Assembly: GCA_964458085.1 (NCBI GenBank) | Contig: CAYWFF010000002.1 | Location: 3,473 to 62,532, forward strand | Direction: 5' to 3' | Origin: an uncultured Gammaproteobacteria bacterium | GTDB taxonomy: Bacteria > Patescibacteriota > Microgenomatia > UBA8517 | Length of the DNA: 59,060 bases | Shown: positions 1 through 59,060 of the stretch, in pieces | How the letters are laid out: every line of letters starts with the position of its first letter | Position numbering within the stretch: the stretch's first letter is position 1 | Program-made: the position numbers and the translations under genes | Notes under the pieces: generated by a model | Told to the model about the DNA's origin: nothing | Seen by the model: the letters and a program-made list of their open reading frames with translations, nothing else | Databases searched by the model: none

Positions 1-152
1 CAAAATGGTTACCATAAAACGTCACCGCTCTCCCCGCTTTACAGCCGGTAAAAAATTGAAAAGGCAGGTCCAGCGCTAACTTCCTATATTTCTTCTATCC
101 CGCTCTCATACTCTCCCGCTCTTAAATTATTCTAAATGTTATACTTTGCATA

Positions 153-1145
153 ATGAAAAAACACCCCGATAAATCTATTGTTGTTGAACATTTATTTAAA
201 AACTATGAAGTTACGGAGCGGGGAAAAGGGTTAACCGGAAGTTTGCGTTCATTGTTTTCACCCAAGAAGAAAACAGTAAAAGCTTTAAGCGATATATCTT
301 TTCATATTGCCAAAGGTGAATTGGTCGGTTTTATCGGACCTAACGGTGCAGGAAAAACTACGACTTTAAAAATACTGTCAGGACTTCTTTATCCTATGAA
401 AGGTCATGTAGACGTTTTGGGTTTTGATCCCTGGAAACGGAACCAAAAATTTTTAAAGCAAATATCCCTTGTCATGGGACAAAAAAACCAGCTATGGTGG
501 GATCTCCCGGCAATCGACTCTTTTGAACTTAATCGCGTAATATACGAAATCCCCCAAAAAGAATACAGTGCGACACTTGATGAGCTTGTCAATATGCTTG
601 AAATCGAAGATTTGTTGGGCATACAGGTCAGAAGATTGTCTTTAGGACAAAGAATGCGAATGGAGCTTGCGGCGTCACTACTTCATCAACCTAAAGTGCT
701 CTTTTTAGATGAACCGACAATTGGACTTGATTTAGTCGCCCAACAAAAGGTGAGAGATTTTATCTTTGACTACAGGAGACGATTTGAGGCGACTATTATT
801 CTAACTTCACACAATATGGATGATTTAGTTGATTTGACAAAAAGGGTGATCGTCATTGATAAAGGAAGTTTACTTTTTGATGGAGATTTTAGAGAGCTGA
901 CAAGCCAATTTGCAAAGGAGAAAAGAATCAACATTTTTCTTTCTAAAGAAGCTGATCTCAAAAAATTCACCGAGATAGGGAAAGTTGAACGTGCTGATTT
1001 TCCTCGTGTTACGATTGCGGTTCCTCGGGAAGTGGCGGCAGTAGCAGCTGCAGAAATATTACAACAATTTCCCATTGCCGACTTAACCATAGAAGAAGAA
1101 CCGGTTGACTCAATAATCCGCCGTGTTTTTAAAGGGGAAAAATAA
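153..1145 (+). CDS. ABC transporter ATP-binding protein
   Basis: Walker A GPNGAGKTT, ABC signature LSLGQRMR and Walker B VLFLDEPT. First gene of an ATPase plus two-permease operon. Confidence 0.9.
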   Translation: MKKHPDKSIVVEHLFKNYEVTERGKGLTGSLRSLFSPKKKTVKALSDISFHIAKGELVGFIGPNGAGKTTTLKILSGLLYPMKGHVDVLGFDPWKRNQKFLKQISLVMGQKNQLWWDLPAIDSFELNRVIYEIPQKEYSATLDELVNMLEIEDLLGIQVRRLSLGQRMRMELAASLLHQPKVLFLDEPTIGLDLVAQQKVRDFIFDYRRRFEATIILTSHNMDDLVDLTKRVIVIDKGSLLFDGDFRELTSQFAKEKRINIFLSKEADLKKFTEIGKVERADFPRVTIAVPREVAAVAAAEILQQFPIADLTIEEEPVDSIIRRVFKGEK

Positions 1146-1146
1146 A

Positions 1147-1950
1147 ATGCATAAGTATTTGGCAGTATTTGCAATTTCTTTTCAGCAAGAATTTGCATAC
1201 CGCATGAATTTTATCATGTGGCGGATTAGAAATGTTTTACAGGTATTAGTTACATACTTTTTGTGGACTACGCTTTTTGCGACTTCTGGCAGACAACTTT
1301 TCGGCTATACCCGTGAAACTATTATTACTTATGTTTTGGGATTACTTTTTATTCGTGCAGCCGTATTGTCTGCCAAAGCGCAAGACGTCGCAGGAGAAAT
1401 CGCCCGTGGTGATTTAAGTAATTACCTTGTTAAACCCATTAATTACTTTAAATATTGGCTAACCCGTGACATTGCAACAAAATCGCTAAATATTAGTTTT
1501 GCTTTTGCAGAAATGACCATACTATGGCTTTTGCTTAAACCGACATTGTTTTTCCAAACTGAAGTTGCCTATTTAATACTTTTTATTATTGCGCTTTTTT
1601 TGGCAATGTTTATATTTTTTATATTACTTTTTATAACTAACGCCATACCTTTTTGGGCACCTGAAGTTGCATGGGGAGGGCATTTTTTAGTTACGGTAAT
1701 TCTTATCGAGTTTTTATCAGGAGCACTTTTTCCCCTAGATATACTTCCCCAAATGTTTCAAAGCGTCCTTCATGCGACACCCTTTCCGTATTTGGTTTTT
1801 TTTCCTTTACAAATCTATTTAGGGAAAGTTCCATATTCCGAAGCCTTAACGGGTGTGCTGGTTGCCTTCTTTTGGGTAATTATGCTTTATTTTCTGATGA
1901 CTAAAATCTGGGCTAGAGGACTGAAGGCATATCAAGCGTATGGGAAGTAA
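1147..1950 (+). CDS. ABC-2 family transporter permease
   Basis: Polytopic hydrophobic ORF. ATG at 1147 lies directly after the ATPase stop (1143-1145); the track ORF start at 1123 is a GTG inside the upstream gene. Confidence 0.75.
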   Translation: MHKYLAVFAISFQQEFAYRMNFIMWRIRNVLQVLVTYFLWTTLFATSGRQLFGYTRETIITYVLGLLFIRAAVLSAKAQDVAGEIARGDLSNYLVKPINYFKYWLTRDIATKSLNISFAFAEMTILWLLLKPTLFFQTEVAYLILFIIALFLAMFIFFILLFITNAIPFWAPEVAWGGHFLVTVILIEFLSGALFPLDILPQMFQSVLHATPFPYLVFFPLQIYLGKVPYSEALTGVLVAFFWVIMLYFLMTKIWARGLKAYQAYGK

Positions 1951-2764
1951 AGTACTTAATTCCGTTTTTGTTATTTTAAAAACTACCCGTTATTACCTGA
2001 GGTTGTGGTTAATGATGAGCAAAAATTCATTTTTATCTGTACTTTCCCAAAAATCAGTATTTACAATTTTTCTTTTTGGCAAAATTCTGCGTTTTAGTTT
2101 TTTTACAATTTTTCTTTATTATGTTGTAAAAGGTGCCGAAACTCTGGCCGGATTTACTTTTGCAGAAGCCCTGTTTTTCTTTTTGACTTTTATGGCTTTA
2201 GACACGGTAAGTCAATTTTTGTACCGCGAAGTTTACCGATTCAGGCCGCTTATAATTTCAGGTGACTTTGACCTTATATTAATGAAACCCGCCAATTCTC
2301 TTTTCCGGGTACTTTTGGGAGGATCTGACGCCATTGATCTTTTTACGATCCCCCCTCTTCTGGTGGGCTTAATCTACACCGGTTGGCAATTATCTCCGTC
2401 ATTTCTGCAAGTAGTTGCTTATATATTTTTAATGCTTAACGGACTTCTGATTGCGACGGCTTTCCATGTGCTGGTTGTTTCATTGGGAATTATAACGCTG
2501 GAAATTGATCATAGCGTCATGATTTACCGGGACATAACTTCTATGGGCCGTTTTCCTGTTGATATCTACAAAGAACCTCTTCGCAGTATTCTCACTTTTA
2601 TTATACCTGTAGGGATTATGGTTACACTTCCGGCAAAAGTATTAATGGGGGCAATTTCAATTTCAGGAAGCCTTCTTTTATTTGTGTTTGGTTTAGGATT
2701 TTTTTACTTATCTTTACGGATTTGGAAATACGCTTTGAGACAATATACCAGTGCATCAAGTTAA
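1940..2764 (+). CDS. ABC-2 family transporter permease (second subunit)
   Basis: Polytopic membrane ORF overlapping the previous permease by 11 nt, which suggests translational coupling. Confidence 0.75.
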   Translation: MGSKVLNSVFVILKTTRYYLRLWLMMSKNSFLSVLSQKSVFTIFLFGKILRFSFFTIFLYYVVKGAETLAGFTFAEALFFFLTFMALDTVSQFLYREVYRFRPLIISGDFDLILMKPANSLFRVLLGGSDAIDLFTIPPLLVGLIYTGWQLSPSFLQVVAYIFLMLNGLLIATAFHVLVVSLGIITLEIDHSVMIYRDITSMGRFPVDIYKEPLRSILTFIIPVGIMVTLPAKVLMGAISISGSLLLFVFGLGFFYLSLRIWKYALRQYTSASS

Positions 2765-3230
2765 TATGAATGACGCATTGTTAATAATCAAAAGTCGTGC
2801 CATTATTCTTTCAGCAAAACTGATTACTGCTTTTTTCAGAATAAATCCTCCGCCTCGGGTTGCAGTCGTGGCATTCATTACTAAGAAAAATAAAATTCTT
2901 TGTATTGACTTGTCATATCAAAAAGGGCTGGCGCTTCCAGGCGGCGGTATTGAAAAGAATGAAAATTTGGAAGAGGGGCTGATTAGGGAAGTGTTTGAGG
3001 AAACAGGTTTAAAAATTACAAGTGCTAAATATTTTAATTCTTATCTTGCTTATTTTAAACCACAAAGCATATTTTCCTATCCTGTGCTTTCAGTTTATTT
3101 TATAGTTAAAACACAAGGAAAAGTACGTCCGTCTTCAGAAGGTTTACCTCTGTGGACCGAGCCGAAAAAAGCCATAACCCAGTTTGGCTATCAGGATAAT
3201 ATTTATGCTCTGAAAGACTATATGAAATGA
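2751..3230 (+). CDS. NUDIX hydrolase
   Basis: Complete Nudix box GGGIEKNENLEEGLIREVFEETGL (GX5EX7REUXEEXGU). An alternative ATG at 2766 is possible. Confidence 0.85.
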   Translation: MHQVNMNDALLIIKSRAIILSAKLITAFFRINPPPRVAVVAFITKKNKILCIDLSYQKGLALPGGGIEKNENLEEGLIREVFEETGLKITSAKYFNSYLAYFKPQSIFSYPVLSVYFIVKTQGKVRPSSEGLPLWTEPKKAITQFGYQDNIYALKDYMK

Positions 3231-4234
3231 AAAAAACACTAATTCCTAAATTGCTTGTTATTTGTGGTCCGACGGCAACCGGAAAGACAACACTTGCGTT
3301 AAGAGTAGCATTACTCTTTAACGCAGCTCTTATTTCGGCGGATTCGCGGCAAGTGTATAGACAGCTTGATATTGGAACGGGTAAAGATATCCCCGCCGGA
3401 GCACACTGGGTTGAAAGCTCGGTTAAGCTGTACGGAAAAAGGGTAGGTTATTATAAAATCGGCAGTGGAACGGCGATATGGGGGTATGATTTGGTTGGTC
3501 CGAAAGAAAACTTCAGCGTGGCGCATTTTGCAAATTTTGCAGGAAAAATTATATCCGAAATATATTCCAACAAACAACTTCCGATACTGGTAGGCGGATC
3601 GGGTTTATATATCAACTCTGTAACGGAAGGGATTGAAACGGTATCTATTCCCCGTAATATCAATTTAAGGGAAGCGCTTTCAGCCAAAAATAGCAGTGAG
3701 TTATTTGACCACCTATCGCTTCTTGACCCTATGAAAGCAGCCGGCTTAAACTTTTCGGATCGGAAAAATCCAAGACGTCTTATTCGAGCCATAGAAGTGG
3801 CGCAGTATAGATTGTCGGGAGCGTTAAAAAAATCCATTACATTTAAACAACGTGATATTTGTTTTGTCGGTTTAACTGCACCTCGCAATGTTTTGCAGGA
3901 GCGGATTGTCGAAAGGGTTCATCAAAGAGTAATAAACGGTCTGGAAGTTGAAATACAAAAACTCCTATCAGAAAAAGTAACTTTTAACGATCAGTCAATG
4001 GATACTCTGGGGTACAAAGAATGGAAAGACTACTTTCAGGGGAAAAGATCCAAGAAAGAAACAATTGATACATGGATACAGCATGAAATGCAGTATGCCA
4101 AAAGGCAGCTGACCTGGTTTAGGAGAAACAAAAATATCAAGTGGTACGATATCACCCAAGAAGGTTGGGAAAAAAACGTGGAAAAGTATATTGCGGCATG
4201 GTATGCTTCAGCTAATGGCAGTACAAAAAGTTGA
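3227..4234 (+). CDS. miaA: tRNA dimethylallyltransferase
   Basis: P-loop GPTATGKT and the MiaA-typical ISADSRQVYRQLDIGTGK motif. Length (335 aa) fits the family. Confidence 0.9.
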   Translation: MKKTLIPKLLVICGPTATGKTTLALRVALLFNAALISADSRQVYRQLDIGTGKDIPAGAHWVESSVKLYGKRVGYYKIGSGTAIWGYDLVGPKENFSVAHFANFAGKIISEIYSNKQLPILVGGSGLYINSVTEGIETVSIPRNINLREALSAKNSSELFDHLSLLDPMKAAGLNFSDRKNPRRLIRAIEVAQYRLSGALKKSITFKQRDICFVGLTAPRNVLQERIVERVHQRVINGLEVEIQKLLSEKVTFNDQSMDTLGYKEWKDYFQGKRSKKETIDTWIQHEMQYAKRQLTWFRRNKNIKWYDITQEGWEKNVEKYIAAWYASANGSTKS

Positions 4235-5210
4235 AATCTCTCATCGCTCAATAATTTTTGCTGTATTTTTTCTTTTGTCTTTGTGGTTCCTGTATTTTAT
4301 CAGAGATATAATTCTTACAATCTTTGTAGCTCTCCTTATTATGGCAGTATTAAATCCGTTAGTTACAAAACTCTCCCGCCATAAAATCCCCAGAACTTTA
4401 TCAATTATTGTCACCTATTTACTGGTTCTTACAATCATTAGCGTAACCGTCGCATCGGTTGTTCCTCCCCTCATAGATCAGACTTCGGGATTTCTGGCAA
4501 CGCTCCCCACCTATGTTAATAATGTGGGGATTTCTACAGCATTCGGCGATCAGCTTTTAGAACAGTTAGCCTCTCAGCTTGGTTCGCTTCCGGCACAGCT
4601 CGGCAGATTTACAATTTCAGTGTTCTCAAATGTCATCGGTATCGTAACTGTTTTTGTTTTTGCATTTTATTTACTTTCAGGTAGAGATAGGTTGGACGAT
4701 CAGTTGGCAGTATTTTTTGGTGATGATCAAAAAGCAGTAGTTGCCCGTTTTGTTGACACATTAGAATCTAAATTAGGTGGCTGGGCACGGGCGCAACTCA
4801 GTTTGATGCTGGTAATTGGTGTTTCAAGTTATATTGGACTTAGTTTATTGGGAATTCCTTATGCTTTACCTCTATCCATACTTGCGGGACTTCTTGAAGT
4901 CGTACCTTATGCTGGACCAATTATCGCTGCAATCCCTGCTGTTGTTATAGGTTTCGGCATCTCTCCTGTTATGGGTTTTGCGACTGCCTCATTGGCTTTT
5001 CTTATTCAGCAACTTGAAAATTACGTTTTTGTACCCAAAATAATGCAACATTCAGCAGGAGTTAGTCCTTTGGTGACGCTGGTTGCGCTTTCTATCGGTT
5101 TCCGCTTGGCTGGTGTTGTAGGCCTTCTCATGTCTGTACCTGTATATCTTACACTTCACCTGATTGTAAAAACCTTCTTTGTCCATAAGACTGCCTCATT
5201 GAAAATTTAG
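4215..5210 (+). CDS. AI-2E family transporter (PerM/UPF0118-like permease)
   Basis: Multi-TM protein whose C-terminal half (LLEVVPYAGPIIAAIPAV...QQLENYVFVPKIM) is typical of the family. Start is uncertain: the track ORF begins at 4191 inside miaA, with ATGs at 4203 and 4215. Confidence 0.8.
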   Translation: MAVQKVEISHRSIIFAVFFLLSLWFLYFIRDIILTIFVALLIMAVLNPLVTKLSRHKIPRTLSIIVTYLLVLTIISVTVASVVPPLIDQTSGFLATLPTYVNNVGISTAFGDQLLEQLASQLGSLPAQLGRFTISVFSNVIGIVTVFVFAFYLLSGRDRLDDQLAVFFGDDQKAVVARFVDTLESKLGGWARAQLSLMLVIGVSSYIGLSLLGIPYALPLSILAGLLEVVPYAGPIIAAIPAVVIGFGISPVMGFATASLAFLIQQLENYVFVPKIMQHSAGVSPLVTLVALSIGFRLAGVVGLLMSVPVYLTLHLIVKTFFVHKTASLKI

Positions 5211-5232
5211 CTTCAATTTGATATAATTGCCC

Positions 5233-5816
5233 TGTTCTGGAAGAGGGATGACTACCCCACTCTTTCCGGGTTTTTAAGCGCAGTTTGATTAAAACACCTT
5301 ATTTAAAAGACCGGAAAGGGTGGGGAGGAAAGTCCAGGCAGCAAAAAGCAGGAGACCCGATGTAAGTCGGGATCTGAAGCCTTAAGCTATTTGAGGAAAC
5401 TTAATTAGTTTGGGGTGAAAGGCTGGTGTCCCGTTCTGAAAGGAATCGGGAACATGAGCGGAAACGACCGCTCGTGAGAGCAACAGAAACGATCTTTACG
5501 CTACACTTAAGATTTACATCTCCCCCGCGGAGACCATTCCTTAAGCATGTGTAAAGCTGAAACGGGCAATCCCCTCCGCTGCAACCTCCGACAGTTCCAC
5601 TCTTTTAAAGACAAGGTGCTTTTCCGAAAGTGTTTGAAAGTAACACGGCGGAACGAAGTTTGAGGGCTTAGATAGATTGTCATCTACCCCACCTTTTTTG
5701 GACTTTTGAGTCCGGTATTTAGGGAATTAACATTAATATTGCAATAAAAAAAGTTGATACTTAAAAATCTAGAAAAGGTGGGGGAAACAGAACCTGGCTT
5801 ACCAGCTTCCAGAACA
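5233..5816 (+). ncRNA. rnpB: RNase P RNA, bacterial type A-like, unusually long (~580 nt)
   Basis: P4 5' strand GGAGGAAAGTCCAGGC at ~5326-5341 and P4 3' strand ACAGAACCTGGCTTA at ~5788-5802. Terminal P1 helix GTTCTGGAAG (5234-5243) pairs with CTTCCAGAAC (5806-5815). The region is otherwise non-coding. Confidence 0.9.
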
Positions 5817-5820
5817 TCTA

Positions 5821-5850
5821 AAAAAGCTTTGCTAAATGCAAAGCTTTTTT
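5821..5850 (+). terminator. Intrinsic terminator hairpin after rnpB
   Basis: Perfect 12-bp stem aaaaagctttgc / gcaaagcttttt with loop taaat, followed by a T run. Confidence 0.75.
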
Positions 5851-5940
5851 AGTGGGTTTTAATTTGTAACTTTTTCCCACACTTTCGGAAAAACCCCCAA
5901 GAGGTTATACTGTACTAGTTCGGGAAAGGAGGTGAAAGAC

Positions 5941-6624
5941 ATGAATGATGTTTCAAATTGGCAGTCGGCTCTCCTTACGTCGTGGTCGCAGGTGTGGAGC
6001 GCATTTTTATCGCTTCTTCCAACTCTTCTCGGTGCGATTCTTATATTTGCTCTTGGTTTAGTATTGGCATTTTGGATTAAGCGTTTAGTTATAGAGGTTT
6101 TGAAAGTAGTCCGTTTTGAAAAAGCTGCTGATTCAATAGGAGTTGACCAATATCTCAAGAAAGCAGATATAGGTTTAACCGCAACTGAACTTGTAGGAAC
6201 CTTTGTCGAATGGCTCATTATATTAGTATTTTTCCTTACCGTTGTTGATATCTTGGGTTTAAGAGTTGTGTCGAATGTACTGACGCAAGTTCTGGGTTAT
6301 GTGCCAAACATACTCGCTGCGGCTCTTATTATCGGTGCCGGGTCGTTTTTAGCACGTTTAGTTGACGGGCTGGTGCGCGGAGCTTTGGCATCTGTTGATA
6401 CCGATCTTGCAAGACCTGTAGGAAAACTTGCCAGGTGGTTAATCTTAATTATTGCTTTTTTTGCAGCCATAGAACAGTTACAGATTGCTCAAAACTTAAT
6501 TGCTATATTTTTCCAAGGTTTAACTTATACGGTAGTACTGGTTGTTGGTTTGTCTATAGGTTTAGGAGCTAAAGATTTAGTATCAAAGGTATTGACCGAT
6601 TGGTACGACAAGGTCCGAAAATAG
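5941..6624 (+). CDS. Membrane protein with conserved TM-helix repeats (MscS N-terminal-like)
   Basis: ATG at 5941 is preceded by RBS AAGGAGG (5927-5933). Four or more TM segments with repeated amphipathic linkers. Function unknown. Confidence 0.6.
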   Translation: MNDVSNWQSALLTSWSQVWSAFLSLLPTLLGAILIFALGLVLAFWIKRLVIEVLKVVRFEKAADSIGVDQYLKKADIGLTATELVGTFVEWLIILVFFLTVVDILGLRVVSNVLTQVLGYVPNILAAALIIGAGSFLARLVDGLVRGALASVDTDLARPVGKLARWLILIIAFFAAIEQLQIAQNLIAIFFQGLTYTVVLVVGLSIGLGAKDLVSKVLTDWYDKVRK

Positions 6625-6737
6625 TAAAGGCATTTACCTAAATTAGGAAAAGCCTTGTTGTGTGGCTTTAAAAGGTCGGGGAAAGCTGCTACTTGGTAGT
6701 GCGCCTGTTCTTTCGCTATAATGAAATATATCTGCCC

Positions 6738-8417
6738 ATGAATATTGATCCTTCAGTCTTAAAAAAGATTTTAGTTGGCGCTGGTTTTGTTACTGATAAA
6801 GAATTTGACGATGCGTCCCAAACAGCAGAGGAATTAAATAAAAACGTTACTGACGTTCTTATTTTTCGGGGATTTTTAAATGAAGACACACTTGGGGGAT
6901 TACTTGCGGAACACTATAAGGTTCCCTTCGCAAACATTAAACGGCAAGTCATTGACCCTTCAGTACTCGCCCTCGTTCCGGAAAAACTTGCACGGACTTA
7001 CCGACTAATTCCTTTTGCAAAAGAGAAAAATATTCTCAAAATTGCAATGGAAGATCCGGAAAATTTTGAAGCTTTAGAATTTCTGAAACGTCATACGGGT
7101 TTAAAAATTGACGTATCATATGCCGGCAAAGAAGACATTACAAAAGTTTTAGGTAAATACAAAAAAAGTATAAAAGACGATTTTGAAACCATAATAGAAG
7201 AAAACATTAAAAAGACCGATCTTGAAGATGATCTTCTGAAAGCAGCAGAAAAAGTGCCGATAGTTACAATTCTGGATACCGTTTTAACATATGCACTTGC
7301 CGAACACGCATCGGATATCCACATGGAAGTCCAGGAAAAAGAAGTTATGGTTCGTTACCGAATAGACGGAGTCCTGCGGGACATTGTAAGACTTCCCCGA
7401 GGGATAGAACCGGCTCTTATTGCCCGTATTAAAATACTTTCAAACTTGAAAATTGATGAACGAAGAGTTCCTCAGGACGGAAGGTATAAATTTCAGGTAG
7501 ATGACGATATTGTGTCATTTCGTATTTCCATCATCCCCGGTTTTTACGGCGAGAATGTGGTCATGAGGGTTTTACAGGACACTAACCGACCCTTAAGCTT
7601 ACAGGAGCTGGGTATTACGGGGAAAGGACTTGAAATCGTCCGCGAAAACATCAGTAAGCCTCACGGAATGGTTTTGGTTACGGGACCGACGGGTTCAGGG
7701 AAAACTACAACACTTTATTCGGTCCTTAATATTTTAAATACTATTGAAGTCAAAATCTGCACCATAGAAGACCCGATTGAGTATGCCATAAATAGGGTTG
7801 TACAAATACAAGTTAACACTAAAACCGGTATGGATTTTTCAGCGGGGCTTAGAGCGCTTATGAGGCACGATCCTGATATCATTATGGTTGGCGAAATCCG
7901 TGACAAAGAAACTGCAGAAATTGCCATTCACTCAGCATTGACCGGCCATTTGGTCCTATCTACACTACATACAAATACTGCTTCAGGCGCGATACCGAGA
8001 TTTATCGATATGGGGGTAGAAGGTTTTTTGCTGGCATCGACTTTGAACATCATAGTTGCTCAGCGTTTGGTCCGGAAACTTTGCACCTCGTGTATTGTAG
8101 AATTTAAACCTGATGAAACAGTAAGAAAAAAACTTTCAAAAGATCTGAATGTAGATTTGGGAGATCAAAAATTCTACAAAGGAGCAGGCTGTGATAAGTG
8201 CGGACAAAAAGGCTACTCGGGGCGAATCGGAATTTATGAAATTCTTCATATAACTGAAGAAATTCGCGCACTTATTACTAAACACGCAACTAGTGATGAA
8301 ATTCAGGAACTTGCCCATGAACAAGGAATGGAAACCATGCTTCAGGACGGACTTAATAAAGTTGCTTCAGGTTTAACCACCATAGAAGAAGTTATTCGGG
8401 TTGTGAGGGAAAACTAA
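6738..8417 (+). CDS. pilB: Type IV pilus assembly ATPase (GspE/PilB family)
   Basis: Walker A GPTGSGKTTT, Walker B DPDIIMVGEIRD, His box GHLVLSTLHTN and tetracysteine CTSC...CDKC. ATG at 6738; the track ORF starts at a TTG at 6693. Confidence 0.93.
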   Translation: MNIDPSVLKKILVGAGFVTDKEFDDASQTAEELNKNVTDVLIFRGFLNEDTLGGLLAEHYKVPFANIKRQVIDPSVLALVPEKLARTYRLIPFAKEKNILKIAMEDPENFEALEFLKRHTGLKIDVSYAGKEDITKVLGKYKKSIKDDFETIIEENIKKTDLEDDLLKAAEKVPIVTILDTVLTYALAEHASDIHMEVQEKEVMVRYRIDGVLRDIVRLPRGIEPALIARIKILSNLKIDERRVPQDGRYKFQVDDDIVSFRISIIPGFYGENVVMRVLQDTNRPLSLQELGITGKGLEIVRENISKPHGMVLVTGPTGSGKTTTLYSVLNILNTIEVKICTIEDPIEYAINRVVQIQVNTKTGMDFSAGLRALMRHDPDIIMVGEIRDKETAEIAIHSALTGHLVLSTLHTNTASGAIPRFIDMGVEGFLLASTLNIIVAQRLVRKLCTSCIVEFKPDETVRKKLSKDLNVDLGDQKFYKGAGCDKCGQKGYSGRIGIYEILHITEEIRALITKHATSDEIQELAHEQGMETMLQDGLNKVASGLTTIEEVIRVVREN

Positions 8418-8418
8418 T

Positions 8419-9630
8419 ATGCCACTTTTTGCGTTTAAAGCCAAAAATAAGAACGGAAAGATAGTTGAGGACGTAGTGCAGGTTGCCAATAAAAAAGAGG
8501 CAGTTGCACTTCTTAAAGCAGATGAATTGCAGCTTTTGACCATCAAAAGCTTGGATTCAAAGTTTAAAGGAGCATTTCAAGGTTCTATTTCAGTTTCAGA
8601 AAAAGCGGCGTTCTGCAGATTTTTGGCAACCATGCTTCGCGCCGGACTGCCATTAACTGAAGCAATTGAAATAATAAGCCAGGAAAGCGAAAACAAAAAG
8701 ATGAAGGAAGTTCTTCTTGATTTATCTTTCAATATTAAGAAAGGCTCTCCCATGTCTACGGTTTTGGCAAAGTACAAAAACGATTTTGATGCAGTATTTC
8801 TTACAATGGTAAAAGCGGGGGAAGAGTCGGGGACTTTGGAAAAATCATTTGACTATTTGGCTAAACAAATGCTTGCCAGTTACGAACTATCTCAAAAAGT
8901 TAAGGGCTCATTAATGTATCCTGCAATTATTGTCGTTGCTATGCTTGCAAATGCATTAATCATGCTTTTATTTGTTCTTCCTAAACTTTCAGATGTATTT
9001 TTACAACTTAACGCCGAGATGCCGCCGGTAACGAAATTTGTTTTAAATGTCGGTCAATCGGTTGGTGCAAATTTAGTAGTTACTTTGGGTGTATTTGCTG
9101 CAATCATAATGTTTATTGCGGGACTATTTATCGTAAGAACCACCAGAACCTTTATTTTTAATTGGTTTGTGAAGCTGCCGGTTATTTCAAAAGTAATGGA
9201 TCAATTGGACGTTGCCCGTTTCGCCCGTACTCTTTCAACACTCCTCAAAAGCGGAGTCCCGATAATGGCTGCTTTGGACGTATCTGCGGATGTGTTAAAA
9301 CAGCCACAGCTTCAAAAAGAAGCCAAAGCTTTCAGTGAAGGGGTATCAGAAGGACAATCTTTATCAGATATTTTATCAAGTCACAAAAAATCATTTCCTG
9401 TTACCATGATCCAAACAATAAGAGCAGGAGAGAGGTCGGGGAGTTTGGAACTTGTATTGGAAGAGCTGGCGGGATTTTATGAAATGGAAGTAGACTATTC
9501 CCTGAAACGGGCAACTGCCCTACTTGAACCATTGCTTATGCTTTTTGTCGGTATTGCGGTCGGAGGAATGGTCGTGATTATGATTTCGCCGATTTATAGC
9601 ATTGTGGGAGGTCTTGAAGGGAATATGTAA
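8419..9630 (+). CDS. pilC: Type IV pilus platform protein (GspF/PilC family)
   Basis: 403 aa with two T2SSF-like repeats and three TM segments. Lies directly after pilB. Confidence 0.9.
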   Translation: MPLFAFKAKNKNGKIVEDVVQVANKKEAVALLKADELQLLTIKSLDSKFKGAFQGSISVSEKAAFCRFLATMLRAGLPLTEAIEIISQESENKKMKEVLLDLSFNIKKGSPMSTVLAKYKNDFDAVFLTMVKAGEESGTLEKSFDYLAKQMLASYELSQKVKGSLMYPAIIVVAMLANALIMLLFVLPKLSDVFLQLNAEMPPVTKFVLNVGQSVGANLVVTLGVFAAIIMFIAGLFIVRTTRTFIFNWFVKLPVISKVMDQLDVARFARTLSTLLKSGVPIMAALDVSADVLKQPQLQKEAKAFSEGVSEGQSLSDILSSHKKSFPVTMIQTIRAGERSGSLELVLEELAGFYEMEVDYSLKRATALLEPLLMLFVGIAVGGMVVIMISPIYSIVGGLEGNM

Positions 9631-9917
9631 TGAAGCTACGTGTTTTATTTCTGATTTTGGTTCTGGGTATCGCTCTTGCGTTAACGGTTGTTATTTTCAA
9701 TAAAAAGGCTGATCCTTCTTCCGGCATGTCTCCCAGTATTACCCCAACTGAATTTGTTTCAGAAGAATTTGATACCGGCATTTTTAACTTACCGGAAGAT
9801 TCAGGTATAACTTCTCCTCAACCCGGGATTGACTGTGTTTTAGGAGATGATTTTGTCCGTGAAGGGACTGTTAACACCAATACAGTGTGCGTAAAAAATC
9901 TTCCTGGTGCAGAATAA
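9630..9917 (+). CDS. Small membrane-anchored hypothetical protein
   Basis: N-terminal TM/signal segment MKLRVLFLILVLGIALALTVVIF. Its start overlaps the pilC stop. No recognisable family. Confidence 0.45.
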   Translation: MKLRVLFLILVLGIALALTVVIFNKKADPSSGMSPSITPTEFVSEEFDTGIFNLPEDSGITSPQPGIDCVLGDDFVREGTVNTNTVCVKNLPGAE

Positions 9918-9919
9918 CT

Positions 9920-11335
9920 TTATTCTTCAAGCCAGGAAATAAACTCATATTCACCTGAAGTGGGGAAATAAGGCGGCGGATCGTAAAGCACATGAGTATC
10001 ATAGTTAATTGTTCTTGTAACAAATCCTGATTCTAAGGGATTATTGAAATTCCAATATGATTTGTAGTAAGAAATGAGTGAGCCGTTAATTGTCAGACTG
10101 TCACGGATTGAACTTGATGATTCTCCGCAATTGTCAAGGTAGCCGTGTCTGATAATTTTGCCTTTCTGAGCCATTAATACTCCGTCAATTTGAAAATTAG
10201 TAGGGATATCACGGGCAAAAAAGATATTGTTTTGGGAAATAAGCCCCAAAACATCACTTCCGTCATAAGCAGTGTATGTGATGTTTCCCGTTATCCATAT
10301 ATCTGCATCACTTGATTGAATAGGAAATGTTGCCGCTACTACTGTAATGCGCCCTCTGACTTGTCCTTCTACCCACACGTTGTCTTCTGCAAAAATAATC
10401 GGGGTCGAGGAGAGATCATATGTTCCTACAAGTGATTCATTTGTTATTTGCTGATAAATTCGTCTGCAGCCGCCCTGACCTTCTGCGCCCAATCCCTGAC
10501 CCGGAACACTATATCCTCTTATCGATGAAGTTCTGGATACTCTTCTGACTGTTACAGTGCCGGTATCCGAAAAAGTTAAATGATATCCATCAGCACCGGA
10601 AGAAGGTAGATGCAGCCCGTCACTTTGAGCTGCGGTTCTCATGTGCGGCAAATCCAGAGAAATTGCATCGAAATCTATTTGGGTAACAGGAAATTGCCAC
10701 AGACCAGCATCACTTCCGTCTCCCCAAACGCCTGGCTTTCGGGTGGGCGGTTGACAACCAGTTTCAGAGCCGCAGTGATATTCTTCCTGAGCACTGGTAA
10801 CAAGAGATGTATTTATTCCATCCATCCTGAGTCCGTTATTGGAATGAATAAGACCGTTAATAGTGATGCCTTCCGCATACCATGCGCTTGCGTTGGATAA
10901 AAACGAATATATTGCAAAAGAAGGCTGTCCGTATTGGACGCGAATGGTCCTTTTTACCGAAGGGTACTGGTATGTCCACCCGGTGGATCTAATAGTTACA
11001 ATTGACGATCCTAGAGAGGGCGATGTGATAGCTAAAGAATACTTACCTACTGCGTTTCCTTGGGGATCAATGTATTCATGTTCATAAGGACCTTCTGCGC
11101 CGGTTCCGTCCTGAAAGTCATCAGGATCATGGGCTAAATGCCAGCGGTAATAATCTACTCCGGCTTCGGCGACATGCAGTGCCATTTCTGATGCAACTTG
11201 CCTATTGGAATATTCCAATTGATTACCAAGCACAAACAAAAGTCCATAAACTACTACTAAAAATGCTCCGGTAATTACTATTATTGCGGGTGTTGCCGTC
11301 CCTGATGCTCGTTTTTTTAATATTTTATACATCAA
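9920..11335 (-). CDS. PilX N-terminal-domain pilus-associated protein (large minor-pilin-like)
   Basis: N-terminal hydrophobic helix followed by ...ALHVAEAGVDYY..., resembling the PilX_N domain. 471 aa, in the pilus locus. Confidence 0.6.
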   Translation of the reverse strand: MMYKILKKRASGTATPAIIVITGAFLVVVYGLLFVLGNQLEYSNRQVASEMALHVAEAGVDYYRWHLAHDPDDFQDGTGAEGPYEHEYIDPQGNAVGKYSLAITSPSLGSSIVTIRSTGWTYQYPSVKRTIRVQYGQPSFAIYSFLSNASAWYAEGITINGLIHSNNGLRMDGINTSLVTSAQEEYHCGSETGCQPPTRKPGVWGDGSDAGLWQFPVTQIDFDAISLDLPHMRTAAQSDGLHLPSSGADGYHLTFSDTGTVTVRRVSRTSSIRGYSVPGQGLGAEGQGGCRRIYQQITNESLVGTYDLSSTPIIFAEDNVWVEGQVRGRITVVAATFPIQSSDADIWITGNITYTAYDGSDVLGLISQNNIFFARDIPTNFQIDGVLMAQKGKIIRHGYLDNCGESSSSIRDSLTINGSLISYYKSYWNFNNPLESGFVTRTINYDTHVLYDPPPYFPTSGEYEFISWLEE

Positions 11336-11373
11336 TTTAATCCTACACCTTTTAAGATTGCTTCCTCAATAAT

Positions 11374-11985
11374 TCATAAATTTTCCTTTAACATTCGAAG
11401 CTGTACGTATGATTCAAGTATGTAGTTGTCCTCAGGCGCATCCCGTGTGTTAAGTTCAAGATAGACCTTCATCATCTTGGTTTCGGAAAGTCTAATCGGT
11501 TGTGGAAGCGGATTGTTAACAGTGTCTGCTGGCCAGTCTCCATTGTAATAGTAAAAAATTGAATCAGTTTCGTTACGGACATTTTCAGTAAGTAGTCTTA
11601 CTTTTTCTGAAGCGCTGGGGTAAGTAGGCGGATAACCGACAGGGTCAATTACGCCTTTGACCAAACTAGATCCGGAAAGAGTATAGCGAACTCTCTCGCT
11701 TTCACCGTCATAGTCGATATCAGAATAAAAAATTATTTCCTGATCGTGAGCCCTCTCCAAAGGATAAGCAGCATTTTCTCCGGCTCGAATGTTTCTAATC
11801 TCTCTAACTAAAGTTGAAATATTGCTATTTGCCTGATCAACATTAATATAGTTTTGAACAGCTGTTAATTGGGTTTGGCTGAAAATATACTGTAAACCGA
11901 CTAAAGCAAGACCAAGCATGCTTGTAAGCGCAGCTGCAATAACTACTTCAATTAAAGTAAAACCTGACTGTTTTTTTTGTTTCAT
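11374..11985 (-). CDS. Prepilin-type N-terminal cleavage/methylation domain protein (minor pilin, PilW-like)
   Basis: Class III signal KQSG/FTLIEVVIAAAL. Confidence 0.8.
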   Translation of the reverse strand: MKQKKQSGFTLIEVVIAAALTSMLGLALVGLQYIFSQTQLTAVQNYINVDQANSNISTLVREIRNIRAGENAAYPLERAHDQEIIFYSDIDYDGESERVRYTLSGSSLVKGVIDPVGYPPTYPSASEKVRLLTENVRNETDSIFYYYNGDWPADTVNNPLPQPIRLSETKMMKVYLELNTRDAPEDNYILESYVQLRMLKENL

Positions 11986-13346
11986 GGATTTGGTGTTAAA
12001 AATATTTTCTCATGAGCTGCAGATGACGCTGTTATACTTCCGGAAAAATCCAAGTATCCAGAAATTGTCGCAGCTAGGGGATATTGCTGATTATTTAAAT
12101 TATCATAGAATACCTGTCCAAAATCCGGATCTCCTGCAAGTCCTGAAAACTTTTGTAAACTTACCGATGGAGGAACTTGAAGTGTGGCTGAGACTGATGC
12201 TACCTGTAAATTATTAGTGTTGTCCACAAACGATATAAGTAAACTGTTATCAGTTTTGGTAGTTAAAGCAAGACTTAACGTAATACTAGTATTAGGGAGT
12301 AAAGTCAGTGGCAGTAAGGGATTACTACCGGATACGGTAAGATTAAGTGAAGTCGGGATTGTAATGTGATAGTTGTCCCACTCAACGCTTGATAGGTTCA
12401 GCGCACCTGACGTGTCTGTCGTAAGCGTTTCCTGAAATTTATAGACAGGTTGAGCAGCATCGTCTGTTCCGATGGTTTTTTCACCGTGGATTTCCAAAGA
12501 AATATTTGGGTATGTCGAGAAACCTGCTTCCCTGTCATGAACCGTAGAAAGGGTTATGGTGCTAACTCTGTCTATTGCGAAGCTTACTTCTGAAAGCTGT
12601 CCTTCCAGAATGGTTTGGTGGGGTTTGTTGGGATTAGGGATTTCCGTCGTTGAGTATGTTCTCTCGGAACTATAGCCGGCTTTTGTAACTGTAATTTCAT
12701 AACAGGATACGCAAGCCGGGACTCCGGGTAATATGTACCTGCCGTTATCCGCAGTTTCAAACGTGAGGTCGATATTGGGTGTTACCGATGTTTGTACTAC
12801 TTGTACTTGCGCTTGCGGTACAGGTTCGCCGTTTGCATCAAATACCAGAATTGAAAGTGTTCCACCTCCGTCGTTTGTTTCTACGCCTTTGGGCGCAATG
12901 TCTGTCAGAAAAATTACCGGATTATTCCGTGAGGCTGCAAGTCCGCTCCATGAAACTTCTACCCGTACCCGTTTAAAATCAGTTGCTAAAAGATCATTCG
13001 GACTACCTCCTTGAGTGCCGTCAAAGGGATTATCAACATAAACAATTGCAGTTTTTATCGTAAAGGACAATTTGTTCCGTTCTACATTCTCCTCCTGAGC
13101 TAAAGTTCCTGCGGGTACACCTCCTGAAGTCCCAACTTCATCATATGGTAAATTTCTAATAAACTCTATCTTTTCTTGCGCTAAATGGCGGGCAGTGATT
13201 CGTGCGCGGTTAAAACTCACGAGTTCAAACGATGAAGTAATGAGGGTGAATACAGAGTGTGCCAAGATTGAAAAGATAGCCATGGCAATCAGAACTCCGA
13301 TTACAGTTTGGCCATAAAAACAAGGAGAGGGCAGTTTCCTTTTCAT
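11982..13346 (-). CDS. Minor-pilin-like protein with carboxypeptidase-regulatory-like beta-sandwich domain
   Basis: Likely start MKRKLPSPCFYGQTVIGVLIAMAIF at 13346, a degenerate prepilin N-terminus. Internal CarboxypepD_reg-like stretch (LSILVFDANGEPV...TVTKAGYS). 4-nt overlap with the downstream pilin gene. Confidence 0.6.
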   Translation of the reverse strand: MKRKLPSPCFYGQTVIGVLIAMAIFSILAHSVFTLITSSFELVSFNRARITARHLAQEKIEFIRNLPYDEVGTSGGVPAGTLAQEENVERNKLSFTIKTAIVYVDNPFDGTQGGSPNDLLATDFKRVRVEVSWSGLAASRNNPVIFLTDIAPKGVETNDGGGTLSILVFDANGEPVPQAQVQVVQTSVTPNIDLTFETADNGRYILPGVPACVSCYEITVTKAGYSSERTYSTTEIPNPNKPHQTILEGQLSEVSFAIDRVSTITLSTVHDREAGFSTYPNISLEIHGEKTIGTDDAAQPVYKFQETLTTDTSGALNLSSVEWDNYHITIPTSLNLTVSGSNPLLPLTLLPNTSITLSLALTTKTDNSLLISFVDNTNNLQVASVSATLQVPPSVSLQKFSGLAGDPDFGQVFYDNLNNQQYPLAATISGYLDFSGSITASSAAHEKIFLTPNP

Positions 13347-13410
13347 ATCAATTGCTATTAAGTATAGCATTTGCCATAATGAAGATGTGCTTAAAAAGCA
13401 CTTTCCTGCC

Positions 13411-14820
13411 ATGTATAAAAAATCATTAGTATCGATTTATCTTTCAAAGCGGTTCCTGCATATACTTCAGCTTTCGGCAAAGAAAAATAAGGTTATTAAA
13501 AATGCCTCCATACCCATCCCTGAAGATATCTTTAGTAGAGGAGACATAGTTGATACTGAAACTTTTGGAGCCTTTTTGAAAGGTATATGGGAAAAATTGG
13601 ACATAAAGGAAAAAACTGTAGGAATTGCTATTCCTGAAGCTTCCACTTTTACTAAATTGTTAAGCGTTCCTAAAGTTAGTGCAACGGAATTAGATGAAGC
13701 CGTTCGGTGGCAGGTTCAGGATGCATTTCCCGTAGAACAGGAAAAATTGATAGTTGATTGGAAACTTGTTTATAAAAAGGATACAGAATACTGCATTTTA
13801 CTGGTTGCGGCATATAAAGACATTTTAAATTCAATTGTTATTTCTGCCGAAAAAGCAGGGCTGTATCCGGTACTTGTTTTAACACCCGCAGTTGCAATAG
13901 CCGAACTTGTAAATTCAGACAAGCCTGCAATTATAGTTGTCAGAAATAGTGAAAGTTTGGTCTGTTTGGTTGAGGGTGATAAATTGTATGCAAGTTCCAT
14001 AATTACCGAAACCGATGAGGACGCAATTGTTCGTACTGCACTCCAAATTGTAAATCATTATAAAAAAGTAACTATTGAGGCTATTTTCCTGTCAGGCGCC
14101 GATGGTAATAATGATTTAGTAACAAAATTGACAGATGCATTGCATGCCCCGGTTAAAACAATTGATAAAAAAGTAAGCGGTTTAACCGCGGATCAGATGC
14201 AGGAGAATATAGTATCTTTGAGTCTGCAGTTCGCCCCTCTTGCTGAACCTTCGGACATTACAACTCTAAATCTTTTACCTTATCATTTGGTGCAAAAATA
14301 CAATCACGCAAAGTCTCGGATCCAGTTGTGGAGCATAAGTTTAACCATGACTCTCTTCAGCTGGACAATGTTGTCTTTGGCTGCAGTTTCATTATTCTTT
14401 TTAAGTAACCAAACAGCAGACATCAAAAAACAGCATCAAAATCAAGCCAGTGTAACAAGTGAACGGACGGCTTTAGATCAAAAAATCAGTGATATAAACA
14501 CAGTCACTGCTCAAGTTTTGAAAGTGAAAGAAGTATCACATTTACCGGAAGAAGTACTAAACATTGTCTTCATTGCTAAACCTCCAGGAGTATTATTAAG
14601 CCGTTATGAAATGGATTTGGATAAAGGTACGGTTGCCGTCCGGGGTATAGCTTCCGATAGACAGTCACTAATTGATTTTAAACAAAATCTAGAGAAAAGT
14701 GAGGATATTGATAAGGTTGAAATACCGATATCAAGTTTTGAAACAGAAATTGATGTTGAGTTCCAAGCTGCATTTAGCTATTTACCAATTACTACAAAAA
14801 GCAAAGTGACAAATAAATAA
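13411..14820 (+). CDS. pilM: Type IV pilus assembly protein PilM fused to a PilN-like TM/periplasmic module
   Basis: N-terminal ~300 aa actin-like PilM pattern, then a TM segment (LWSISLTMTLFSWTMLSLAAVSLFFL) and a coiled-coil/periplasmic tail. ATG at 13411; the track start at 13387 is a GTG. Confidence 0.75.
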   Translation: MYKKSLVSIYLSKRFLHILQLSAKKNKVIKNASIPIPEDIFSRGDIVDTETFGAFLKGIWEKLDIKEKTVGIAIPEASTFTKLLSVPKVSATELDEAVRWQVQDAFPVEQEKLIVDWKLVYKKDTEYCILLVAAYKDILNSIVISAEKAGLYPVLVLTPAVAIAELVNSDKPAIIVVRNSESLVCLVEGDKLYASSIITETDEDAIVRTALQIVNHYKKVTIEAIFLSGADGNNDLVTKLTDALHAPVKTIDKKVSGLTADQMQENIVSLSLQFAPLAEPSDITTLNLLPYHLVQKYNHAKSRIQLWSISLTMTLFSWTMLSLAAVSLFFLSNQTADIKKQHQNQASVTSERTALDQKISDINTVTAQVLKVKEVSHLPEEVLNIVFIAKPPGVLLSRYEMDLDKGTVAVRGIASDRQSLIDFKQNLEKSEDIDKVEIPISSFETEIDVEFQAAFSYLPITTKSKVTNK

Positions 14821-14821
14821 T

Positions 14822-15586
14822 ATGCAAGTTATAAAAGCAAAAAGCTATTTAACAGAAATGAAGGAGCTGCCTACTGAGGAAGCAGAAAAAGTTGAACATA
14901 AAAAAGCTCCGGTGGTGCCGGCAGCACCCAAGCCAGAAGTTTCTGATAGAGTACATATTTCTCCGCCCGATGCCGAAAAACCGATTTCAACCAACAAAAC
15001 ACCGAATGAGGAAATTCAATTGGCTTCATCCCCCTTCGGTGCTAAAGACATAATTCTAGGCATAATAAACATCATCCTTATAAGTGCTACGCTTTTTATA
15101 GTATTTGTCAGTTTGCCGGCAAAGTCTTTAGAATACAATAAATTAAAATTTGATATTCTTAAAAATGATGCCGGCGTAACCGCTCAAAAAAATGAATTGG
15201 AACCGCACACCGACAGGGCAGAAGATTTAGCTGGTTTGTTTTTGGACGAGAGCGGAGTTGTGGATTTTGTGAAAGCAGTAGAAGATATTAAAAAAGAAGA
15301 ACCTGTTATAGTTAAACTTACCATTCCGAATCAAAAAGCAGTGAAAGATAAAACCGGGATGTACGGTATACCTGTTGCCATTGAAATGCGTGGGACCTGG
15401 CAGGAAATAGATAGAGCGCTACAAAAAATTAATACGCTCCCCTATCTTTTCAGGGCTGCGAAGTTTGACGTTGCGCCACCAAGAACAGTGACATCAACAG
15501 GAGAAACCATAGTTGTCAACCCCAACGTATTGGACGTGACATACGGAGGATTGTTATATGCAAAAGAAGAACTCGCCAAAAATTGA
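14822..15586 (+). CDS. PilO-like bitopic pilus assembly protein
   Basis: Single TM (IILGIINIILISATLFIVFV) followed by a periplasmic domain. Position after pilM/N supports the call. Confidence 0.5.
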   Translation: MQVIKAKSYLTEMKELPTEEAEKVEHKKAPVVPAAPKPEVSDRVHISPPDAEKPISTNKTPNEEIQLASSPFGAKDIILGIINIILISATLFIVFVSLPAKSLEYNKLKFDILKNDAGVTAQKNELEPHTDRAEDLAGLFLDESGVVDFVKAVEDIKKEEPVIVKLTIPNQKAVKDKTGMYGIPVAIEMRGTWQEIDRALQKINTLPYLFRAAKFDVAPPRTVTSTGETIVVNPNVLDVTYGGLLYAKEELAKN

Positions 15587-15797
15587 TAAGTTTTTTATGT
15601 TTTACGTTTCAGTACTGATTGTGCTTTCTGTTTTGCTGGTCATTACCATTCAGCGTATTTTTACTTCATTTTTGTCTGCATATGAAGTGGACCAAGCTTC
15701 CCTGCAGGAGAAAGTAGTAATTGATGAAGCAAAACTTAACGAAGCTCATGGTTGGGTATACAATAAAAATGCAATACCGTTAACTCTATCCGAATGA
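15558..15797 (+). CDS. Small membrane protein, pilus locus
   Basis: 79-aa ORF with one TM segment. Overlaps both neighbours, suggesting coupling. An alternative ATG at 15597 is possible. Confidence 0.45.
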   Translation: MQKKNSPKIDKFFMFYVSVLIVLSVLLVITIQRIFTSFLSAYEVDQASLQEKVVIDEAKLNEAHGWVYNKNAIPLTLSE

Positions 15798-16267
15798 AAA
15801 TTAATATAAAAGGCGGTTTTACTTTACTTGAATTACTCCTGGTAATTGCTATTATTGGTATTCTATCAACCACCATGGTGGTTCTTCTTAATCCGGCAAC
15901 TCAGTTGGCTCGTGCAAGAGACAACAGGCGGGAAAGTGACCTTTACGCAATTCTTGCCGCAGTTTACCAGTACCAAGCGGAAAATTCGGGTGAGTTGCCT
16001 GATACTGATGGGGATCCGGATACAAGCAGTTTCCCTACCAGTCTTACCTGCATTGGTTCTGTCTCTCCCTGTTTTAATTTAGCGGGAGCCGGGGATGAAG
16101 ATACCATAGTTCCTACCTATTTGGCCTCCATGCCGATGGACCCCCGGCCTGTAAATGAAGGTGAGGGAACGGCAGAAAATACAGGTTACTTAATATTTGT
16201 GGATGCCAATAACCGCCTAGTGGCATCAGCCTCTGGGGAAACAAGAACCATTACTCAGACGAGATAA
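15794..16267 (+). CDS. pilA: Type IV pilin (major pilin candidate)
   Basis: Canonical prepilin leader MKINIKGG/FTLLELLLVIAIIGIL. Length 157 aa. Confidence 0.88.
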   Translation: MKINIKGGFTLLELLLVIAIIGILSTTMVVLLNPATQLARARDNRRESDLYAILAAVYQYQAENSGELPDTDGDPDTSSFPTSLTCIGSVSPCFNLAGAGDEDTIVPTYLASMPMDPRPVNEGEGTAENTGYLIFVDANNRLVASASGETRTITQTR

Positions 16268-16292
16268 ATAATAATCTAAATAAGGATTAGAC

Positions 16293-16321
16293 TTGCTTCC
16301 AATTTTGATAAACCCTATAAT
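16293..16321 (+). promoter_or_regulatory. Sigma-70-type promoter (TTGCTT-N17-TATAAT) for the 16331-18200 pair, probably giving a near-leaderless mRNA
   Basis: -35 at 16293-16298 and -10 at 16316-16321. The ATG at 16331 is only ~10 nt after the -10 element and no SD is present. Confidence 0.5.
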
Positions 16322-16330
16322 ATAACATCA

Positions 16331-17311
16331 ATGACTGAACTTTTAGATTCAACTTTACAAGGACAGGACTTTAATTCAAAAGAAAAAATTAATGTCGCTT
16401 TTTATAATAAATCTCTTAGAGATAGAGCTGTCAATACTGCGTTACATATTGGATCAATTGGGCTTAAATTATATCGAAGAGGAGAGTCGCCTGTAGCTCA
16501 ACCTAGCAATTTTTTGAATGTAAATTGGTCAAGTTTAGAAAAAGACCGAGAAACTTTAATTAATTTAGTACATTGTTATCAAAATGTTTTTGGTTCTGAT
16601 GAGAAGGCTAGAGGTACAAATTCTCCTGTCTGGGGCGAGGGTGCATATTGCATAAACGAAGGGAGAGATAAATTAATACCACTACCACAGTATAAAGAAC
16701 AATTAAGCAATGGTAATAATAAATGTACTGACTGTGGTTCACCGCTTGCTCCTTGTTATCCTGATTCTGACGTTGAAGCTGCGATACATAGAGAACTTAC
16801 TTCTAGTGAGTCTTCGTTTATTACCATAATGAAAGGTGATTCAAATACACCTGTGGCAGGTTTTTCTTGGGGGGCAGTTTGTCATAGTGCTGAGGAGTTG
16901 GGGGAAAGACTGATTGATACTAGATATCCTGACAATCCCAAAAGGGGAGTCCAGGTTGCCGATCCTTTAGTTGATAAGTTATTAAAAAATGGAGTAACAA
17001 AAGTGTTATTTTTTGATGAAATGGGAATAGTACGAGAATTCCGTGCGGGAATAGATCCTGTACGGTTTTTAGCAAGGGATGGTTTAGAAATGGCTCATGA
17101 TAATGGAGTTCGAAAAGCAATGTTTTGGACATCCACCAAGTCTCCTATTTTCAGGATTACAACATCAATGGGATTCCGACCCGTAATGGATGCTGATGGA
17201 CTAACATTTTTAATTAATGATAATATTGAACCATTATTAAAAATTGTTCAGAATCGTACTGAAGCTGAAATATATTCACAAATGAGAAAAGGATCTAAAA
17301 ATAATAAGTAG
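16331..17311 (+). CDS. Hypothetical protein coupled to hdcA (possibly an acyl-CoA N-acyltransferase-like fold)
   Basis: 326 aa with no clear family motif. Contains a CTDCGSPLAPC cysteine cluster. Its C-terminal half (VAGFSWGAV...LFFDEMGIVREFR) is loosely GNAT-like. The stop lies 1 nt before the hdcA start. Confidence 0.4.
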   Translation: MTELLDSTLQGQDFNSKEKINVAFYNKSLRDRAVNTALHIGSIGLKLYRRGESPVAQPSNFLNVNWSSLEKDRETLINLVHCYQNVFGSDEKARGTNSPVWGEGAYCINEGRDKLIPLPQYKEQLSNGNNKCTDCGSPLAPCYPDSDVEAAIHRELTSSESSFITIMKGDSNTPVAGFSWGAVCHSAEELGERLIDTRYPDNPKRGVQVADPLVDKLLKNGVTKVLFFDEMGIVREFRAGIDPVRFLARDGLEMAHDNGVRKAMFWTSTKSPIFRITTSMGFRPVMDADGLTFLINDNIEPLLKIVQNRTEAEIYSQMRKGSKNNK

Positions 17312-17312
17312 C

Positions 17313-18200
17313 ATGCTAACCAGACTGTTTAACAACAAAACAATAGCTTACAATCCAGAAAAGGTTGTTCATGGAGCAATATCTGCTTATGAAAACTATT
17401 GTGACGGGTTTGAAAGTCCTGGAGCGACTGGCAATAACTATCTGTTGGGAGTAGTGTTGGGGGCAGGTGTAGCAAAACTAGATTTGCGACATGATGGTTC
17501 GCAAATATTAGACGAAATTAATGCTTTTGATAGAGCTGAGGTGGCTGAAACAAATATTGGTCAGACTAATATGACAATTGTATCTTCTTTCTGTGGTCCT
17601 GCAGGTGCGATTTGGGGTTACGACTTAGTGAAAGCAGACAACTTACGTTCCCCTCATGAGTTGGAAATAGATCCAGTAGAAAGTATCGAACGTTCTATTC
17701 CCGTTTATACTGCTAAACCTCTAATGGATGCAACTAAAGCATTGTTTGGTACTGTTGATGAAAAACGATTTCCTCTATTGCCTGGTGCACATGTTCCATG
17801 TGCTGGAAAAAACTTTAAAGATGTTGGTCCCAGGAACATCTATGCGGCAATTGCAATTGGAATAGCTGAAGATCGAACAAAAAATGCTAATTTGCTTATG
17901 GAAGACTTGGGATGGCTCCCATTAAGACAAGACGAAAAGTCACATAGAAAATATAAAAAAATTGTTTTACAAAGTTTAGCAAAGAGTATAGTAGAAGTGG
18001 GAAAAAACCAGAATGTACAGTATAAGGAAATATTTACTGAAATGGTTGATGTTCGTGTTACTGATGGTCATGTGGGTTGTGCTTTGGTGGCTGCTCCATA
18101 TTTTACATTAGCGCAGAATGCTATTCCCCATAAGGATGTGAAAAAGTTAGTAAATATGTCCTTAGGGGAATGGAATAGCTTTTTTAGTACTACTAAATAA
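17313..18200 (+). CDS. hdcA: Pyruvoyl-dependent histidine decarboxylase proenzyme
   Basis: Collinear matches to the remembered Lactobacillus 30a HdcA: FDRAEVAETNIGQTNMTIVSSFCGPAG vs YDRAETKNAYIGQINMTTASSFTGVQG; IPVYTAKPLMDA vs LPIYDAKPLQDA; AAIAIGIAEDRTKNANLLMEDLGW vs SAIAISFAKDPTKDSSMFVEDAGVW; VAAPYFTL vs TVAPYVSL. Ser-Ser serinolysis site at codons 91/92 (17583-17588). Confidence 0.85.
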   Translation: MLTRLFNNKTIAYNPEKVVHGAISAYENYCDGFESPGATGNNYLLGVVLGAGVAKLDLRHDGSQILDEINAFDRAEVAETNIGQTNMTIVSSFCGPAGAIWGYDLVKADNLRSPHELEIDPVESIERSIPVYTAKPLMDATKALFGTVDEKRFPLLPGAHVPCAGKNFKDVGPRNIYAAIAIGIAEDRTKNANLLMEDLGWLPLRQDEKSHRKYKKIVLQSLAKSIVEVGKNQNVQYKEIFTEMVDVRVTDGHVGCALVAAPYFTLAQNAIPHKDVKKLVNMSLGEWNSFFSTTK

Positions 18201-18239
18201 CTTCTTGGATAAAACGCAATTCTCTGAAATAATAGAGTA

Positions 18240-20402
18240 ATGCTTTTTTATTCTATTGTTTATGCTTTAGCTCTAATCATAACTACTACTTTGGCGTTTG
18301 TGGTCTATCTTAGCAATCGAAAAAATCCAGTAAATATATCATTTTCCACTTTATTATTATCTATAGTTATTTGGATTATTAGCTTATTTCTATTCTATAA
18401 TATACACATTCCCAACTCAGTTTTGTTTTTGGGTCGCTTGAACTTCGTCGCTGCAAGTTTATTAGCATCTTTAGTGTTAATTTTTGCATACTTATTTCCT
18501 GTAAAAACATTTTCATTTAACTCACTTACAATAGGTGTCGTAGTTGTAGAAAATTTAAGTTTATTTTTTGTTACTTTGTTTACTCCATTTATAGCTAAAG
18601 AGGAATTAATATCTGGAAACAGTCGAATTACCGTGTATGGAGACCTGTATTGGTTATTTATTTTACATTTCCTTTTATATATTTTATCTAGCATATTTAT
18701 ATTGTTACAAAAATATAAAAAACTTGAAGGAAGAGAAAAGTTACAGGTTCGCTATCTCATTTTCGGTATAACATTATCTGTAATATTTGGTTCGGTTACC
18801 AATATTTTTGTTCCTCTATTAACTGGTATTTACGACATACAACATTTTGGAGTATTAGCTCCAGTCATTTTAGCAATTTTTACAGGTTACTCTATTGTTA
18901 GGCATCGTCTTATGGATATTCGTTTAATTGTTGTTCGCTTAATTGTATATATTTTACTTTTAGGAACATTAGGAGTCTTTTACACTTTGGGTCTGGCAAT
19001 TATTGGAGGATTATTTTTTCCACAGTCATTTTCATTTGGATATTTAGCATACACTGCGGGAATTTCATTATTTGGGATTTTCACTTTTCAACCATTAAGA
19101 AGATTTTTTGAAAAAATTACAGCTCGTTTTCTCTATAGGGACTATTATGATACAAATGATCTTTTGAGAACACTTTCACACCTTCTAGCTTCAACACTAG
19201 ATGTAAAAGTTTTGACCAATTTAGTAGTTAATTCCTTAAAGGATACTATGCATATTAATGAAATCTCATTAGCTGTCTTGAGCAATAACAAACTTGAACT
19301 TTATGGAGATACAAGAGGAATTAACACTTACACACTAGGAGAAGAGGAGATTGGATTTATTAGTAAAACTGATAAGCTGGTTTCGTTTGAAGAATTGGAG
19401 GAGGGTATTGTGAAAGAGCAGTTTAGAAGATATGACATAATGGTTGCTTTACCAATAAAGACTAGCGATAAATTTTTAGGCTTCTTATTCTTAGGGCAAA
19501 AATCATCCGGTGACGTGTATTATCAGCAAGATTTAAGAACTCTGGAAATATTAGGACCTGAGTTGGCAGTAGCATTACAAAATGCAGAACGTTATGAAGA
19601 AATTCAACAATTCAGTCAGAAGTTGGAGGCTGAAGTAAAAGCTGCAACCACGGATTTGCGTGATGCAAATGAAAAACTCCATGTTTTAGATAGGCAAAAG
19701 AATGAATTTATATCAATTGCGGCACACGAGTTGAGAGCTCCTCTTACTGCTGTCAAAGGCTATACTTCTATGATACTGGATGGTGATGCCGGAGAAATTC
19801 CTGACAAGGCCAAGGACTTTTTAAACGATGCAAATCTATCCAGTGAGCGGATGGTGCGGCTTATCGGCAATTTACTTAATGTCGGCAGGATTGAGGAAAA
19901 CAGACTGGTTTATCAAATGGGAGACATAAACCTTTCTGACGTTGCATCAACTGTTTATAAAGAATTCCTGCAGGAAGCAAAACTAAAAGAAATGGAGTTG
20001 AAACTAGAGATTCCAGACGAACTAAAAGACCTGGTGTATGTCGATAAAGATAGGATTCATGAAGTCATCGGCAATTTTGTCGGTAACGGAATCAAATATA
20101 CTGAAAACGGGAAAGTCACCATAGCTTTGAAGAATCCAACACCTCAAACTGTGAGAGTTGAAGTAATAGACACCGGACCCGGGATAAGTTCTGAAGGTCA
20201 GCAAAAGTTATTCCAAAAATATTATCGGGTAAAAGCCAGCGCAACAGCGGTTTCAGGGACAGGACTGGGGTTATATGTGTCGAGGCTGTTAGTGGAAAAA
20301 TTCGGAGGCACAATCGGAGTTAGTTCTGAGGAGGGGAAGGGAAGTACTTTTTGGTTTGAATTACCTCTCAAAAGCGCTTCAACGGAAAAAGAGGAGGCTT
20401 GA
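18240..20402 (+). CDS. Sensor histidine kinase (N-terminal 7TM domain, GAF-like, HisKA, HATPase_c)
   Basis: ~300-aa polytopic N-terminus, H-box AAHELRAPLT, N-box GNGIKYT, and G boxes DTGPGI and GTGLGL. Confidence 0.9.
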   Translation: MLFYSIVYALALIITTTLAFVVYLSNRKNPVNISFSTLLLSIVIWIISLFLFYNIHIPNSVLFLGRLNFVAASLLASLVLIFAYLFPVKTFSFNSLTIGVVVVENLSLFFVTLFTPFIAKEELISGNSRITVYGDLYWLFILHFLLYILSSIFILLQKYKKLEGREKLQVRYLIFGITLSVIFGSVTNIFVPLLTGIYDIQHFGVLAPVILAIFTGYSIVRHRLMDIRLIVVRLIVYILLLGTLGVFYTLGLAIIGGLFFPQSFSFGYLAYTAGISLFGIFTFQPLRRFFEKITARFLYRDYYDTNDLLRTLSHLLASTLDVKVLTNLVVNSLKDTMHINEISLAVLSNNKLELYGDTRGINTYTLGEEEIGFISKTDKLVSFEELEEGIVKEQFRRYDIMVALPIKTSDKFLGFLFLGQKSSGDVYYQQDLRTLEILGPELAVALQNAERYEEIQQFSQKLEAEVKAATTDLRDANEKLHVLDRQKNEFISIAAHELRAPLTAVKGYTSMILDGDAGEIPDKAKDFLNDANLSSERMVRLIGNLLNVGRIEENRLVYQMGDINLSDVASTVYKEFLQEAKLKEMELKLEIPDELKDLVYVDKDRIHEVIGNFVGNGIKYTENGKVTIALKNPTPQTVRVEVIDTGPGISSEGQQKLFQKYYRVKASATAVSGTGLGLYVSRLLVEKFGGTIGVSSEEGKGSTFWFELPLKSASTEKEEA

Positions 20403-20435
20403 ACAAAAAGGGTAAATCAATTACCATAAACCGTT

Positions 20436-20816
20436 ATGGAAAAAAGTAACACAAAGACAATTATTCTGGTTGATGATGATGATGTTTTGAGCCGAATGTA
20501 TAAAACAAAACTCGAAACATCTGGCTTCATAGTAAAAACAGCATCAAACGGTACAGAAGGACTTGAACTGATCAAAAATGAAACCGCCAACCTACTTATT
20601 TTAGATATAATGATGCCTCAAATGACAGGACTGGAGCTTTTAGAAAAATTGCGGGCAACAAAAAAAGAATATGCAAATATTCCGGTTATAATGCTTACTA
20701 ATCTAACAGAAAAAGAACAACAAGCAAAAGCAGCGGAATTGGGTGTAAAAGAGTTTTTGATTAAAGCGGATTTAACACCGCAGGCTCTTGTAGAAGCGAT
20801 CCAAAAATATCTCTAG
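20436..20816 (+). CDS. Single-domain response regulator (receiver only)
   Basis: 126 aa with acidic pocket DDDD, phospho-acceptor LLILDIMMP and conserved LTN...K. Confidence 0.88.
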   Translation: MEKSNTKTIILVDDDDVLSRMYKTKLETSGFIVKTASNGTEGLELIKNETANLLILDIMMPQMTGLELLEKLRATKKEYANIPVIMLTNLTEKEQQAKAAELGVKEFLIKADLTPQALVEAIQKYL

Positions 20817-20832
20817 AAATTAACTTAAAGTC

Positions 20833-21450
20833 TTACCCCCTTGCTCTTGTTATTACAAAAACAAGTCCCACTATAACAACTAATGCGAAAAGTGAAATAA
20901 GGCCGGCTCTTTTGAGGCCCAAGATTAACTTTTCGCGGGTTGTAAGCTGAGTGGAATTTTCTTCGTCGGAAGGTGTTTCGTCCGCATCTTCACCTTCAGG
21001 TGTAGGTGTGGGTGTTGGTGAAGTTTCTGTATAGAGAAAATCAATCCTGTCGACATCACCCCGCATGACAACAGGACCTTGAGGTGCTTTAGGTTCTGCT
21101 GCAGATTCAGTTGTTACAAATAAAGCAACCAAATCTTTTTTGGTTTGAAAAGTAGGTTTGCCTAAACCGATTGCTCCTAAACGAACTGTGGCGCTACCAT
21201 CCTGAGGAGTGCCCCACATAATATAGTTATAAATGTTTTGATCAACTGGATAGATCAAATTTACACAACTGACGGGTATGGTATAAGTTCTGTCGCGACG
21301 CTGCATTACTGCAGCAAAACATCGGTAATCCTCATCAGTTAAGCTTCTTATTTCAGAAGTTCCTTCGTATGCATCAACTTTTGTTGGCATAAAAAGTGAT
21401 CCGAGTAAAACAGCTAAGCTTAAAAATAGTAATTTGGTGATTTTATTCAT
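20833..21450 (-). CDS. Secreted, C-terminally anchored hypothetical protein
   Basis: Signal peptide MNKITKLLFLSLAVLLGSLFMPTKVDA, acidic TP-rich linker and a C-terminal TM segment. Confidence 0.5.
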   Translation of the reverse strand: MNKITKLLFLSLAVLLGSLFMPTKVDAYEGTSEIRSLTDEDYRCFAAVMQRRDRTYTIPVSCVNLIYPVDQNIYNYIMWGTPQDGSATVRLGAIGLGKPTFQTKKDLVALFVTTESAAEPKAPQGPVVMRGDVDRIDFLYTETSPTPTPTPEGEDADETPSDEENSTQLTTREKLILGLKRAGLISLFALVVIVGLVFVITRARG

Positions 21451-21590
21451 ACCTGATTCTTATTGTATACTTTTCAACAGTTTATTGGCAACCTGATATT
21501 AACTTTTTGGCGTATAACTGAAATTAAATTGTTGTATTATTCACATTGAATGATTTGTAAAAATATACTATAGTGATACAAGGCTCGGAT

Positions 21591-22007
21591 ATGAATCCAG
21601 ATTCTCAGACACCTACTTCACCTTTAACTACGAAGCCTGCGGTATTAATTATCGAAGACGATATTGTGTTATCTAAAATGTACACAGAGAAGTTTATGAT
21701 TGAAGGATTTCACACCTTAACCGCTTCGAACGGCGAGACGGGGCTGCGATTAGCTTTGGAAGAGCACATAGGAGTTATCTTGCTTGATATCATGCTTCCC
21801 CGAGTGTCGGGAATTGATTTTTTAGAAACATTAAGGCAAAGTACCAAAGGCAAAGAAATTCCCGTTATTGCATTGACCAACTTAGCAAAAGATGAAGAAC
21901 GTGCCCGTGCGATGGAGTTGGGGGTAAAAGAATATTTAGTTAAAGCTATGCAAACTCCTGAGGAGGTGGTTGAAACAGTTAAAAAGTATTTTCCTCAGGA
22001 TGTATAG
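21591..22007 (+). CDS. Single-domain response regulator (receiver only)
   Basis: Receiver motifs IIEDD, LLDIMLP and LTN...K. ATG at 21591; the track start at 21573 is a GTG. Confidence 0.85.
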   Translation: MNPDSQTPTSPLTTKPAVLIIEDDIVLSKMYTEKFMIEGFHTLTASNGETGLRLALEEHIGVILLDIMLPRVSGIDFLETLRQSTKGKEIPVIALTNLAKDEERARAMELGVKEYLVKAMQTPEEVVETVKKYFPQDV

Positions 22008-22018
22008 ATTTTAAATAT

Positions 22019-23659
22019 TTACTCCGTATAAAGTTTTTCTTCGTACTCCGAAAGCATTCTTTCAGCATTTACAAACTCAGCTAAATTTTTAGACTCCTCC
22101 ATCATGCTTACCCAGTGGGCAGGAAAATTGTTTTCAACCCTTTGGTAATATAAAGGAGCTATATTTTGTTCAAGCAGAAAATAAAGATTTTCGCTTACTG
22201 CATCGCTATTAAGCGTCCAACCTTTATTGTGCCAGTCGATTTCTGCTGCCCAACCGTCAGCAACAGTAACGTTTAATACTCCGTTCACCGCAGCTTTCAT
22301 GCCCGAAGTTCCGCATGCTTCTTTCCCAAGTTCCGGGGTGTTCAGCCAGATATCGGATCCAGCGGTCATCCTTTGAGCTAATTCAATATTATAATTTGGA
22401 ATATACAGGGCGTTCCCGTTAAGTTCATGCTGCATCATTTGGATAATTTCCTGAATCATCCGTTTTGCATCTTCATCTCCATAGTGTGCTTTACCGCTTA
22501 TTAACAACTGAATTTCCAGACCGTTTTTCTTTAGAATTTTTGACAGACGAGAAGTGTCTCTGAAAATGCTGGTTAATTGCTTATATCCTGTAATTCTTCG
22601 TGCCCACGAAATGACGAGTCTGTTTGTGTCATAGGTAAAACCTGTTCTTTCTTCTACGAGTTTCGCCAGGTTTACCTTTTCAACTAAATGAGCAGTCCAT
22701 AAATCGCTGCTATTGGTACTTTGCGAAATTGCACGCGACTGCCAGGTGGGGAGATGGACTCCGTTTGTTACTCCGCTCCAAGAGTATTCCGGCCACTCGT
22801 TTTTTGAGAGCTCATAATGAAGATTGCTGACTGCTGATGCTTTGTGTGAAATTGCAAGTGCAAACTGAGTAATTGAAAAAAGGTCATTGGTTTTGTCAAT
22901 GCCGGGGTTTACTAATTCGTTACTGGAAACTCCCAATTCCGATACAAAACTGGCTGCATATTTTTTTATAATTTCTGTTGGGTAAAGTAAGTTGCCTGAG
23001 CGAAGCAGGGTGTGGTTTGTATAAACAATTTGATTTCTGGCTTTCGCAAAAGCATCGGAAAAGGAAATATTTTCAGTACACATCAGCGTATGGACAAACT
23101 GCCAAAAAAGAAAAATCGGCCGCCCTTCATTAATGTGGTAGATATTAGGTTTAATTCCTAGTACCTGAAGCAGCTTAAAGCCGGCAATCCCTAAAATAAG
23201 CATCTGCTTTAATTGCATTTCGTCATTACAACAGTATTCTTCGACCATAATTTCTTTCCATTCGGGGGTGTTGTAACTGCAATCCGTAGTTAAAAAGTAG
23301 CATGACACCAGGGGTGAAAGTACTTTTCGATACGCTTGAACCCAAACATCTGTGCCCGCTAAATTAGTTACCAAAGTTAACGGTTTACCGTTATCCATTA
23401 CCTGTTCAAGCCCTGAATCTGCCAGGTCAAAGTTTTCCTTTTCTTCAGTTTGCCACCCGTCTGGTTTTATAACCTGTTTAAAATATTTCGCTTCAAAAAG
23501 CATACCTACTCCAACCATAGGAAAATCCATATCAGCTGCAGCTTTTAAAGTATCGCCTGCAAGAATTCCCAAGCCGCCTGCATATAGAGGAAGATCGTTT
23601 GATATTCCGAACTCAGCAGAAAAATAAGCAACTAATGTGCGATGGGCAGTTTTTTTCAC
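22019..23659 (-). CDS. Alpha-glucan phosphorylase (GT35 family, short form)
   Basis: N-terminal FSAEFGI...LPLYAGGLGILAGD and PLP-lysine region EACGTSGMKAAVNG. Confidence 0.85.
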   Translation of the reverse strand: MKKTAHRTLVAYFSAEFGISNDLPLYAGGLGILAGDTLKAAADMDFPMVGVGMLFEAKYFKQVIKPDGWQTEEKENFDLADSGLEQVMDNGKPLTLVTNLAGTDVWVQAYRKVLSPLVSCYFLTTDCSYNTPEWKEIMVEEYCCNDEMQLKQMLILGIAGFKLLQVLGIKPNIYHINEGRPIFLFWQFVHTLMCTENISFSDAFAKARNQIVYTNHTLLRSGNLLYPTEIIKKYAASFVSELGVSSNELVNPGIDKTNDLFSITQFALAISHKASAVSNLHYELSKNEWPEYSWSGVTNGVHLPTWQSRAISQSTNSSDLWTAHLVEKVNLAKLVEERTGFTYDTNRLVISWARRITGYKQLTSIFRDTSRLSKILKKNGLEIQLLISGKAHYGDEDAKRMIQEIIQMMQHELNGNALYIPNYNIELAQRMTAGSDIWLNTPELGKEACGTSGMKAAVNGVLNVTVADGWAAEIDWHNKGWTLNSDAVSENLYFLLEQNIAPLYYQRVENNFPAHWVSMMEESKNLAEFVNAERMLSEYEEKLYTE

Positions 23660-23739
23660 TTACTAAGCATGACAAATTTTTAGTTGTTTTTCCAGTCTGA
23701 AAGATTGTAGTTTCATATTTGTTATGAGAAAATAAAAAT

Positions 23740-23976
23740 ATGCAATTACTTGCTGCCTATAAAATGCTGCCTCCGCAACTGATGGAGTTTTTTCGTTTCA
23801 GTGCAATAGCAGGCTTAATTGCTGCCGTGACGCTACTTATTAATCTTCATTATTCAGCTTTCAGATACATCTTTAAAGAACGCACCAAAACCTACTGGTG
23901 GTTGTTTATAGTTATGACTGTTATTCCGCTGTTTCTTTTCTTGTATGTATTCTCACTTCTTTTTGAAGCTAAATAG
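23740..23976 (+). CDS. Small membrane protein (hypothetical)
   Basis: 78-aa ORF with two TM segments in an otherwise empty intergenic region. Confidence 0.4.
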   Translation: MQLLAAYKMLPPQLMEFFRFSAIAGLIAAVTLLINLHYSAFRYIFKERTKTYWWLFIVMTVIPLFLFLYVFSLLFEAK

Positions 23977-23999
23977 AGAAATTGCCGGGTTTTTAATTT

Positions 24000-24389
24000 T
24001 TAAGAAGAGTCAGATCCCTTAAGAAAAACGTCTATTTCATCCACCATTTTCATAGGAAGTATGTTTGATTTTATGTAATATTTTTCTGCTCCCGTTTCAA
24101 GTGCCTCTTTTAAAAGATCTTCCTGGCCAAGGTTGGTTAAAAGAATTACAGGAATATTTTTCAGATTTGAAGTTTCTTTTTTCAACTCTTTTAATACCGA
24201 AAGTCCGTCAACTTTTGGTATCATCACATCCAAAAGTATCAGATCCAAATCAGTTATATCTTTGAGTTTGGCAAGAGCTTGTTCACCGTCTTCAGCCGAT
24301 TCCACCGTATAGCCCCGCTTAATCAGCGCATGTTCATACATTTCTCTTATGATATTTTCGTCTTCGACAAGAAAAATTTTCTTACTCAT
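24000..24389 (-). CDS. Single-domain response regulator (receiver only)
   Basis: Motifs LVEDE, LILLDVMIP and LTN...K. Lies directly downstream of the sensor kinase in the minus-strand operon. Confidence 0.88.
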   Translation of the reverse strand: MSKKIFLVEDENIIREMYEHALIKRGYTVESAEDGEQALAKLKDITDLDLILLDVMIPKVDGLSVLKELKKETSNLKNIPVILLTNLGQEDLLKEALETGAEKYYIKSNILPMKMVDEIDVFLKGSDSS

Positions 24390-24409
24390 CTAATATCATT
24401 ATAAGGTTT

Positions 24410-26704
24410 TTATTGTTTGTCCTCAACAGACGGAATACTGAATGAAAAAGTTGACCCCTTACCTTCTTCACTATCCACCCATATGTCTCCGCCGTGTGCA
24501 CCAACAATGTTTTTGGAAATATACAAGCCTAAGCCTGTACCTTTCGCGCCCGACTCAACTTTATTTTGGATTCTGAAAAATTTACTAAAAAGATGAACAC
24601 GGGCTTTTTCCGGGATTCCGGGGCCGGTATCGGTTACGGAAAAAACTATACTTTTTCCTCTTTGTTTGACTTGAACCGTAACACTGCCTTTATCGGTATA
24701 ATTAATTGCGTTTCCGATAAGATTTGAAATTACTTCACCAATACGCAGAACGTCAGCTTTTACGGGAGATAGCACTGTATCAGGTGCAACAAAATTTAGC
24801 TCCAAATGTTTAGTTTGAGCAAGCGGTTTAAAGTCGCCCACTAACTTGTCTGCCAAACTTTCAAGCTGAACAACCTCTTGTTTTAAAACCATTGTTCCCT
24901 GTTCGATTCTGGAAACGACAAGCAGGTTTTCTATAAGTTGGGAAAGTCGCATGGCGCTAGAAGAGACTCGGTTAAGATAGTCCTTTTCGTCTTCAGTCAG
25001 CTTTTGGATAGTTGAAGGATCTTGCAAAAAGGAAACATAGCCAAGAACAGTAGTTAGAGGAGTGCGTAATTCGTGTGCTGCCATGGAAACGAAATCGAGT
25101 TTCATTCGTTCTAACTCTTGCTCGGTAGTAATATCGTGAATTGTGACTATCGCTCCCAAGTCTGCCTCTGCCCCCTCCAGAATCCTGCCTGTTAAAAGGT
25201 TGGTGTGTGAGGTGATGCCTGAGGAGCTTACTACTTTTACATTCTGTTTTCGATAAATTATCCCCTCCTTATCGGTTTCTGAAATAGGACAATAAACAGA
25301 AAGGGGTAGTTCCATACCTGTATCAAAGACTGTAATTACCTCACTCAAACGTTTCCCTAAAACTTCGTCGGCATTTACACCAAGGATTTTTTCTGCCGCA
25401 TGGTTAAAAAGAACTATACGGTGATGCATGTTAACGGCAATAACACCATCACTAACTCCTGAAAGTACGATACCAAGTTTATTTCTTTCTGCTTTCATTA
25501 ATGCCATTTCTTCCGCAAGCTTTTCATTAACTACATTTAGATCTGTGTCGCGGTGAAGCAAAAGTTGGGTACTTTGATTAAGTCTGTTTTTGTTGCTTTC
25601 CAATTCTTTAACTTTACCCTGCAATTGGATAAATGCCTGTTGAAGCCTGCCTGCCATTCTGTTGAAAGCAATGCTCAATTCTTCAATTTCATCCCCTGTC
25701 CTTATGTCGACCCGGGTATCCATGAGCCCGTGCTCTAATTGTTCCGAAAGGTACTTAAGCTTGCCTATAGGACTTGAAATCTGCTCGCTTAGGAAGAATG
25801 CTATTACCACCATTAGCCCGGAGGAAAGTATGAGCGTTGCGATAAACAGGCTTCTTAATAGAAAACGCTGCTCAAAAGCTTCTTCTTCCGGTTGTTCTGC
25901 AATCACTCCCCAGCCTAATTTTTGAATTTTAACGCCCTGTGCTATAACTTCATTATCATCTTCATTTATATATGTATAATTTGAGACTGTCGGTATTGCC
26001 GGTGAATGGATTATGGTAGATACTATTTTACGATCCGTAATTATGTCGGGAATGGTCGATGAAAGAGGATTTCTTGGATGCGCTAGCAGTCTTCCCTCCT
26101 CGTCGACTACATAAGCAAAACCTTTATTTCCAAGTCGGATTTTTGCAACCACTTCCCACAAACCTTCCAATTGTATGCGGCTTTTGATGACACCCAACAA
26201 AACTCCTTCTTTGTTTATGACCGGACTAAAAATGTCAATAAACGGTATGGTTTGGCCTTCCAGAGTATAAACTTTTGAAATACTGGTTGCTCCCGATAAA
26301 GCATGTGTAAATGGTTTTGTAGGGATCTCGAAACTAAGCTCGTCTGTCTTTAAGTTTCCGAAACGGTCTATTTTAGTCAACTCTTTTCCTGAAACGGACA
26401 ATACGGTTGCCGTATTGATAAAAGTATTCCTAAGCACTGTATCGATAATTAATTTTTGACTTATTTCTTCGGGGGTAGATTCGCTAAAATAGAATTGTCC
26501 GATGTTTAAGTGTGCCAGCTCTATGGAGGTAACAAAAGACTCTATTTCATTGGAAGCTGCTTTTGCGGTGGTTAAAAGAGCATCGTTTGTTTTTCTTTCA
26601 ATGTATTTGTCAATTACAAAAAAACTAATTGTCTGGATTATAAAAGACACAATTAAAACCAGAGCAAAACCTATCGACAATTTGCTGTGAATACGTAACT
26701 TCAT
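24410..26704 (-). CDS. Sensor histidine kinase (dCache-like, HAMP, PAS, HisKA, HATPase_c)
   Basis: Two TM segments flank a Cache-like periplasmic domain (GFAYVVDEEGRLLAHP). Also a HAMP domain, a PAS domain (GVIAVNMHHRIVLFNHAAEKILG), H-box AAHELRTPLT, and DTGPGI and GTGLGL. Confidence 0.9.
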   Translation of the reverse strand: MKLRIHSKLSIGFALVLIVSFIIQTISFFVIDKYIERKTNDALLTTAKAASNEIESFVTSIELAHLNIGQFYFSESTPEEISQKLIIDTVLRNTFINTATVLSVSGKELTKIDRFGNLKTDELSFEIPTKPFTHALSGATSISKVYTLEGQTIPFIDIFSPVINKEGVLLGVIKSRIQLEGLWEVVAKIRLGNKGFAYVVDEEGRLLAHPRNPLSSTIPDIITDRKIVSTIIHSPAIPTVSNYTYINEDDNEVIAQGVKIQKLGWGVIAEQPEEEAFEQRFLLRSLFIATLILSSGLMVVIAFFLSEQISSPIGKLKYLSEQLEHGLMDTRVDIRTGDEIEELSIAFNRMAGRLQQAFIQLQGKVKELESNKNRLNQSTQLLLHRDTDLNVVNEKLAEEMALMKAERNKLGIVLSGVSDGVIAVNMHHRIVLFNHAAEKILGVNADEVLGKRLSEVITVFDTGMELPLSVYCPISETDKEGIIYRKQNVKVVSSSGITSHTNLLTGRILEGAEADLGAIVTIHDITTEQELERMKLDFVSMAAHELRTPLTTVLGYVSFLQDPSTIQKLTEDEKDYLNRVSSSAMRLSQLIENLLVVSRIEQGTMVLKQEVVQLESLADKLVGDFKPLAQTKHLELNFVAPDTVLSPVKADVLRIGEVISNLIGNAINYTDKGSVTVQVKQRGKSIVFSVTDTGPGIPEKARVHLFSKFFRIQNKVESGAKGTGLGLYISKNIVGAHGGDIWVDSEEGKGSTFSFSIPSVEDKQ

Positions 26705-26719
26705 AAATTTTATAACATA

Positions 26720-27667
26720 TTACTCTAACCACTTTTGCTTTAAAAATATCATCGCGCCTTGCTGGCGAAGTGTTTCGAGGGAGTCATCTAATCGGTTCAG
26801 AAGACCAGTTTCATTTTTCCGGAGTACTATACCGTATTGTTCCTGAGTGAAAGGGTCGCCGGCGATTTTTAAAGACGGATTTAAATGTATAATTCCCTTT
26901 GCATTCGTAATATCTGAAAATATCGCATCAGCTTCACCTGCAACGAGTGCGTTTGTTGCTTCAATAAAACTTTCGTAGCGTAAAACAAGCTCCGGCTCAG
27001 TAAACAAAAACGCCTGTTCTTCATTTGTTGTTTCTTTTTGTACAGCAATTCGTTTTCCTTTTAGATCATTAACGCCGTTTATATTTGTTGTTTCTTTCAG
27101 GGTTAGAATTACTTGTCCTGAAGATAAGTACGGATTGGTGAAACTGTACATTTGTTTTCGTTCTTCTGTAATCGTAACTCCTGAAACAATTATATCGATT
27201 TCTTCCTTCTCAAGTGCCGTAAATAAATCATCCCAAGCAATATTTCTTATTTCTGCAGTAACTCCCATTACTCCTGCTATTCGTTCCGCAAGTTCTATGT
27301 CGTAACCGATTAATTTGCCGTTTTGGTCCGTATATTCCATAGGCGGATAAGTGGCATCGGTGCCCACAATAATTGTGCCTCTGTCAATTATGGCTTGAAG
27401 TTTGGGGTCCTGCTTTAAAGGAGTAATTTCGCTTTTTTGAAAACTATTGGAGAAAAGTAAACCGCCTATTGATATAAGTATCAAGGAAACGGCTATTGTT
27501 ACGCTATACAGTTTAGTGTTTGTCGATAAGCCTCTTTTTGAAGGTGAAGGTTGTTTTAACTGGGGTTGATAGACGGGTGAATTTTGAACTAAAGGAATAT
27601 CCGAGCCAACTGGTTCAGTTGCATTTGACGGCACATTAAGAGATGGAGGAGTGGAATCTTCGGGCAT
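26720..27667 (-). CDS. Membrane-anchored amino-acid-type solute-binding protein (SBP_bac_3-like)
   Basis: TM anchor followed by GTDATYPPMEY...GYDIELA...IDIIVSGVTITEERK. First gene of the operon with the Cache kinase. Confidence 0.8.
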   Translation of the reverse strand: MPEDSTPPSLNVPSNATEPVGSDIPLVQNSPVYQPQLKQPSPSKRGLSTNTKLYSVTIAVSLILISIGGLLFSNSFQKSEITPLKQDPKLQAIIDRGTIIVGTDATYPPMEYTDQNGKLIGYDIELAERIAGVMGVTAEIRNIAWDDLFTALEKEEIDIIVSGVTITEERKQMYSFTNPYLSSGQVILTLKETTNINGVNDLKGKRIAVQKETTNEEQAFLFTEPELVLRYESFIEATNALVAGEADAIFSDITNAKGIIHLNPSLKIAGDPFTQEQYGIVLRKNETGLLNRLDDSLETLRQQGAMIFLKQKWLE

Positions 27668-27746
27668 TACTTTATTATGTCAAATATAGTGTTAAGTTTA
27701 AAGCAGTATACGAATTATCTATAGTTGTTCTATACTGAAAATTACA

Positions 27747-29276
27747 GTGCTTGCCAAAATTACTTCAGGGGCAACAGTGGGTTTAAACGCGACGCTTATT
27801 GACGTCGAAGTGGATATTGCCAATCAAGGGCTTCCTTCCTTTACGATAGTTGGGCTTCCGGATAAAGCAGTTGAAGAAAGCAAAGAGCGCGTTCGCTCCG
27901 CCATTAAAAATTCCGGAGCCGATTTTCCGATATGCCGCATTACCGTTAACTTAGCTCCTGCAGATTTGCCAAAAGGGGGTCCGGCATATGATTTGCCAAT
28001 TGCGCTTGGTATTTTAATTGCATCCGGCCAAATTGCTCCGGAAGTACATAAGTCTCTCTTTTTCGGTGAATTGTCACTAGACGGAAGTTTAAGGCATACA
28101 AACGGTATTCTGCCTATGGCTAATCTTTGTAAAGAGTCAAAGTTTAAATATCTTTTTATACCAAAGGTTGATGAAAAAGAAGCAAGTGTAGTTTCTGAAG
28201 TTTCAATTTTTGCCGTAAGCTCACTTTTGGAACTTGTGAGACATTTGGCAAAAACAGTTGAAATTGAGGCAACTCCCCCGACACCATTGTCAGAAATATT
28301 AACTACAGCCAGTGCTGATTTTGATTTTGCTGAAGTGGTGGGGCAGGAGCAAGCTAAAAGGGCAATGGAGATTGCTGCAGCCGGTAGTCACAACATACTG
28401 CTTTCAGGAACTCCGGGTTCCGGTAAAACCATGCTTGCAAGGGCACTTCCGGGAATTTTACCCAAACTAACGGAGTCCGAGGCGTTAGAAATAACTAAAA
28501 TTTATTCCATTACCGGGAATTTATCGCCAGGGGAGTCGATTGTTACGACCCGCCCTTTCAGAAGTCCCCACCACACCACCAGTCGAATCGGTTTAATTGG
28601 CGGCGGTTCAAATCCCAGCCCGGGGGAAGTGTCTCTTGCCCACCGTGGAGTTTTGTTTTTGGATGAATTTCCCGAATTTCCCAGAAGTGTTTTGGAAAGT
28701 TTACGCCAACCCTTGGAGGATGGGAGAGTGACAATTTCAAGGGCAAAAGGAACAGTTACTTATCCTGCACAGTTTTTATTGATATCGGCCATGAATCCTT
28801 GTCCATGCGGCTATCACGGTGATATTAAACGAGCTTGTACTTGTATGCCTGGCCAGATCTCACGGTATCAAAAAAGAATTTCCGGGCCGCTCCTTGATCG
28901 AATTGATTTACATATATCATTGAGTTTATTAGAAACAGAAAAACTGGTTAATTCAAAATTAAAATCAGAAAGCTCAAAATCAATTCAAGAAAGAGTACAA
29001 AAAGCCAGAGATATTCAAATTAAACGATTTAAAGGTTCAAAGTTCAAATCAAATAGTGAAATGAGTTCGAAGGCAGTAAAAGAATTTTGCTCACTAACTC
29101 CAGAATGTACAACTCTGATGATAAGCGCTACAGCCTCAATGAATCTAACTGCAAGGTCATATCATAAGGTTTTAAAGGTGGCGAGAACAATCGCAGATTT
29201 AGCGGGGGATAAAGACATAACTACTAGCCATTTGGCAGAGGCGCTTCAATACAGACCTCAAGAAGAAGAGTTCTAA
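27747..29276 (+). CDS. comM: Mg-chelatase-like AAA+ ATPase YifB/ComM (competence-associated helicase family)
   Basis: GTG start. N-terminal Lon-like ChlI domain (VEVDIANQGLPSFTIVGLPD), Walker A GTPGSGKT, Walker B VLFLDEF and a Mg_chelatase C-terminal domain. Confidence 0.92.
   Translation: MLAKITSGATVGLNATLIDVEVDIANQGLPSFTIVGLPDKAVEESKERVRSAIKNSGADFPICRITVNLAPADLPKGGPAYDLPIALGILIASGQIAPEVHKSLFFGELSLDGSLRHTNGILPMANLCKESKFKYLFIPKVDEKEASVVSEVSIFAVSSLLELVRHLAKTVEIEATPPTPLSEILTTASADFDFAEVVGQEQAKRAMEIAAAGSHNILLSGTPGSGKTMLARALPGILPKLTESEALEITKIYSITGNLSPGESIVTTRPFRSPHHTTSRIGLIGGGSNPSPGEVSLAHRGVLFLDEFPEFPRSVLESLRQPLEDGRVTISRAKGTVTYPAQFLLISAMNPCPCGYHGDIKRACTCMPGQISRYQKRISGPLLDRIDLHISLSLLETEKLVNSKLKSESSKSIQERVQKARDIQIKRFKGSKFKSNSEMSSKAVKEFCSLTPECTTLMISATASMNLTARSYHKVLKVARTIADLAGDKDITTSHLAEALQYRPQEEEF
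28900..29276 (+). repeat. Copy 1 of a 377-bp direct repeat (3' end of intact comM); putative att-containing segment
   Basis: Starts with gaattgat. In register with 35306-35682 and 42751-43127, with equal length and no indels. Confidence 0.85.
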
Positions 29277-29412
29277 TTTATACAAAGTAGATTTTTAAAT
29301 CTAAAATCTTAGGGATACCTTAAAACATTGTCATATTTAGTCGCCTATAGTAAATATTTCTTTACGATGATATAATAAAACCCTTGTTTCTTATATTGAA
29401 ACGTTAAAAGTT

Positions 29413-30033
29413 ATGAAAGTGAATGAAATAATAAAATTATTTTATGCAACACCTGGAGTTGTGAATCTCAGTGACAAAGATGATTTTGAACCCCAACCTG
29501 GAGTATATGCCTCAGTTTATATAAATTTAAAGACACCTCTTTACTTTCCGAAACTGCGTAAAAAGTTAGCTAAGCTACTGTCTGTCCACGTAGATAATAA
29601 TGCTGATTATATATGTGGAATAGAAAGCGGTGGATCATATTATGCCTCAGCAGTTGGTGATATAGCTGATAAAAAAATTTTACTTTTCAGAAAGGAGAAA
29701 AAGCAATATAACATAAAAAATAATTTTGTCGGGAACTTACCGCAAAAAGGAGATTCGGTGGTTATTGTTGATGATGTTATCTCCAGCGGTAATACAATAT
29801 CTAAAGCTGTAGAGAGTTTGAGAGAATTGGGGTGCAGGGTAAAAGCAGTTATGCTTTTTAGTTATGGTTGGGACGAGCAAATTGCTAAAAATTTAGATAT
29901 TGAAATAAAAGTTCTATCTACGGCGGAGGAACTTATTGAGTATGGACTTTCAATAAAAAGAATGTCTTTACACAATTCAAAAATAATAAGAGATTTTGTT
30001 AAAAGAGAAGAAAACCGTTTAGCTAAACTTTAA
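29413..30033 (+). CDS. Type I phosphoribosyltransferase, orotate-PRTase-like
   Basis: PRPP-binding loop VVIVDDVISSGNT preceded by FRKEKKQYN...G, with OPRT-like architecture. Confidence 0.75.
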   Translation: MKVNEIIKLFYATPGVVNLSDKDDFEPQPGVYASVYINLKTPLYFPKLRKKLAKLLSVHVDNNADYICGIESGGSYYASAVGDIADKKILLFRKEKKQYNIKNNFVGNLPQKGDSVVIVDDVISSGNTISKAVESLRELGCRVKAVMLFSYGWDEQIAKNLDIEIKVLSTAEELIEYGLSIKRMSLHNSKIIRDFVKREENRLAKL

Positions 30034-30034
30034 G

Positions 30035-30655
30035 ATGTTGGAAAGAATCATCAAACCATGTTTAGAATATGCCTTTGAAGGAATCGATGGAGGTGGTAAA
30101 ACTTCAAGTATTACCTTCCTAAAAGAACATTATCAAGCCCAAGGGCTCGAAGTAGTTGTTTTGTCTGGAATTAGTAAAACTCCATTCGGAATGGCGATAC
30201 GGAGAAATATTACTAAATTAAATAGCATGGGTGTAAACGGGATGAGATTCTTTAAAGAGGATATAAGACGATCGTATGAAAGTGTTAACGGCCATGGAGA
30301 CGTGGCAGATTTAATCTTTTGGGATAGACATATTTACTCGATGGCTGCTGCCAATAGCGAAGGTTGCAACCTGGCATTAATTAGAGAAACGAAACCACAA
30401 GTTAGTGAACCGTCAAAAGTTTTTCTGTTGGATGTTTCACCATCTATTGCTTGGCAACGAGAAACCAAAGCACAAAAGGGAGATCATCCTTTAACTCCGG
30501 TGTGGTTGGAGGAGAAGTGTGTACGCTACCATGAATTAGTTGACAAAGAACCAAATAGGTTTATCACAATTGATGCTTCCCAGCCACCCGATGATGTTTT
30601 TCAGCAGTTATTAGATATAATAAATGAGGACTTAAAAAAAGTAGGTAAGTTATAA
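30035..30655 (+). CDS. Thymidylate-kinase-family nucleoside monophosphate kinase
   Basis: P-loop FEGIDGGGKTS and a DRH (DRY/F-like) motif. Length 206 aa. Confidence 0.65.
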   Translation: MLERIIKPCLEYAFEGIDGGGKTSSITFLKEHYQAQGLEVVVLSGISKTPFGMAIRRNITKLNSMGVNGMRFFKEDIRRSYESVNGHGDVADLIFWDRHIYSMAAANSEGCNLALIRETKPQVSEPSKVFLLDVSPSIAWQRETKAQKGDHPLTPVWLEEKCVRYHELVDKEPNRFITIDASQPPDDVFQQLLDIINEDLKKVGKL

Positions 30656-30657
30656 AT

Positions 30658-31275
30658 ATGAAAATCATTCTTGCTTCAACATCGCCTAGAAGAATTGAAA
30701 TGTTGAATTGGCTGGCTATCACTTTTGAATCGGTAAGTCCTGAATTGGATGAAACTAAGATTCGTTATACTGACCCTATGAAGCTTACCCAGAAACTATC
30801 TGAGGCTAAAGCAATAGCAGTAGCCGATAAGTATAAAGATGCAATAATTATCGGTTCTGACGCAGTAGTTTCATTCGAGGGGGGGATAATTGAGAAACCA
30901 AAAGACATTGATGATCAAAGAAGAATGCTATATTTACAGAGAGGGAAACCTGCAATAGTAGTTACTTCGGTATGTTTAGTTAACACTAAAACAAATGAAA
31001 CTGTGGTAAAGACGAAAGAAACTGAATATACAATGGCTAATGTTACCGATGAACAAATAGAAAATTATATAAAAACGGGAGTTGGTTTAAGCAGAGCGGG
31101 AGGTTATGGCCAACAGGATGAAAACGGGATGTTTATCGGAACTGAGTTTGACTGTTATCCCAATAGTATCGGCTTCCCTATTTGCTTAGTTAAAGAAATG
31201 CTTGAAGATATGGGTGTAAAAATTAATGTAGATATTAAGAGTGTAGTTAAAGAAAAAACCGGTAAACTTTGCTAG
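30658..31275 (+). CDS. maf: Maf-family nucleoside triphosphate pyrophosphatase
   Basis: N-terminus IILASTSPRR and GSD...GKP...GAYGIQ-like GGYGQQD. Confidence 0.88.
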   Translation: MKIILASTSPRRIEMLNWLAITFESVSPELDETKIRYTDPMKLTQKLSEAKAIAVADKYKDAIIIGSDAVVSFEGGIIEKPKDIDDQRRMLYLQRGKPAIVVTSVCLVNTKTNETVVKTKETEYTMANVTDEQIENYIKTGVGLSRAGGYGQQDENGMFIGTEFDCYPNSIGFPICLVKEMLEDMGVKINVDIKSVVKEKTGKLC

Positions 31276-31303
31276 CTACCTGTCCTTCAATAATTTTCAT
31301 AAT

Positions 31304-32170
31304 ATGAGTCAAGAGTTATTGGTTTGTGGAAATATCGCCCGCGATGTAATTTTTGGGAATGAGAAGCGTGGCGGTTCGGCTCCTGCAATAGCAATTAACG
31401 CGGGAAGATTAGGTGTTTCTTCAGGTTTACTCTCTGTCGTCGGTAAAGATATATTCAGCCAGGAGTATCTTCATTTTTTGAGAGCCAACAATATTAATAT
31501 AGATATGGTTGAAAAAAGTTTAGAAGAACTGCCGGAGTGCCGGGTTTTTACAAATTCAGCCTCAGCAGTTGAAGTAAAATGGATTGATAATGGTTGCCAT
31601 GAAGCAATGGAAAATATGCAGGTTAGTTTAAACGCAGCGCTTAATTATTCAGTGGTTCACCTTGTCAGCTGTCCTCCCGGACTGGCAAGAAAATTATCAG
31701 AAATAGGCATAACTAACCTTTCGTATGAACCAGGGCCATACATACACGAAGACCCTGCTTACCTCGATTTTGCCGTTATAGACAGAAGTAAAATGCTGTT
31801 TTTAAATGAAGAAGAATATCAATCAGCCTTAAAAATATCAGGGTTAAGATCGCCAAGAGATTTTATTCACGATAGTAACCGGATTTTAATAGTTACTAAA
31901 GGTGCTAATGGTTCTGAGTTATATGTTGATACTGCTAATGGTCTGAAAAGCGAGCACATAGAAGCTGTTAAACCTGAAGGTAATATTATTGACACTACTG
32001 GAGCAGGAGATTCCTATAAAGCAGGTTTCTTTGCTGGTTATATAAGAGGTAGGTCGCTTTCGGAATGTGCTTTAATTGGCTCGTATATGGGCGCAGCGTG
32101 TATTACACAAGAAGGTGGTATTTTACATCCAGGTGCGGTTGCAAGAATTAAAGTTGAATACGGATTGTAA
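31304..32170 (+). CDS. PfkB-family sugar/nucleoside kinase
   Basis: C-terminal signature DTTGAGDSYKAGF and N-terminal GG dipeptide region. Confidence 0.85.
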   Translation: MSQELLVCGNIARDVIFGNEKRGGSAPAIAINAGRLGVSSGLLSVVGKDIFSQEYLHFLRANNINIDMVEKSLEELPECRVFTNSASAVEVKWIDNGCHEAMENMQVSLNAALNYSVVHLVSCPPGLARKLSEIGITNLSYEPGPYIHEDPAYLDFAVIDRSKMLFLNEEEYQSALKISGLRSPRDFIHDSNRILIVTKGANGSELYVDTANGLKSEHIEAVKPEGNIIDTTGAGDSYKAGFFAGYIRGRSLSECALIGSYMGAACITQEGGILHPGAVARIKVEYGL

Positions 32171-32262
32171 CTTTATTGTTGCGTTTACTATTGATTTTTA
32201 AAAGCACCGTAGTATACTTGTTCCTATAGTTTAATAATTGTTGTTGTTGTTTATCTGTGAAT

Positions 32263-33249
32263 ATGAAGAAAATATTAGGTGTTATCATCATTATTGTTAT
32301 CGCCTTTGTAGCATTTTTTGTATTAAAAAATAAAAATGTTGCTAAAGTAAGGACTTCAACTCAAACGGAAAAAGTATCACTTCGGTTAAAATGGCTCGAC
32401 CAGGCACAGTTCTCTGGTTTTTATCTTGCAAAGAGTAAAGGTTTATATAAAGAAAAAGGGTTGGATGTAACTATTAACCCGGGCGGTCCTGAAGTTTCAC
32501 CGGTGCAGATGGTCGTTTCTAAGGTTGATAATTTTGGAATTACTGGTGCCGACCAGATAATTTTGGCAAGAGAAAAAGGTTTACCAATTGTTGCTCTAGC
32601 AGTAATTTATAAAGATACTCCTGTTGCCATAGGTTCTTTGAAAAAGACCAATATTACTAAACCGCAGGACCTTCAAGGAAAGAAAGTCGGATTGATATAC
32701 GGAAGGGATGAAGAAACAATCTACCGGGCACTTCTGGTAAAGGAAAAAGTTGACCCGAAAAGTATAAATGAGGTTGCTCTTCTCTCTGGATTGTCGCAAC
32801 TTACTACCGGAGCTATTGATGCACAAATTCTATATGAAATTAACGAACCGATTTTACTTGAACAACAAGGTTTTGAAGTGAACCTGATTAAACCTAGAGA
32901 CTACGATATTAATTTTTATGCCGATGTTCTTTTCACTACTGAAGATATGATAAAGGAACATCCTCAGGAAGTAAGGAGCTTCGTCAAAGCAAGTATCGAA
33001 GGATGGAAATCAGTTTTTAGTAATCAGGAAGAAGCAATAAACGAAGTGGTGAATGTCAGCAGCTCTTTAGACAGAACTCATCAAACTAAATTCCTTGAAC
33101 TTAGTAAACCTTTAATTACAGGTAAAGGAGAAATCGGTTATTCCGATAAAAAGGTATGGGAAGATATTCAAACGACTCTTTTAAGCCAGAAACTACTTAA
33201 AAACTCTATCGAGATTGACAAAGTATTCACCAACGACTTCTTGAAATAA
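32263..33249 (+). CDS. ABC transporter substrate-binding protein, NMT1/THI5-like (NitT/TauT family)
   Basis: Signal/TM anchor followed by LRLKWLDQAQFSGFYLAKSKGLYKEKGLDV, typical of NMT1/THI5-like SBPs. GTG at 32257 is an alternative start. Confidence 0.8.
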   Translation: MKKILGVIIIIVIAFVAFFVLKNKNVAKVRTSTQTEKVSLRLKWLDQAQFSGFYLAKSKGLYKEKGLDVTINPGGPEVSPVQMVVSKVDNFGITGADQIILAREKGLPIVALAVIYKDTPVAIGSLKKTNITKPQDLQGKKVGLIYGRDEETIYRALLVKEKVDPKSINEVALLSGLSQLTTGAIDAQILYEINEPILLEQQGFEVNLIKPRDYDINFYADVLFTTEDMIKEHPQEVRSFVKASIEGWKSVFSNQEEAINEVVNVSSSLDRTHQTKFLELSKPLITGKGEIGYSDKKVWEDIQTTLLSQKLLKNSIEIDKVFTNDFLK

Positions 33250-34004
33250 TGAGCCTCATTCAAGTTAACAAGCTTGAGAAAAGTTACAGCAATAGCGGAG
33301 TTCTTGCTGTTAAGAACCTCTCTTTTAATATCGACGAAGGGGATTTTGTTTCTATTGTTGGTCCTTTTGGTTGTGGTAAAACGACTGTTTTACATTTAAT
33401 TGGTGGAATCAAGGATTCGTATAAAGGAGAGATAGATATAGCTGGTGACTCGCCGATTCAAGCTAGGATGAAAAGAAAAATCGGATTTTGTTTCCAAAAA
33501 TCTAACTTGCTTCCATGGTTAAATGTTATAGACAATGTGTTACTTCCTCAAAAAATTGCTAATGTCAAAGTAGATAGAAGCAGAGCAGTTAAACTTTTAA
33601 AAATGGTTGGTTTAGAAAAGTATCGATTTATGAAACCTTATAATCTCTCGGGTGGAATGCAGCAGTTAGTCTCGATCACCCGCGCACTCATATTAGATCC
33701 AAAAATTTTATTATTGGATGAACCCCTCTCTTCAATCGATGAAATCAATAGATTTAAAATGCATCTTAAGCTATTGGAAATTCATAAAAAAACAAGAAAA
33801 ACAACTGTTATGATAACTCATTCAATTAATGAAGCAGTGTTATTATCAAATAAAGTTATTATACTAACTCCCCGACCTGCTAGGGTTAAAAAGATAATCG
33901 GAATTAATTTATCTGCTCGAGATAGTAAGACCCTATTTTCAAAGAAGTTTGTTAACTATACCAGAACAATAAGAAAGGAGTTGATTAATGACAAGAATAA
34001 TTAG
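33249..34004 (+). CDS. ABC transporter ATP-binding protein (NitT/TauT family)
   Basis: Walker A GPFGCGKTT, signature LSGGMQQ and Walker B ILLLDEP. Confidence 0.9.
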   Translation: MSLIQVNKLEKSYSNSGVLAVKNLSFNIDEGDFVSIVGPFGCGKTTVLHLIGGIKDSYKGEIDIAGDSPIQARMKRKIGFCFQKSNLLPWLNVIDNVLLPQKIANVKVDRSRAVKLLKMVGLEKYRFMKPYNLSGGMQQLVSITRALILDPKILLLDEPLSSIDEINRFKMHLKLLEIHKKTRKTTVMITHSINEAVLLSNKVIILTPRPARVKKIIGINLSARDSKTLFSKKFVNYTRTIRKELINDKNN

Positions 34005-34734
34005 AAGATTTCTACCTTTTTTTGTATTTATTATTTTATGGTATGCTACTGTCGAAGTTTTCAAAATTCCACCATATGTTTTACCAAAACCTTTAGTTGT
34101 TTTCGAATCGTTAATTTTAAATGGTTCAACAATACTTTCAAATACTGTGATCACACTCCGTGAGGCTTTTATTGGTTTTTTTATTGCTAACTTAGTAAGT
34201 ATAACAATTGCTCTGGGAATTGCTTTCAATAAAAATATGGAAAATACAATTATGCCCTTTGCGATTACTTTAAAAACTATACCGATATTAGCGATAACTC
34301 CGCTTTTAGTGGTTTGGTTTGGGCCAGGAGAATATTCAAAAATTGCTACAGCTGCATTAATTTGTTTTTTCCCGTCATTAGTAAATGTCCTCAGAGGAGT
34401 AAAGTCACTTGATAGAGATTTAACTGAATTTTTCAAGGCTTATGCTGCAAATAAACTACAACTAATAAAGATGTTAATTATTCCCAGCATTCTACCTTAT
34501 TTGTTTGCAGCTCTTAAAGTTTCCAGCTCACTTGCGGTTATCGGTGCTTTAGTTGGTGAATTTATTGGGGCAAATAAAGGTTTAGGATTTTTAATAATTT
34601 CAAACTACTATACTCTAAATACCCCTTATGTATTTGCATCTATTATTGTTTCGAGTTTTGTCGGTATTGTTTTTTATTATGTAATTCATTTTTTTGAAAA
34701 AAGAATTATAACCTGGACTGCAACAATTGACTAA
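33988..34734 (+). CDS. ABC transporter permease (NitT/TauT family, BPD_transp_1)
   Basis: Six TM segments. Overlaps the ATPase gene, suggesting coupling. Confidence 0.85.
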   Translation: MTRIIRRFLPFFVFIILWYATVEVFKIPPYVLPKPLVVFESLILNGSTILSNTVITLREAFIGFFIANLVSITIALGIAFNKNMENTIMPFAITLKTIPILAITPLLVVWFGPGEYSKIATAALICFFPSLVNVLRGVKSLDRDLTEFFKAYAANKLQLIKMLIIPSILPYLFAALKVSSSLAVIGALVGEFIGANKGLGFLIISNYYTLNTPYVFASIIVSSFVGIVFYYVIHFFEKRIITWTATID

Positions 34735-35275
34735 TTCTATGAAAGAAATAGAGATTTATCATATGTTACCAAGGACTAAGCAATTGTTAGAAGACGATAT
34801 ATTAAGGAGAAGGGCAGAATTATCTGATATTTCACAACAAGGTGCTGAAATTTGGGAAGGAGATCAGTGGCATAGTACAACTTACCGTGAGCAGCAACGT
34901 AGGAGAGAACTGGCAATTAGACTTTTGCAATTAATAGATCAAAAAAGTGGGAAGATAGATGTGCTTAATAAACCCAGACAGAATAACCAGATTGAATTGG
35001 GACATATGGCTAAAGTAATGTTGTTGGATGATCCTGATGTTTTGGAAGTAGGTATTCCCTACTCGCTTATTCATGTTTTAAGTAGTGAAGATGTCTTATA
35101 TCTAGGTCAATTGTTCGACAATATAAGAGAAATGGTTGTTTCCCAAGAGTCTCCGATTGGAAATGCCCTGCTAGGTAGAGGACGAAATGAAATAGCTACC
35201 TATCTTCAGGTAAATAGGCTAAAAATTCTCGGGGACAAGGATGCTATTAAAACGTCATATCTTTTTGATGGGTAG
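34727..35275 (+). CDS. GreA/GreB-family-like factor
   Basis: N-terminal coiled coil with EGDQWHSTTYREQQRR (cf. GDLSENAEY) and C-terminal ...SQESPIGNALLGRGRNE (cf. SPIGKALLGKKVGD). Divergent from the canonical family. Confidence 0.5.
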   Translation: MTNSMKEIEIYHMLPRTKQLLEDDILRRRAELSDISQQGAEIWEGDQWHSTTYREQQRRRELAIRLLQLIDQKSGKIDVLNKPRQNNQIELGHMAKVMLLDDPDVLEVGIPYSLIHVLSSEDVLYLGQLFDNIREMVVSQESPIGNALLGRGRNEIATYLQVNRLKILGDKDAIKTSYLFDG

Positions 35276-35305
35276 TTTTATTAAGTAAACAACTTTCTGA
35301 TAAAG

Positions 35306-35682
35306 GAACTGATTAACACATATCATTGCGTATGTTGGAAAGTGAAAAGCTGGTTAATAACAATCAAACAGCTGAAAGCTCTAAAGTCATACAGGAAAGA
35401 GTTCAGAAAGCAAGAAATATTCAGATTAAGCGATTTAATGGGACTAAATTTAAATCAAATAGTGAAATGAGTTCAAAAGCTGTTAAACAGTTTTGTTCGC
35501 TAACTCCTGATTGTGCTTCTCTTATGATCAGTGCAACAGCTTCAATGAATTTAACTGGCAGGTCGTATCACAAAGTCCTAAAAGTATCACGTACTATTGC
35601 AGATCTGGAAGGAGAAAAGGATATTTTAGTAAAACATCTTGCTGAAGCGCTTCAGTACAGGCCAACAGAGGACGTATTTTAG
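35306..35682 (+). pseudogene. comM/yifB 3'-end remnant (copy 2 of the 377-bp repeat)
   Basis: Translation TD*HISLRMLESEKLVN...LAEALQYRPTEDVF matches 96 of 124 positions of the intact gene's C-terminus (hand count). In-frame TAA at the third codon; the 5' 1.15 kb of the gene is absent. Confidence 0.85.
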
Positions 35683-35698
35683 ATACACATACCCATAG

Positions 35699-35727
35699 TT
35701 GTTTATTTGGTTTCATTTTTATATACT
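35699..35727 (+). promoter_or_regulatory. Candidate promoter TTGTTT-N17-TATACT for the island B plus-strand operon
   Basis: -35 at 35699-35704 and -10 at 35722-35727, 20 nt upstream of the ATG at 35748. Confidence 0.35.
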
Positions 35728-35747
35728 TCTTCATATTAAAAGAATGC

Positions 35748-36971
35748 ATGACTCAGGAACTTAAAGGCAAAGAAACAACTGACTATTCACTTTATCCAAT
35801 TTACAAAGCTGCTTTTTTCAGAAATAGTGGCATGATCTCTTTAAGATTGGAGGAAAAGAAAGAAACCGTTTGTTTCAAAGAAAGGTTGTCGAATCAGGAT
35901 GAAGCACAGCCTGATGGAAATCTGTTTGCTTTTGTAACAAATCCCGTAAATCCAGAGGCATCAAAGTTATTAGAGCAACCCGATAACCTAACTAAGTATT
36001 TTAAAGAGGAAGGTTTTGAGGTACATAGACCCATGCCTGTTGTTAGTAAATCAGGAAGCACTTTATTTATTTCTGCGGGTGTGCAAAACCTGGAAAGTGT
36101 TTATATAGGTGAAGGTCCTATTTCTAATAGAAGTATTTATGTCGCGCAACCTGTTTTCAGGACCCAATATGTAGGTCAGGCAGCTGAAGGAATCTCTACT
36201 AGCTTTGTAAATGTGTGTTTGGAATCGATAAATCAAGGTGCTGAAACTCATTTCCAAAACTTGCAAAAAGTATTTACTTTATTTGCTAATCTTGGTCTAA
36301 AAAGGGAAGATTTTTTATTTGAGGTAGATGAGAAAGAATCTAGTTGGGGTGATCGCACACATTTGCAAAAACGAGTTAAAATATTTTTTCAAGGTTTGGA
36401 GATTGGTGATGCAATTTTTATCGAAGGCTTTCCTCAAAATACTAGAAAAAGTTTAGAGATCAGTGATATCGGATTGGGTTTTGAAAGACTTAAATGGGTA
36501 TTAAAGGGAGGGTCTTACTGGGATGTACATGAGGAGGCTTCTTCTCATAAACATAGGCTTAGCACAGTTGACTCTACCAAAACTTTGGCCCTTTTGGCTG
36601 GTTCAGATGTTGTCCCTCATTACAAAGCTCATGGTTACAGATTTAGACTACTTTCAAAAAAGGTAGTTGAAGAGCTTGCTTCGGGAGAAAGCAGAGAGGG
36701 TTTGTCCGACTTATTAGGAAAATACCATGATTATTGGAATAAATGGACTGAACTTCCTGTCTCAAAAGGCGTTTCTCTGAAACGTGTTCTTGATGAAAAT
36801 ACCAGAAATTTCAATGTCGAATTGATTAACAGGCTGAAAAACTTTTATGATAGTGTAGACGTTGATATAAATAGGCCTACGGATCAAGTAGTACAGCTAT
36901 TAAAAGGTACACCTGCTGATATAAGTAAAATTCAGGATATAATTAATGAAATGGGAGGAGTGTTGTTATGA
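35748..36971 (+). CDS. Stand-alone class IIc (AlaRS-type) aminoacyl-tRNA synthetase catalytic-core paralog
   Basis: STLFISAGVQNLESVYIG (cf. AlaRS LLFTNAGMNQFK..FLG), LEIGDAIFIEGF (cf. EIWNLVFMQF) and motif 3 ISDIGLGFERLKWVLKGG (cf. IDTGMGLERLAAVLQG). At 407 aa it has no room for tRNA-recognition, editing or C-Ala domains. Confidence 0.6.
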   Translation: MTQELKGKETTDYSLYPIYKAAFFRNSGMISLRLEEKKETVCFKERLSNQDEAQPDGNLFAFVTNPVNPEASKLLEQPDNLTKYFKEEGFEVHRPMPVVSKSGSTLFISAGVQNLESVYIGEGPISNRSIYVAQPVFRTQYVGQAAEGISTSFVNVCLESINQGAETHFQNLQKVFTLFANLGLKREDFLFEVDEKESSWGDRTHLQKRVKIFFQGLEIGDAIFIEGFPQNTRKSLEISDIGLGFERLKWVLKGGSYWDVHEEASSHKHRLSTVDSTKTLALLAGSDVVPHYKAHGYRFRLLSKKVVEELASGESREGLSDLLGKYHDYWNKWTELPVSKGVSLKRVLDENTRNFNVELINRLKNFYDSVDVDINRPTDQVVQLLKGTPADISKIQDIINEMGGVLL

Positions 36972-37660
36972 ACTGTAAAATGTTTCTATCGGGTGGGGGT
37001 TCTGAAAAAGACACTTTTGATTTTGATAAAAAGTTTATTAACTCGCTTAAATTCAGAAAAATCCTCTATATCCCAATTGCTATGGAAAGGGACGCTCAAG
37101 GATACGAAAGCTGCTACGACTGGATAACTTCTTCACTTACCCAATTTGATGATAAATTCATTGAAATATCGATGTGTGTAGATTTGCATGAGATTTCGCT
37201 TTCGAAGTTAAATAATTTTGCAGCGGTTTACTTTGGCGGTGGCAATACATATAGACTTCTGGATAAAATCTACTCTTCTGGCTTTGATAAACTACTATTG
37301 AATTTTATTGAAAATGGAGGAATTTATTATGGTGGAAGTGCAGGAGCAATTGTTATAGGCAAAAGTATTGAAACTGTTCTGGAAGAAAAGGATAAATTTT
37401 ATTCTTTTAGTAAGGGTTTGAAGCTAATTGGAGATTTTTCTTTAGTCTGTCATTTTAATAAACATACTGAGGATAAAATAAAGAATATGGATAAATTTTT
37501 GGATAAACATAATACTCCCGTTATTGCCCTGCCTGAAGATTCGGGACTAATTGTAGATAGGGATAAAATCCAAATGTTCGGGAAGTCAGAATCAATGATT
37601 TTTTACCCCAACGGTACGCGAAGAAAGTTCATACAAGGAGAATCAATTAATATAAAGTAG
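36968..37660 (+). CDS. Peptidase S51 family (dipeptidase E/cyanophycinase-like)
   Basis: GGGNTYRLL and nucleophile motif YGGSAGAIV. 4-nt overlap with the upstream gene. Confidence 0.75.
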   Translation: MNCKMFLSGGGSEKDTFDFDKKFINSLKFRKILYIPIAMERDAQGYESCYDWITSSLTQFDDKFIEISMCVDLHEISLSKLNNFAAVYFGGGNTYRLLDKIYSSGFDKLLLNFIENGGIYYGGSAGAIVIGKSIETVLEEKDKFYSFSKGLKLIGDFSLVCHFNKHTEDKIKNMDKFLDKHNTPVIALPEDSGLIVDRDKIQMFGKSESMIFYPNGTRRKFIQGESINIK

Positions 37661-37662
37661 TT

Positions 37663-39321
37663 ATGAAGGTAAAACTTAATATTAATCCAAACAAAAGTAA
37701 TCTTTACCTAGGGATAGGTTCGAATCACGACTTTTCCGGATGTTTAGTTAAGAATGGAAAAATATTCGAAGCTATCGAAGCAGAAAGAATTAGTAAATTA
37801 AAACATTCTCTGGATGCATTTAATCCCTTTAGCTCAGTATTAAAATATTTATTTAATACAAAAGAGGTAAATATTGCCGCATTAGCCTCCTGTGACACAC
37901 TAAGCCCGAAATATTATTACAAATACAAAGACAAAATCAAGCTTTATAATCACCATCTTTGTCATGCCGCAACAGTTTTTTACACTTCCCCTTTTCAAGA
38001 ATCTGCAGTGTTTGTTGCAGATGGTTTAGGAAGTATGTGGGAATTAAACGACGGAGGCTATAAATATGAAACGTACTCTTATTATCAAGGGAATAATAAT
38101 AAATTAAAACTTATGAGCAAGCAATTCGGCGTAGTCGATAACTCTCTGGATGAAACACACTTACATCAAATATATATTCCCAACTCAATGGGGCTTTTTT
38201 ATAACTACATTACTAAAATAGTTGGATTTAATTTTTTGGACGACGGAAAAACGATGGGTCTTTCAGCATACGGCAATCCGGATGCTTTTTATAAAGAATT
38301 CCTCAAATTCTTCAGTTTCAAGAAAGATGGAATTGTAGACAATAATTTTGCTAAGAAAGAGGTAGATTATTATTCAGACATGGTAAGCTCATGCGCGGAT
38401 GCAAAAAAACAATTCAAAATAAAAGCAGATATTGCTGCCTCCGCACAAAAGGTTTTTGAAGAATGTTACTTTTATTGTTTAAATTATCTCTACCAAGAAA
38501 CTAAAAATGAAAATCTTTGTCTAAGCGGAGGGATTGTACTAAATAGTGTGGCGAATGGCAAAATCAAAAAGATGACTTCTTTTAAAAAGATACACTACTT
38601 TCCCGGCTGTGGGGACGACTCTATAGCTATTGGATCTGCATTTTTAGCTTATCTGGAGGATCATCGGGAAAATTCTAAAAGGTTAGTTAACTGGCAAACT
38701 CCTTTCTTAGGTAAAGATTATACAGATGACATCATCGAGTCGAAGTTAAGGAAGTATAAAGTAAAATTTAAAAAATCTGAAGATATATATAAAACGTCAG
38801 CAAACTTACTTGCCGAAGGAAAGATTGTTGGCTGGTTCACAGGAAAATCTGAATTTGGCCCTCGGGCTTTAGGTCATAGAAGCATAGTGGTTGATCCTCG
38901 AAACCCGAAAATAAAAGATATTCTTAATGACCGTGTTAAACACCGGGAATTTTTCAGGCCGTTTGCCCCAGCTATATTAGAAGAATACACAGACGAATAT
39001 TTTGATGTTATCAATTCTCCATCTCCTTACATGCTCGAGGTATTTCCCATTAAAAAAGATAAACAATCTTTAATTCCAGCGGTTGTACATAACGATGGAA
39101 CCGGACGTATACAAACGGTCGGAAGAAAAAACACCGAGTTTTATAAACTTATTAATGAATTTTTTAAGTTAACAGGTGTACCTGTAATATTAAACACATC
39201 ATTTAATATTAATAAGATGCCCATTGTTGAAACCCCGGAAGATGCAATTAACTGTTTCTTAAACACGGAGATTGATGTGCTTTCTATTGGAAACTATATA
39301 TGTACAAAAAACTCTGGCTAG
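37663..39321 (+). CDS. Carbamoyltransferase (NodU/CmcH family)
   Basis: Metal-binding NHHLCHA, ...LCLSGGIVLNSVANG..., EFGPRALGHRSI and NTSFN motifs. Length 552 aa. Confidence 0.85.
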   Translation: MKVKLNINPNKSNLYLGIGSNHDFSGCLVKNGKIFEAIEAERISKLKHSLDAFNPFSSVLKYLFNTKEVNIAALASCDTLSPKYYYKYKDKIKLYNHHLCHAATVFYTSPFQESAVFVADGLGSMWELNDGGYKYETYSYYQGNNNKLKLMSKQFGVVDNSLDETHLHQIYIPNSMGLFYNYITKIVGFNFLDDGKTMGLSAYGNPDAFYKEFLKFFSFKKDGIVDNNFAKKEVDYYSDMVSSCADAKKQFKIKADIAASAQKVFEECYFYCLNYLYQETKNENLCLSGGIVLNSVANGKIKKMTSFKKIHYFPGCGDDSIAIGSAFLAYLEDHRENSKRLVNWQTPFLGKDYTDDIIESKLRKYKVKFKKSEDIYKTSANLLAEGKIVGWFTGKSEFGPRALGHRSIVVDPRNPKIKDILNDRVKHREFFRPFAPAILEEYTDEYFDVINSPSPYMLEVFPIKKDKQSLIPAVVHNDGTGRIQTVGRKNTEFYKLINEFFKLTGVPVILNTSFNINKMPIVETPEDAINCFLNTEIDVLSIGNYICTKNSG

Positions 39322-40265
39322 CCGTAAAGATAATTAACGGTGTTTTTGTAAGTAATAGCAGACACGGCATCGGATGATAATTTCAGGAGGTCAACTAGAA
39401 CGTTTACCTCATCAAAATAACTATTTTCGCTTCTTATTTTGCCGTTTGAATTGATTGACGTTGTCCATGGTTCATCAGTTCCCCAAATAAGATGATCTTT
39501 CAAAACACCAAAGTATCTATTTAACGAGGCCGCGGGATTTTGAAAATCGATTAAATTGGGAAAATTAACTATTTCACTTTTTTCCTCGACTGCTCTACAA
39601 ATCTGCAAGAATGGCGCACAATCTATAAATATATTTTGATGCCTAGGTACTTCCTTAATTATTTCCTGATCAAGTCCTCCCAAATGAGCAATACAAACAC
39701 GAAGTTCCGGTAAAGTCTCGCCCAATTCAATAATATTTCGTGGGTGTGAAAGTCGATCCAATCCAGCATGTATTAAGATTGGAAGGTTCCGCTCAACTGC
39801 GAAGTCACCGATTCCGCTTTTTGCAATTTCAAGCGCCCGGCAACCACTAGCTAACGAGTGGAATTTTAGACCAAATATTTGCCGTCTGTCATGTAAATTT
39901 CCCAGGAAAGCCAATTGTTCAGGCACTTTTGTGGTCGGATCCACACAAGCAAAAGGGATAACGGCCTCAATTCGCTTCGAATCGTTTACAAGAACGAAAT
40001 TCTCCTGCTGGTACGGAAAATCTTGTTGGCCACTGCGTTCTTTTCTACCTTCGGTTACCAAAATTCTCGCATTAAAATAAGACGAGCCTGGAAACGGGGT
40101 CGTAATTGCTCGATTTACACCTGCAAATTTTACTTTTAAAGCAAGATCTTCAACCGCCTGGGAGTGCGGAATATTACCCATGAAGAAATTATATGTATCT
40201 GTACCACCAGAATGGGTATGAGAGTCAATTACGTTGTTTATCCCCAACTCTTTTAATGATGTCAT
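39318..40265 (-). CDS. Metal-dependent amidohydrolase (TIM-barrel, Amidohydro_2-like)
   Basis: N-terminal VIDSHTHSG and later HAG/HLGG metal-ligand motifs. Confidence 0.7.
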   Translation of the reverse strand: MTSLKELGINNVIDSHTHSGGTDTYNFFMGNIPHSQAVEDLALKVKFAGVNRAITTPFPGSSYFNARILVTEGRKERSGQQDFPYQQENFVLVNDSKRIEAVIPFACVDPTTKVPEQLAFLGNLHDRRQIFGLKFHSLASGCRALEIAKSGIGDFAVERNLPILIHAGLDRLSHPRNIIELGETLPELRVCIAHLGGLDQEIIKEVPRHQNIFIDCAPFLQICRAVEEKSEIVNFPNLIDFQNPAASLNRYFGVLKDHLIWGTDEPWTTSINSNGKIRSENSYFDEVNVLVDLLKLSSDAVSAITYKNTVNYLYG

Positions 40266-40272
40266 ATGTTCA

Positions 40273-41517
40273 TTAAAAATTAACGTTATTCCCGTTTATA
40301 AACTCGTCCGTCACTGAACTTATATTTTTTAGACCATCTTTAATGATTTTCGTAATAATACTTTTGTTAGCATCCGAAATGACCCTAACTTTCCAAGGAT
40401 CCTTTAATGGCGCGCCGTTTTGCGAAACCATCTCTATGATATTCGCCTTACCTGTTTTCTGAAAAATTTCTTTGGAAAGTTTTTTTGTTAAAACTGCATA
40501 GATAAATCCAGAATAATATCTCGGATTTTTTCCATTTGTGCCCTCCAGACTCATAGGACGGTTTGATGTTATTAATCCGTTTGTTCTATTGCCTCTACCT
40601 GAAACCCCAATATCGCCAGACAAAGAAGATCCAGTAACAGTTAGGTAAACATTCATTTTCTCATAATCATCCTTGGTGTTTAGTGATAGGTTAATATTAT
40701 TTCCGGGCAATGAGGCTGTAAATTTTTTGTAAATAAGTCTTCCTATTTGATTTAAATTTTTCTTGTAAATTTCTAAAGACTCTACGTGCTTGGCTATCTG
40801 TGGTATACACATTGTAATTGAAATATTTTTTTTATCCCTAATGGCCATAATCTTTATATCAGTACCGAGCCAGGGATATCTGTGTTTCGTTGACTTCTGA
40901 TTTAAAAAGTTTTCAACAGTAAGGACTGTAGATTCTAAATTCGAATAAGGAGCATATGCTACGCAATACGAAGTATCATTCGCCACCAGTTTTTCATATC
41001 CTCTAACCTCTTTATTGTTTTTTGGGGCAAACATACTAGCAATTGCACCCTTACTGGATAGTATTGTTCCCGGTCCGGGGTAAGAAGTTAAATTGTTTTG
41101 GATTAAGTAATCCCGAGAATATTTTAAATCCGGAAACATCATATTGAAGTATTCTCTAATTGTTGACGTTGTAATTTTATCAATCGGAATTATTTTTTCC
41201 TTATAGGAACCAGAGGCTCTCCCCGCAACTATAATTTTGATTGGTTCGACAAATCGCCCCTTTCCATAACTAACCTCGGTCTTACCGCCAATAACCATTA
41301 CTTTGTCTATTTGATGATGAAGAATTAGATTGTCACAATTTTTAAGAGTATACCTTGAGTATGCCAAACTTATATTCGCAGCTATTGCATCTGCTATTGT
41401 ATCTGGGTGACCCAACCCCTTCCTTTCAATAGTTTCAAAATCTTTATTAAAGGGTTTACTATTATAAATAGTTATCTCCATTTTTTTAATTGCATCAGGT
41501 CCATATATATAATCCAT
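40273..41517 (-). CDS. Archaeal-type S-adenosylmethionine synthetase (methionine adenosyltransferase)
   Basis: ERKGLGHPDTIAD, ANDTSYCVAYAP, YLTVTGSSLSGDIGVSGRGNRTNGLIT and SLEGTNGKNP are collinear with the remembered Methanocaldococcus MAT sequence. Confidence 0.85.
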   Translation of the reverse strand: MDYIYGPDAIKKMEITIYNSKPFNKDFETIERKGLGHPDTIADAIAANISLAYSRYTLKNCDNLILHHQIDKVMVIGGKTEVSYGKGRFVEPIKIIVAGRASGSYKEKIIPIDKITTSTIREYFNMMFPDLKYSRDYLIQNNLTSYPGPGTILSSKGAIASMFAPKNNKEVRGYEKLVANDTSYCVAYAPYSNLESTVLTVENFLNQKSTKHRYPWLGTDIKIMAIRDKKNISITMCIPQIAKHVESLEIYKKNLNQIGRLIYKKFTASLPGNNINLSLNTKDDYEKMNVYLTVTGSSLSGDIGVSGRGNRTNGLITSNRPMSLEGTNGKNPRYYSGFIYAVLTKKLSKEIFQKTGKANIIEMVSQNGAPLKDPWKVRVISDANKSIITKIIKDGLKNISSVTDEFINGNNVNF

Positions 41518-41522
41518 ATTTA

Positions 41523-42587
41523 TTAAATTTGTTGGTTTAAAGTGTCCGAAAATCTATCATTTATTTGCCTGTCTGTATAATTACAATCAACACATTTTAC
41601 TTCCCTAAGCATTGCCCGTCTTATTGACTTACTATTTCTCCAGACATTTTCAAAAGCATTTGCACTATCATCGTTTAAATCAACGGCCATATTTCCCATA
41701 AGATAACCATTAACTTCCCTCGGTTGTGCACCCAAGCAACAACTATATAAATCACCATAAGGATTAATTGCTGATTTGAAATATGGAATAACACATGGAC
41801 GGCCGATCTTAAATCTATCTAACTGTGTTCTAATTTCTACAGCATCACCCCAGTATGCCTTCACTAATGATAGTGATTTTTCTACACCGTCTCTCTGCGT
41901 GTCAGGAATGTATTTTCCATATATGTCATGCTTGAAAATTACTTTATCAACTCCAACCTCACCCAGCAAAGTATCCGCAAATTGAACTATCTCTCCTTGA
42001 TTATGCGGGTTTGTTATAAATGATGCACCGACTAACAAATTAGTATTTTGTCTTTTCTTTTCTTCCACGACACCTCTAATGTTAACTAAAGTAGTACCAA
42101 GTAATGACGGATCAACATTCCGGATTAAAGAATATGTATCAGGATTAACTGTATCCATGCTGAATCGAATTTCAACGCAATTTACAATATCCGAAAGAAG
42201 ATCGTTTGGTATAAAATTGCCATTTGTCACAATTCTGGTGTTAAGGTTTCTGAGTTGAGCCTCTTTAATAAATGTTCTGATGTTTCTTGATAAAAAAGGT
42301 TCACCACCTCCAGAAATCGAATACTCTCTAATTTTTAGTTCTGCTAAATTAGCAATAAGATTTCTTATTTGGTTTTCAGAGAGATATCTTGATGTATCCC
42401 TATCTTTCCCAAAACCTTTCCCTCCATGAAAGCAATAGTTACAACCCTGATTACAAATATCGGTTGGATGAACTTCAACACTAATAGGATATGGATCATA
42501 ACCTTTAATAACTTCTCCAAATACCGCCTCGGTTTGACTTAGCAAGATAGCTTCCTGTTTCATAGTTTCAGGAATTATATCACTCAT
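41523..42587 (-). CDS. Radical SAM enzyme with C-terminal auxiliary-cluster (SPASM/twitch-like) region
   Basis: CNQGCNYC (CX3CX2C), SGGGEP, and C-terminal cysteines (CVIPYF...YSCC...CVDC). Confidence 0.88.
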   Translation of the reverse strand: MSDIIPETMKQEAILLSQTEAVFGEVIKGYDPYPISVEVHPTDICNQGCNYCFHGGKGFGKDRDTSRYLSENQIRNLIANLAELKIREYSISGGGEPFLSRNIRTFIKEAQLRNLNTRIVTNGNFIPNDLLSDIVNCVEIRFSMDTVNPDTYSLIRNVDPSLLGTTLVNIRGVVEEKKRQNTNLLVGASFITNPHNQGEIVQFADTLLGEVGVDKVIFKHDIYGKYIPDTQRDGVEKSLSLVKAYWGDAVEIRTQLDRFKIGRPCVIPYFKSAINPYGDLYSCCLGAQPREVNGYLMGNMAVDLNDDSANAFENVWRNSKSIRRAMLREVKCVDCNYTDRQINDRFSDTLNQQI

Positions 42588-42750
42588 ACTTCATTTTTTC
42601 CCTATATCACTAAAAAAAGAGAAAATTATAATTTCTATTTCTTTGTATATAGCTTTGGATACCCGACTATTCTCAAGTTTGCTTCTGGTGTCATCTCTTG
42701 AGCATTGCACCAAGGTTTCGTTTATATACATATTGTTGTGCTTCATAAAT

Positions 42751-43127
42751 GAACTGATATTCATATCAATGTCCCATCAGTTGAAACTCAAAAACTTATC
42801 AGTGAAAATTCCAAAGGAGAGCCTTCGCAACTCATTCAATTGAGGGTTCAAAAAGCAAGAAATATGCAAATAAAGCGTTTCAAAGAAAGTAAATTAAAAT
42901 CAAACAGTGAAATGTCTACAAAAGATGTCAATAATTTTTGTCCTCTGACAACGAACTGTAAACAAATGATGCTTTCCGCAGTTTCTGCGATGAATTTGTC
43001 TGCCCGTTCGTACTTTAAAGTAATTAAAGTGGCAAGGACTATTGCTGATTTGGCGGAAGTTAATGAAATAGCCCCTGAGCACATTGCAGAGTCACTTCAA
43101 TACCGCCATAAAGAAAAAGATATGTAA
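42751..43127 (+). pseudogene. comM/yifB 3'-end remnant (copy 3 of the 377-bp repeat; probably the displaced ancestral gene end)
   Basis: Translation TDIHINVPSVETQKLISEN...AESLQYRHKEKDM matches 71 of 124 positions of the intact C-terminus (hand count). An in-frame TGA lies immediately upstream. The track ORF at 42840 covers only its distal part. Confidence 0.8.
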
Positions 43128-43165
43128 AATTATTAAACCGGCTAAAGTTCCGATATACTGAAAGC

Positions 43166-43609
43166 GTGAAGGCAGTCATCCAACGGGTTTCTCAGGCGGT
43201 TGTTAGAGAAAAATCAACTCATGAAGTATTAGGAGAGATCGGACCCGGTCTTTTTATTCTTCTTGGTGTTGAAGATTCTGATACGTTTGACACGGTTGAC
43301 AAGTTTGTAAAAAAGGTCTCAAATATCAGAGTCTTTTCGGATAAACACGACAAAATGAATCTTTCTTTAACAGATGTCGCTTTCAGTGTTTTATTAGTTT
43401 CCCAGTTTACGCTTCTTGCCGATACTGAAAAAGGCAATAAGCCTTCGTTTACAAAAGCCGCGAACCCTGCTTTTGCTAAGGAAATTTATCTTAAGTGTAT
43501 AGATGAATTTAAAAACCAGGGTGTCAAAATCGAAAGTGGAGAATTCGGAGCTTATATGGAAATTGAAACTTTGTGTGACGGTCCCGTAACTATTGCTCTT
43601 AACTTTTAA
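43166..43609 (+). CDS. dtd: D-aminoacyl-tRNA deacylase
   Basis: N-terminus MKAVIQRVSQAVV, ...SQFTLLADT.KGN.PSF... and C-terminal GPVTI. Length 147 aa. Confidence 0.9.
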   Translation: MKAVIQRVSQAVVREKSTHEVLGEIGPGLFILLGVEDSDTFDTVDKFVKKVSNIRVFSDKHDKMNLSLTDVAFSVLLVSQFTLLADTEKGNKPSFTKAANPAFAKEIYLKCIDEFKNQGVKIESGEFGAYMEIETLCDGPVTIALNF

Positions 43610-43611
43610 TT

Positions 43612-44247
43612 ATGCTTATGCGTTCCTATCTGAGAAGTACAATTTTAAAGCCCCGCAATATAATTCGTAATTGCTTTACTACCAGCGGAATTGCTTTTAT
43701 CCTGACCTTGCTAGTGACTCTGTATATTTTTGCAGTAATGCAGGGCTATGCCATGGGATCTTCGTCTACCTCAAAAACAGCTCCTATAATCGCAAAAGTA
43801 ATAGTTACTCCCACTATGTTTCCCGAAACACCCACTCCTACAACTAAACCGGCGGGCCCTAAAAAAGCTACAGCTTTATGGGGCGGACCTGAATTGTGGG
43901 ATGCAGTAAATAAAAAGCGTCAGGAGTTGGGGGTAAATCCTTTGGGACTCAGGACAGAACTTTGTACAATTGCTTCTCTGAGGCTGAATGAATTATTGGA
44001 TTTAGGGAAACTTGACGGCCATGCAGGATTTACAAAGTTAACGGAAAACAGACCGGAGCTTGCATGGATTTTTGAGAATTACAATCATACAGCAGAATTT
44101 CTTGCCCAGGGTGGAAGCACTCCGCAAGAAACGGTTGCAATGTGGGAGAACACCTTAGGCCACTCTAAACTACTTAAAGGGGGAGAATATGTTTGGGGAT
44201 GTATTTATGCTCAAAATACGATTGCGGTTGCGATAGCAGCGTTTTAA
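43612..44247 (+). CDS. Membrane-anchored CAP/SCP (YkwD-like) domain protein
   Basis: TM anchor, TP-rich linker, and a CAP-like C-terminal region (NKKRQELGVNPL...MWENTLGHSKLL). Confidence 0.55.
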   Translation: MLMRSYLRSTILKPRNIIRNCFTTSGIAFILTLLVTLYIFAVMQGYAMGSSSTSKTAPIIAKVIVTPTMFPETPTPTTKPAGPKKATALWGGPELWDAVNKKRQELGVNPLGLRTELCTIASLRLNELLDLGKLDGHAGFTKLTENRPELAWIFENYNHTAEFLAQGGSTPQETVAMWENTLGHSKLLKGGEYVWGCIYAQNTIAVAIAAF

Positions 44248-44315
44248 AATATTCCTTTAAACACCAAGAGAAACCCATTAAGGGTTCTCCTGGAGTTAAG
44301 GTTAAAGGAAAAAGT

Positions 44316-44459
44316 TTACTTAGCGTTACCTTTGATTTTGAACATCTTGGTTCCGCAGACTTCACACACAGCTTCCATAGCCATTTTTCCGTTCTTCATG
44401 GTGACGTCTTTTGCGTCTTTCCCTTCGCGTTTCGCGCGACATTTAACACAGTACATCAT
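44316..44459 (-). CDS. DUF5679-like small zinc-ribbon protein (47 aa, absent from the ORF track)
   Basis: Minus-strand translation MMYCVKCRAKREGKDAKDVTMKNGKMAMEAVCEVCGTKMFKIKGNAK with a CxxC...CxxC pattern. Strong RBS GAGGAGGTG lies 7-8 nt upstream. Confidence 0.75.
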   Translation of the reverse strand: MMYCVKCRAKREGKDAKDVTMKNGKMAMEAVCEVCGTKMFKIKGNAK

Positions 44460-44500
44460 TTTCCATTCACCTCCTCTCAGTTAGGGCAGTATACCCTTCC

Positions 44501-44782
44501 TTAAGATTGCCAAATAAAGTATAGCATCACTTCAGCTGCAATTATGATTAAGGCAAAGAGTAAACTTTTCGCAATATCTTTCTTAATGCTTGTTAATTGT
44601 GCCGATTGTGCCGATAAATTGGCATTATTAGTCTTAGTTGAGGCTGAGGGTGTATTTTCTTGGGAGCTTTTAAATTGCCTCTTGACAGTAGCCTCAGAAA
44701 TGCTGTTACCAGGCTCCCAATGAATAGCACCATGATTCTTTTTTGCCTGTTCCTTTTGTTTTTTAGTTCGTCGTTTTGCCAT
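44501..44782 (-). CDS. Small basic protein with C-terminal TM anchor (hypothetical)
   Basis: Lys/Arg-rich N-terminus and one C-terminal TM segment. Co-directional with the DUF5679 gene. Confidence 0.45.
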   Translation of the reverse strand: MAKRRTKKQKEQAKKNHGAIHWEPGNSISEATVKRQFKSSQENTPSASTKTNNANLSAQSAQLTSIKKDIAKSLLFALIIIAAEVMLYFIWQS

Positions 44783-44900
44783 TTTTTACAACCTCATTGT
44801 AACTGGTGGACACGAAAAGACAATAGGATTGCTGTTGCTTGACAGTGAGATGGGAAGGTGCCACAATGGCTGAGGTAAATTCGTACTCGGAATTCTTGGT

Positions 44901-45350
44901 ATGCAGCTTTCAAATATATTAGTCAGTATCATTGGTGTATGGACACTTGTACTGAGTGTGGTTTTATGGTTAATTTATTTACGGTTTAACAAGTTAACTA
45001 AAGAGGTTCCGGAAGGTAATTTATTAAAGATTTTAGAAAAAGTAATCAAAAAAGAAGATGAAAACGAGAAAGCAATAAGCGATTTAGGAAAAGAGCTTTC
45101 AAACCAGCAATCGTTAAATTTGACTAATGTCCAAAAAGTAGGATTGGTCCGCTATAATCCTTATAATGAAGTAGGCGGAGACCATAGTTTCTCAATTGCC
45201 CTTCTTACAGGACTTGAACACGGATTTATACTAACAGGTTTACATGCAAGGGAGAGAACGCGTTTGTATGTCAAACCGATAAAATCCGGAAAAAGTGAAT
45301 ACGATCTTTCTAAGGAAGAAAAAAAAGCTTTGACTTTAGCACTAAAATAA
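44901..45350 (+). CDS. DUF4446 family protein
   Basis: N-terminal TM segment followed by VGLVRYNPYNEVGGDHSFSIALL...FILTGLHARERTRLYVKPI, characteristic of the family. Confidence 0.7.
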   Translation: MQLSNILVSIIGVWTLVLSVVLWLIYLRFNKLTKEVPEGNLLKILEKVIKKEDENEKAISDLGKELSNQQSLNLTNVQKVGLVRYNPYNEVGGDHSFSIALLTGLEHGFILTGLHARERTRLYVKPIKSGKSEYDLSKEEKKALTLALK

Positions 45351-45356
45351 ATAATT

Positions 45357-46568
45357 ATGGTAAACGGATCTAAAAAACTAATGGTTTTAACGACCTTTCT
45401 TGGGTTGTATCTTCTGTCAAGCGGTTTGTCCTACGCAGTTTTTTCTTATCTTAAAGCCGATCCTTCAGGAGGCTTTGCTTCCGAAAATGTTAGCGAAAAT
45501 AGATCACGTATAGACCCGTCTCTTCCCAAAACTGAAATTTGTCCCCTAAACGGTGCAATGTACAGTAAGCCCGAGAAAGATATCTGGGAAACCCGCAGAC
45601 CCATTGCTGCCGTAATTGAAAACCATCTTGATTCCCGACCTCAGTCCGGTTTATCTAAAGCAGATATCGTATACGAAATAGTTGCAGAAGGCGGAATAAC
45701 AAGGTTTCTGTCTATCTTTTACTGCGGTGCCGCTGCTGAAGAAGTGAAGATTGCTCCTGTTCGAAGTGCGAGGGTTTATTTAGTCAATTGGGCAGCGGAG
45801 TACGGTAAATCTCCTATTTTTGTTCATATCGGAGGAGCGAATAATATTTGCAATAATTGTCCCGGAGGAGTAAAACCCAGAGGTCAAACTGCCCGTGAAG
45901 TTGATGCGTTTCAACTATTAAGTACTATGGGTTGGAGATATGCTAAAGGTAATGATTTTGACGGCGGAACAAATATCGGTTATCCGGTTATCGTACGGGA
46001 CCAATTCAGATTGGGAGATAAGGCTGCCTGGGAACATTCTGTAGTAGGTTTCACGGATAAGATTTTTGATGAAGCAAAGGAGAGGGGTTTCGGAGCAACG
46101 GACGAAGACGGAAAAGCATGGGATGCTGCATTTACCGATTGGAAATTCACTGACGGAAAAGCAGCTAATTCTCCGGATTATGATTCCGTATCGTTCGCTT
46201 TTAGTAACAACAGTGACTATAATGTCACTTGGAATTACGATAAAGCCGCAAATAACTACAAAAGGGAGAATGGCGGTAAACCCCACATTGATAATGAAAC
46301 CAAAGAGCAGATTACTGCCCAAAATGTTGTTATAATGCAGGTAACAGAACGCGGTCCGGTAGATGAGGAAAAGCACATGTTTTATGAGACCATAGGTTCA
46401 GGAGATGCCCTCATCTTTCAAAACGGTGAAGTTATAAAGGGTACATGGAAAAAAACACGTGCGACTGCCCGGACAGTATTCTCTGACGCAAGTGGTAGGG
46501 AGATAAGTTTTGTTCGTGGTCCGATTTGGATCGAAGCGGTTGCAGATGACAATAAAATTACATACTAA
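45357..46568 (+). CDS. DUF3048 domain protein (YerB-like lipoprotein/secreted)
   Basis: RPIAAVIENHLDSRPQSGLSKADIVYEIVAEGGITRFLSIF is the family hallmark. Confidence 0.75.
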   Translation: MVNGSKKLMVLTTFLGLYLLSSGLSYAVFSYLKADPSGGFASENVSENRSRIDPSLPKTEICPLNGAMYSKPEKDIWETRRPIAAVIENHLDSRPQSGLSKADIVYEIVAEGGITRFLSIFYCGAAAEEVKIAPVRSARVYLVNWAAEYGKSPIFVHIGGANNICNNCPGGVKPRGQTAREVDAFQLLSTMGWRYAKGNDFDGGTNIGYPVIVRDQFRLGDKAAWEHSVVGFTDKIFDEAKERGFGATDEDGKAWDAAFTDWKFTDGKAANSPDYDSVSFAFSNNSDYNVTWNYDKAANNYKRENGGKPHIDNETKEQITAQNVVIMQVTERGPVDEEKHMFYETIGSGDALIFQNGEVIKGTWKKTRATARTVFSDASGREISFVRGPIWIEAVADDNKITY

Positions 46569-46591
46569 ATCTCCTGCCCTTCACTCTATCA

Positions 46592-47176
46592 ATGGCTGAA
46601 TTAAGCGACATTATTACTTCAAAAGTCCGTATAAAAATACTTGAACTTTTCCTGTCTGATACATCTGAGATGTATCACGTTAGGGGAATTGTCAGGGAGG
46701 TTAAAGAAGAAATCAATGCTGTCAGGCGTGAGCTGGAGCGAATGGATAAAGCAGGAATTCTTAAAAGAGAAAACAGGGGGAATCGATTATATTATTGGCC
46801 GCGAGCTGATTATCCTTTTTTTGGAGACCTTATCGGGATAGTTGCCAAAACAACCGGACTCGGAGCAGAAATTATTGCAAACAAAAATAAAATCGGCAAA
46901 GTCGGTTATGTTATGTTTTCAGGCAGATTTGTTAGGAAGAAAACGAGGAAGCGGGAAGACGATGTTGATATATTGCTAGTTGGAGACGTTCTCATTCCTG
47001 AATTGGCAGCTATTATTCGAAAAGAGGAATCGAAACGGGGGAAAGAGATAAACTATACTGTAATGAGCAGGGAAGAATTGGATTTCCGAAAGAAAAGACG
47101 TGACCCGTTCCTTTTGGGAATTCTCGCAGGCAGCCGCACCATGATAATTGGAGATGAAGAAGACTTAGTCGGATAA
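46592..47176 (+). CDS. Winged-helix (ArsR-like) DNA-binding protein with C-terminal uncharacterised domain
   Basis: N-terminal KVRIKILELFL...YHVRGIVREV...INAVRRELERMDKAGIL wHTH pattern. Confidence 0.5.
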   Translation: MAELSDIITSKVRIKILELFLSDTSEMYHVRGIVREVKEEINAVRRELERMDKAGILKRENRGNRLYYWPRADYPFFGDLIGIVAKTTGLGAEIIANKNKIGKVGYVMFSGRFVRKKTRKREDDVDILLVGDVLIPELAAIIRKEESKRGKEINYTVMSREELDFRKKRRDPFLLGILAGSRTMIIGDEEDLVG

Positions 47177-47180
47177 CCCC

Positions 47181-48524
47181 ATGAAAAAGCCTCTTTTAAA
47201 AGTACTTATAATTTTTTTTGCTACACTAGTTGCGGGTTATATAAGTTTACCTAAAAGCGTACCTATAAAATTTTCAATGTTTGGAGCAAAATTCGATACC
47301 GTCTATACCAGAAAAGATTTGAATTTTAGTATCGGAAGTTTTTCTTTAAGCAAACAGTTTGATCTGATATTGGGACTGGACCTTGCGGGAGGCAGTCATT
47401 TAGTTTTTGAAGCCGATACGGGTGGCATTGACAGCAGTAAAAAAACTGAAGCGATCCAGTCCGTACGAAATGTCATTGAAAGACGCGTGAACCTTTTTGG
47501 GGTATCTGAACCCAATATACAAGTTTCGTCTTTCGAAGGGAAAGACAGAATTTTAGTAGAGTTACCGGGAGTTCGCGACACCGAAGAGGCGGTTGGTTTA
47601 ATCGGTAAAACCGCGCAATTGGTGTTTGCAGAAATCGGAACGGAAGAAACTCCCGGAATTATACCTACCGATCTGACTGGGGGGGATTTGGAGCAAGCAG
47701 AGGTTGTATTTGATCAGACTACCGGAAATCCCGCAGTCTCTCTATCGTTTAGCGATGAGGGGGCAATAAAGTTTGCCGACATTACTGAACGCAACATCGG
47801 AAAACCTGTTGCGATTATGCTTGATGATGAAGTTGTTTCCGCTCCTCAAGTATCAGATAAAATTACAGGCGGTTTTGCACAAATAAGCGGTGAGTTTACT
47901 CTTGAAGAAGCCAGACAACTTGCAATTCAGCTAAACGCCGGAGCACTTCCGGTTCCGGTGAATTTGGTAGAACAGAGAACTGTTGGTGCAACGCTCGGAG
48001 CAGAGTCGGTTGCACGGAGTATCAGAGCAGGATTAATCGGTTTGGGAATGGTTTTAGTATTTATGGTTCTTATCTATGGCAAACTGGGGATAATTGCAAG
48101 CATTGCGTTACTAATTTTTGGCATTATAACTCTCGCTCTTTATAAATTGATTCCGGTCGTGTTAACGCTTCCCGGGATCGCAGGCTTTTTACTATCCGTC
48201 GGAATGGCTGTCGACTCTAATATTCTTATTTTTGAAAGGTTTAAAGAAGAACGCCAGCGTAGGGATTTTCGTAATGCTTTGGAAGTCTCATTCGGACGTG
48301 CTTGGGATTCTATACGTGATGCAAATATCGCAACTTTGGTTACTGCATTTATTCTTGCAAATCCATTGGACTTTTCTTTTCTTCACACCTCAGGTCCCGT
48401 CAGGGGATTTGCAATTACTTTGGCATTGGGAATAGTTGTCAGTATGTTTACGGGAATTGTTGTTTCCAGGAATTTACTGCGGGTTTTAGTTACTGAAAGA
48501 AAGCGAGATAAGAAAAATGATTGA
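47181..48524 (+). CDS. secD: Protein translocase subunit SecD
   Basis: LGLDLAGGSHLVFEAD, a periplasmic domain and a C-terminal 5-TM bundle with AVDSNILIFERFKEE. Confidence 0.92.
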   Translation: MKKPLLKVLIIFFATLVAGYISLPKSVPIKFSMFGAKFDTVYTRKDLNFSIGSFSLSKQFDLILGLDLAGGSHLVFEADTGGIDSSKKTEAIQSVRNVIERRVNLFGVSEPNIQVSSFEGKDRILVELPGVRDTEEAVGLIGKTAQLVFAEIGTEETPGIIPTDLTGGDLEQAEVVFDQTTGNPAVSLSFSDEGAIKFADITERNIGKPVAIMLDDEVVSAPQVSDKITGGFAQISGEFTLEEARQLAIQLNAGALPVPVNLVEQRTVGATLGAESVARSIRAGLIGLGMVLVFMVLIYGKLGIIASIALLIFGIITLALYKLIPVVLTLPGIAGFLLSVGMAVDSNILIFERFKEERQRRDFRNALEVSFGRAWDSIRDANIATLVTAFILANPLDFSFLHTSGPVRGFAITLALGIVVSMFTGIVVSRNLLRVLVTERKRDKKND

Positions 48525-49389
48525 TTGGTTGAAATATAAAAAAATTACTTTGGCGCTGTCTTTTGTGATGATTGTTGTTAGCACAATAAGTCTCACCCTT
48601 TGGGGGCTTCGGCTTGGTGTGGATTTTCGCGGAGGGACTATTATTGAATATGCATTTAGCAGGGAAGTGTCAACTGAAGATTTAACTAAAGTAATAACCG
48701 AAACAGGTTTAGATGTAGCTTCAATTCAGAAAACAAGCGACAATACTTATCTTTTACGTTTTCCGCCGTTTAGCGGAGAAGAAAAAGAAACAGTCAGAGG
48801 AGCCGTGGAAAGCTATGCTGGGGAGCTGGAAGAACGCCGATTTGAAACAGTAGGACCTTCCATTGGTCCGGAACTTATTAAAAAAACCGTTTATGCGATA
48901 GCATTTGCAACTGGTGCAATACTTCTCTGGATTGCTTATCAATTTAAAAGTATTAAATACGGCACTTCCGCAATTCTTGCAATGCTCCATGACACATTTA
49001 TTTTAGTCGGCGTTTATTCTTTACTTGGTCACTTAATGCAAGTAGAAATAGACTTTTTATTTGTTACAGCGTTGCTGACTATACTTTCCTTTTCTGTACA
49101 CGATACCATTGTTGTGTATGATCGGGTTCGTGAAACCCAGAAAAAAGAAGGCGGAGATATTTCCATTTTGGCCAACCGGGCAATTACAGAAACCATGGTT
49201 CGGTCATTAAATAATTCCTTTACTATTATATTTATGTTGGTTGCTTTGGTACTTCTGGGGGGTACAACTGTGCAGTGGTTTGCACTAGCTCTGTTAGTGG
49301 GAACGGTTTTAGGAACTTACTCTTCACCTTTTGTGGCTGTCCCATTTTTAGTTATGTGGTCGCAGTTTGAAAACAAAAAAAATAAATGA
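48517..49389 (+). CDS. secF: Protein translocase subunit SecF
   Basis: LGVDFRGGT and FSVHDTIVVYDRVRE. Overlaps secD by 8 nt. Confidence 0.92.
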   Translation: MIDWLKYKKITLALSFVMIVVSTISLTLWGLRLGVDFRGGTIIEYAFSREVSTEDLTKVITETGLDVASIQKTSDNTYLLRFPPFSGEEKETVRGAVESYAGELEERRFETVGPSIGPELIKKTVYAIAFATGAILLWIAYQFKSIKYGTSAILAMLHDTFILVGVYSLLGHLMQVEIDFLFVTALLTILSFSVHDTIVVYDRVRETQKKEGGDISILANRAITETMVRSLNNSFTIIFMLVALVLLGGTTVQWFALALLVGTVLGTYSSPFVAVPFLVMWSQFENKKNK

Positions 49390-49943
49390 AGAAAAAAACT
49401 GCCTTTTTTGCAATTGCTTCACAAGTACTTATTCTTGCTTTTTTTGTTCTGACACAAACTTTTACCAGTATTTCACCAGAAATATTGGAACCATTTATCA
49501 CTCCTTTTTTTCCTACAGGGGAGACTTTGGGAAGTAGTAATGAGGATTCTTTGGTGGTAAGTAAAGTAATCGATGGCGATACAATAGAACTATTAAACGG
49601 TCAAAAGGTGCGCTATATTGGCATTGATACTCCTGAAACCAATAGCCCGCAAAAGAAAAATGAGTGTTTCGCTAGTGAAGCAAAAAATAAAAACAGGGAA
49701 TTGGTAGAAGATAAATTTGTCAGGCTGGAGAAAGACGTCTCAGAAACCGATCGCTACGGAAGACTTTTGCGCTATGTTTATATTGATGATGTGATGGTAA
49801 ATGAAGTCTTAGTTTCCGAAGGATATGCTGTTTCTGCAACTTTTCCTCCGGACGTTAAGTATCAGGAAAAATTCCGTTTAGCAGAGCAGCAAGCAAGGAA
49901 AGAAAACAAGGGACTATGGAGTACCTGCAGTGTTTTAGAGTGA
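49386..49943 (+). CDS. Thermonuclease (staphylococcal nuclease-like) with signal anchor
   Basis: VIDGDTIEL...VRYIGIDTPE...DRYGRLLRYV...VSEGYA SNase motifs. Confidence 0.85.
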   Translation: MKKKTAFFAIASQVLILAFFVLTQTFTSISPEILEPFITPFFPTGETLGSSNEDSLVVSKVIDGDTIELLNGQKVRYIGIDTPETNSPQKKNECFASEAKNKNRELVEDKFVRLEKDVSETDRYGRLLRYVYIDDVMVNEVLVSEGYAVSATFPPDVKYQEKFRLAEQQARKENKGLWSTCSVLE

Positions 49944-51308
49944 AATTTCTTTAAGCCTTCTAAGTAACTCTTGTCGTTTATTTTCAATCTTTTTTGCAAC
50001 TACTTCATCAAATAATTCATTTAATAATTCTCCAACCTTTGGCCCGGGGGAAAGTTTTAGCTCTTTCATCACCTCATGTCCTGTGATTTTTAAGTCATGT
50101 ACGGTAAAAGGCTGCTTTTGCACTTCAGTTAAGCGTTCTTTAAATTCATCCAATCTCCATGAAGTTTCTGAAGCTCCGCCACCCAGTCTGTCACCTACCC
50201 TTAGGTCAAGCATGTCAGCTAAATTTTCTTTGCCTACATTTCGGATAAAGCGCCTGATCGCGGAGTCGGTCTGCCGCTCATCAACTGTAAATTGATGAAA
50301 GCGAACAAGAGTAACTAATTTTTCCTTTTGTTTATTGGAAAGCCTTAATCGATCTGCAATTCTTCTGGCAATTTTGGTACTAACCATTTCATGGTTATAA
50401 AAAGTTATTACACCGCTTTCCAGTTTTTTATAAGTCAGGGGTTTGCCGATATCATGTATCAGACATGCAAATCTGACTATTGGGTTGGTTGCGGGACAAA
50501 ACTTTAAAGAAAGTAAACTGTGAGTTCCAACATCGTGAATATGATGTCTGCCGGGAGACTTTTGATCAACGCCGAATGTTTTTTCAAGTTCCGGTAATAT
50601 TTCCTGCATCAAATGGCTTTCCCGGAAAAGAAGCATGCCTTCATAAGGATGGGCTGAAGCAAGAGTTTTTAGAAGTTCGTCCCGAACACGTTCTTTTGCA
50701 ATTTTATGGATGAGCGCAGCATTTGTCTGAATCGCTTCAAGAGTTTCTGGCTCTATAACAAAGTCAAGCTCTGCAGCAATTCTAATTGCCCGCATCATAC
50801 GGAGAGCATCTTCTTGGAATCTCTCCTGCGGGTCTCCTACTGCTCTTATTAATTTTTTTTCCAGATCCTTTTGACCTTCATATAAATCAATAAGTTCGAA
50901 TTCGTATATTTTATCCTGCGGTTTTAGGGCCATCGCGTTTATTGTAAAGTCGCGCCTTTTCAGGTCTTCTGCCAAAGTTTTCCCCCAAGAAATTTCATCC
51001 GGTCTCCTGGAGTCGGAATAACCGTGTTCAGTTCGAAAAGTTGTAATTTCGAATGGCCTACCGCTTTCACTTGCTATGCCAACTGTTCCGTAGGCATTGT
51101 CATAAAATGCCTCAGGAAACAACTTCACCAATTCCTCAGGAGTTGCGTTTGATGTCAGGTCCCAATCATACACATCTTTTTTCAGAATAACATCTCTTAC
51201 TGCACCGCCTACAATATAAATTTCAAATCCAGCCTTCTGAACTTTTTCAATAATTGTATTTACTTCCACCGGAACATTTACTTTCATTCTGGGTTTATTA
51301 TACTTCAT
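49935..51308 (-). CDS. cca: CCA-adding tRNA nucleotidyltransferase with HD domain
   Basis: GGAVRD...D.D head domain, RRDFTINA and an HD motif (LIHDIGKP). Confidence 0.88.
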   Translation of the reverse strand: MKYNKPRMKVNVPVEVNTIIEKVQKAGFEIYIVGGAVRDVILKKDVYDWDLTSNATPEELVKLFPEAFYDNAYGTVGIASESGRPFEITTFRTEHGYSDSRRPDEISWGKTLAEDLKRRDFTINAMALKPQDKIYEFELIDLYEGQKDLEKKLIRAVGDPQERFQEDALRMMRAIRIAAELDFVIEPETLEAIQTNAALIHKIAKERVRDELLKTLASAHPYEGMLLFRESHLMQEILPELEKTFGVDQKSPGRHHIHDVGTHSLLSLKFCPATNPIVRFACLIHDIGKPLTYKKLESGVITFYNHEMVSTKIARRIADRLRLSNKQKEKLVTLVRFHQFTVDERQTDSAIRRFIRNVGKENLADMLDLRVGDRLGGGASETSWRLDEFKERLTEVQKQPFTVHDLKITGHEVMKELKLSPGPKVGELLNELFDEVVAKKIENKRQELLRRLKEISL

Positions 51309-51329
51309 TAAGAGAATGAAAGGATAATT

Positions 51330-53027
51330 ATGAAAAAACCTAAATTAGAAACTGTCAGTGGTGCCAAATGGGAGATGGTGTCAAAAAAAACACCTGAGTC
51401 CGAAGAACAAATTTTAAAAATACTGCTTGCAAACCGCGGTCTTACCACCAAGAAAGCTCAAGAAGATTTTTTTAATCCGCCTCACCCGAATGATCTCACT
51501 TTAGAGGATGTTGAATTAAAAAGTGAGTCTATAAAAAAAGCGATAAAAAGAATAAGGGTGGCACTACAAAATAAGGAAAAGGTGATAGTTTTCGGGGATT
51601 ATGATGCTGACGGCATTACCGCTTCAGGAGTTTTATGGGAAACACTTTACTCTTTAGGTTTATCAGTAAAGCCATATTTACCCGACAGGTTTACTGAAGG
51701 CTATGGCATAAAATCTGATGCCATAAAAAAGCTCAAAGATAGCGAAGATATTTCACTTATTATTACAGTAGACAACGGCATTGTAGCTCATGAAGCGATT
51801 GCGGAAGCTCAAAGTTTAGGCATAGATGTAATTATTACAGATCATCACCAGCCTGCGGAAATTTACCCTGAAGCTTACGCAGTTATTCATTCAACTGCCA
51901 TAGGCGGTGCAGCAGTTGCCTGGTTTTTTGCCAGAGAAATACGCCGTGTTTTAAAAATTTCTGATGATAAACTTCCTTTTGGTGATGCATTGGAGCTTGC
52001 AGCTATAGGAACAATTGCTGACCAAATTCCTTTAATTGGTCCTAATCGCTCTATAGTAAAACATGGACTAACTGCGATTAATAAAAGTAAAAGAGTGGGT
52101 CTGCAACATATATTTACTGAATCACAATTAACCTCAGGAGCAATTACCTGCTATGACATTGGTTTTATTGTGGCTCCACGAATTAATGCTATGGGTAGAT
52201 TGGAACACGGTATGGATTCACTGCGACTTTTATGTACTCCTGATCCTAAACGAGCAAGACAATTATCTTTAGTTTTAGGAAAAACAAATAAAGAACGTCA
52301 AATGGTGGTTGAAAAGGTTTTAACGGAAGCAAAAATCATTGCCGGTAAAACAGATTGGTCCGGTGGAGTAATAGTTGTTGCGCACGAGTCTTTTCATGAA
52401 GGTGTAATAGGGCTTGCTGCAGGTAAGCTTGTTGAAAATTACCACCTTCCTGCAATCGTTTTATCAAAAGGCGATACCCTCTCCAAAGCATCTGCACGAT
52501 CAATTACCGGTTTTAATATAATTGACGCAATTCGAGCAACAGGGGATTTAATTGTCGGAGGCGGAGGTCATCCTATGGCCGCTGGTTTTACAATTGAAAC
52601 AGCCAAAATCGACACTTTCATTGCAAAATTAAATGAGATAGCCAAGCAACTCCTCACGGCCGATATTCTTACAAAGCGCAAAAAAATTGACCTTGCCATA
52701 CCTTTTTCTGCAATTACAGATTCATTAGTTTCTAAACTTAACGAATTCGAACCGGTTGGTTTGGGCAATCCAACGCCAACTTTTGTAACTGACAATGTCG
52801 GAGTTTTGGATATAAGATCTGTTGGCCGGGAAAATAAACATTTAAAATTAAAACTTATACATGGTGAAACTCTAGTTGATGCAATCGGTTTTAATTTGGG
52901 TTCAGTATTTCCCAAAATTACACCAGAAACCAAACTTTCAGTTGTATATTCTGTTGAAGAAAATGTATGGAACGGCAACGTTAATTTACAACTGAAAATC
53001 CGTGATATTGGTTTTCAGGCTAAATAG
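51330..53027 (+). CDS. recJ: Single-stranded-DNA-specific exonuclease RecJ
   Basis: DHH motifs GDYDADGITA, TVDNG and ITDHHQP, plus DHHA1 GGGHPMAAG. Confidence 0.92.
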   Translation: MKKPKLETVSGAKWEMVSKKTPESEEQILKILLANRGLTTKKAQEDFFNPPHPNDLTLEDVELKSESIKKAIKRIRVALQNKEKVIVFGDYDADGITASGVLWETLYSLGLSVKPYLPDRFTEGYGIKSDAIKKLKDSEDISLIITVDNGIVAHEAIAEAQSLGIDVIITDHHQPAEIYPEAYAVIHSTAIGGAAVAWFFAREIRRVLKISDDKLPFGDALELAAIGTIADQIPLIGPNRSIVKHGLTAINKSKRVGLQHIFTESQLTSGAITCYDIGFIVAPRINAMGRLEHGMDSLRLLCTPDPKRARQLSLVLGKTNKERQMVVEKVLTEAKIIAGKTDWSGGVIVVAHESFHEGVIGLAAGKLVENYHLPAIVLSKGDTLSKASARSITGFNIIDAIRATGDLIVGGGGHPMAAGFTIETAKIDTFIAKLNEIAKQLLTADILTKRKKIDLAIPFSAITDSLVSKLNEFEPVGLGNPTPTFVTDNVGVLDIRSVGRENKHLKLKLIHGETLVDAIGFNLGSVFPKITPETKLSVVYSVEENVWNGNVNLQLKIRDIGFQAK

Positions 53028-53091
53028 TTTATAATTGCTCAAGTAAATTCTGATCGTAAGATCGTAATTTGCTTATACTTCTTGAACCCTA

Positions 53092-54585
53092 ATGAAACAT
53101 TTGACAACCATTGATAAACAGTACAGTGAATTAGTGGCAACACTTAAAAGTTACCAGGACACTCCTGAACTTCCACAGGTTGAAAAGGCGTGGCAGTTTG
53201 CGAAAAGAGTTCATGGCGGTCAAATGCGTAAAACAGGTGACCCTTACACCACTCATCTTTTATCAACAGCTCAGGAGTTAACAAACTGGAAACTTGATAC
53301 GGCGTCAGTCATTGCGGGTCTTTTGCATGACACCATTGAAGATGCAGGAGTTACTTTTGAAGAATTAGCTAAAGAATTCGGCGAAGAAGTTGCAACTCTA
53401 GTTATAGGAGTAACCAAAGTATCCGCATTAAGACTGCGGGGAAGCAGATCTCAGGACTTTGTAGAAAACTTACGCAAAATGTTTTTAGCGATGGCGAAGG
53501 ACTTACGTGTAGTACTGGTAAAGCTGGCAGACAGGCACCACAATGTCTCAACACTATATGCATTGCCTTCAGATAAGCAAAAAAAGATTGCGGTTGAAAC
53601 TTTAGAAGTATATGCACCGCTTGCGGAAAGGCTTGGGATGGGGCAAGTAAAAAGTAAATTGGAAGAATTGGCATTTCCTTATGCGTTCCCCAGATCGTAC
53701 AAAAGAGTAAAAAAGGGCTCGGCATCATACTACAAAGAAGCTGCGAAACGGATTAAAAAAATGAAAACCACTCTTCTGCGCTCAATTGCTGAGGAAGGAA
53801 TAAGAGTGACTGTTCAGGCAAGACAAAAGAATTTATATTCCCTGTGGGGAAAATTAAAAAGACCCAATATCAATTGGGACTTTGAAAAAGTTCACGACAT
53901 AATCGCGTTAAGGATACTGACAAATTCTGTAGCTGAATGTTATGTTGCTTTGGGAATTGTTCATAGTACCTATAAACCGGTACCCAAACTGGGGATTTCT
54001 GATTTTATAGCTCAACCCAAACCCAACGGTTATCAGTCAATTCACACCAGAGTATTCGGACCAAACGGCAAAATGGCAGAAGTGCAAATCAGAACTTTTG
54101 AAATGCATGATCAGGCCGAACACGGAGTGGCAGCCCACTGGGCATATAGTGATGCCAAGACAAAAGGTGTTTCAGACAGCCATTTAGAAAAAGGGAAAGT
54201 CCAGGCAACTAAATCAAAGCTTAACTGGATTAAAGAATTAGCCTCTTGGCAGCGGGAAATTTCTGACTCCAAAGAATTTATGGAGGCAGTCAAATTCGAC
54301 GCTTTGAAAGAAAGGAATTTTATTTTTTCACCCAATGGCGATGTGTTTGATCTCCCCACTGGCGCAACCCCTGTGGACTTTGCATATGCAGTCCATACTG
54401 ATTTGGGGAATTTTATACAAGCTGCAAAAGTGAACGGCCGGATGGTTCCTTTGAATTATCAACTTAAAAGCGGGGACGTGGTTGAGATTTTAAAAACTAA
54501 AAATCCCAAAAAACCTTCCAGAGATTGGCTGAAGTTTGTTTCCACAAATAGTGCTAAAAGTAAAATTAAAAAGGATTTAAGTTAA
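53092..54585 (+). CDS. rel: Bifunctional (p)ppGpp synthetase/hydrolase, RelA/SpoT homolog ending after the TGS domain
   Basis: HD hydrolase (HLLSTA...LHDTIEDA), synthetase (GYQSIHT...EVQIRT..MH..AE.G.AAHW) and TGS (FSPNGDVFDLPTGATPVDFAY). At 497 aa there is no room for C-terminal ZFD/ACT domains. Confidence 0.9.
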   Translation: MKHLTTIDKQYSELVATLKSYQDTPELPQVEKAWQFAKRVHGGQMRKTGDPYTTHLLSTAQELTNWKLDTASVIAGLLHDTIEDAGVTFEELAKEFGEEVATLVIGVTKVSALRLRGSRSQDFVENLRKMFLAMAKDLRVVLVKLADRHHNVSTLYALPSDKQKKIAVETLEVYAPLAERLGMGQVKSKLEELAFPYAFPRSYKRVKKGSASYYKEAAKRIKKMKTTLLRSIAEEGIRVTVQARQKNLYSLWGKLKRPNINWDFEKVHDIIALRILTNSVAECYVALGIVHSTYKPVPKLGISDFIAQPKPNGYQSIHTRVFGPNGKMAEVQIRTFEMHDQAEHGVAAHWAYSDAKTKGVSDSHLEKGKVQATKSKLNWIKELASWQREISDSKEFMEAVKFDALKERNFIFSPNGDVFDLPTGATPVDFAYAVHTDLGNFIQAAKVNGRMVPLNYQLKSGDVVEILKTKNPKKPSRDWLKFVSTNSAKSKIKKDLS

Positions 54586-54588
54586 TAT

Positions 54589-55020
54589 TTAAAACCAAGA
54601 AATTGTAACACCATTAATGTCTGTATCTATGTAGCTTTGCTGACCAGTTAAAAGTCGAGAGGCAATGTTGGCGACACCTTCATCGGCCAACTTTACAATA
54701 TTTAATTGAGCCGCCAGATCTGCTGTTTTAAGGCCATTTAAAGTATGAGTAGCACCTGTATCTGGTAAAAACTTATGTTTTAAATCATTACATATACGAG
54801 TGAGTTTTCGTGCTGCGTAATTTTTTTGTAGAAGATCCGCATTCGGATCGTTGAGTATCTCTATAGTTGTTTCTTTCTTTAGTTCCCATTTTTCAACATC
54901 AACTTCATCTAAACCGTTTTTTAATAAAACCATAGGTGCATCAAATATTACACCAGCGACTTTTCCTAGATCGGAATAGGAAATTCTTGTTACGTGATTA
55001 AAGCTTTCTTTTCTTTCCAT
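54589..55020 (-). CDS. Hypothetical protein (143 aa)
   Basis: Clean ORF with its own promoter and leader. No recognisable motif. Confidence 0.5.
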   Translation of the reverse strand: MERKESFNHVTRISYSDLGKVAGVIFDAPMVLLKNGLDEVDVEKWELKKETTIEILNDPNADLLQKNYAARKLTRICNDLKHKFLPDTGATHTLNGLKTADLAAQLNIVKLADEGVANIASRLLTGQQSYIDTDINGVTISWF

Positions 55021-55039
55021 TATTTAAAAAATAAACAAT

Positions 55040-55071
55040 AAAAAAAACCTCCTGTTTTCTTTAGGAGGTTT
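55040..55071 (-). terminator. Intrinsic terminator/attenuator hairpin in the 5' leader of the 54589-55020 gene
   Basis: On the minus strand, AAACCTCCT-aaagaaaac-AGGAGGTTT is followed by TTTTT. The 5' arm can alternatively pair with GGAGGTTTAG (complement of 55103-55112). Confidence 0.5.
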
Positions 55072-55178
55072 AGGTTTTAAATATTAATTTACTATTACAC
55101 CACTAAACCTCCAGTCCGCATCTTGCGGATTTGAAGGAAAGTATAAATGGTGTGCCACAAATTCATAATAATGGAGGT

Positions 55179-55207
55179 ATTATACACATGTTAAATCCTC
55201 TTTACAA
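55179..55207 (-). promoter_or_regulatory. Candidate promoter TTGTAA-N17-TATAAT (minus strand)
   Basis: -35 is the complement of 55202-55207 and -10 the complement of 55179-55184. Back-to-back with the aspS promoter. Confidence 0.5.
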
Positions 55208-55215
55208 GTGTAGCG

Positions 55216-55244
55216 TTGACTTTATAAATTCTTACAACTATAAT
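55216..55244 (+). promoter_or_regulatory. Sigma-70-type promoter TTGACT-N17-TATAAT for the aspS leader
   Basis: -35 at 55216-55221, exact 17-nt spacer, and -10 at 55239-55244. Confidence 0.65.
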
Positions 55245-55250
55245 CCAACC

Positions 55251-55452
55251 AAAGCGAAATTAGGTTAACTGACTTTAACCGAATCTTTCCAGAAAAGAGC
55301 GCTGAGAGAAGAAACCCTTTTTAAATGGGTATTAGACCTCTCCGGGAAATGCCCGTTACAGCTAAATTAAGTTACTTGCATTTTTATACAAGTATAAAGT
55401 AAGGTGGCACCACGACCCGTTCGTCCTTACATAAAGGAAGAGCGGTTTTTTG
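55251..55452 (+). promoter_or_regulatory. T-box riboswitch leader (Asp-specific candidate) with terminator
   Basis: AGAGA at ~55306-55310, GAC triplet at 55335-55337, F-box-like CCGTTA at 55353-55358 and T-box AAGGTGGCACCACG at 55401-55414. Terminator stem CCGTTCGTCCTT (55417-55428) pairs with AAGGAAGAGCGG (55434-55445), then TTTTTT. aspS lies directly downstream. Confidence 0.75.
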
Positions 55453-55485
55453 TGTTTAAAATGCGATACAATATATTTATGGAAA

Positions 55486-56883
55486 ATGGATAGAACATTA
55501 GTCCTAAAAACAGTTGAAAAAGTCGAAGAATTAGTTACCCTTAAAGGCTGGGTTGATACTGTCCGAGATCATGGCAAGATAACTTTCCTTGATCTAAGGG
55601 ACAGAAGCGGGATTGTTCAATGTGTTGGAGCAAATTTACCGAAAATAACTCCTGAGAGCGTAGTTGAAGTCACGGGTAGAGTAGTAAACCGTCCCGAAAA
55701 ACTTATTAATCCAAGTATCGAAACAGGAAAAGTTGAATTGCAAATTGAAGAATTGAAAGTTATTTCCCTTGCCCGGGAACTTCCTATTCCACTGGAAACC
55801 GATGGCTATGACATTGATGAAGCGGTACGGTTGAAATACCGCTATTTGGACCTTAGGCGGAAACGCATGGCGAGAAACATCAGAATGAGGTCAAAAGCTG
55901 CCAAATTTGTCAGGAATTTTTTGTGGGACCGGGACTTTGTGGAAATTGAAACTCCAATTCTTACTAAAACTACTCCTGAGGGAGCAAGAGATTTTCTCGT
56001 ACCTTCCCGTTTGCAACCGGGAAATTTTTATGCTCTTCCCCAATCCCCTCAGCAGTATAAACAATTATTAATGGTTGCGGGTTATGAACGCTATTTCCAG
56101 CTAGCCAGGTGTTTCCGGGATGAAGACCCAAGAAAAGACCGAGCTTACGGTGAGTTTACTCAACTTGATATCGAAATGTCTTTTGTAACACAGGAAGATA
56201 TTCTTCTGTTAACAGAGGAATTATTTTCAAAACTTGTAGAGGAACTTTTTCCTGAAAAACATATTTCTCAAACTCCCTGGCCAAGAATTTCTCATAAAGA
56301 TGCGATGGCTAAATACAAAACCGATAAACCTGATCTTCGCAAAAACAAAAACGATCCCAATGAATTGGCGTTTGCTTGGACAATTGATTTTCCGCTTTTT
56401 ACGGAGCAATCAGAAGAAGATTTCTTCCATGGTTCAGGTAGTGCCAAATGGGCTCCGTCTCACCATATGTTTACATCGCCACATCCTGATGATGTACCAC
56501 TTTTGGAAACTGACCCGGGAAAAGTCCGGGGTTTGCAACACGATTTAGTTTTAAACGGATTCGAAGTCGGTGGAGGAAGCATCAGAATTCATCAAGCGGA
56601 AGTACAGCAAAAAGTATTTGACCTTATTGGTTTTTCCTCTGAACAAAAAGCCCAATTTGAACACATGCTGACTGCGTTTACATACGGAGTGCCTCCACAT
56701 GGTGGAATCGCTCCCGGACTGGATAGATTTATATTTGTTGTCTTGGGTGAACCGAGTATCAGGGAAGTAATGGCATTTCCAACCAGTGCTTCCGGACAAA
56801 CCGCAGTTTTAAACGCTCCTAGTTCTGCAACTCTCGACCAGCTGAAAGAATTACATATTAGTGTCAAGACTAACAAAAAATAG
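55486..56883 (+). CDS. aspS: Aspartyl-tRNA synthetase, bacterial-type core without the GAD insertion domain
   Basis: OB-fold N-terminus, motif 2 FRDEDPRKDRAYGEFTQLDIEMSF, HHMFTSP and motif 3 GIAPGLDR. ATG at 55486; the track ORF starts at a TTG at 55450 inside the terminator U-run. Confidence 0.9.
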   Translation: MDRTLVLKTVEKVEELVTLKGWVDTVRDHGKITFLDLRDRSGIVQCVGANLPKITPESVVEVTGRVVNRPEKLINPSIETGKVELQIEELKVISLARELPIPLETDGYDIDEAVRLKYRYLDLRRKRMARNIRMRSKAAKFVRNFLWDRDFVEIETPILTKTTPEGARDFLVPSRLQPGNFYALPQSPQQYKQLLMVAGYERYFQLARCFRDEDPRKDRAYGEFTQLDIEMSFVTQEDILLLTEELFSKLVEELFPEKHISQTPWPRISHKDAMAKYKTDKPDLRKNKNDPNELAFAWTIDFPLFTEQSEEDFFHGSGSAKWAPSHHMFTSPHPDDVPLLETDPGKVRGLQHDLVLNGFEVGGGSIRIHQAEVQQKVFDLIGFSSEQKAQFEHMLTAFTYGVPPHGGIAPGLDRFIFVVLGEPSIREVMAFPTSASGQTAVLNAPSSATLDQLKELHISVKTNKK

Positions 56884-56937
56884 TTTGATACTTAAATTAT
56901 TTACAGGGCTGTAGTATCCTAATCCGTAGTTACCCTC

Positions 56938-57930
56938 ATGGCAAAAAAGAAACCACAACTTAACCCTCTTATCTTTTCTGATTTATTTTTTCTTTCGATG
57001 TTTTCATTTGTTTCAATCGCTTCCAGCACATTGGCAATTAACAAAAAACCGGAACATACTAAGGTTACTTTCCCTAAAACTTCTGAAGTTCTTGCTGCAA
57101 CTGATACCTATAGCGACCTGCCTTCCATACCTATTTTATCCGCGCACTCGTCGTTTCCGATTTTTTCTGCCCAGTCGGTTTTAGCTGTTGATATAGATTC
57201 GGGAGTTATATTGTATGAAAAAAGTCCCGACTTGGCACTTTTGCCTGCTTCGACTACAAAAATAATTACTGCACTTGTAGCAATGGATTTTTATCCTCTG
57301 GATATGCCATTAACAGTTGGTTTATTGCAAATTGACGGTCAGAAAATGTCTCTCGTTCCGGGGGAAGTTATAACAGTTGAAAATCTTTTATACGGTTTAC
57401 TGGTTTACAGCGCAAATGATGCAGCTGAAGCTCTGGCTTTAAACTATCCTGGCGGAAGGGAAGCTTTTGTTGCTGCCATGAATCATAAAGCAAATATGCT
57501 TTCAATGTCCAATACTCACTTTGTAAATCCTACTGGTCTCGAAAACACTGGCCATGTGTCTACTGCACGTGATATGGTGCGGGCAACACAGGCTGCTTTA
57601 AAAGTACCGCTTTTTCTGAAGATGGTTTCAACTCCCACAAAAACAGTCACAAACGTAGAAGGAACTATAGTTCACCGTTTAAAAAACATCAATGAACTTT
57701 TGGGAAAAGTTGAAGGCGTTAAAGGTGTTAAAACCGGCTGGACTGAAAACGCACGGGAAAACTTAGTATCTTATGTAGACAGAAAAGGTAAAAGAATTGT
57801 TATTACACTTCTCAGCAGTCAAGATCGTTTCGGAGAGTCGGAAGAACTTATAGAATGGCTTTACAAAGAGTATCATTGGGAACCAATTGCTCCTTATTTT
57901 AATGAAATAACCAACTTAACTTCTCAATAA
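56938..57930 (+). CDS. D-alanyl-D-alanine carboxypeptidase (peptidase S11, PBP5-like)
   Basis: SxxK ASTTK, SxN YSANDAA and KTG KTGWT. N-terminal membrane anchor. Confidence 0.88.
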   Translation: MAKKKPQLNPLIFSDLFFLSMFSFVSIASSTLAINKKPEHTKVTFPKTSEVLAATDTYSDLPSIPILSAHSSFPIFSAQSVLAVDIDSGVILYEKSPDLALLPASTTKIITALVAMDFYPLDMPLTVGLLQIDGQKMSLVPGEVITVENLLYGLLVYSANDAAEALALNYPGGREAFVAAMNHKANMLSMSNTHFVNPTGLENTGHVSTARDMVRATQAALKVPLFLKMVSTPTKTVTNVEGTIVHRLKNINELLGKVEGVKGVKTGWTENARENLVSYVDRKGKRIVITLLSSQDRFGESEELIEWLYKEYHWEPIAPYFNEITNLTSQ

Positions 57931-57933
57931 AAA

Positions 57934-59004
57934 CTATTCCTGTCCGTAATATTCAGGAGTGATGGCGGGTACAATGGCTGCAAACTCGTTATCTCCCTCA
58001 AATACTGCAACCGGTTGATAAAACTGTGCGTACTGTCCGGGATCGAAGTAGCCCAGATAAACTCTTCTTATGGTAATTTGTGAGTTGGCACTATTGTTGC
58101 CTATATTGGTTATGTAAGCGTTGCCAGCAGTTAATTGATCCCACGCCTGTTGAGCTGTAATAGTAGGATAAGTTCCTAAGGTTTTTTCATCAATCGGGAA
58201 ATAATGGTATTCTCCGGCAATTATTCCGGGTATGCCTGTACTGCTTAGCAAAAACCATACATTTGCCTGATCGGGAAATTCCGCAGTAACACTCGGATAT
58301 TCACCCTCAGGACCGAATGCTTTTCTGAATAAATTAACTTTTGTGATATTAGCTTCCGAAAGCGAAACTGCAGACACTAAACTACCGCTTTCCAACTTCA
58401 GAAGCTGGGTCCTGGGCTCTCCGGTCATGTCTGCAGTTTGCTGGCCCGGCAGCCTAAGTGTCGACTGTGCAGTCTGAATTGCATTTTCCGGTGGCGGTGC
58501 TTGATTGCTGACCAGCGACGGTTCGCTTCGAAGGTCCCTGCTTATGGACCAAACTCCTGTAATAATATTTATAGTCAAATTTGAAGTTGAATTATTTTTA
58601 GTGAACACATATACGTTTGGCACGTTTTCGACGACAATTTTGCCGCTTTCTTTATTGAATCCTAAAGCTCCTGCAATGTCTTTTGCTTTATCAAGCGCGT
58701 TTAAGCTAGAAACAGGAGATGGCATAAAATAGACTGGAATTTGATTGGGGAATTCGGGTAAATTACCTGTGGGTGTCTCAAGCATAAAACTGAGTCCGGT
58801 AACAGGTGTTTTTTCCGGCATCGGAAGAAAAGGTAGTTTGCCGAAAGCAACCGTCGGCGGAGGAGGGGGAGGCGGAAACAGCCTTTGGTAAATAGAAATA
58901 CCTGTTGTCAAAGTGAGCCTGCCTACAATAATTAATACAACAGCATAAACGCTATAGCGTATGACTTTCCGGGACGTAATGGCGACTTCAGTTAAACTGG
59001 CCAT
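57934..59004 (-). CDS. Membrane-anchored hypothetical protein with poly-Pro linker
   Basis: Likely start MASLTEV at 59004, one TM segment, then a PPPPPPP run. No family recognised. Confidence 0.5.
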   Translation of the reverse strand: MASLTEVAITSRKVIRYSVYAVVLIIVGRLTLTTGISIYQRLFPPPPPPPTVAFGKLPFLPMPEKTPVTGLSFMLETPTGNLPEFPNQIPVYFMPSPVSSLNALDKAKDIAGALGFNKESGKIVVENVPNVYVFTKNNSTSNLTINIITGVWSISRDLRSEPSLVSNQAPPPENAIQTAQSTLRLPGQQTADMTGEPRTQLLKLESGSLVSAVSLSEANITKVNLFRKAFGPEGEYPSVTAEFPDQANVWFLLSSTGIPGIIAGEYHYFPIDEKTLGTYPTITAQQAWDQLTAGNAYITNIGNNSANSQITIRRVYLGYFDPGQYAQFYQPVAVFEGDNEFAAIVPAITPEYYGQE

Positions 59005-59060
59005 GCAAATATTATAACAGATTTCAAGCATATCAAAGCCACCAGCTCTCTATATTTAAT

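Follow-up and report, generated by a model that had tools for sequence, protein, structure and literature searches.

Organization of the comM locus

The stretch of DNA analyzed here (59 kb, hereafter the window) is part of a Candidatus Woesebacteria (CPR) chromosome and carries an intact comM gene, the 3′ end of which is repeated twice further downstream (Table 1). The three 377-bp copies lie on one strand, are ungapped and in register, and constitute the only long repeat family found in 27-44.5 kb. The length of 377 is not divisible by 3, and the in-frame modules occupy 28902-29273, 35308-35679 and 42753-43124; the module itself is 375 nt, corresponding to the last 125 codons of comM. Copy 1 is identical to copy 2 at 274/377 nucleotide and 96/124 amino acid positions and to copy 3 at 238/377 and 71/124 positions, respectively (BLASTP of copy 1 vs. 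copy 3, E = 2e-51), and both displaced copies, which are full length and without indels, match Pfam Mg_chelatase_C (E = 7.5e-32 for copy 2 and 7.9e-28 for copy 3). The copies contain the octamers gaattgat (copy 1) and gaactgat (copies 2 and 3), with an in-frame TAA as codon 3 of copy 2 and an in-frame TGA directly before copy 3. A first-pass annotation of the letters had already described this arrangement; its coordinates and register were reproduced by alignment, its hand-counted amino acid identities proved to be exact, and the octamers and both stop codons are all present. Its statement that the DNA 5′ of the copies is unrelated does not hold fully, because copies 2 and 3 are preceded on the island side by about 12 conserved nt.

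Table 1. Coordinates of features in and around the repeated comM 3′ end (positions in the window)
Feature	Position	Strand	Remarks
Native 5′ part of comM/yifB	27747..28899	+	ChlI and Mg_chelatase AAA+ domains (Pfam); up to LLDR codons
Putative crossover region, codons R384-I-D-L-H388, GAATTGATTTACAT	28899..28916	+	Change point and codon variants
Copy 1, 375-nt comM 3′ module plus 2 nt, fused in frame to comM	28900..29276	+	Type I
Island A cargo	29277..35297	+	Nucleoside salvage and ABC importer
Orotate-PRTase-like protein, island A	29413	+	
dTMP-kinase-like protein, island A	30035	+	
Maf, island A	30658	+	
PfkB nucleoside/ribokinase-like protein, island A	31304	+	
NMT1/SsuA-family binding protein, ABC ATPase, permease, island A	32257-34734	+	
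182-aa protein, island A	34727	+	No family match
Right-end junction of island A, 22-mer TGATAAAGGAACTGATTAACAC	35298..35319	+	Island-side half-site and first four module codons including in-frame TAA
Copy 2, displaced comM 3′ module	35306..35682	+	Type I; TAA at codon 3, then 121 intact codons
Island B cargo	35683..42743	both	Small biosynthetic cluster
AlaRS-catalytic-domain-like 407-aa protein, island B	35748	+	
PepE/S51 peptidase, island B	36968	+	
NodU-type carbamoyltransferase, island B	37663	+	
Amidohydro_2 protein, island B	39318	-	
Archaeal-type SAM synthetase, island B	40273	-	
Radical SAM/SPASM protein, island B	41523	-	
Right-end junction of island B, CATAAATGA/ACTGATATTCAT	42744..42764	+	Includes in-frame TGA; motif class as at island A junction
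Copy 3, most distal comM 3′ module	42751..43127	+	Type II-like, INVPSVETQKLI…SYFKVIKV
dtd (D-Tyr-tRNA deacylase)	43166..43609	+	Pfam E = 4.4e-49; first backbone gene downstream of hotspot

The two islands enclosed by the copies are compositionally foreign. The GC and k-mer comparison proposed in the first-pass annotation showed that both deviate from the backbone, island A with a tetranucleotide distance of z = 6.9 and a GC of z = -3.3, and island B with values of 5.3 and -3.2. Family searches for integrases, transposases, excisionases and relaxases gave no match in the 14 cargo ORFs, in agreement with the earlier reading of the islands, or in 30 further ORFs of the window. A tblastn search of the 59-kb window with a tyrosine integrase and a large serine recombinase (LSR) from a related element likewise returned nothing, and no LSR, RDF or other recombinase was found within it. 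The type IV pilus locus noted previously upstream of comM was identified as PilB (6693-8417), PilC (8419-9630), pilins and PilM/N (13387-14820).

The comM 3′ module as an exchanged unit

The 375-nt module has a history independent of the remaining comM. Compared with the comM of its relative L081, the window gene shows 69% nucleotide identity over nt 1-1155 and 85% over the module, after which similarity stops at the stop codon; by maximum likelihood, the change point was placed at comM nt 1153-1169, coinciding with the repeat boundary, and the mismatch falls there from 0.31 to 0.154 (ΔlnL about 19). GC also changes, from 0.452 in the 5′ part to 0.342 in the module that follows. At the protein level, identity between P0001 and P0002 rises from 77.7% in the N-terminal part to 89.5% in the C-terminal part, against a baseline C-minus-N offset of -14.7±4.5.

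The sequence type of the copies suggests their provenance. Copy 1 is of a rare type (type I) found in 9/119 ComMs, and its GC3 of 0.25 is island-like; it was probably brought by island A, forming its attL side, and would now serve as the working 3′ end of comM. Copy 2, also of type I, has its nearest relatives among comM ends and remnants in other Microgenomates, and appears to be a former working end that came with island B and was pushed aside by the arrival of island A. Copy 3 resembles type II, to which at least 83 of the 119 native ComM ends belong; its identity to relatives fits the vertical baseline, its GC3 (0.306) is inside the backbone range, and all invariant residues are kept in alignment A2. 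It is therefore likely to be the original chromosomal end, as had been proposed from its most distal position.

Variable cargo and decay in related genomes

The search of relatives for other cargo between comM-end repeats, suggested earlier, was successful: different cargo bounded by in-register modules occurs in L081, L082-84 (four modules enclosing three islands), L166, L172, L223, L224/L001 and L225. The comM 3′ end in Woesebacteria is thus a recurrent insertion hotspot, and these relatives bear out the proposal that the repeats are the footprint of serial integration by elements carrying a replacement comM 3′ end. Recombinases were lacking in about 13 of the 14 islands sampled without bias. 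Truncated modules of 13-96 codons are present in L001/L224, L223, L228, L166 and L082, and comM remnants with variable starts, premature stops and truncation were encountered in many genomes, with ORFs of 95-132 aa predicted on many of them by gene callers.

The ancestral arrangement had been proposed to be comM directly followed by dtd. Consistent with this, the downstream backbone of dtd, a 21x-aa gene, DUF4446, DUF3048 and SecD is common to L081, L085, L223, L225 and L228, with dtd through DUF3048 likewise present in the window, but no strictly empty comM/dtd junction was found among the relatives examined, the nearest being L085 with 1.4 kb including a methyltransferase between the two genes. 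A clean empty/occupied pair (L173-176 vs. L224/L001) does exist on a different downstream backbone.

Homologous recombination ending inside comM, with the whole downstream region swapped, does occur: L223 and L224 share 100% identity as far as about comM nt 780, beyond which they diverge. Recombination of this kind in comM could help to spread existing arrays.

Junction motif and a site-linked serine recombinase

About 12 nt on the island side are conserved before copies 2 and 3 (gATAAAgGA and cATAAAtGA) and at island ends in other genomes. Over nine displaced sites, the mean pairwise identity of these 12 nt is 0.512 vs. a null of 0.267±0.025, a value reached by 0/5000 randomisations, and conservation drops to the null in the 12 nt upstream of them. 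The 22-mer at the right end of island A is identical to L081 16254-16275, where the adjoining cargo is unrelated. Element-type variants (ACT, TAA) occur in the first four codons of displaced copies, and beyond the His codon the entire sequence is that of the gene end that was displaced. Recombination would thus have its crossover in codons R384-H388, a position that is left broad at the nucleotide level, and under this model the displaced copies have stop codons because their first four codons derive from the arm of the incoming element.

An LSR family (P0241-P0253) was linked to the site in relatives, where 3/3 sampled members, two of which came from a search that used the LSR as query, belong to elements whose end is an in-register comM module. 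These contexts are L169-171, L228, in which the element directly precedes dtd, and L225-227, in which about 50-70 bp separate the stop codon of the LSR from the module. On the single contig made up of L229 and L225, an entire element spans about 13.1 kb; its GC is 0.365 vs. 0.525 for the 5′ part of comM, the gene is fused to a type I end, and the displaced end is of type II. The type I sequence of copies 1 and 2 is thus also found fused to comM beside a recombinase-bearing element. The autonomous relative in L228 has a Prim-Pol replication module beside its integrase. The integrase-less islands share the junction AAGGA/ACTGATTAACAC, whereas the LSR-bearing elements have AACTA/AATGATAYGCAC, with 14/21 positions matching, and the former subtype is common to three islands with unrelated cargo. 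Since the subtypes differ, a different, unsampled recombinase could serve the integrase-less islands.

Origin of the two islands

We estimate a probability of about 0.7 that the window represents a comM-3′ hotspot in which two non-autonomous islands were stacked by serial LSR-type integration. The circular element would carry an attP composed of an element-specific half-site (about 12-24 nt) and a 375-nt replacement comM 3′ end, which the LSR would recombine with comM at the LLDR-IDxH codons. Fusion of the replacement end to comM would keep the gene intact, and the previous end would be pushed behind the element. Canonical LSRs recombine attP with attB and not with attL, and stacking therefore needs a regenerated comM fusion that acts as attB; since the new fusion would again present a comM-like target, the site could receive a second element. 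Island B would have come first, displacing the native end (now copy 3) and installing copy 2, and island A later, displacing copy 2 and installing copy 1. Both may be cargo-only cassettes moved in trans by the LSR and HTH_17-type directionality factor of an autonomous relative, or derivatives that lost their recombinase. We infer that an LSR of the P0241-P0253 type made both insertions; the order of entry, the crossover position and any present-day mobility of the islands are likewise deduced from sequence.

It is possible, though somewhat doubtful, that the islands are decayed autonomous elements that lost their integration module by deletion and are no longer mobile, a sub-case of serial integration with the same origin and a different present state. 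The formation of CIMEs by deletion is established (PMC5704250) and the truncated modules elsewhere in the hotspot fit such decay, but both displaced modules of the window have kept their full length, and the recurrence of one junction subtype, distinct from that of the LSR-bearing elements, in three islands whose cargo is unrelated points to a recombinase-less lineage that propagates and not to independent deletions. Exchange of cassettes without any recombinase is unlikely. The 375-nt modules would then be portable homology at which transformed DNA or inter-module circles are inserted in a RecA-dependent manner, with the 5′ boundary inherited by descent. This would account for the rarity of recombinases among the sampled islands, it accords with a host having a type IV pilus locus and an intact comM and with the tract seen in L223/L224, and a linear module-cargo-module fragment could in principle enter a single module by double crossover. 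However, the sole observed tract stops about 370 nt short of the module boundary, on its upstream side, the first duplication with this boundary is left unexplained, and neither a non-comM motif at every island right end, beside unrelated cargo, nor an LSR family at exactly this boundary in all three contexts would be expected. For the last two reasons, the alternative offered in the first-pass annotation, that comM ends act as homology arms in place of an integrase, is not favoured.

Three further readings are hardly credible: that the comM 3′ end was duplicated in tandem long ago, that the short copies are independently functional Mg_chelatase_C genes, and that the assembly is at fault. ORFs are indeed called on many remnants, and the window comes from a metagenome assembly, but the cargo between modules differs in every relative, the remnants are decayed in many genomes, and the copies, at 61-73% nucleotide identity, are too diverged for misassembly.

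Comparison with known integrative elements

Elements inserting into comM have been described in Aggregatibacter, Acinetobacter (AbaR/Tn7-like), Mannheimia, Francisella and Pseudomonas (PMC4774983). They share with the Woesebacteria elements the target gene and an orthologous insertion site conserved across genera, but they disrupt comM, which is argued to block transformation, whereas insertion at aa 384/385 in Woesebacteria would leave comM intact, repaired by a surrogate end. In a scan of our own, prophage contigs were found to carry comM fragments whose first residue is at about aa 215, 301-307 or 345-350, often with an LSR adjacent.

In the tycheposons and tRNA-linked islands of Prochlorococcus, serial integration at one site pushes older elements deeper (10.1101/2020.12.28.424599). 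Similarities to the comM islands include a streamlined host without conjugation, partial target copies scattered through the island, metabolic or defensive cargo and a majority of island genes outside any functional element; the autonomous relatives at the comM site have a replication module beside the integrase (Prim-Pol in L228). In contrast, tycheposons mostly use tyrosine recombinases and tRNA/tmRNA targets, and their repeats are short partial tRNAs rather than a protein-coding module.

The closest analogues of the window islands are the ccr-less ΨSCC cassettes and CIMEs. CIMEs, and the tandem accretion of ICE/IME-derived islands, have been described for the ICESt1 family (PMC5704250). Like the comM islands, they keep attL and attR and lack integration and transfer genes, and they can be mobilised together with or by a functional neighbour. 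They are, however, defined with reference to conjugative elements with tyrosine integrases, while for the comM islands no conjugation genes were seen, the associated recombinase is a serine recombinase and no functional neighbour lies within the window.

Staphylococcal SCC elements, inserted at the 3′ end of rlmH/orfX by the LSRs CcrAB/CcrC, resemble the comM islands in integrating at a 3′ end and leaving a conserved gene intact, and SCC composites do so in tandem stacking, target-site direct repeats between units and diverse cargo. SCC repeats are short integration-site sequences of about 15-18 bp, whereas the unit exchanged on every insertion of a comM island is a coding module of 375 nt (125 codons), and the target is comM, not rlmH, in a CPR host. 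The comM-site LSR is a single 560-aa protein that probably belongs to a family other than Ccr. Recombinase-less ΨSCC units adjoin recombinase-bearing ones in LSR-made composite islands (10.1101/336396). Experiments have demonstrated the transfer of SCC by natural transformation, a process that requires Ccr and attB (PMC12570499) and provides a concrete model for cassette uptake by a competence-proficient CPR cell.

Three comM 3' ends and the islands between them

The comM gene of the window remains intact, while direct repeats of its own 3' end flank the two islands downstream: island A lies between copies 1 and 2 of the repeat, and island B between copies 2 and 3 (Table). Ungapped alignment of 28880-29290, 35286-35696 and 42731-43141 gave three co-linear copies in which similarity starts at GAA(T/C)TGAT and ceases at the stop codon, and a repeat finder returned the comM-end copies as the sole long family of direct repeats in the 27-44.5 kb interval. 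The first-pass annotation, made from sequence alone, had described three comM-end copies of the same length, one of them the end of the intact gene, with hand counts of 96/124 and 71/124 identical amino acids for copy 1 against copies 2 and 3, and with stop codons in or before the displaced copies. All of this was borne out: the boundaries coincide without gaps, in-frame translation reproduces both counts exactly, TAA is codon 3 of copy 2 and TGA directly precedes copy 3. At the nucleotide level copy 1 is identical to copy 2 at 274 of 377 positions and to copy 3 at 238 of 377 (BLASTP of copy 1 against copy 3, E = 2e-51), and both displaced copies match Pfam Mg_chelatase_C (E = 7.5e-32 for copy 2, E = 7.9e-28 for copy 3). 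The modules are full-length and free of indels, and a junction motif is kept at the right ends of both islands. Protein look-up found the window ComM and copy-2 proteins on a single contig only. The window contains no tRNA, and promoter and terminator scans performed no better than chance. A perfect hairpin-forming palindrome, TAGATTTTTAAATCTA, is located at 29286-29301, 10 nt past the comM stop at the left end of island A; it went unflagged by the terminator scan because its stem is not G+C-rich.

Features of the comM locus in the window, and of elements and duplications at comM in other genomes (L-numbers denote the loci compared; LSR, large serine recombinase)
Feature	Location	Content	Basis
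comM	27747-29276	complete 509-aa ORF with full-length ChlI, Mg_chelatase and Mg_chelatase_C domains	Pfam
In-frame module, copy 1	28902-29273		in-frame translation
In-frame module, copy 2	35308-35679		in-frame translation
In-frame module, copy 3	42753-43124		in-frame translation
Island A	29277-35297	orotate-PRTase-like, dTMP-kinase-like, Maf, PfkB nucleoside/ribokinase-like kinase, NMT1/SsuA-type ABC importer, 182-aa protein without family match	
Island B	35683-42743	AlaRS-catalytic-domain-like, PepE/S51 peptidase, NodU-type carbamoyltransferase, amidohydrolase, archaeal-type SAM synthetase, radical SAM/SPASM enzyme	
L169-171 element		HTH_17, tyrosine integrase, 562-aa LSR, LexA-like repressor, capsid fragment, SMODS cyclase	
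L228 locus		Prim-Pol, HTH_17, LSR, LexA-like, SMODS, in-register module, dtd / HhH-GPD / DUF4446 / DUF3048 / SecD	
Non-CPR comM 3'-end duplications	L038 11150 and 15898; L116 15619; L130 3382 and 6761; L162 15259		

Composition, cargo and surrounding backbone

Islands A and B are compositionally foreign to the backbone. Measured against 62 backbone windows, they deviate in tetranucleotide distance (z = 6.9 and 5.3, respectively) and in GC (z = -3.3 and -3.2), a comparison with the flanks that the first-pass annotation had proposed, and GC drops from 0.452 in the 5' part of comM to 0.342 in copy 1. The backbone is of an ordinary kind. Before comM it comprises type IV pilus genes, a locus already noted at the first pass, together with HDC, a 7TM histidine kinase and a phosphorylase; after the islands it continues with dtd, DUF4446, DUF3048, SecDF, a CCA-adding enzyme, RecJ and RelA/SpoT. 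The minus strand of 24410-27667, lying between the phosphorylase gene and comM, encodes an SBP_bac_3 binding protein and a histidine kinase of 764 aa with dCache, HAMP and PAS domains. Both genes are missing from the otherwise syntenic upstream region of the related loci L081, L082 and L085, and the segment is possibly a further insertion, located 5' of comM.

The initial view that neither island encodes a recombinase held in family searches (Pfam, NCBIfam, PADLOC), which gave no recombinase, transposase, excisionase or relaxase match in the 14 cargo ORFs, nor was one found in 30 further window ORFs. A tblastn search of the window with the tyrosine integrase and the LSR of a related element gave no homologue of either. 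Tns families and transposases are absent from the window, a protein of the Resolvase, Recombinase and Zn_ribbon_recom type is present only in related elements, and PADLOC detected no defence system in the cargo. All NCBIfam matches of the cargo fall below curated cut-offs, and the labels in the Table are therefore generic. The island B genes form a compact cluster (35748-42587) that is unusual for a CPR genome; it includes the archaeal-type SAM synthetase (PF01941, E = 1.5e-95) and looks like an operon for biosynthesis of a small molecule, possibly aminoacyl- or nucleoside-derived. Hotspot cargo in Woesebacteria is strikingly rich in nucleotide-handling enzymes (window 29413-31275; islands of L166, L172, L223 and L082), including NUDIX, Ham1/ITPase, MazG, Maf, HD phosphohydrolases, dNMP-kinase-like proteins, PRTase and APH-type kinases. 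Such cargo may relate to salvage needs of an auxotrophic lifestyle or to phage conflict.

The same hotspot in related genomes

The closest ComM proteins belong to Candidatus Woesebacteria (73-81% identity). Scans for comM in genomes and in metagenomes gave at least 600 matches each, mostly from distant phyla among the matches listed, and the loci of close relatives were gathered via exact-protein look-ups. In L081, comM is followed by four unrelated genes, including two Mur ligases, then by a full in-register module and dtd. L082-84 contain four modules, equivalent to three stacked islands; L172 and L223 carry 7-10 kb of NUDIX/Ham1/HD/kinase cargo and module scraps before dtd; and L224/L001 have an 8-kb island and a 30-codon scrap, with genes for a 343-aa and a PEGA protein behind them. 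This last island includes a tyrosyl-tRNA synthetase gene directly before the scrap (L001 8991-10250; L224 18248-19507). Cargo at the same site differs among L081, L082, L166, L172, L223, L224 and L225, a pattern that the first-pass annotation had suggested looking for in relatives. The empty site that it described, with comM immediately followed by dtd, was encountered in part: L173-176, where comM is directly followed by the 343-aa and PEGA genes, make an empty/occupied pair with L224/L001, and on the dtd side only a near-empty site was found (L085, with a single methyltransferase between comM and dtd). A degenerate comM fragment (~aa 42-82 of the module) follows the 344-aa and PEGA genes of the empty-site genomes at L173 13305-13427, and the pair may itself represent an old island.

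Chaining of L169 and L166 into one array was rejected, as they have only an IS copy in common. This rve_3 IS stretch of 931 bp is 100% identical at L169 11010-11940 and L166 3498-4428, beside comM remnants, and the assemblies break at it, so that the full array of GCA_001792375.1 is not reconstructable.

The 3' module has its own history

ComM C-terminal modules are of two sequence types, of which type II (...H[IV]DVPSVETQKL...SYFK[VI]IK...) occurs in at least 83 of 119 Woesebacteria ComMs and type I (...HISLSLLETEKLV...SYHKV[LI]KV...) in only 9. In the window, type I is represented by copies 1 and 2, and the distal copy 3 is type II-like. Usually the C-terminal part of ComM is less conserved than the N-terminal part, by 14.7±4.5 points. 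The window ComM and its relative P0002 are 77.7% identical in the N-terminal and 89.5% in the C-terminal part, and two other ComMs, P0005 and P0076, 98.7% and 77.1%. The window and L081 comM genes have 69% of their nucleotides in common in nt 1-1155 and 85% in the module, with 91-97% in the first 90 nt of the latter. The maximum-likelihood change point falls at comM nt 1153-1169, which is the 5' boundary of the repeat (mismatch 0.31 before and 0.154 after; ΔlnL ~19), and similarity is gone right past the stop codon. GC3 is island-like in copies 1 and 2 (0.25 and 0.27) and within the backbone range in copy 3 (0.306), which has no anomalously close relative. On the basis of its sequence type, the lack of an anomalously close relative and its GC3, copy 3 is probably native, and the data fit a native distal end with imported proximal ends. 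Overall identity failed as proof of a native copy 3, copies 1 and 3 being equally far (~60%) from type II ends.

A conserved site at the right ends of the islands

The 22-mer TGATAAAGGAACTGATTAACAC is identical in window copy 2 (35298-35319) and in the L081 remnant (16254-16275), and the cargo abutting it is unrelated (the 182-aa ORF in the former, a Mur ligase in the latter). Both ends of island A recur in the L081 island, the left one being a module like copy 1 and the right one the 22-mer, but the two islands have no cargo in common. Among nine displaced modules the island-side 12 nt show a mean pairwise identity of 0.512, compared with a null of 0.267±0.025, a value reached by 0 of 5000 randomisations; the next 12 nt upstream are at null level (0.259). 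Conservation on the island side is confined to these ~12 nt and four module codons. The first four codons of displaced modules include variants unfit for a working comM (ACT for Ile, TAA for Leu), and past the His387 codon the sequence follows type I or type II. We infer from this pattern that the segment up to the His codon came from the arm of the incoming element, with crossover just 3' of it at about window 28911-28916, an origin that would account for the stop codons of the displaced copies without decay. No run of 6 bp or more is shared between attL and attR in L081 or in L229/L225. These observations are compatible with the short att sites of LSRs (~40-50 bp), which cross over at a central dinucleotide and whose partners have no long stretch of identity.

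A large serine recombinase associated with the site

In L169-171 (Woesebacteria GCA_001792375.1) the comM remnant is the right end of a recombinase-bearing element, the LSR of which belongs to a tight family with 12 homologues at 53-72% identity. Two more members of the family were looked up, and both are in the same comM hotspot. In L225-227 a full type II module, in register, begins ~50-70 bp past the end of the LSR gene, and a P-type ATPase island and dtd come after it. A complete element is seen on a 19,550-bp contig that contains the overlapping loci L229 and L225: comM with a type I end is followed by ~13.1 kb ending in the LSR and then by the displaced type II module. GC of the ~13.1 kb is 0.365, vs. 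0.525 in the 5' part of comM. The LSR-bearing elements L169-171, L228 and L225+L229 all end at in-register modules, and all are in relatives, not in this genome. Their junctions (AACTA followed by AATGATAYGCAC) and those of the window (AAGGA followed by ACTGATTAACAC) agree at 14/21 positions by hand count. The tyrosine integrase of L169, encoded with HTH_17, was rejected as the integrase of the site, being absent from the L228 and L225 elements where the LSR is conserved; no tyrosine integrase was found in the L228 element. Neither the LSR nor copy 3, used as a single query sequence, gave a match in viral contigs. SMODS (CBASS-type cyclase) and LexA-like repressor genes are situated between the LSR and the att-side module (L169 8490-9920; L228 12928-13917). 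A place between recombinase and att side is a typical cargo position.

Probable serial integration and alternative explanations

The most likely explanation, to which we assign a probability of roughly 0.7, is LSR-type serial integration with a surrogate comM 3' end that replaces and displaces the previous end. The attP would consist of a short half-site and the surrogate module, and site-specific recombination of LSR type would take place at the LLDR-IDxH codons of comM. Every integration would mend comM and shift the previous end distally, and the mended gene would be targetable anew, so that newer elements would come to lie proximally. In the window, island B would have entered first and island A second, with copy 3 as the native end. 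The predicted circular junction of island A is ...CTTTCTGATAAAGGAACTGATTAACAC joined to ATATCATTGAGTTTATTAG..., and that of island B is ...GCTTCATAAATGAACTGATATTCAT joined to the copy-2 body.

Serial integration, as first proposed for this locus, is supported by the variable cargo of relatives, the module history, the junction motif and the LSR association. An ancient shared duplication is ruled out by the differing cargo at the same site and by the empty/occupied pair. The remnants in relatives are not conserved small genes, as their starts vary, premature stops occur and many of them are truncated. A database search yielded 282 free-standing Mg_chelatase_C ORFs, mostly from Microgenomates. 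The first-pass annotation had also considered, in view of the missing integrase, that the comM ends serve as homology arms for cassette exchange by transformation. Part of this idea is backed by L224 10001-11551 and L223 5878-7407. The two agree at every position from upstream into comM as far as nt ~780 (100% identity), differ by ~15% from there to nt ~1200 and by ~40% after that, and are unrelated past the stop, with a different downstream backbone as well (343-aa gene and PEGA vs. dtd). The comparison indicates a homologous recombination tract that ends inside comM and would have swapped the entire downstream region. (L001, tried as near-isogenic partner of L223, is only 81% identical to it; L224 is the right partner.) However, the tract ends ~370 nt upstream of the module boundary, and a tract of this kind can make neither in-register duplications nor a conserved non-comM junction motif. 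Since relatives have the missing enzyme at this site, we regard transformation arms as secondary to LSR-type integration.

In a sample not biased toward the LSR, about 13 of 14 islands are cargo-only, and three of these have a common junction subtype distinct from that of LSR-bearing elements. Such a pattern hints at a cassette lineage that propagates itself and is mobilised in trans, rather than at islands that decayed independently. A wider proposal, which we consider rather unlikely, is that Woesebacteria, and perhaps CPR more widely, possess recombinase-less cassettes (comM 3' module plus ~24-nt half-site, with exchangeable cargo) that are moved in trans by a dedicated LSR and acquired via the cells' own DNA uptake. 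If true, this would be an integron-like or SCC-like cassette platform mending the competence gene that it targets, and it could be a main route of metabolic-gene exchange in bacteria without conjugation.

Comparison with known systems

CIMEs and tandem accretion follow a logic like that of the comM islands (PMC5704250), and in tycheposon-shaped islands serial integrations shift older elements distally and leave partial targets (10.1101/2020.12.28.424599). At rlmH, serine recombinases stack SCC cassettes into composite islands, and ΨSCC units are without recombinase genes (10.1101/336396); SCC transfer by natural transformation requires Ccr and attB (PMC12570499). These composite islands are the closest match to the comM islands. 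As in the CIME/ΨSCC type, the window islands appear to keep both att sites while being devoid of integration genes, and related autonomous elements end at the same site, in relatives. Unlike LSR integrative elements, the window islands encode no LSR. Integron arrays, headed by IntI and attI and with attC hairpins separating their cassettes, differ in that the window has no tyrosine recombinase and its repeats are 375-nt coding modules, not attC; tycheposons, with a tyrosine recombinase of their own clade and a tRNA/tmRNA target, differ in that the target is comM, with no tRNA in the window, and that relatives pair the site with a serine recombinase. Proteobacteria have mobile elements that insert into comM, but these disrupt the gene (PMC4774983); unlike in Tn7-like AbaR insertion, which involves tnsABC(D/E) genes and a disrupted comM, comM is intact here and transposase/Tns families are lacking in the window. 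A limited literature search found no published description of comM-module islands. Distinctive here are the 125-codon coding module as att arm, the site at aa 384/385, a host from CPR and the prevalence of islands with cargo only.

In an alignment-based scan of IMG/VR (L177-L222), prophage contigs from other phyla were found to carry comM 3' fragments starting at ~aa 215, 301-307 and 345-350 (e.g. L178 9491-10354, L181 9887-10369, L184 3937-4617), often with an LSR gene within ~50-120 bp. Judging from these fragments, prophages far outside CPR seem to target comM at several sites. All comM fragments that the scan gave have other boundaries and are from other phyla. Non-CPR loci (Chloroflexota-type and other) also have in-register, same-strand comM 3'-end duplications downstream of comM (Table), with different 5' boundaries at ~aa 355 and ~aa 372 ('YQKRISGP'); the L038 duplicate is nucleotide-identical over the stretch shown.

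Significance

To our knowledge, CPR (Patescibacteria) have tiny genomes, no known conjugation and very few characterised mobile elements, and we know of little on how they exchange metabolic genes. The window locus and its relatives define a concrete, recurrent exchange site in CPR, with its target codons, recombinase family, replication module (in the autonomous members) and many cargo-only islands rich in nucleotide-handling enzymes. The question thus becomes testable with synthetic att sites and existing metagenomes. From the viewpoint of LSR biology, an attP whose P' arm is a surrogate gene end of 125 codons is unusual in design, as is a fusion that may regenerate attB. In contrast to the comM-disrupting elements of Proteobacteria, the mobile elements described here target the competence gene yet keep it intact.

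Follow-up and report, generated by a model that had tools for sequence, protein, structure and literature searches.

A Mobile Six-Gene Enzyme Cassette Inserted at the 3' End of comM Carries a Widespread, Undescribed Three-Gene Core

A Six-Gene Cassette Bordered by comM Fragments

The window analysed here, 59,060 nucleotides in its full length, contains six intact, tightly packed ORFs arranged as two convergent operons. On the plus strand, G1 (35748-36971, 407 aa) encodes a stand-alone AlaRS-derived protein made up of an aminoacylation core and a tRNA-recognition-like helical domain, G2 (36968-37660, 230 aa) an S51 serine hydrolase, and G3 (37663-39321, 552 aa) an accessory O-carbamoyltransferase of the NodU/CmcH/TobZ type. 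On the minus strand, G6 (41523-42587, 354 aa) encodes an accessory radical SAM enzyme with a C-terminal Cys-rich SPASM/twitch-like domain, G5 (40273-41517, 414 aa) an archaeal-type methionine adenosyltransferase (MAT) of a module-specific subfamily, and G4 (39318-40265, 315 aa) an accessory Amidohydro_2 metal-dependent TIM-barrel hydrolase or decarboxylase. The ORFs of G1 and G2 overlap by 4 nt, and the operons converge so closely that the stop codons of G3 and G4 share 4 nt. A sequence-only reading of this DNA had placed the six ORFs and both operons at exactly these coordinates, and all its family assignments agreed with Pfam and NCBIfam profile matches; its "SAM synthetase" is indeed an archaeal-type MAT, refined here to a module-specific subfamily.

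The surroundings of these genes are marked by copies of comM. The full-length comM/yifB gene (27747-29276, plus strand) encodes 509 aa with the Pfam domains ChlI, Mg_chelatase, and Mg_chelatase_C, and two fragments of its 3' end, both also on the plus strand, lie downstream. Fragment 1 (35326-35682, 118 aa; Mg_chelatase_C, 110 bits) forms the left edge of the segment carrying the six genes, island B, and the right edge of another, island A. Fragment 2 (42768-43127; Mg_chelatase_C, 97 bits), with homology from about 42768 and an ORF called from 42840, forms the right edge of island B. Both diverged, C-terminal fragments align from a common ...AACTGAT junction, and the C-terminus of the full-length protein shows 77% identity to fragment 1 and 57% to fragment 2. 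The target of insertion is the 3' end of comM, and the comM C-terminus seen today probably came in with the most recent of the inserted elements. The GC content of the cassette insertion is 0.352, against 0.394 in the rest of the window, and a relative (L077) shows the empty site, its comM continuing directly into the genes found at 44501-48524 of the window. The fragments on both sides, the low GC, and this empty site confirm the earlier proposal of a mobile island; island B is one horizontally mobile enzyme cassette of six genes.

Recurrence of the Cassette and Its Conserved Core

The six genes were found together in at least two further lineages, where they occupy different places in the genome. 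In L155/L156 they are collinear with the window, 73.6% identical across 6.7 kb at the nucleotide level and 62-81% at the amino-acid level, whereas in L157 all six are clustered in a slightly different order, beside a SerRS gene and a large serine recombinase. As the same six genes are collinear in the former and clustered again in the latter, their grouping is far more than chance, which supports the earlier suggestion of an uncharacterised set of co-functioning genes, possibly serving to make an aminoacylated or carbamoylated small molecule or to modify a glycan. Every close homologue examined sits in such a module, none of them in an unrelated housekeeping context.

The genes therefore do travel together, but the conserved unit is smaller than six. 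From the comparison of loci, its invariant core is formed by G1, G2, and G5, with G3, G4, and G6 acting as lineage-variable tailoring genes. After dereplication, 51 of 67 loci carry this trio, and so do 31 of the 34 whose flanks extend for 3 kb or more in each direction; a MAT gene accompanies the AlaRS-like gene in 56 of the 67 and an S51 gene in 55. In the reverse direction, all four MAT homologues sampled from the top matches to the module-MAT profile had an AlaRS-like gene beside them. The AlaRS-like family comprises at least 281 clusters at 50% identity (E<=1e-30), and hosts of the trio include Patescibacteria, DPANN archaea, and reduced Bacillota. Accessory genes vary among loci (carbamoyltransferase, amidohydrolase, radical SAM, GT4, Ino1, phosphatases, and methyltransferases). 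Neither the cassette nor the trio is described in the literature searched or by any Rfam or PADLOC entry, in line with the earlier statement that the combination matches no described pathway; the three-gene core is thus widespread yet undescribed.

Aminoacyl-tRNA synthetase genes are frequent neighbours: a genuine SerRS adjoins the module in about 23 of the 67 loci, across several very divergent lineages, and ProRS, HisRS, and LeuRS do so at others. The adjacent SerRS scores 480 bits to serS and shows 63-97% identity (mostly 70-97%) within a Parcubacteria group, so by its sequence it looks like a housekeeping enzyme and not obviously like a dedicated resistance copy.

Proteins of the Core

G1 matches AlaRS profiles weakly (TIGR03683, 42 bits against a cut-off of 745; Pfam tRNA-synt_2c, 16 bits against 30.3). 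The best Foldseek matches of its AF2 model (pLDDT 86) are the archaeal AlaRS structures 2ztg and 3wqy (E 1e-15, TMq 0.64, 16% identity). Relative to AlaRS, it lacks the editing and C-Ala domains and keeps the catalytic and tRNA-recognition ones. The class-II ATP and amino-acid site is retained (the Arg residues of motifs 2 and 3 together with the amino-acid-site Asp and Gly), R138 (QPxxR, motif 2) and D240, G244, and R247 (SDIGFGLER, motif 3) being invariant in the family, and the prediction that G1 is catalytically competent is supported. Most members also keep a PSN motif whose Asn aligns with N359 of Archaeoglobus fulgidus AlaRS, a residue with a role in reading G3:U70 in tRNA; the subgroup of the window has PHY or PHF instead. 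Sequence change in the family is much faster than in the adjacent SerRS, and between the window and L156 G1 shows the lowest identity of all six proteins (62%). A pattern scan found it in 58 of 185,579 species representatives, including Bacilli MAGs. The low structural identity, the missing domains, the fast evolution, and the occurrence in Bacilli make it very unlikely that G1 is the only AlaRS of its organism.

G2 belongs to Peptidase_S51 (Pfam, 94 bits), and the residues of its triad, Ser124, His162, and Glu190, are kept in 49, 48, and 45 of 49 module homologues, respectively; its predicted catalytic competence is likewise supported. In 47 loci the S51 gene follows directly 3' of the AlaRS-like gene, both on one strand, with overlapping ORFs in 35 of them, and the gene arrangement indicates that G2 is translationally coupled to G1. 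Fusions were also detected, joining the AlaRS-like protein to S51 (P0198) or to a SAM-methyltransferase (P0236), and S51 to a glycosyltransferase, GT (L015, L017, L018). The overlaps and fusions together support a physical partnership between G1 and G2.

G5 is an archaeal AdoMet_Synthase (PF01941, 321 bits) that falls under every NCBIfam equivalog cut-off. It aligns with the Methanocaldococcus jannaschii MAT 7p82 at 211 bits, with all catalytic motifs matched, and with the solved archaeal enzymes of M. jannaschii, S. solfataricus, and P. furiosus at 188-211 bits. Fold and catalytic motifs are thus common to G5 and canonical archaeal MATs, and G5 is predicted, with the support of these intact motifs, to be active. 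In contrast to the canonical enzymes, module MATs carry a longer, distinct loop between ...NLS..SSPG and NDTS, in which the pre-NDTS segment is 15-20 aa longer, unalignable, and endowed with a conserved motif of its own (SSPG...R..WF.PR), and they adjoin an AlaRS-like gene, at the frequencies given above. The G5 of the window has SL-SGDIG in place of the usual IESGDEG.

Accessory Proteins

G3 contains Carbam_trans_N (118 bits) and Carbam_trans_C (228 bits), and its nearest solved relatives are O-carbamoyltransferases that tailor antibiotics (about 230 bits to NovN and GdmN, about 198 to TobZ). Orthologues lie inside the module in L006/L007, L055, L058, L155/L156, and L157. G4 (Amidohydro_2, 35.5 bits; AF2 pLDDT 95) has the family invariants D14, H16, H18, H136, H166, H194, and D264, and its structural neighbours are all remote (IDCase, LigW, dihydroorotase, and the COG3618 lactonase); module orthologues were found in L001, L009, L010, L155/L156, and L157. 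Finally, G6 (Radical_SAM, 50.5 bits; SPASM/twitch borderline at 20.5 against 21.5 bits) shows a CNQGCNYC cluster and weak similarity to viperin-like enzymes and BlsE. It lies directly upstream of G5, and its orthologues are directly upstream of the MAT gene in L073/L074 (318 bits), L155/L156 (81% identity), and L157.

A Possible Aminoacyl-Nucleoside Pathway

By analogy with the ascamycin proteins AcmD/E/F, the albomycin proteins AbmF/K, and the microcin C immunity peptidases MccG and MccF, the reading that we favour, with a probability of roughly 0.4, is that the trio makes and trims an aminoacylated S-adenosyl or nucleoside-type metabolite. The genes, their intact catalytic motifs, co-inheritance, fusions, and mobility are observed directly; the steps that follow are proposals. 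G5 would produce SAM or a close S-adenosyl analogue, providing both an adenosyl scaffold and a supply for the radical SAM enzyme G6. G1 would activate a small amino acid, of the size of Ala, Ser, or Gly, at its retained class-II site, or could alternatively use as donor an aminoacyl-tRNA or the seryl-adenylate of the often adjacent SerRS, and would move the aminoacyl group onto an amine or hydroxyl of an adenosyl or nucleoside-type acceptor. G2 would cut the aminoacyl-nucleoside bond for self-protection, proofreading, or maturation. In the version of the window, the product might be tailored by G6, by O-carbamoylation of a hydroxyl (G3), and by metal-dependent hydrolysis or decarboxylation (G4).

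In ascamycin biosynthesis in Streptomyces sp. 80H647, the truncated AlaRS-like AcmF aminoacylates an adenosine analogue alongside AcmD, an aaRS, and AcmE, a hydrolase; it has lost the residues for ATP and alanine activation and uses Ala-tRNA as donor (PMC12945691). In domain content AcmF resembles G1, consisting of just the aminoacylation and tRNA-recognition domains, and it acts on a scaffold derived from adenosine, as G1 would; the aminoacyl group is taken off by a hydrolase, and a genuine aaRS is encoded nearby. However, G1 keeps the activation residues that AcmF has lost, so an aminoacyl-tRNA-dependent version of the pathway is not specifically supported. The systems also differ in hydrolase (S51 against an alpha/beta-hydrolase), in neighbouring aaRS (SerRS against AlaRS), and in scaffold enzyme (MAT against sulfamate-nucleoside biosynthesis).

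In the albomycin pathway to the seryl-nucleoside SB-217452 (AbmF/AbmK), AbmF uses seryl-adenylate from the cluster-encoded SerRS, which serves as both aminoacyl donor and immunity factor; a nucleoside receives the aminoacyl group, and the pathway includes carbamoylation of the warhead (PMC8323819). The module, by contrast, has no AbmF homologue, NRPS, or siderophore part, its ligase is AlaRS-derived, its SerRS is seemingly a housekeeping one, which stands against the nucleoside reading, and its hosts are CPR, DPANN, and Bacillota, not Streptomyces. The abm cluster contains radical SAM tailoring enzymes.

Both MccG, an S51 peptidase, and MccF, an S66 peptidase, cleave aminoacyl-nucleotide amides (PMC9239234, PMC8323819). 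Like MccG, G2 is a member of the S51 family, with its triad intact, and MccF-like S66 peptidases recur near the module: one close to the L156 cassette (266 bits to the Bacillus anthracis MccF homologue) and others at L073 and L158. Nevertheless, the module lacks the MccA peptide, the MccB adenylyltransferase, and the MccC pump, and G2 has a ligase as its coupled or fused partner instead of belonging to an mcc operon. The L155/L156 copy has NUDIX and HD nucleotidase genes in its vicinity, and the L157 copy has NUDIX and HD-domain genes; these genes, the MccF-like peptidases, SerRS, and the relatives of G3 fit the aminoacyl-nucleoside reading.

No gene for an exporter or transporter is conserved alongside the module in the loci compared, an odd absence if the product is a secreted toxin. 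The coupling or fusion of a ligase to a hydrolase that undoes its product needs a special explanation as well, such as proofreading or a biosynthesis-immunity fusion like that of MccE.

Alternative Explanations

The main rival is a mycothiol-like aminoacyl-glycoside pathway, which we regard as clearly less probable. Here, G1 would be an ATP-dependent ligase of the MshC type, attaching an amino acid by N-acylation to a cell-surface glycan or to the glycoside of an amino-sugar or cyclitol, S51 or G4 an amidase or deacetylase exposing or recycling the amine, and GT, Ino1, and phosphatases the builders of the acceptor, with MAT only feeding radical SAM or methyltransferase steps. A subset of loci does combine an aaRS-paralogue ligase with a GT4-type GT, an inositol-phosphate synthase, and sugar phosphatases: GT genes occur in 13 of the 67, those of GT4 type directly after S51 or fused to it, Ino1 is the gene immediately upstream of MAT in L011, L012, L017, L063, and L071, and HAD, histidine-phosphatase, and IMPase genes are among the neighbours. 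In addition, L072 encodes an AlaRS-like::methyltransferase fusion with GT1, GT2, a polysaccharide deacetylase, a DegT sugar aminotransferase, two radical SAM enzymes, and MAT. These neighbours point to sugar or cyclitol acceptors and weigh against a nucleoside one. In mycothiol synthesis, which also involves Ino1, the steps follow the order MshA (a GT4), MshB, MshC, and the GT::S51 and S51::AlaRS-like fusions would join successive steps in the same way, from GT to deacetylase to ligase. Against this, MAT is as constant as S51, whereas GT, Ino1, and sugar genes are minority accessories, missing from most loci and from the window, and loci with the trio alone encode no SAM consumer to account for a dedicated MAT, an enzyme without counterpart in the Msh pathway. 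Moreover, S51 enzymes are not known to act as deacetylases, the module ligase derives from a class-II AlaRS while MshC is a class-I CysRS paralogue, and neither the LmbE deacetylase nor the GNAT MshD is present.

A tRNA-directed function appears improbable. G1 would still bind a tRNA acceptor stem, either charging that tRNA with a non-standard amino acid or taking aminoacyl-tRNA as donor, with S51 as a trans-editing or deacylating partner and MAT feeding an RNA-directed step. The retained tRNA-recognition-like domain, the PSN motif of most members, the neighbouring synthetase genes, and the weak TRM5/TYW2 and MTS matches of the methyltransferase fused to one AlaRS-like member would agree with it. 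However, PSN is replaced in the subgroup of the window, no dedicated tRNA gene accompanies the module, no T-box or riboswitch was found at it, the AlaRS-like family evolves much faster than the neighbouring SerRS, and the GT fusions, Ino1, carbamoyltransferase, and amidohydrolase would be left unexplained.

Production or depletion of a nucleotide-like molecule upon phage infection is very doubtful: the distribution is patchy and the cassette mobile and island-borne, L070 lies amid GmrSD, HEPN, and methyltransferase defence genes, and G6 weakly resembles prokaryotic viperins, but PADLOC returned no match for G1-G5 and only the generic radical-SAM core for G6, viral contigs yielded no close homologue of the module, there is no sensor/effector architecture, and a frequent site beside a housekeeping SerRS is atypical of a defence island. 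Least credible of all is a set of ordinary genes without a common pathway (a split or minimal true AlaRS, a normal SAM synthetase, and a dipeptidase), which the intact motifs of G1 and G5, the nearby aaRS genes, and the split AlaRS of Nanoarchaeum might suggest, given the profile score and structural identity of G1, its low conservation relative to SerRS, its rarity among species representatives, the absence of the insertion from a relative, and the fusions linking G1 to S51 and to a methyltransferase.

Under the favoured aminoacyl-nucleoside reading, the end product would be an aminoacyl-nucleoside, similar to an aminoacyl-adenylate, that may serve as an antimetabolite or effector of epibiotic organisms. 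As regards the substrate, product, and biological role that we infer more generally, the cassette probably makes an amino-acylated small molecule of nucleoside or sugar type in tiny symbiotic bacteria and archaea.

Organisation of the Cassette and Its Insertion at comM

The sequence-only reading had described island B, which proved to lie between two 3′-end fragments of comM, as six tightly packed enzyme genes; all six ORFs were found at the positions claimed, and profile searches confirmed the family proposed for each protein. The plus strand carries the genes of an AlaRS-like protein (G1, 35748–36971), an S51 hydrolase (G2, 36968–37660, overlapping G1 by 4 nt), and a carbamoyltransferase (G3, 37663–39321, 2 nt after G2). 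Facing them on the minus strand are the genes of a radical SAM enzyme (G6, 41523–42587), a methionine adenosyltransferase (MAT; G5, 40273–41517, 5 nt from G6), and an Amidohydro_2 protein (G4, 39318–40265, 7 nt from G5), and the two operons meet where G3 and G4 end in overlapping stop codons.

A full-length comM (27747–29276) is followed by island A, comM C-terminal fragment 1 (35326–35682, 118 aa), the six genes, and C-terminal fragment 2 (about 42768–43127). Both fragments start at the identical point of comM, at an AACTGAT that they share; compared with the C-terminal end of the resident copy, fragment 1 is 77% and fragment 2 57% identical. In the metagenomic relative L077, whose ComM is 64% identical, comM runs directly into homologues of the genes at 44501–48524, an arrangement that is an empty site. 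The GC content was 0.352 in island B and 0.350 in island A, against 0.394 in the remaining window. Island B thus shows the target direct repeats at its flanks, the empty site in a relative, and the deviant composition of an integrative island. No integrase or recombinase of its own was found between 29277 and 43127, and a promoter and terminator scan of the island gave counts no different from those of shuffled sequence.

The 3′ end of comM is a recurrent insertion site, as partial comM copies were also found downstream of comM in the relatives L119, L151, and L105. These tandem, diverged 3′-end copies (3388–3738 and 6854–7120 in L119; 14718–15612 in L151; 15190–15777 in L105) show that one point of comM has received insertions repeatedly, both in this lineage and among several of its relatives. 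The larger ORFs checked in the comM-linked insertions of L119 and L151 included no recombinase.

Directly beside the cassette, island A (29413–35275), a second insertion, encodes a nucleoside- and nucleotide-handling set comprising a PRTase, a dTMP-kinase-like protein, a Maf nucleotide pyrophosphatase, a PfkB kinase, and a GreA-like protein, together with a three-gene NMT1/THI5-type ABC transporter. On the other side, comM fragment 2 is separated from the conserved genes downstream by dtd (D-Tyr-tRNA deacylase) and a gene for a CAP-domain protein (43166–44247); as both are missing from the empty site of L077, they may belong to a third inserted segment.

Properties of the Six Proteins

By sequence, G1 is a distant relative of AlaRS that fails the cut-offs of the canonical families, with 42.2 bits to TIGR03683 (cut-off 744.7), 25.3 to TIGR00344 (457), and 16.1 to PF01411 (30.3). 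Its AF2 model (pLDDT 86, pTM 0.86) best matched the archaeal AlaRS structures 2ztg, 3wqy, and 2zze (E about 1e-15, TMq 0.64, 16% identity), and the profile-to-PDB alignment spans the catalytic core and runs into the beginning of the tRNA-recognition domain. The editing and C-Ala domains are absent from this 407-aa protein, as model and alignments stop within the tRNA-recognition-like domain. Residues R138 (motif 2), D240, G244, and R247 (motif 3) do not vary among 27 family members and correspond to the QPCIR and DTGYGLER motifs of AlaRS, as found in a class-II catalytic core. Across the family, the invariant positions comprise the Arg of QPxxR, the Asp, Gly, and Arg of SDIGFGLER, with the Asp that holds the alpha-amino group, and a Trp matching the active-site Trp of AlaRS. 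Since the motif-2 Arg and the motif-3 Asp, Gly, and Arg are invariant, the family has probably retained the activation of an amino acid with ATP. In the pocket, G1 presents an Asp at the position aligned to N212 of E. coli AlaRS, and the position aligned to V214 is variable, so that these residues did not single out an amino acid for G1. The possibility that G1 is a split AlaRS, or the only AlaRS of the organism, is unlikely by score, domain content, evolutionary rate, and distribution. The source records label the AlaRS-like proteins "hypothetical protein".

G2 is a Peptidase_S51 protein (93.8 bits) with a conserved Ser-His-Glu triad (S124, H162, E190), its best solved relative being alpha-aspartyl dipeptidase. 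G3 has the two domains of the NodU/CmcH/TobZ family, the Kae1-like N-terminal (PF02543, 118 bits) and the YrdC-like C-terminal one (PF16861, 228 bits), and with about 230 bits to NovN and GdmN its sequence resembles the antibiotic-tailoring O-carbamoyltransferases NovN, GdmN, and TobZ. G4 (PF04909, 35.5 bits) contains the invariant HxH, His, and Asp metal-ligand set and was modelled confidently as a metal-dependent TIM barrel (AF2 pLDDT 95); its Foldseek neighbours all belong to the Amidohydrolase-2 superfamily and are all remote (IDCase, LigW, dihydroorotase, lactonases), so that the structure search pointed to no specific function.

G5 is an archaeal-type MAT (PF01941, 321 bits) in which the motifs GHPD, HH..DK, NDTS, DIK, GRGNR, and GKNP were aligned, all intact relative to the M. 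jannaschii enzyme, and it falls under every NCBIfam equivalog cut-off (best 306.8 vs 481). The MATs of the module form a subfamily with a longer motif of their own in place of the canonical GQGSxDLVxVF...ANDTS segment, and HMMER alignments to the M. jannaschii and S. solfataricus structures break at this divergent segment. Around residues 296–304, G5 reads SL-SGDIG, nearly all other module MATs IESGDEG, and the M. jannaschii MAT SAEMGDDG, with one acidic residue lost and another substituted in G5. Finally, G6 matches Radical_SAM (50.5 bits), contains CNQGCNYC, scores just under the cut-off for SPASM/twitch (20.5 vs 21.5 bits), and is weakly similar to viperin-like enzymes and BlsE. Orthologues of G6 lie directly upstream of the MAT gene at the homologous loci L073/L074, L155/L156, and L157.

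A Conserved Three-Gene Core

Homologues of G1 are stand-alone proteins of 330–420 aa. A scan of species-representative genomes found 58 AlaRS-like loci, a number that under-samples the family because it was based on a single peptide pattern; they came from Patescibacteria (including Paceibacterota, Saccharibacteria, Shapirobacteria, and others), DPANN archaea, and MAGs of gut Bacilli, "Tenericutes", and Clostridia. An exhaustive profile search yielded 281 clusters at 50% identity at E ≤ 1e-30, and 491 at E ≤ 1e-10.

ORFs in the fetched loci were called with a simple caller of our own, and neighbours within 5 kb of the AlaRS-like gene were counted with phmmer and jackhmmer over 67 dereplicated loci. 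An S51 gene was present in 55 of the 67 and a MAT gene in 56, both together in 51; of the 34 loci flanked by 3 kb or more on each side, 31 had the complete trio. The S51 gene lies directly downstream of the AlaRS-like gene in 47 loci, with overlapping ORFs in 35 of these. In a reverse test, a profile of the module MAT was run against a set of 5.8 billion proteins and four matches on long contigs were picked regardless of their neighbours: the AlaRS-like gene adjoined the MAT in all four, an intact S51 was present in three, and SerRS in two. In addition, natural fusions physically tie parts of the module together, namely AlaRS-like::S51 (protein P0198), AlaRS-like::class-I SAM methyltransferase (P0236), and S51::GT4-type glycosyltransferase (L015, L017, L018). 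The enzymes are intact and co-inherited as a mobile unit, with ligase, hydrolase, glycosyltransferase, and methyltransferase physically coupled and the MAT dedicated to the module.

At locus L070 (4213–7251), no intact S51 was detected, its usual place being taken by two unannotated ORFs of 143 and 84 aa; genes for GmrSD, HEPN, ICEA, and DNA methyltransferases surround the module in a setting that resembles a defence island. Basal members of the family (P0040–P0048, L036, and L059, in alignment A2) carry an N-terminal Cys-rich CxxC...C element that aligns with a Cys-containing region of the archaeal AlaRS N-terminus; together with the archaeal type of the MAT, this suggests an archaeal origin of the module, followed by its transfer to bacteria.

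The Whole Cassette in Other Lineages

The sequence-only reading had made its cassette depend on whether the six genes are ever found together elsewhere, a test that does not refute it, since all six recur in L155/L156 and in L157. The first two loci, on a 105-kb ENA contig (L155) and a 335-kb JGI contig (L156), were reached through a G4 homologue of 80% identity. There, the radical SAM, MAT, and amidohydrolase genes, in this order, face those of the carbamoyltransferase, S51, and AlaRS-like proteins, which is the order and orientation of the window, with 73.6% nucleotide identity over 6.7 kb and amino-acid identities of 62, 72, 79, 80, 70, and 81% for G1 to G6. Their cassette occupies a genomic site other than comM. 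In the third lineage, L157, found in nine samples, all six genes lie between SerRS and a large serine recombinase. The idea of a mosaic island, with G1–G3, G4, and G5–G6 from separate lineages, is superseded by the six-gene unit seen at these loci.

The recombinase of L157 (13500–17426) directly adjoins the cassette. After it come a methyltransferase, a NUDIX protein, and the N-terminal part (85 aa) of a second MAT that shares 48% identity with that of the cassette, which suggests the replacement or disruption of an earlier copy of the module. Recombinases also flank the module in L069 and L038. A phage origin was rejected, as the scan of viral contigs gave just matches of 21–22% identity, too distant for homologues of the module.

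Accessory Genes and Neighbours

Neighbours were surveyed by a Pfam census of 131 flanking proteins and by clustering. A genuine SerRS gene is adjacent in about 23/67 loci, across several mutually very divergent lineages. GT4-type glycosyltransferases occur in 13/67 loci, Ino1 in 5/67 plus L071, and carbamoyltransferases in five loci plus L155–L157; radical SAM enzymes, IMPase, HAD, histidine phosphatases, Amidohydro_2 proteins, and methyltransferases also recur. The commonest neighbours include histidine kinases and response regulators (HATPase_c in 6/131 flanking proteins), as in L004, L014, L026, L028, L071, and others, and several lie upstream of comM in the window (18240–26704); they could be regulators or a coincidence.

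Some loci are richer. L072 is a sugar-type cluster, with an AlaRS-like::methyltransferase fusion amid GT1, GT2, a polysaccharide deacetylase, a DegT aminotransferase, a MAT, and two radical SAM enzymes. In L073 (11497–16977), and likewise in L074, genes for peptidases and aaRS-derived proteins are clustered: downstream of a radical SAM enzyme, a MAT, and an AlaRS-like::S51 fusion lie ProRS with a divergent paralogue (212 bits), a methyltransferase, an AsnRS core of the archaeal AsnA-like type, and an S66 peptidase. Near the L156 cassette, genes for a NUDIX protein, an HD nucleotidase, and an S66 peptidase were found, the last marked clearly as MccF-like by its scores (B. anthracis MccF homologue, 266 bits; LdcA, 65 bits). 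L156 (1–2551) and L158 (1244–5899) also carry a sister module, with a different AlaRS-core paralogue of 373–378 aa that shows no BLAST similarity to G1, a 366–369-aa protein (375 aa as called in L156) without Pfam match, and an MccF-like S66 peptidase; in L158 it further includes a methyltransferase, two DCD-like proteins, LeuRS, and a G4 homologue. No riboswitch or T-box was found with Rfam in the window or in nine Bacillota-affiliated loci (Bacilli, Clostridia, and Tenericutes-labelled).

Comparison with Known Systems and Proposed Function

The only characterised truncated AlaRS-like enzyme is AcmF, which attaches an aminoacyl group to an adenosine analogue and works with an aaRS and with a hydrolase that removes that group (PMC12945691). 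Like AcmF, which is truncated to the aminoacylation and tRNA-recognition domains, G1 is cut to these two; in contrast to AcmF, which has lost the residues for ATP binding and alanine activation, e.g., D232E (PMC12945691), G1 and its family keep the Arg/Arg/Asp set. The adjacency of SerRS in about a third of the loci is only suggestive of an AcmF-like use of an aminoacyl-tRNA donor and a nucleoside acceptor by G1.

By analogy with such systems, the product of the module would be an aminoacylated S-adenosyl or nucleoside-type molecule, a reading to which we give a probability of about 0.4. It is favoured because MAT is as constant as S51 and the sugar genes are minority accessories, and because AcmF acts on an adenosine analogue with an aaRS and a deacylating hydrolase as partners. 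It is also favoured by the biosynthesis of albomycin, a seryl-nucleoside, in which a SerRS encoded in the cluster is both the donor and a factor of immunity and a carbamoyl group is carried by the warhead (PMC8323819), and by the recurrence at module loci of both S51 (MccG) and S66 (MccF), the two families of peptidases for which cleavage of aminoacyl-nucleotides is known (PMC9239234, PMC8323819). Immunity peptidases of the MccG type are encoded in mcc-like clusters or belong to clade V of S51; no MccA, MccB, or MccC genes of a microcin C cluster were found in the window or the loci examined. The weak points of the nucleoside-type reading are that the module has no conserved exporter, that its ligase is coupled to a hydrolase that would reverse the product, that SerRS resembles a housekeeping copy, and that glycosyltransferase, Ino1, and phosphatase genes are among the neighbours.

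These last neighbours fit a mycothiol-like pathway to an aminoacyl-glycoside, which we consider possible but doubtful: glycosyltransferase and Ino1 genes are limited to 13/67 and 5/67 loci, the window has neither of them nor LmbE, and the ligase of the module is AlaRS-derived, whereas the Msh pathway combines the GT4 enzyme MshA, Ino1, and an LmbE deacetylase with a CysRS-like ligase. The remaining readings are less well supported than these two. A tRNA-directed role is quite improbable, as no dedicated tRNA gene was found consistently beside the module across the loci. A defence system is very improbable and a known one was rejected, since PADLOC 2.0 gave no match for G1–G5, G6 matching just the generic core of the pVip models; plain housekeeping is barely credible.

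A more specific form of the nucleoside-type reading, in itself unlikely, is that the trio makes an unrecognised class of SAM-derived metabolites, e.g., an N- or O-aminoacyl-S-adenosylmethionine or an analogue, by means of an aaRS-derived, tRNA-independent ligase. The ligase would then treat the adenosyl sulfonium as a surrogate of the tRNA 3′ end or of aminoacyl-AMP. If this were true, the module could be categorically new, and its product could act as an effector in symbiosis, as an antimetabolite, or as a new cofactor.

The enzyme families themselves are known, and ligases derived from aaRS paralogues are a known kind of enzyme in small-molecule biosynthesis; what is new is the AlaRS-derived family, its obligatory partnership with a MAT subfamily and S51, and its host range. 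A full-text literature search did not find a description of the module. To our knowledge, aaRS paralogues acting outside translation are rare, and each of them (MshC, EpmA, GluQRS, AcmF) has revealed new chemistry. The 7-kb cassette or the 3-kb trio is small enough for heterologous expression, so that the question is immediately testable.

In conclusion, a large unnamed AlaRS-derived family (281 clusters or more at 50% identity), firmly linked to a MAT subfamily of its own and to S51, has spread horizontally among the least-understood host-dependent microbes, namely Patescibacteria, DPANN archaea, and reduced gut Bacillota. These organisms are thought to be nearly devoid of secondary metabolism, and the presence in them of a small-molecule pathway that is both conserved and mobile could be relevant to their interaction with hosts or to the exploitation of these.

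What the first reader, a model, noticed from the sequence alone, without database searches (positions are those of the whole stretch)
35748..36971. Stand-alone AlaRS-type catalytic core without tRNA-binding, editing or C-Ala domains
Seen: the 407-aa protein has collinear matches to the class IIc signature blocks (TLFISAGVQN..., LEIGDAIFIEGF, DIGLGFERLKWVLKGG). It is less than half the length of a bacterial AlaRS, and its C-terminal ~150 aa are helical and unrelated. Established: truncated aaRS paralogs such as HisZ, AsnA, PoxA, YadB and MshC have repeatedly been recruited as ligases or regulators. Inference: to my knowledge a truncated AlaRS catalytic paralog is not among the well-described cases. 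It could activate an amino acid for transfer to a small molecule processed by the neighbouring S51 peptidase and carbamoyltransferase.
Basis: partly seen in the sequence, partly recalled or inferred. Interest (0 to 1): 0.6.

Follow-up and report, generated by a model that had tools for sequence, protein, structure and literature searches.

The report
Shortened AlaRS-like enzyme with hydrolase partner
This gene encodes a shortened, strongly diverged copy of archaeal alanyl-tRNA synthetase from an undescribed family that is almost always paired with a serine hydrolase and its own SAM-making enzyme, and it most likely attaches an amino acid to something other than a translation tRNA.

Summary
The ORF (35748-36971, 407 aa) is real and clearly derived from AlaRS. 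A model (pLDDT 91.9) superposes on A. fulgidus AlaRS residues 2-471 at Z 30. [quoted passage not shown]

The motif 2 and motif 3 arginines are invariant in 115 relatives and the amino-group aspartate is D in 108 (E in 7). The two G3:U70 readers are lost in this protein. A canonical 629-aa alaS lies on another contig.

The protein belongs to an unannotated family (313 clusters at 50% identity, about 350-430 aa) in Patescibacteria, small-genome Bacillota and DPANN archaea. In 58 genome loci an S51 peptidase follows it in 48 and an archaeal-type SAM synthetase is adjacent in 47. SerRS, a GT-B protein or a radical SAM enzyme are often present. Natural AlaRS-like fusions to S51, to a GT-B domain and to a methyltransferase exist. 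A complex model places S51 on the former tRNA face (0.88, best control 0.54).

Here the module lies on a low-GC island flanked by comM 3'-end copies. The most likely role is a non-translational aminoacyl ligase or transferase for an aminoacyl-nucleoside-type compound. The chemistry is unknown. This scan has found the same module before in other genomes.

The parts
35748..36971 (+). AlaRS-like gene (AlaL, 407 aa, P0001)
   Evidence: ORF and translation; AlaRS homology; 313 family clusters
35787..35957 (+). N-terminal extension (res ~14-70), homologous to the archaeal-AlaRS-specific N-terminal zinc-ribbon region; the cysteines are lost in this copy
   Evidence: The profile alignment starts at AfAlaRS residue 11. 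The model aligns from AfAlaRS residue 2. CxxC...C is kept in 43 of 115 relatives.
35958..36551 (+). Class II (AlaRS-type) catalytic core (res ~71-268) with R138 (motif 2), F153, W200, E218, D240, G242, R247 (motif 3)
   Evidence: Alignment to E. coli and archaeal AlaRS; conservation counts
36552..36968 (+). Helical acceptor-stem (tRNA-recognition/ATL-like) domain (res ~269-407). The G3:U70 reader positions are Y292 and K386.
   Evidence: reader residues defined in PMC10036535
36968..37660 (+). S51 peptidase-like serine hydrolase, translationally coupled (ATGA overlap); Ser124-His162-Glu190 triad invariant
   Evidence: Pfam E 1.4e-26; alignment A4; follows AlaL in 48/58 loci; complex model; natural fusion P0124
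37663..39321 (+). NodU/CmcH-type carbamoyltransferase (accessory gene of this version of the module)
   Evidence: Pfam; also present in L055 and L058
39318..40265 (-). Amidohydro_2 family metal hydrolase/decarboxylase (accessory)
   Evidence: Pfam; orthologues directly after S51 in L008-L010
40273..41517 (-). Diverged archaeal-type methionine adenosyltransferase (PF01941), the only SAM synthetase found in this genome
   Evidence: adjacent to AlaL in 47/58 loci
41523..42587 (-). Radical SAM/SPASM enzyme (accessory); orthologues sit next to the MAT in L057, L077 and L078
35306..35682 (+). Diverged copy of the comM 3' end, left boundary of the island that carries the module
   Evidence: Pfam Mg_chelatase_C; three-way alignment
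42751..43127 (+). Second diverged copy of the comM 3' end, right boundary of the island
   Evidence: Alignment; GC 0.35 inside against 0.39-0.42 outside

Best explanation
The gene encodes a non-translational enzyme that evolved from the N-terminal half of an archaeal-type AlaRS (N-terminal extension, class II catalytic core and acceptor-stem domain). It still binds an adenine nucleotide and the alpha-amino group of a small amino acid. It no longer reads the G3:U70 identity pair of tRNA-Ala. It works as a complex with the co-translated S51 serine hydrolase, which is predicted to sit on the surface where tRNA used to bind. Inferred mechanism: AlaL either forms an aminoacyl-adenylate from ATP and an Ala/Ser/Gly-sized amino acid, or takes the aminoacyl group from an aminoacyl-tRNA as AcmF does. 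It then passes the group to a non-tRNA acceptor, most likely an adenosine- or nucleotide-type small molecule. The S51 partner hydrolyses the aminoacyl-nucleotide-type bond, for proofreading, self-protection or release, as the S51 enzyme MccG does. The neighbouring SAM synthetase supplies SAM for the pathway; here the radical SAM enzyme uses it. Shown: homology, retained residues, gene linkage, fusions, patchy and mobile distribution. Inferred: every chemical step, the substrate and the product.
For: Homology and architecture: (Z 30.2 to AfAlaRS 2-471). Kept residues: R138, F153 and R247 in 115/115, D240 in 108/115 (E in 7), W200 in 109/115, E218 in 87/115. G3:U70 readers are not kept: Y292 and K386 here; in the family Asn in 67/115, and Asp is not among the six commonest residues at the other reader (PMC10036535). 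Not the housekeeping enzyme: a canonical AlaRS is present in the own genome and in 9 of 10 other AlaL genomes. Module: S51 in 48/58 and MAT in 47/58 loci across bacteria and archaea, in two different gene orders. Natural fusions AlaL-S51, AlaL-GT-B and AlaL-methyltransferase. Complex model: ipSAE 0.88 against best control 0.54, a mark reached by 58 of 80 solved complexes and 2 of 110 mismatched pairs; runs agree in at least 91% of contacts; partner pLDDT at least 89. The interface covers AlaL 104-113, 138-144, 196-201, 223 and 292-304. S51 triad invariant. Published precedents: AcmF, a truncated AlaRS-like enzyme, aminoacylates an adenosine sulfamate and is paired with the hydrolase AcmE (PMC12945691). 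S51 MccG cleaves aminoacyl-nucleotides (PMC9239234). Patchy and mobile: found in 3 of 201 sampled genomes of the phylum, on a low-GC island between comM 3'-end copies.
Against: No chemistry has been shown and no acceptor identified. The position equivalent to E. coli Asn212 (the N of EIWN, N213 when Met1 is counted, as) is Asp/Glu in 93 of 115. By the logic applied to AcmF's N219Q this could impair normal adenylate formation. The amino-acid pocket position equal to E. coli V214 is variable (V/N/I/S/G), so specificity cannot be read. The MAT is the only SAM synthetase of these genomes, so its adjacency may reflect co-transfer of a generally useful gene rather than SAM as a pathway substrate. 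PF01941 MATs also occur without AlaL in 8 of 201 sampled genomes. GT-B, sugar aminotransferase and deacetylase neighbours in some loci point to a sugar rather than a nucleoside acceptor. The complex is a model only.
Confidence: 0.45

Rival explanations
1. Amino acid:sugar ligase. AlaL activates an amino acid and joins it to an amino sugar or glycoconjugate made by the GT-B partner, following the logic of MshC in mycothiol synthesis. The product would be a small metabolite or a cell-envelope decoration. S51 acts as an amidase or transfer partner.
For: A GT-B (Glycos_transf_1-like) gene follows S51 or AlaL in 12 of 58 loci and is fused to S51 in L015, L017 and L018. An AlaL-GT-B fusion, P0106, exists. 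L076 holds GT2, GT1, a polysaccharide deacetylase and a DegT aminotransferase around an AlaL-methyltransferase fusion. An inositol-1-phosphate synthase lies near the module in L006.
Against: The GT-B gene is absent from this window and from about 80% of loci. Its Pfam match is weak (E about 1e-5). No sugar-nucleotide genes are conserved with the core trio. This reading does not explain the SerRS or SAM synthetase linkage.
Confidence: 0.2
2. A true mini-aaRS. AlaL charges a tRNA (tRNA-Ala through the acceptor stem alone, or another tRNA with a small or non-standard amino acid). S51 hydrolyses mis-activated or mis-charged products in place of the missing editing domain.
For: It has the same two-domain architecture as the active AlaRS catalytic fragments and the Tupanvirus mini-AlaRS, which works without the canonical G3:U70 readers (PMC10036535). 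The basic helix GYRFR..SK is kept (R300 in 105/115, K304 in 95/115). The PSN Asn is kept in 67 of 115 relatives.
Against: It is only 16-18% identical to AlaRS. A canonical AlaRS with an editing domain co-exists. It was found in only 3 of 201 sampled genomes of the phylum. There is no tRNA gene in the window. The S51 partner is modelled on the acceptor-stem face, including position 292, and is fused to AlaL in P0124.
Confidence: 0.12
3. Regulatory, ligand-sensing subunit (HisZ-like). AlaL binds an amino acid, ATP or SAM and controls the S51 hydrolase (or the MAT) without catalysing a ligation.
For: A stable complex with S51 is predicted. SAM resembles an aminoacyl-adenylate in shape (inference). 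The acidic residue at the Asn212-equivalent position could disfavour phosphate.
Against: Both class II arginines and the stacking Phe are invariant in 115 diverged sequences, which is more than ligand sensing usually requires. Fusions to a methyltransferase and a GT-B domain look like a biosynthetic assembly.
Confidence: 0.1
4. Protein-modifying ligase (EpmA/PoxA-like). AlaL aminoacylates a protein side chain, and the radical SAM enzyme prepares the amino acid, as EpmB does for EF-P.
For: It shows an aaRS paralog plus radical SAM pairing in the window, L057, L077 and L078. A protein, S51, is modelled in the tRNA site.
Against: No conserved Lys, Ser or Thr acceptor lies in the S51 loop that enters the AlaL cleft; only W52 is invariant. 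The radical SAM gene is absent from most loci. No EF-P-like gene is linked.
Confidence: 0.06

Closest known systems
AcmF (with AcmD and AcmE) of ascamycin biosynthesis, Streptomyces sp. 80H647 (PMC12945691; Zheng et al., ACS Catal 2024)
   Same: It is a truncated AlaRS-like protein with only the aminoacylation and tRNA-recognition domains and a changed residue at the AlaRS Asn position. It acts outside translation on an adenosine-type acceptor. It is encoded next to a hydrolase that reverses the reaction and next to an extra aaRS copy.
   Different: AcmF is reported to have lost most ATP- and alanine-activation residues (N219Q, D232E), whereas AlaL keeps both arginines and the Asp. The spacing from the motif 2 Arg to the EI-strand Glu is 80 residues here against 123 in AcmF (residue numbers), so the truncations are probably independent. 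The partner hydrolase is S51 rather than an alpha/beta hydrolase. The linked aaRS copy is SerRS rather than AlaRS, and it is absent from this window. Direct sequence comparison was not possible because the AcmF sequence was not on hand.
Archaeal alanyl-tRNA synthetase, N-terminal fragment (A. fulgidus 3WQY/2ZTG; P. horikoshii 2ZZE-G)
   Same: The fold matches over AfAlaRS residues 2-471, including the archaea-specific N-terminal extension (Z 30.2). The signature blocks are collinear. The motif 2 and 3 arginines, stacking Phe, Trp, Glu and amino-group Asp are kept.
   Different: Identity is 16-18%. About 65 residues are deleted. There is no editing or C-Ala domain. The G3:U70 readers are not conserved. 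The residue at the Asn212-equivalent position is acidic. It is not the housekeeping enzyme.
Tupanvirus mini-AlaRS (PMC10036535) and the 'small-AlaRS' of CPR/DPANN (bioRxiv 10.1101/2023.05.29.542759)
   Same: These are naturally shortened AlaRS forms, and the mini-AlaRS has the same two-domain architecture.
   Different: Those are close relatives of ordinary AlaRS and charge tRNA-Ala. This genome's own 629-aa AlaRS is of the small-AlaRS type, while AlaL is a separate, far more diverged lineage tied to S51 and MAT.
MccG, S51 peptidases that cleave aminoacyl-nucleotides (PMC9239234)
   Same: The partner protein is an S51 Ser-His-Glu hydrolase. MccG shows that this family can cleave the bond between an amino acid and a nucleotide.
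   Different: MccG acts on isoaspartyl-nucleotide phosphoramidates of microcin C-type RiPPs. No MccB-type gene was seen near the module in the gene tables read. Clade membership of the module S51 was not resolved.
Recruited aaRS paralogs: MshC, EpmA/PoxA, HisZ, AsnA, amino acid:carrier-protein ligases
   Same: The general principle is the same: an aaRS catalytic core reused for ligation to a non-tRNA acceptor, or for regulation within a protein complex.
   Different: None of these derives from AlaRS, none keeps an acceptor-stem domain, and none is paired with an S51 hydrolase or a SAM synthetase.

Membership tests
Canonical alanyl-tRNA synthetase (class IIc, EC 6.1.1.7) | AlaRS-type class II catalytic fold with collinear signature motifs | tested here: met
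   Z 30.2 to 3wqy_A and Z 25 to E. coli and A. aeolicus fragments; profile E 4.7e-29
Canonical alanyl-tRNA synthetase (class IIc, EC 6.1.1.7) | Scores above the curated family cut-offs (PF01411, TIGR00344, TIGR03683) | tested here: not met
   16.1 against 30.3 bits; 25.3 against 457; 42.2 against 744.7
Canonical alanyl-tRNA synthetase (class IIc, EC 6.1.1.7) | Asn and Asp readers of the G3:U70 pair (E. coli N303/D400, A. fulgidus N359/D450) | tested here: not met
   Y292 and K386 in this protein. In the family Asn occurs in 67/115 at the first site, and Asp is not among the six commonest residues at the second. Residues defined in PMC10036535.
Canonical alanyl-tRNA synthetase (class IIc, EC 6.1.1.7) | Editing (tRNA_SAD) and C-Ala domains | tested here: not met
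   The protein ends at the equivalent of AfAlaRS residue ~471. There is no such Pfam hit. The genome's real AlaRS has tRNA_SAD.
Canonical alanyl-tRNA synthetase (class IIc, EC 6.1.1.7) | Charges tRNA-Ala with alanine | not testable with these tools
   Needs an aminoacylation assay
AcmF-type aminoacyl-tRNA-dependent AlaRS-like transferases | Only the aminoacylation plus tRNA-recognition domains | tested here: met
   AcmF architecture from PMC12945691
AcmF-type aminoacyl-tRNA-dependent AlaRS-like transferases | Loss of ATP/alanine-activation residues (N to Q, D to E) | tested here: inconclusive
   The Asn-equivalent is D221 (D62/E31 of 115), but the Asp and both arginines are kept
AcmF-type aminoacyl-tRNA-dependent AlaRS-like transferases | Sequence kinship with AcmF itself | not tested
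Residue spacing taken from the review suggests an independent origin.
AcmF-type aminoacyl-tRNA-dependent AlaRS-like transferases | Clustered with an extra aaRS copy and a hydrolase | tested here: inconclusive
   The hydrolase (S51) is present here. An extra SerRS is present in 22/58 related loci, with two SerRS genes per genome in 5/5 tested, but not in this window.
HisZ-like catalytically dead regulatory aaRS paralogs | Loss of class II catalytic residues | tested here: not met
   R138, F153 and R247 are invariant; D240 in 108/115
S51 peptidase family (partner gene) | Ser-His-Glu catalytic triad and a Pfam PF03575 match above cut-off | tested here: met
   93.8 bits against 23.9; S124, H162 and E190 invariant in 32 sequences

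The most novel reading that the evidence does not exclude
AlaL and S51 form a two-protein machine in which a serine hydrolase has taken the place of tRNA on an aaRS-derived enzyme. The adenylate made in the AlaRS-like pocket is handed directly to, or policed by, the hydrolase. The mobile SAM-synthetase/AlaL/S51 cassette makes an aminoacylated adenosine- or SAM-derived antimetabolite, for example a seryl-adenylate mimic, with the extra SerRS copies serving as self-resistance. Ultra-small symbionts would use it against hosts or competitors.
Probability: 0.2. Interest if true: 0.85.

Novelty: new variant of a known kind. Interest (0 to 1): 0.66.

Why it matters
Recruited aaRS paralogs are a classic route to new chemistry. 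This would be a large AlaRS-derived family (hundreds of clusters, spanning bacteria and archaea) with no annotation and no publication found. It keeps the 'catalytic plus acceptor-stem' two-domain core that has been proposed as the ancestral unit of AlaRS and bacterial GlyRS. It appears to have replaced tRNA with a protein partner. It travels as a mobile cassette with the only SAM synthetase of several ultra-small genomes, so it bears on how CPR/DPANN-type symbionts acquire SAM metabolism and possibly a new class of aminoacyl-nucleoside metabolites. The hypothesis can be tested directly with two small soluble proteins.

Tried and rejected
- Housekeeping AlaRS: rejected, because a canonical alaS co-exists.
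- Pseudo-enzyme: rejected on residue conservation.
- Anti-phage defence system: no PADLOC hit for AlaL, S51, MAT, the carbamoyltransferase or the amidohydrolase. The radical SAM enzyme gives only a partial viperin-like match over its radical SAM core.
- Riboswitch or tRNA linked to the module: none in the window.
- Fused forms longer than 731 aa: none found; this is weak evidence.
- SerRS phylogeny, to show a module-specific SerRS clade: only partly informative. The Parcubacteria module-adjacent copies group with this genome's single SerRS. Only the Bacilli/Shapirobacteria and Bacillota/archaeon pairs suggest co-transfer, and those sit on long branches.
- 'AlaL present wherever PF01941 MAT is present': rejected, since 8 of 201 sampled genomes have the MAT without AlaL.
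- Literature search for AlaRS active-site residue numbering returned nothing. One query was malformed.
- Model coordinates are not exposed to scripts, so the distance between S51 Ser124 and the AlaL pocket could not be measured.
Full report
**The observation**

Window 35748-36971 (+) is an open frame of 407 codons, and the opposite strand is closed.

As a single sequence the protein only weakly resembles AlaRS:
- Pfam PF01411 scores 16.1 bits, below the 30.3-bit cut-off.
- TIGR03683 (archaeal AlaRS) gives E 3e-11.
- PDB 2zze gives E 0.02.

With relatives the signal becomes unambiguous. A 115-sequence profile matches A. fulgidus AlaRS at E 4.7e-29. An AlphaFold model (mean pLDDT 91.9, pTM 0.91) matches archaeal AlaRS structures with Foldseek E 1.9e-16. 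VIA-align gives Z 30.2, with 357 residues aligned and model 14-393 on AfAlaRS 2-471. Bacterial and human AlaRS fragments follow at Z about 25, and GlyRS-alpha only at Z 14.

**Anatomy**

The match begins at residue 11 of AfAlaRS. It therefore includes the archaea-specific N-terminal zinc-ribbon extension. The cysteines are lost in this copy but kept in 43 of 115 relatives.

The catalytic core follows (residues about 71-268). Then comes a helical domain that aligns by sequence (AlaL 260-347 to Af 332-419) and by structure to the AlaRS tRNA-recognition domain. [quoted passage not shown] **Active site**

An alignment with E. coli AlaS (taken from NC_000913.3) and with archaeal and CPR AlaRS, plus counts over 115 family members, gives the following.

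| Position in P0001 | AlaRS role or motif | Conservation in 115 relatives |
|---|---|---|
| R138 | motif 2 Arg (QRCVR in E. coli) | 115 |
| F153 | stacking Phe | 115 |
| R247 | motif 3 Arg | 115 |
| W200 | conserved Trp | 109 |
| E218 | Glu of the EI strand | 87 |
| D240 | alpha-amino-binding Asp | 108 (E in the other 7) |
| G242 | pocket Gly | 96 |
| D221 | Asn of EIWN | Asp 62, Glu 31 |
| I223 | V214-equivalent pocket position | variable (V/N/I/S/G) |
| Y292 | G3:U70 reader N303 (E. coli) / N359 (A. fulgidus) | Asn in 67 |
| K386 | G3:U70 reader D400 (E. coli) / D450 (A. fulgidus) | Asp not among the six commonest residues |

The two G3:U70 readers are defined in PMC10036535. It does not look like an enzyme that reads tRNA-Ala identity.

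**Not the housekeeping enzyme**

The 977-kb genome (89.6% complete) has a separate 629-aa AlaRS with an editing domain on another contig. It is of the 'small-AlaRS' type described for CPR (bioRxiv 10.1101/2023.05.29.542759). Nine of ten other genomes that carry an AlaL also have a canonical AlaRS.

**The family**

An exhaustive HMMER search found 313 cluster representatives at 50% identity (247 at E up to 1e-10). Nearly all are 330-430 aa. The 49 closer relatives are 242-417 aa and carry no functional annotation; the few names given by sources are 'hypothetical protein'. ESM Atlas look-alikes are all 'hypothetical protein'.

Genome hits come from Patescibacteria, small-genome Bacilli, Clostridia and Tenericutes MAGs, and DPANN archaea. 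Within the window's own phylum it is rare. It was found in 3 of 201 sampled genomes and not in three complete genomes of the same family.

**Gene context**

In 58 genome loci:
- An S51 peptidase gene follows AlaL, usually overlapping it or within 30 nt, in 48 loci.
- An archaeal-type methionine adenosyltransferase (PF01941) is adjacent in 47 loci. It lies either just upstream on the same strand or just after S51 on the opposite strand.
- Several of the exceptions are contig ends.
- The same trio surrounds a relative only 25% identical to P0001.

Recurrent accessories:
- A SerRS gene in 22 loci.
- A GT-B (Glycos_transf_1-like) gene in 12 loci, fused to S51 in three.
- Amidohydro_2 in the window and three loci.
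- A carbamoyltransferase in the window and two loci.
- A radical SAM enzyme orthologous to the window's (39-43% identity) next to the MAT in L077 and L078, with a further relative in L057.

Natural fusions exist: AlaL-S51 (P0124), AlaL-GT-B (P0106) and AlaL-methyltransferase (P0176). In five of five genomes tested where a SerRS sits beside the module there are two SerRS genes, despite genome sizes of 0.6-3.3 Mb. This window's genome has one SerRS, located elsewhere.

**The S51 partner**

The window's S51 starts at the ATGA overlap with the AlaL stop codon, behind a GGGAGGAG sequence. Its Ser124-His162-Glu190 triad is invariant in 32 module S51 proteins.

A complex prediction with controls supports binding:
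- The score is 0.88 against a best control of 0.54. That mark was reached by 58 of 80 solved complexes and 2 of 110 mismatched pairs.
- The runs agree in at least 91% of contacts, and the partner's pLDDT is at least 89.
- My own alignments were used, so the calibration counts hold only roughly.
- The predicted interface on AlaL comprises residues 104-113, 138-144 (including the motif 2 Arg), 196-201, 223 and 292-304.
- Those residues form the active-site mouth and the acceptor-stem helix, including the position that reads U70 in real AlaRS.
- On S51 the interface is the loop and helix at residues 39-71, which leaves the face carrying the conserved catalytic motifs.

This is a model, not a measurement. 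Together with the natural AlaL-S51 fusion, it suggests that a protein has replaced tRNA at this surface.

**The SAM synthetase**

The window's MAT (40273-41517) keeps the main archaeal MAT motifs but is diverged. It scores 307 bits against equivalog cut-offs of 435-577, and E 4e-61 to the M. jannaschii MAT.

- It is the only SAM synthetase found in this genome.
- The same holds for four of five Bacilli or Clostridia MAGs with the module and for G190 and G198.
- Two complete genomes of the same family have no SAM synthetase of either type, and a third has bacterial MetK.
- PF01941 MATs also occur without AlaL in 8 of 201 sampled genomes.

So AlaL nearly always comes with this MAT, but not the reverse. 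The linkage may reflect a SAM-requiring pathway (radical SAM and methyltransferase partners), co-transfer of a useful gene, or both.

**Mobility**

The module lies between two diverged copies of the comM 3' end (35306-35682 and 42751-43127). A third, intact copy ends the comM gene at 29276. GC content is about 0.35 inside the island against 0.39-0.42 outside.

**Comparison with what is known**

- AcmF of ascamycin biosynthesis is a truncated AlaRS-like protein (aminoacylation plus tRNA-recognition domains). It takes alanine from Ala-tRNA and puts it on an adenosine sulfamate. It is encoded with an extra AlaRS copy and a hydrolase that reverses the reaction (PMC12945691).
- S51 peptidases of the MccG type cleave the bond between an amino acid and a nucleotide (PMC9239234).

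These two precedents share one chemical object with AlaL and S51: an aminoacyl-nucleotide-like molecule. That is the basis of my preferred explanation.

AlaL differs from AcmF in three ways. It keeps the adenylation residues. Its residue spacing differs (80 against 123 residues between the motif 2 Arg and the EI-strand Glu). Its partners differ. I therefore regard it as an independent AlaRS offshoot. I could not compare the sequences directly.

**Verdict**

The protein belongs to an undescribed but widespread family with a strongly conserved partnership.

Its chemistry is unknown. I rank the possibilities as follows:
- A non-translational aminoacyl ligase or transferase working with S51 on a nucleoside-type acceptor: 0.45.
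- A sugar-acceptor ligase: 0.2.
- A true mini-aaRS: 0.12.
- A regulatory subunit: 0.1.
- A protein-modifying ligase: 0.06.

Earlier follow-ups in this scan reached similar readings on other genomes, so this report is not the scan's first sighting of the module.

Noticed in passing
window 28900-29276, 35306-35682, 42751-43127: Three same-length copies of the comM/yifB 3' end, clearly diverged from one another (mean column identity 80%), delimit two tandem low-GC islands (29277-35305 and 35683-42750). No integrase family turned up among the island genes I scanned.
   Followed up: partly
genomes G014, G070 (same family as the window's genome): Two complete single-contig genomes of the same family have no SAM synthetase of either the bacterial (PF02773) or the archaeal (PF01941) type. 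A third (G043) has MetK. SAM synthesis therefore seems dispensable or replaceable in this lineage.
   Followed up: partly
L078:10497-15707: Downstream of an AlaL-S51 fusion with MAT and radical SAM genes lie two class II (G/H/P/S/T-type) aaRS-like genes with anticodon-binding domains, a 373-aa D/K/N-type class II core without an anticodon domain, a methyltransferase and an S66 (MccF-type) peptidase. This is a striking pile-up of aaRS-like genes with an S66 (MccF-family) peptidase.
   Followed up: no
genomes G001, G006, G007, G008, G011: These genomes each carry two SerRS genes with the N-terminal tRNA-binding arm, one of them beside the AlaL module (four are 0.6-1.4 Mb; G011 is 3.3 Mb).
   Followed up: partly
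P0176 / L076:5721-7490; P0106 / L077:3811-5904: AlaL occurs fused to a class I SAM-dependent methyltransferase domain (inside a glycan-type cluster with GT2, GT1, a deacetylase, DegT, two radical SAM enzymes and a MAT). It also occurs fused to a GT-B domain (next to SerRS, radical SAM and MAT genes).
   Followed up: partly
window 40273-41517 (-): This MAT has YSGF where the 45 module MATs mostly have Y-H-x-G-K (M. jannaschii has HVGK), after the conserved GKNP motif. The effect on activity is unknown.
   Followed up: no
window 41523-42587 (-): The radical SAM/SPASM enzyme gives partial matches to prokaryotic viperin models (E 5e-16 over residues 35-153) and to a tungsten-cofactor maturase model. 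All are far below the curated cut-offs, so the substrate class is unresolved.
   Followed up: no
G002:C14:10849-11229: The only bacterial-type MetK match among five module-bearing Bacillota MAGs has an internal TAA stop. It may be a decaying metK replaced by the module's archaeal-type MAT.
   Followed up: no
L001:1489-3378 (G000 contig C5): The genome's real AlaRS is only 629 aa (catalytic, acceptor-stem and editing domains, no C-Ala). This matches the 'small-AlaRS' type described for CPR and DPANN.
   Followed up: yes
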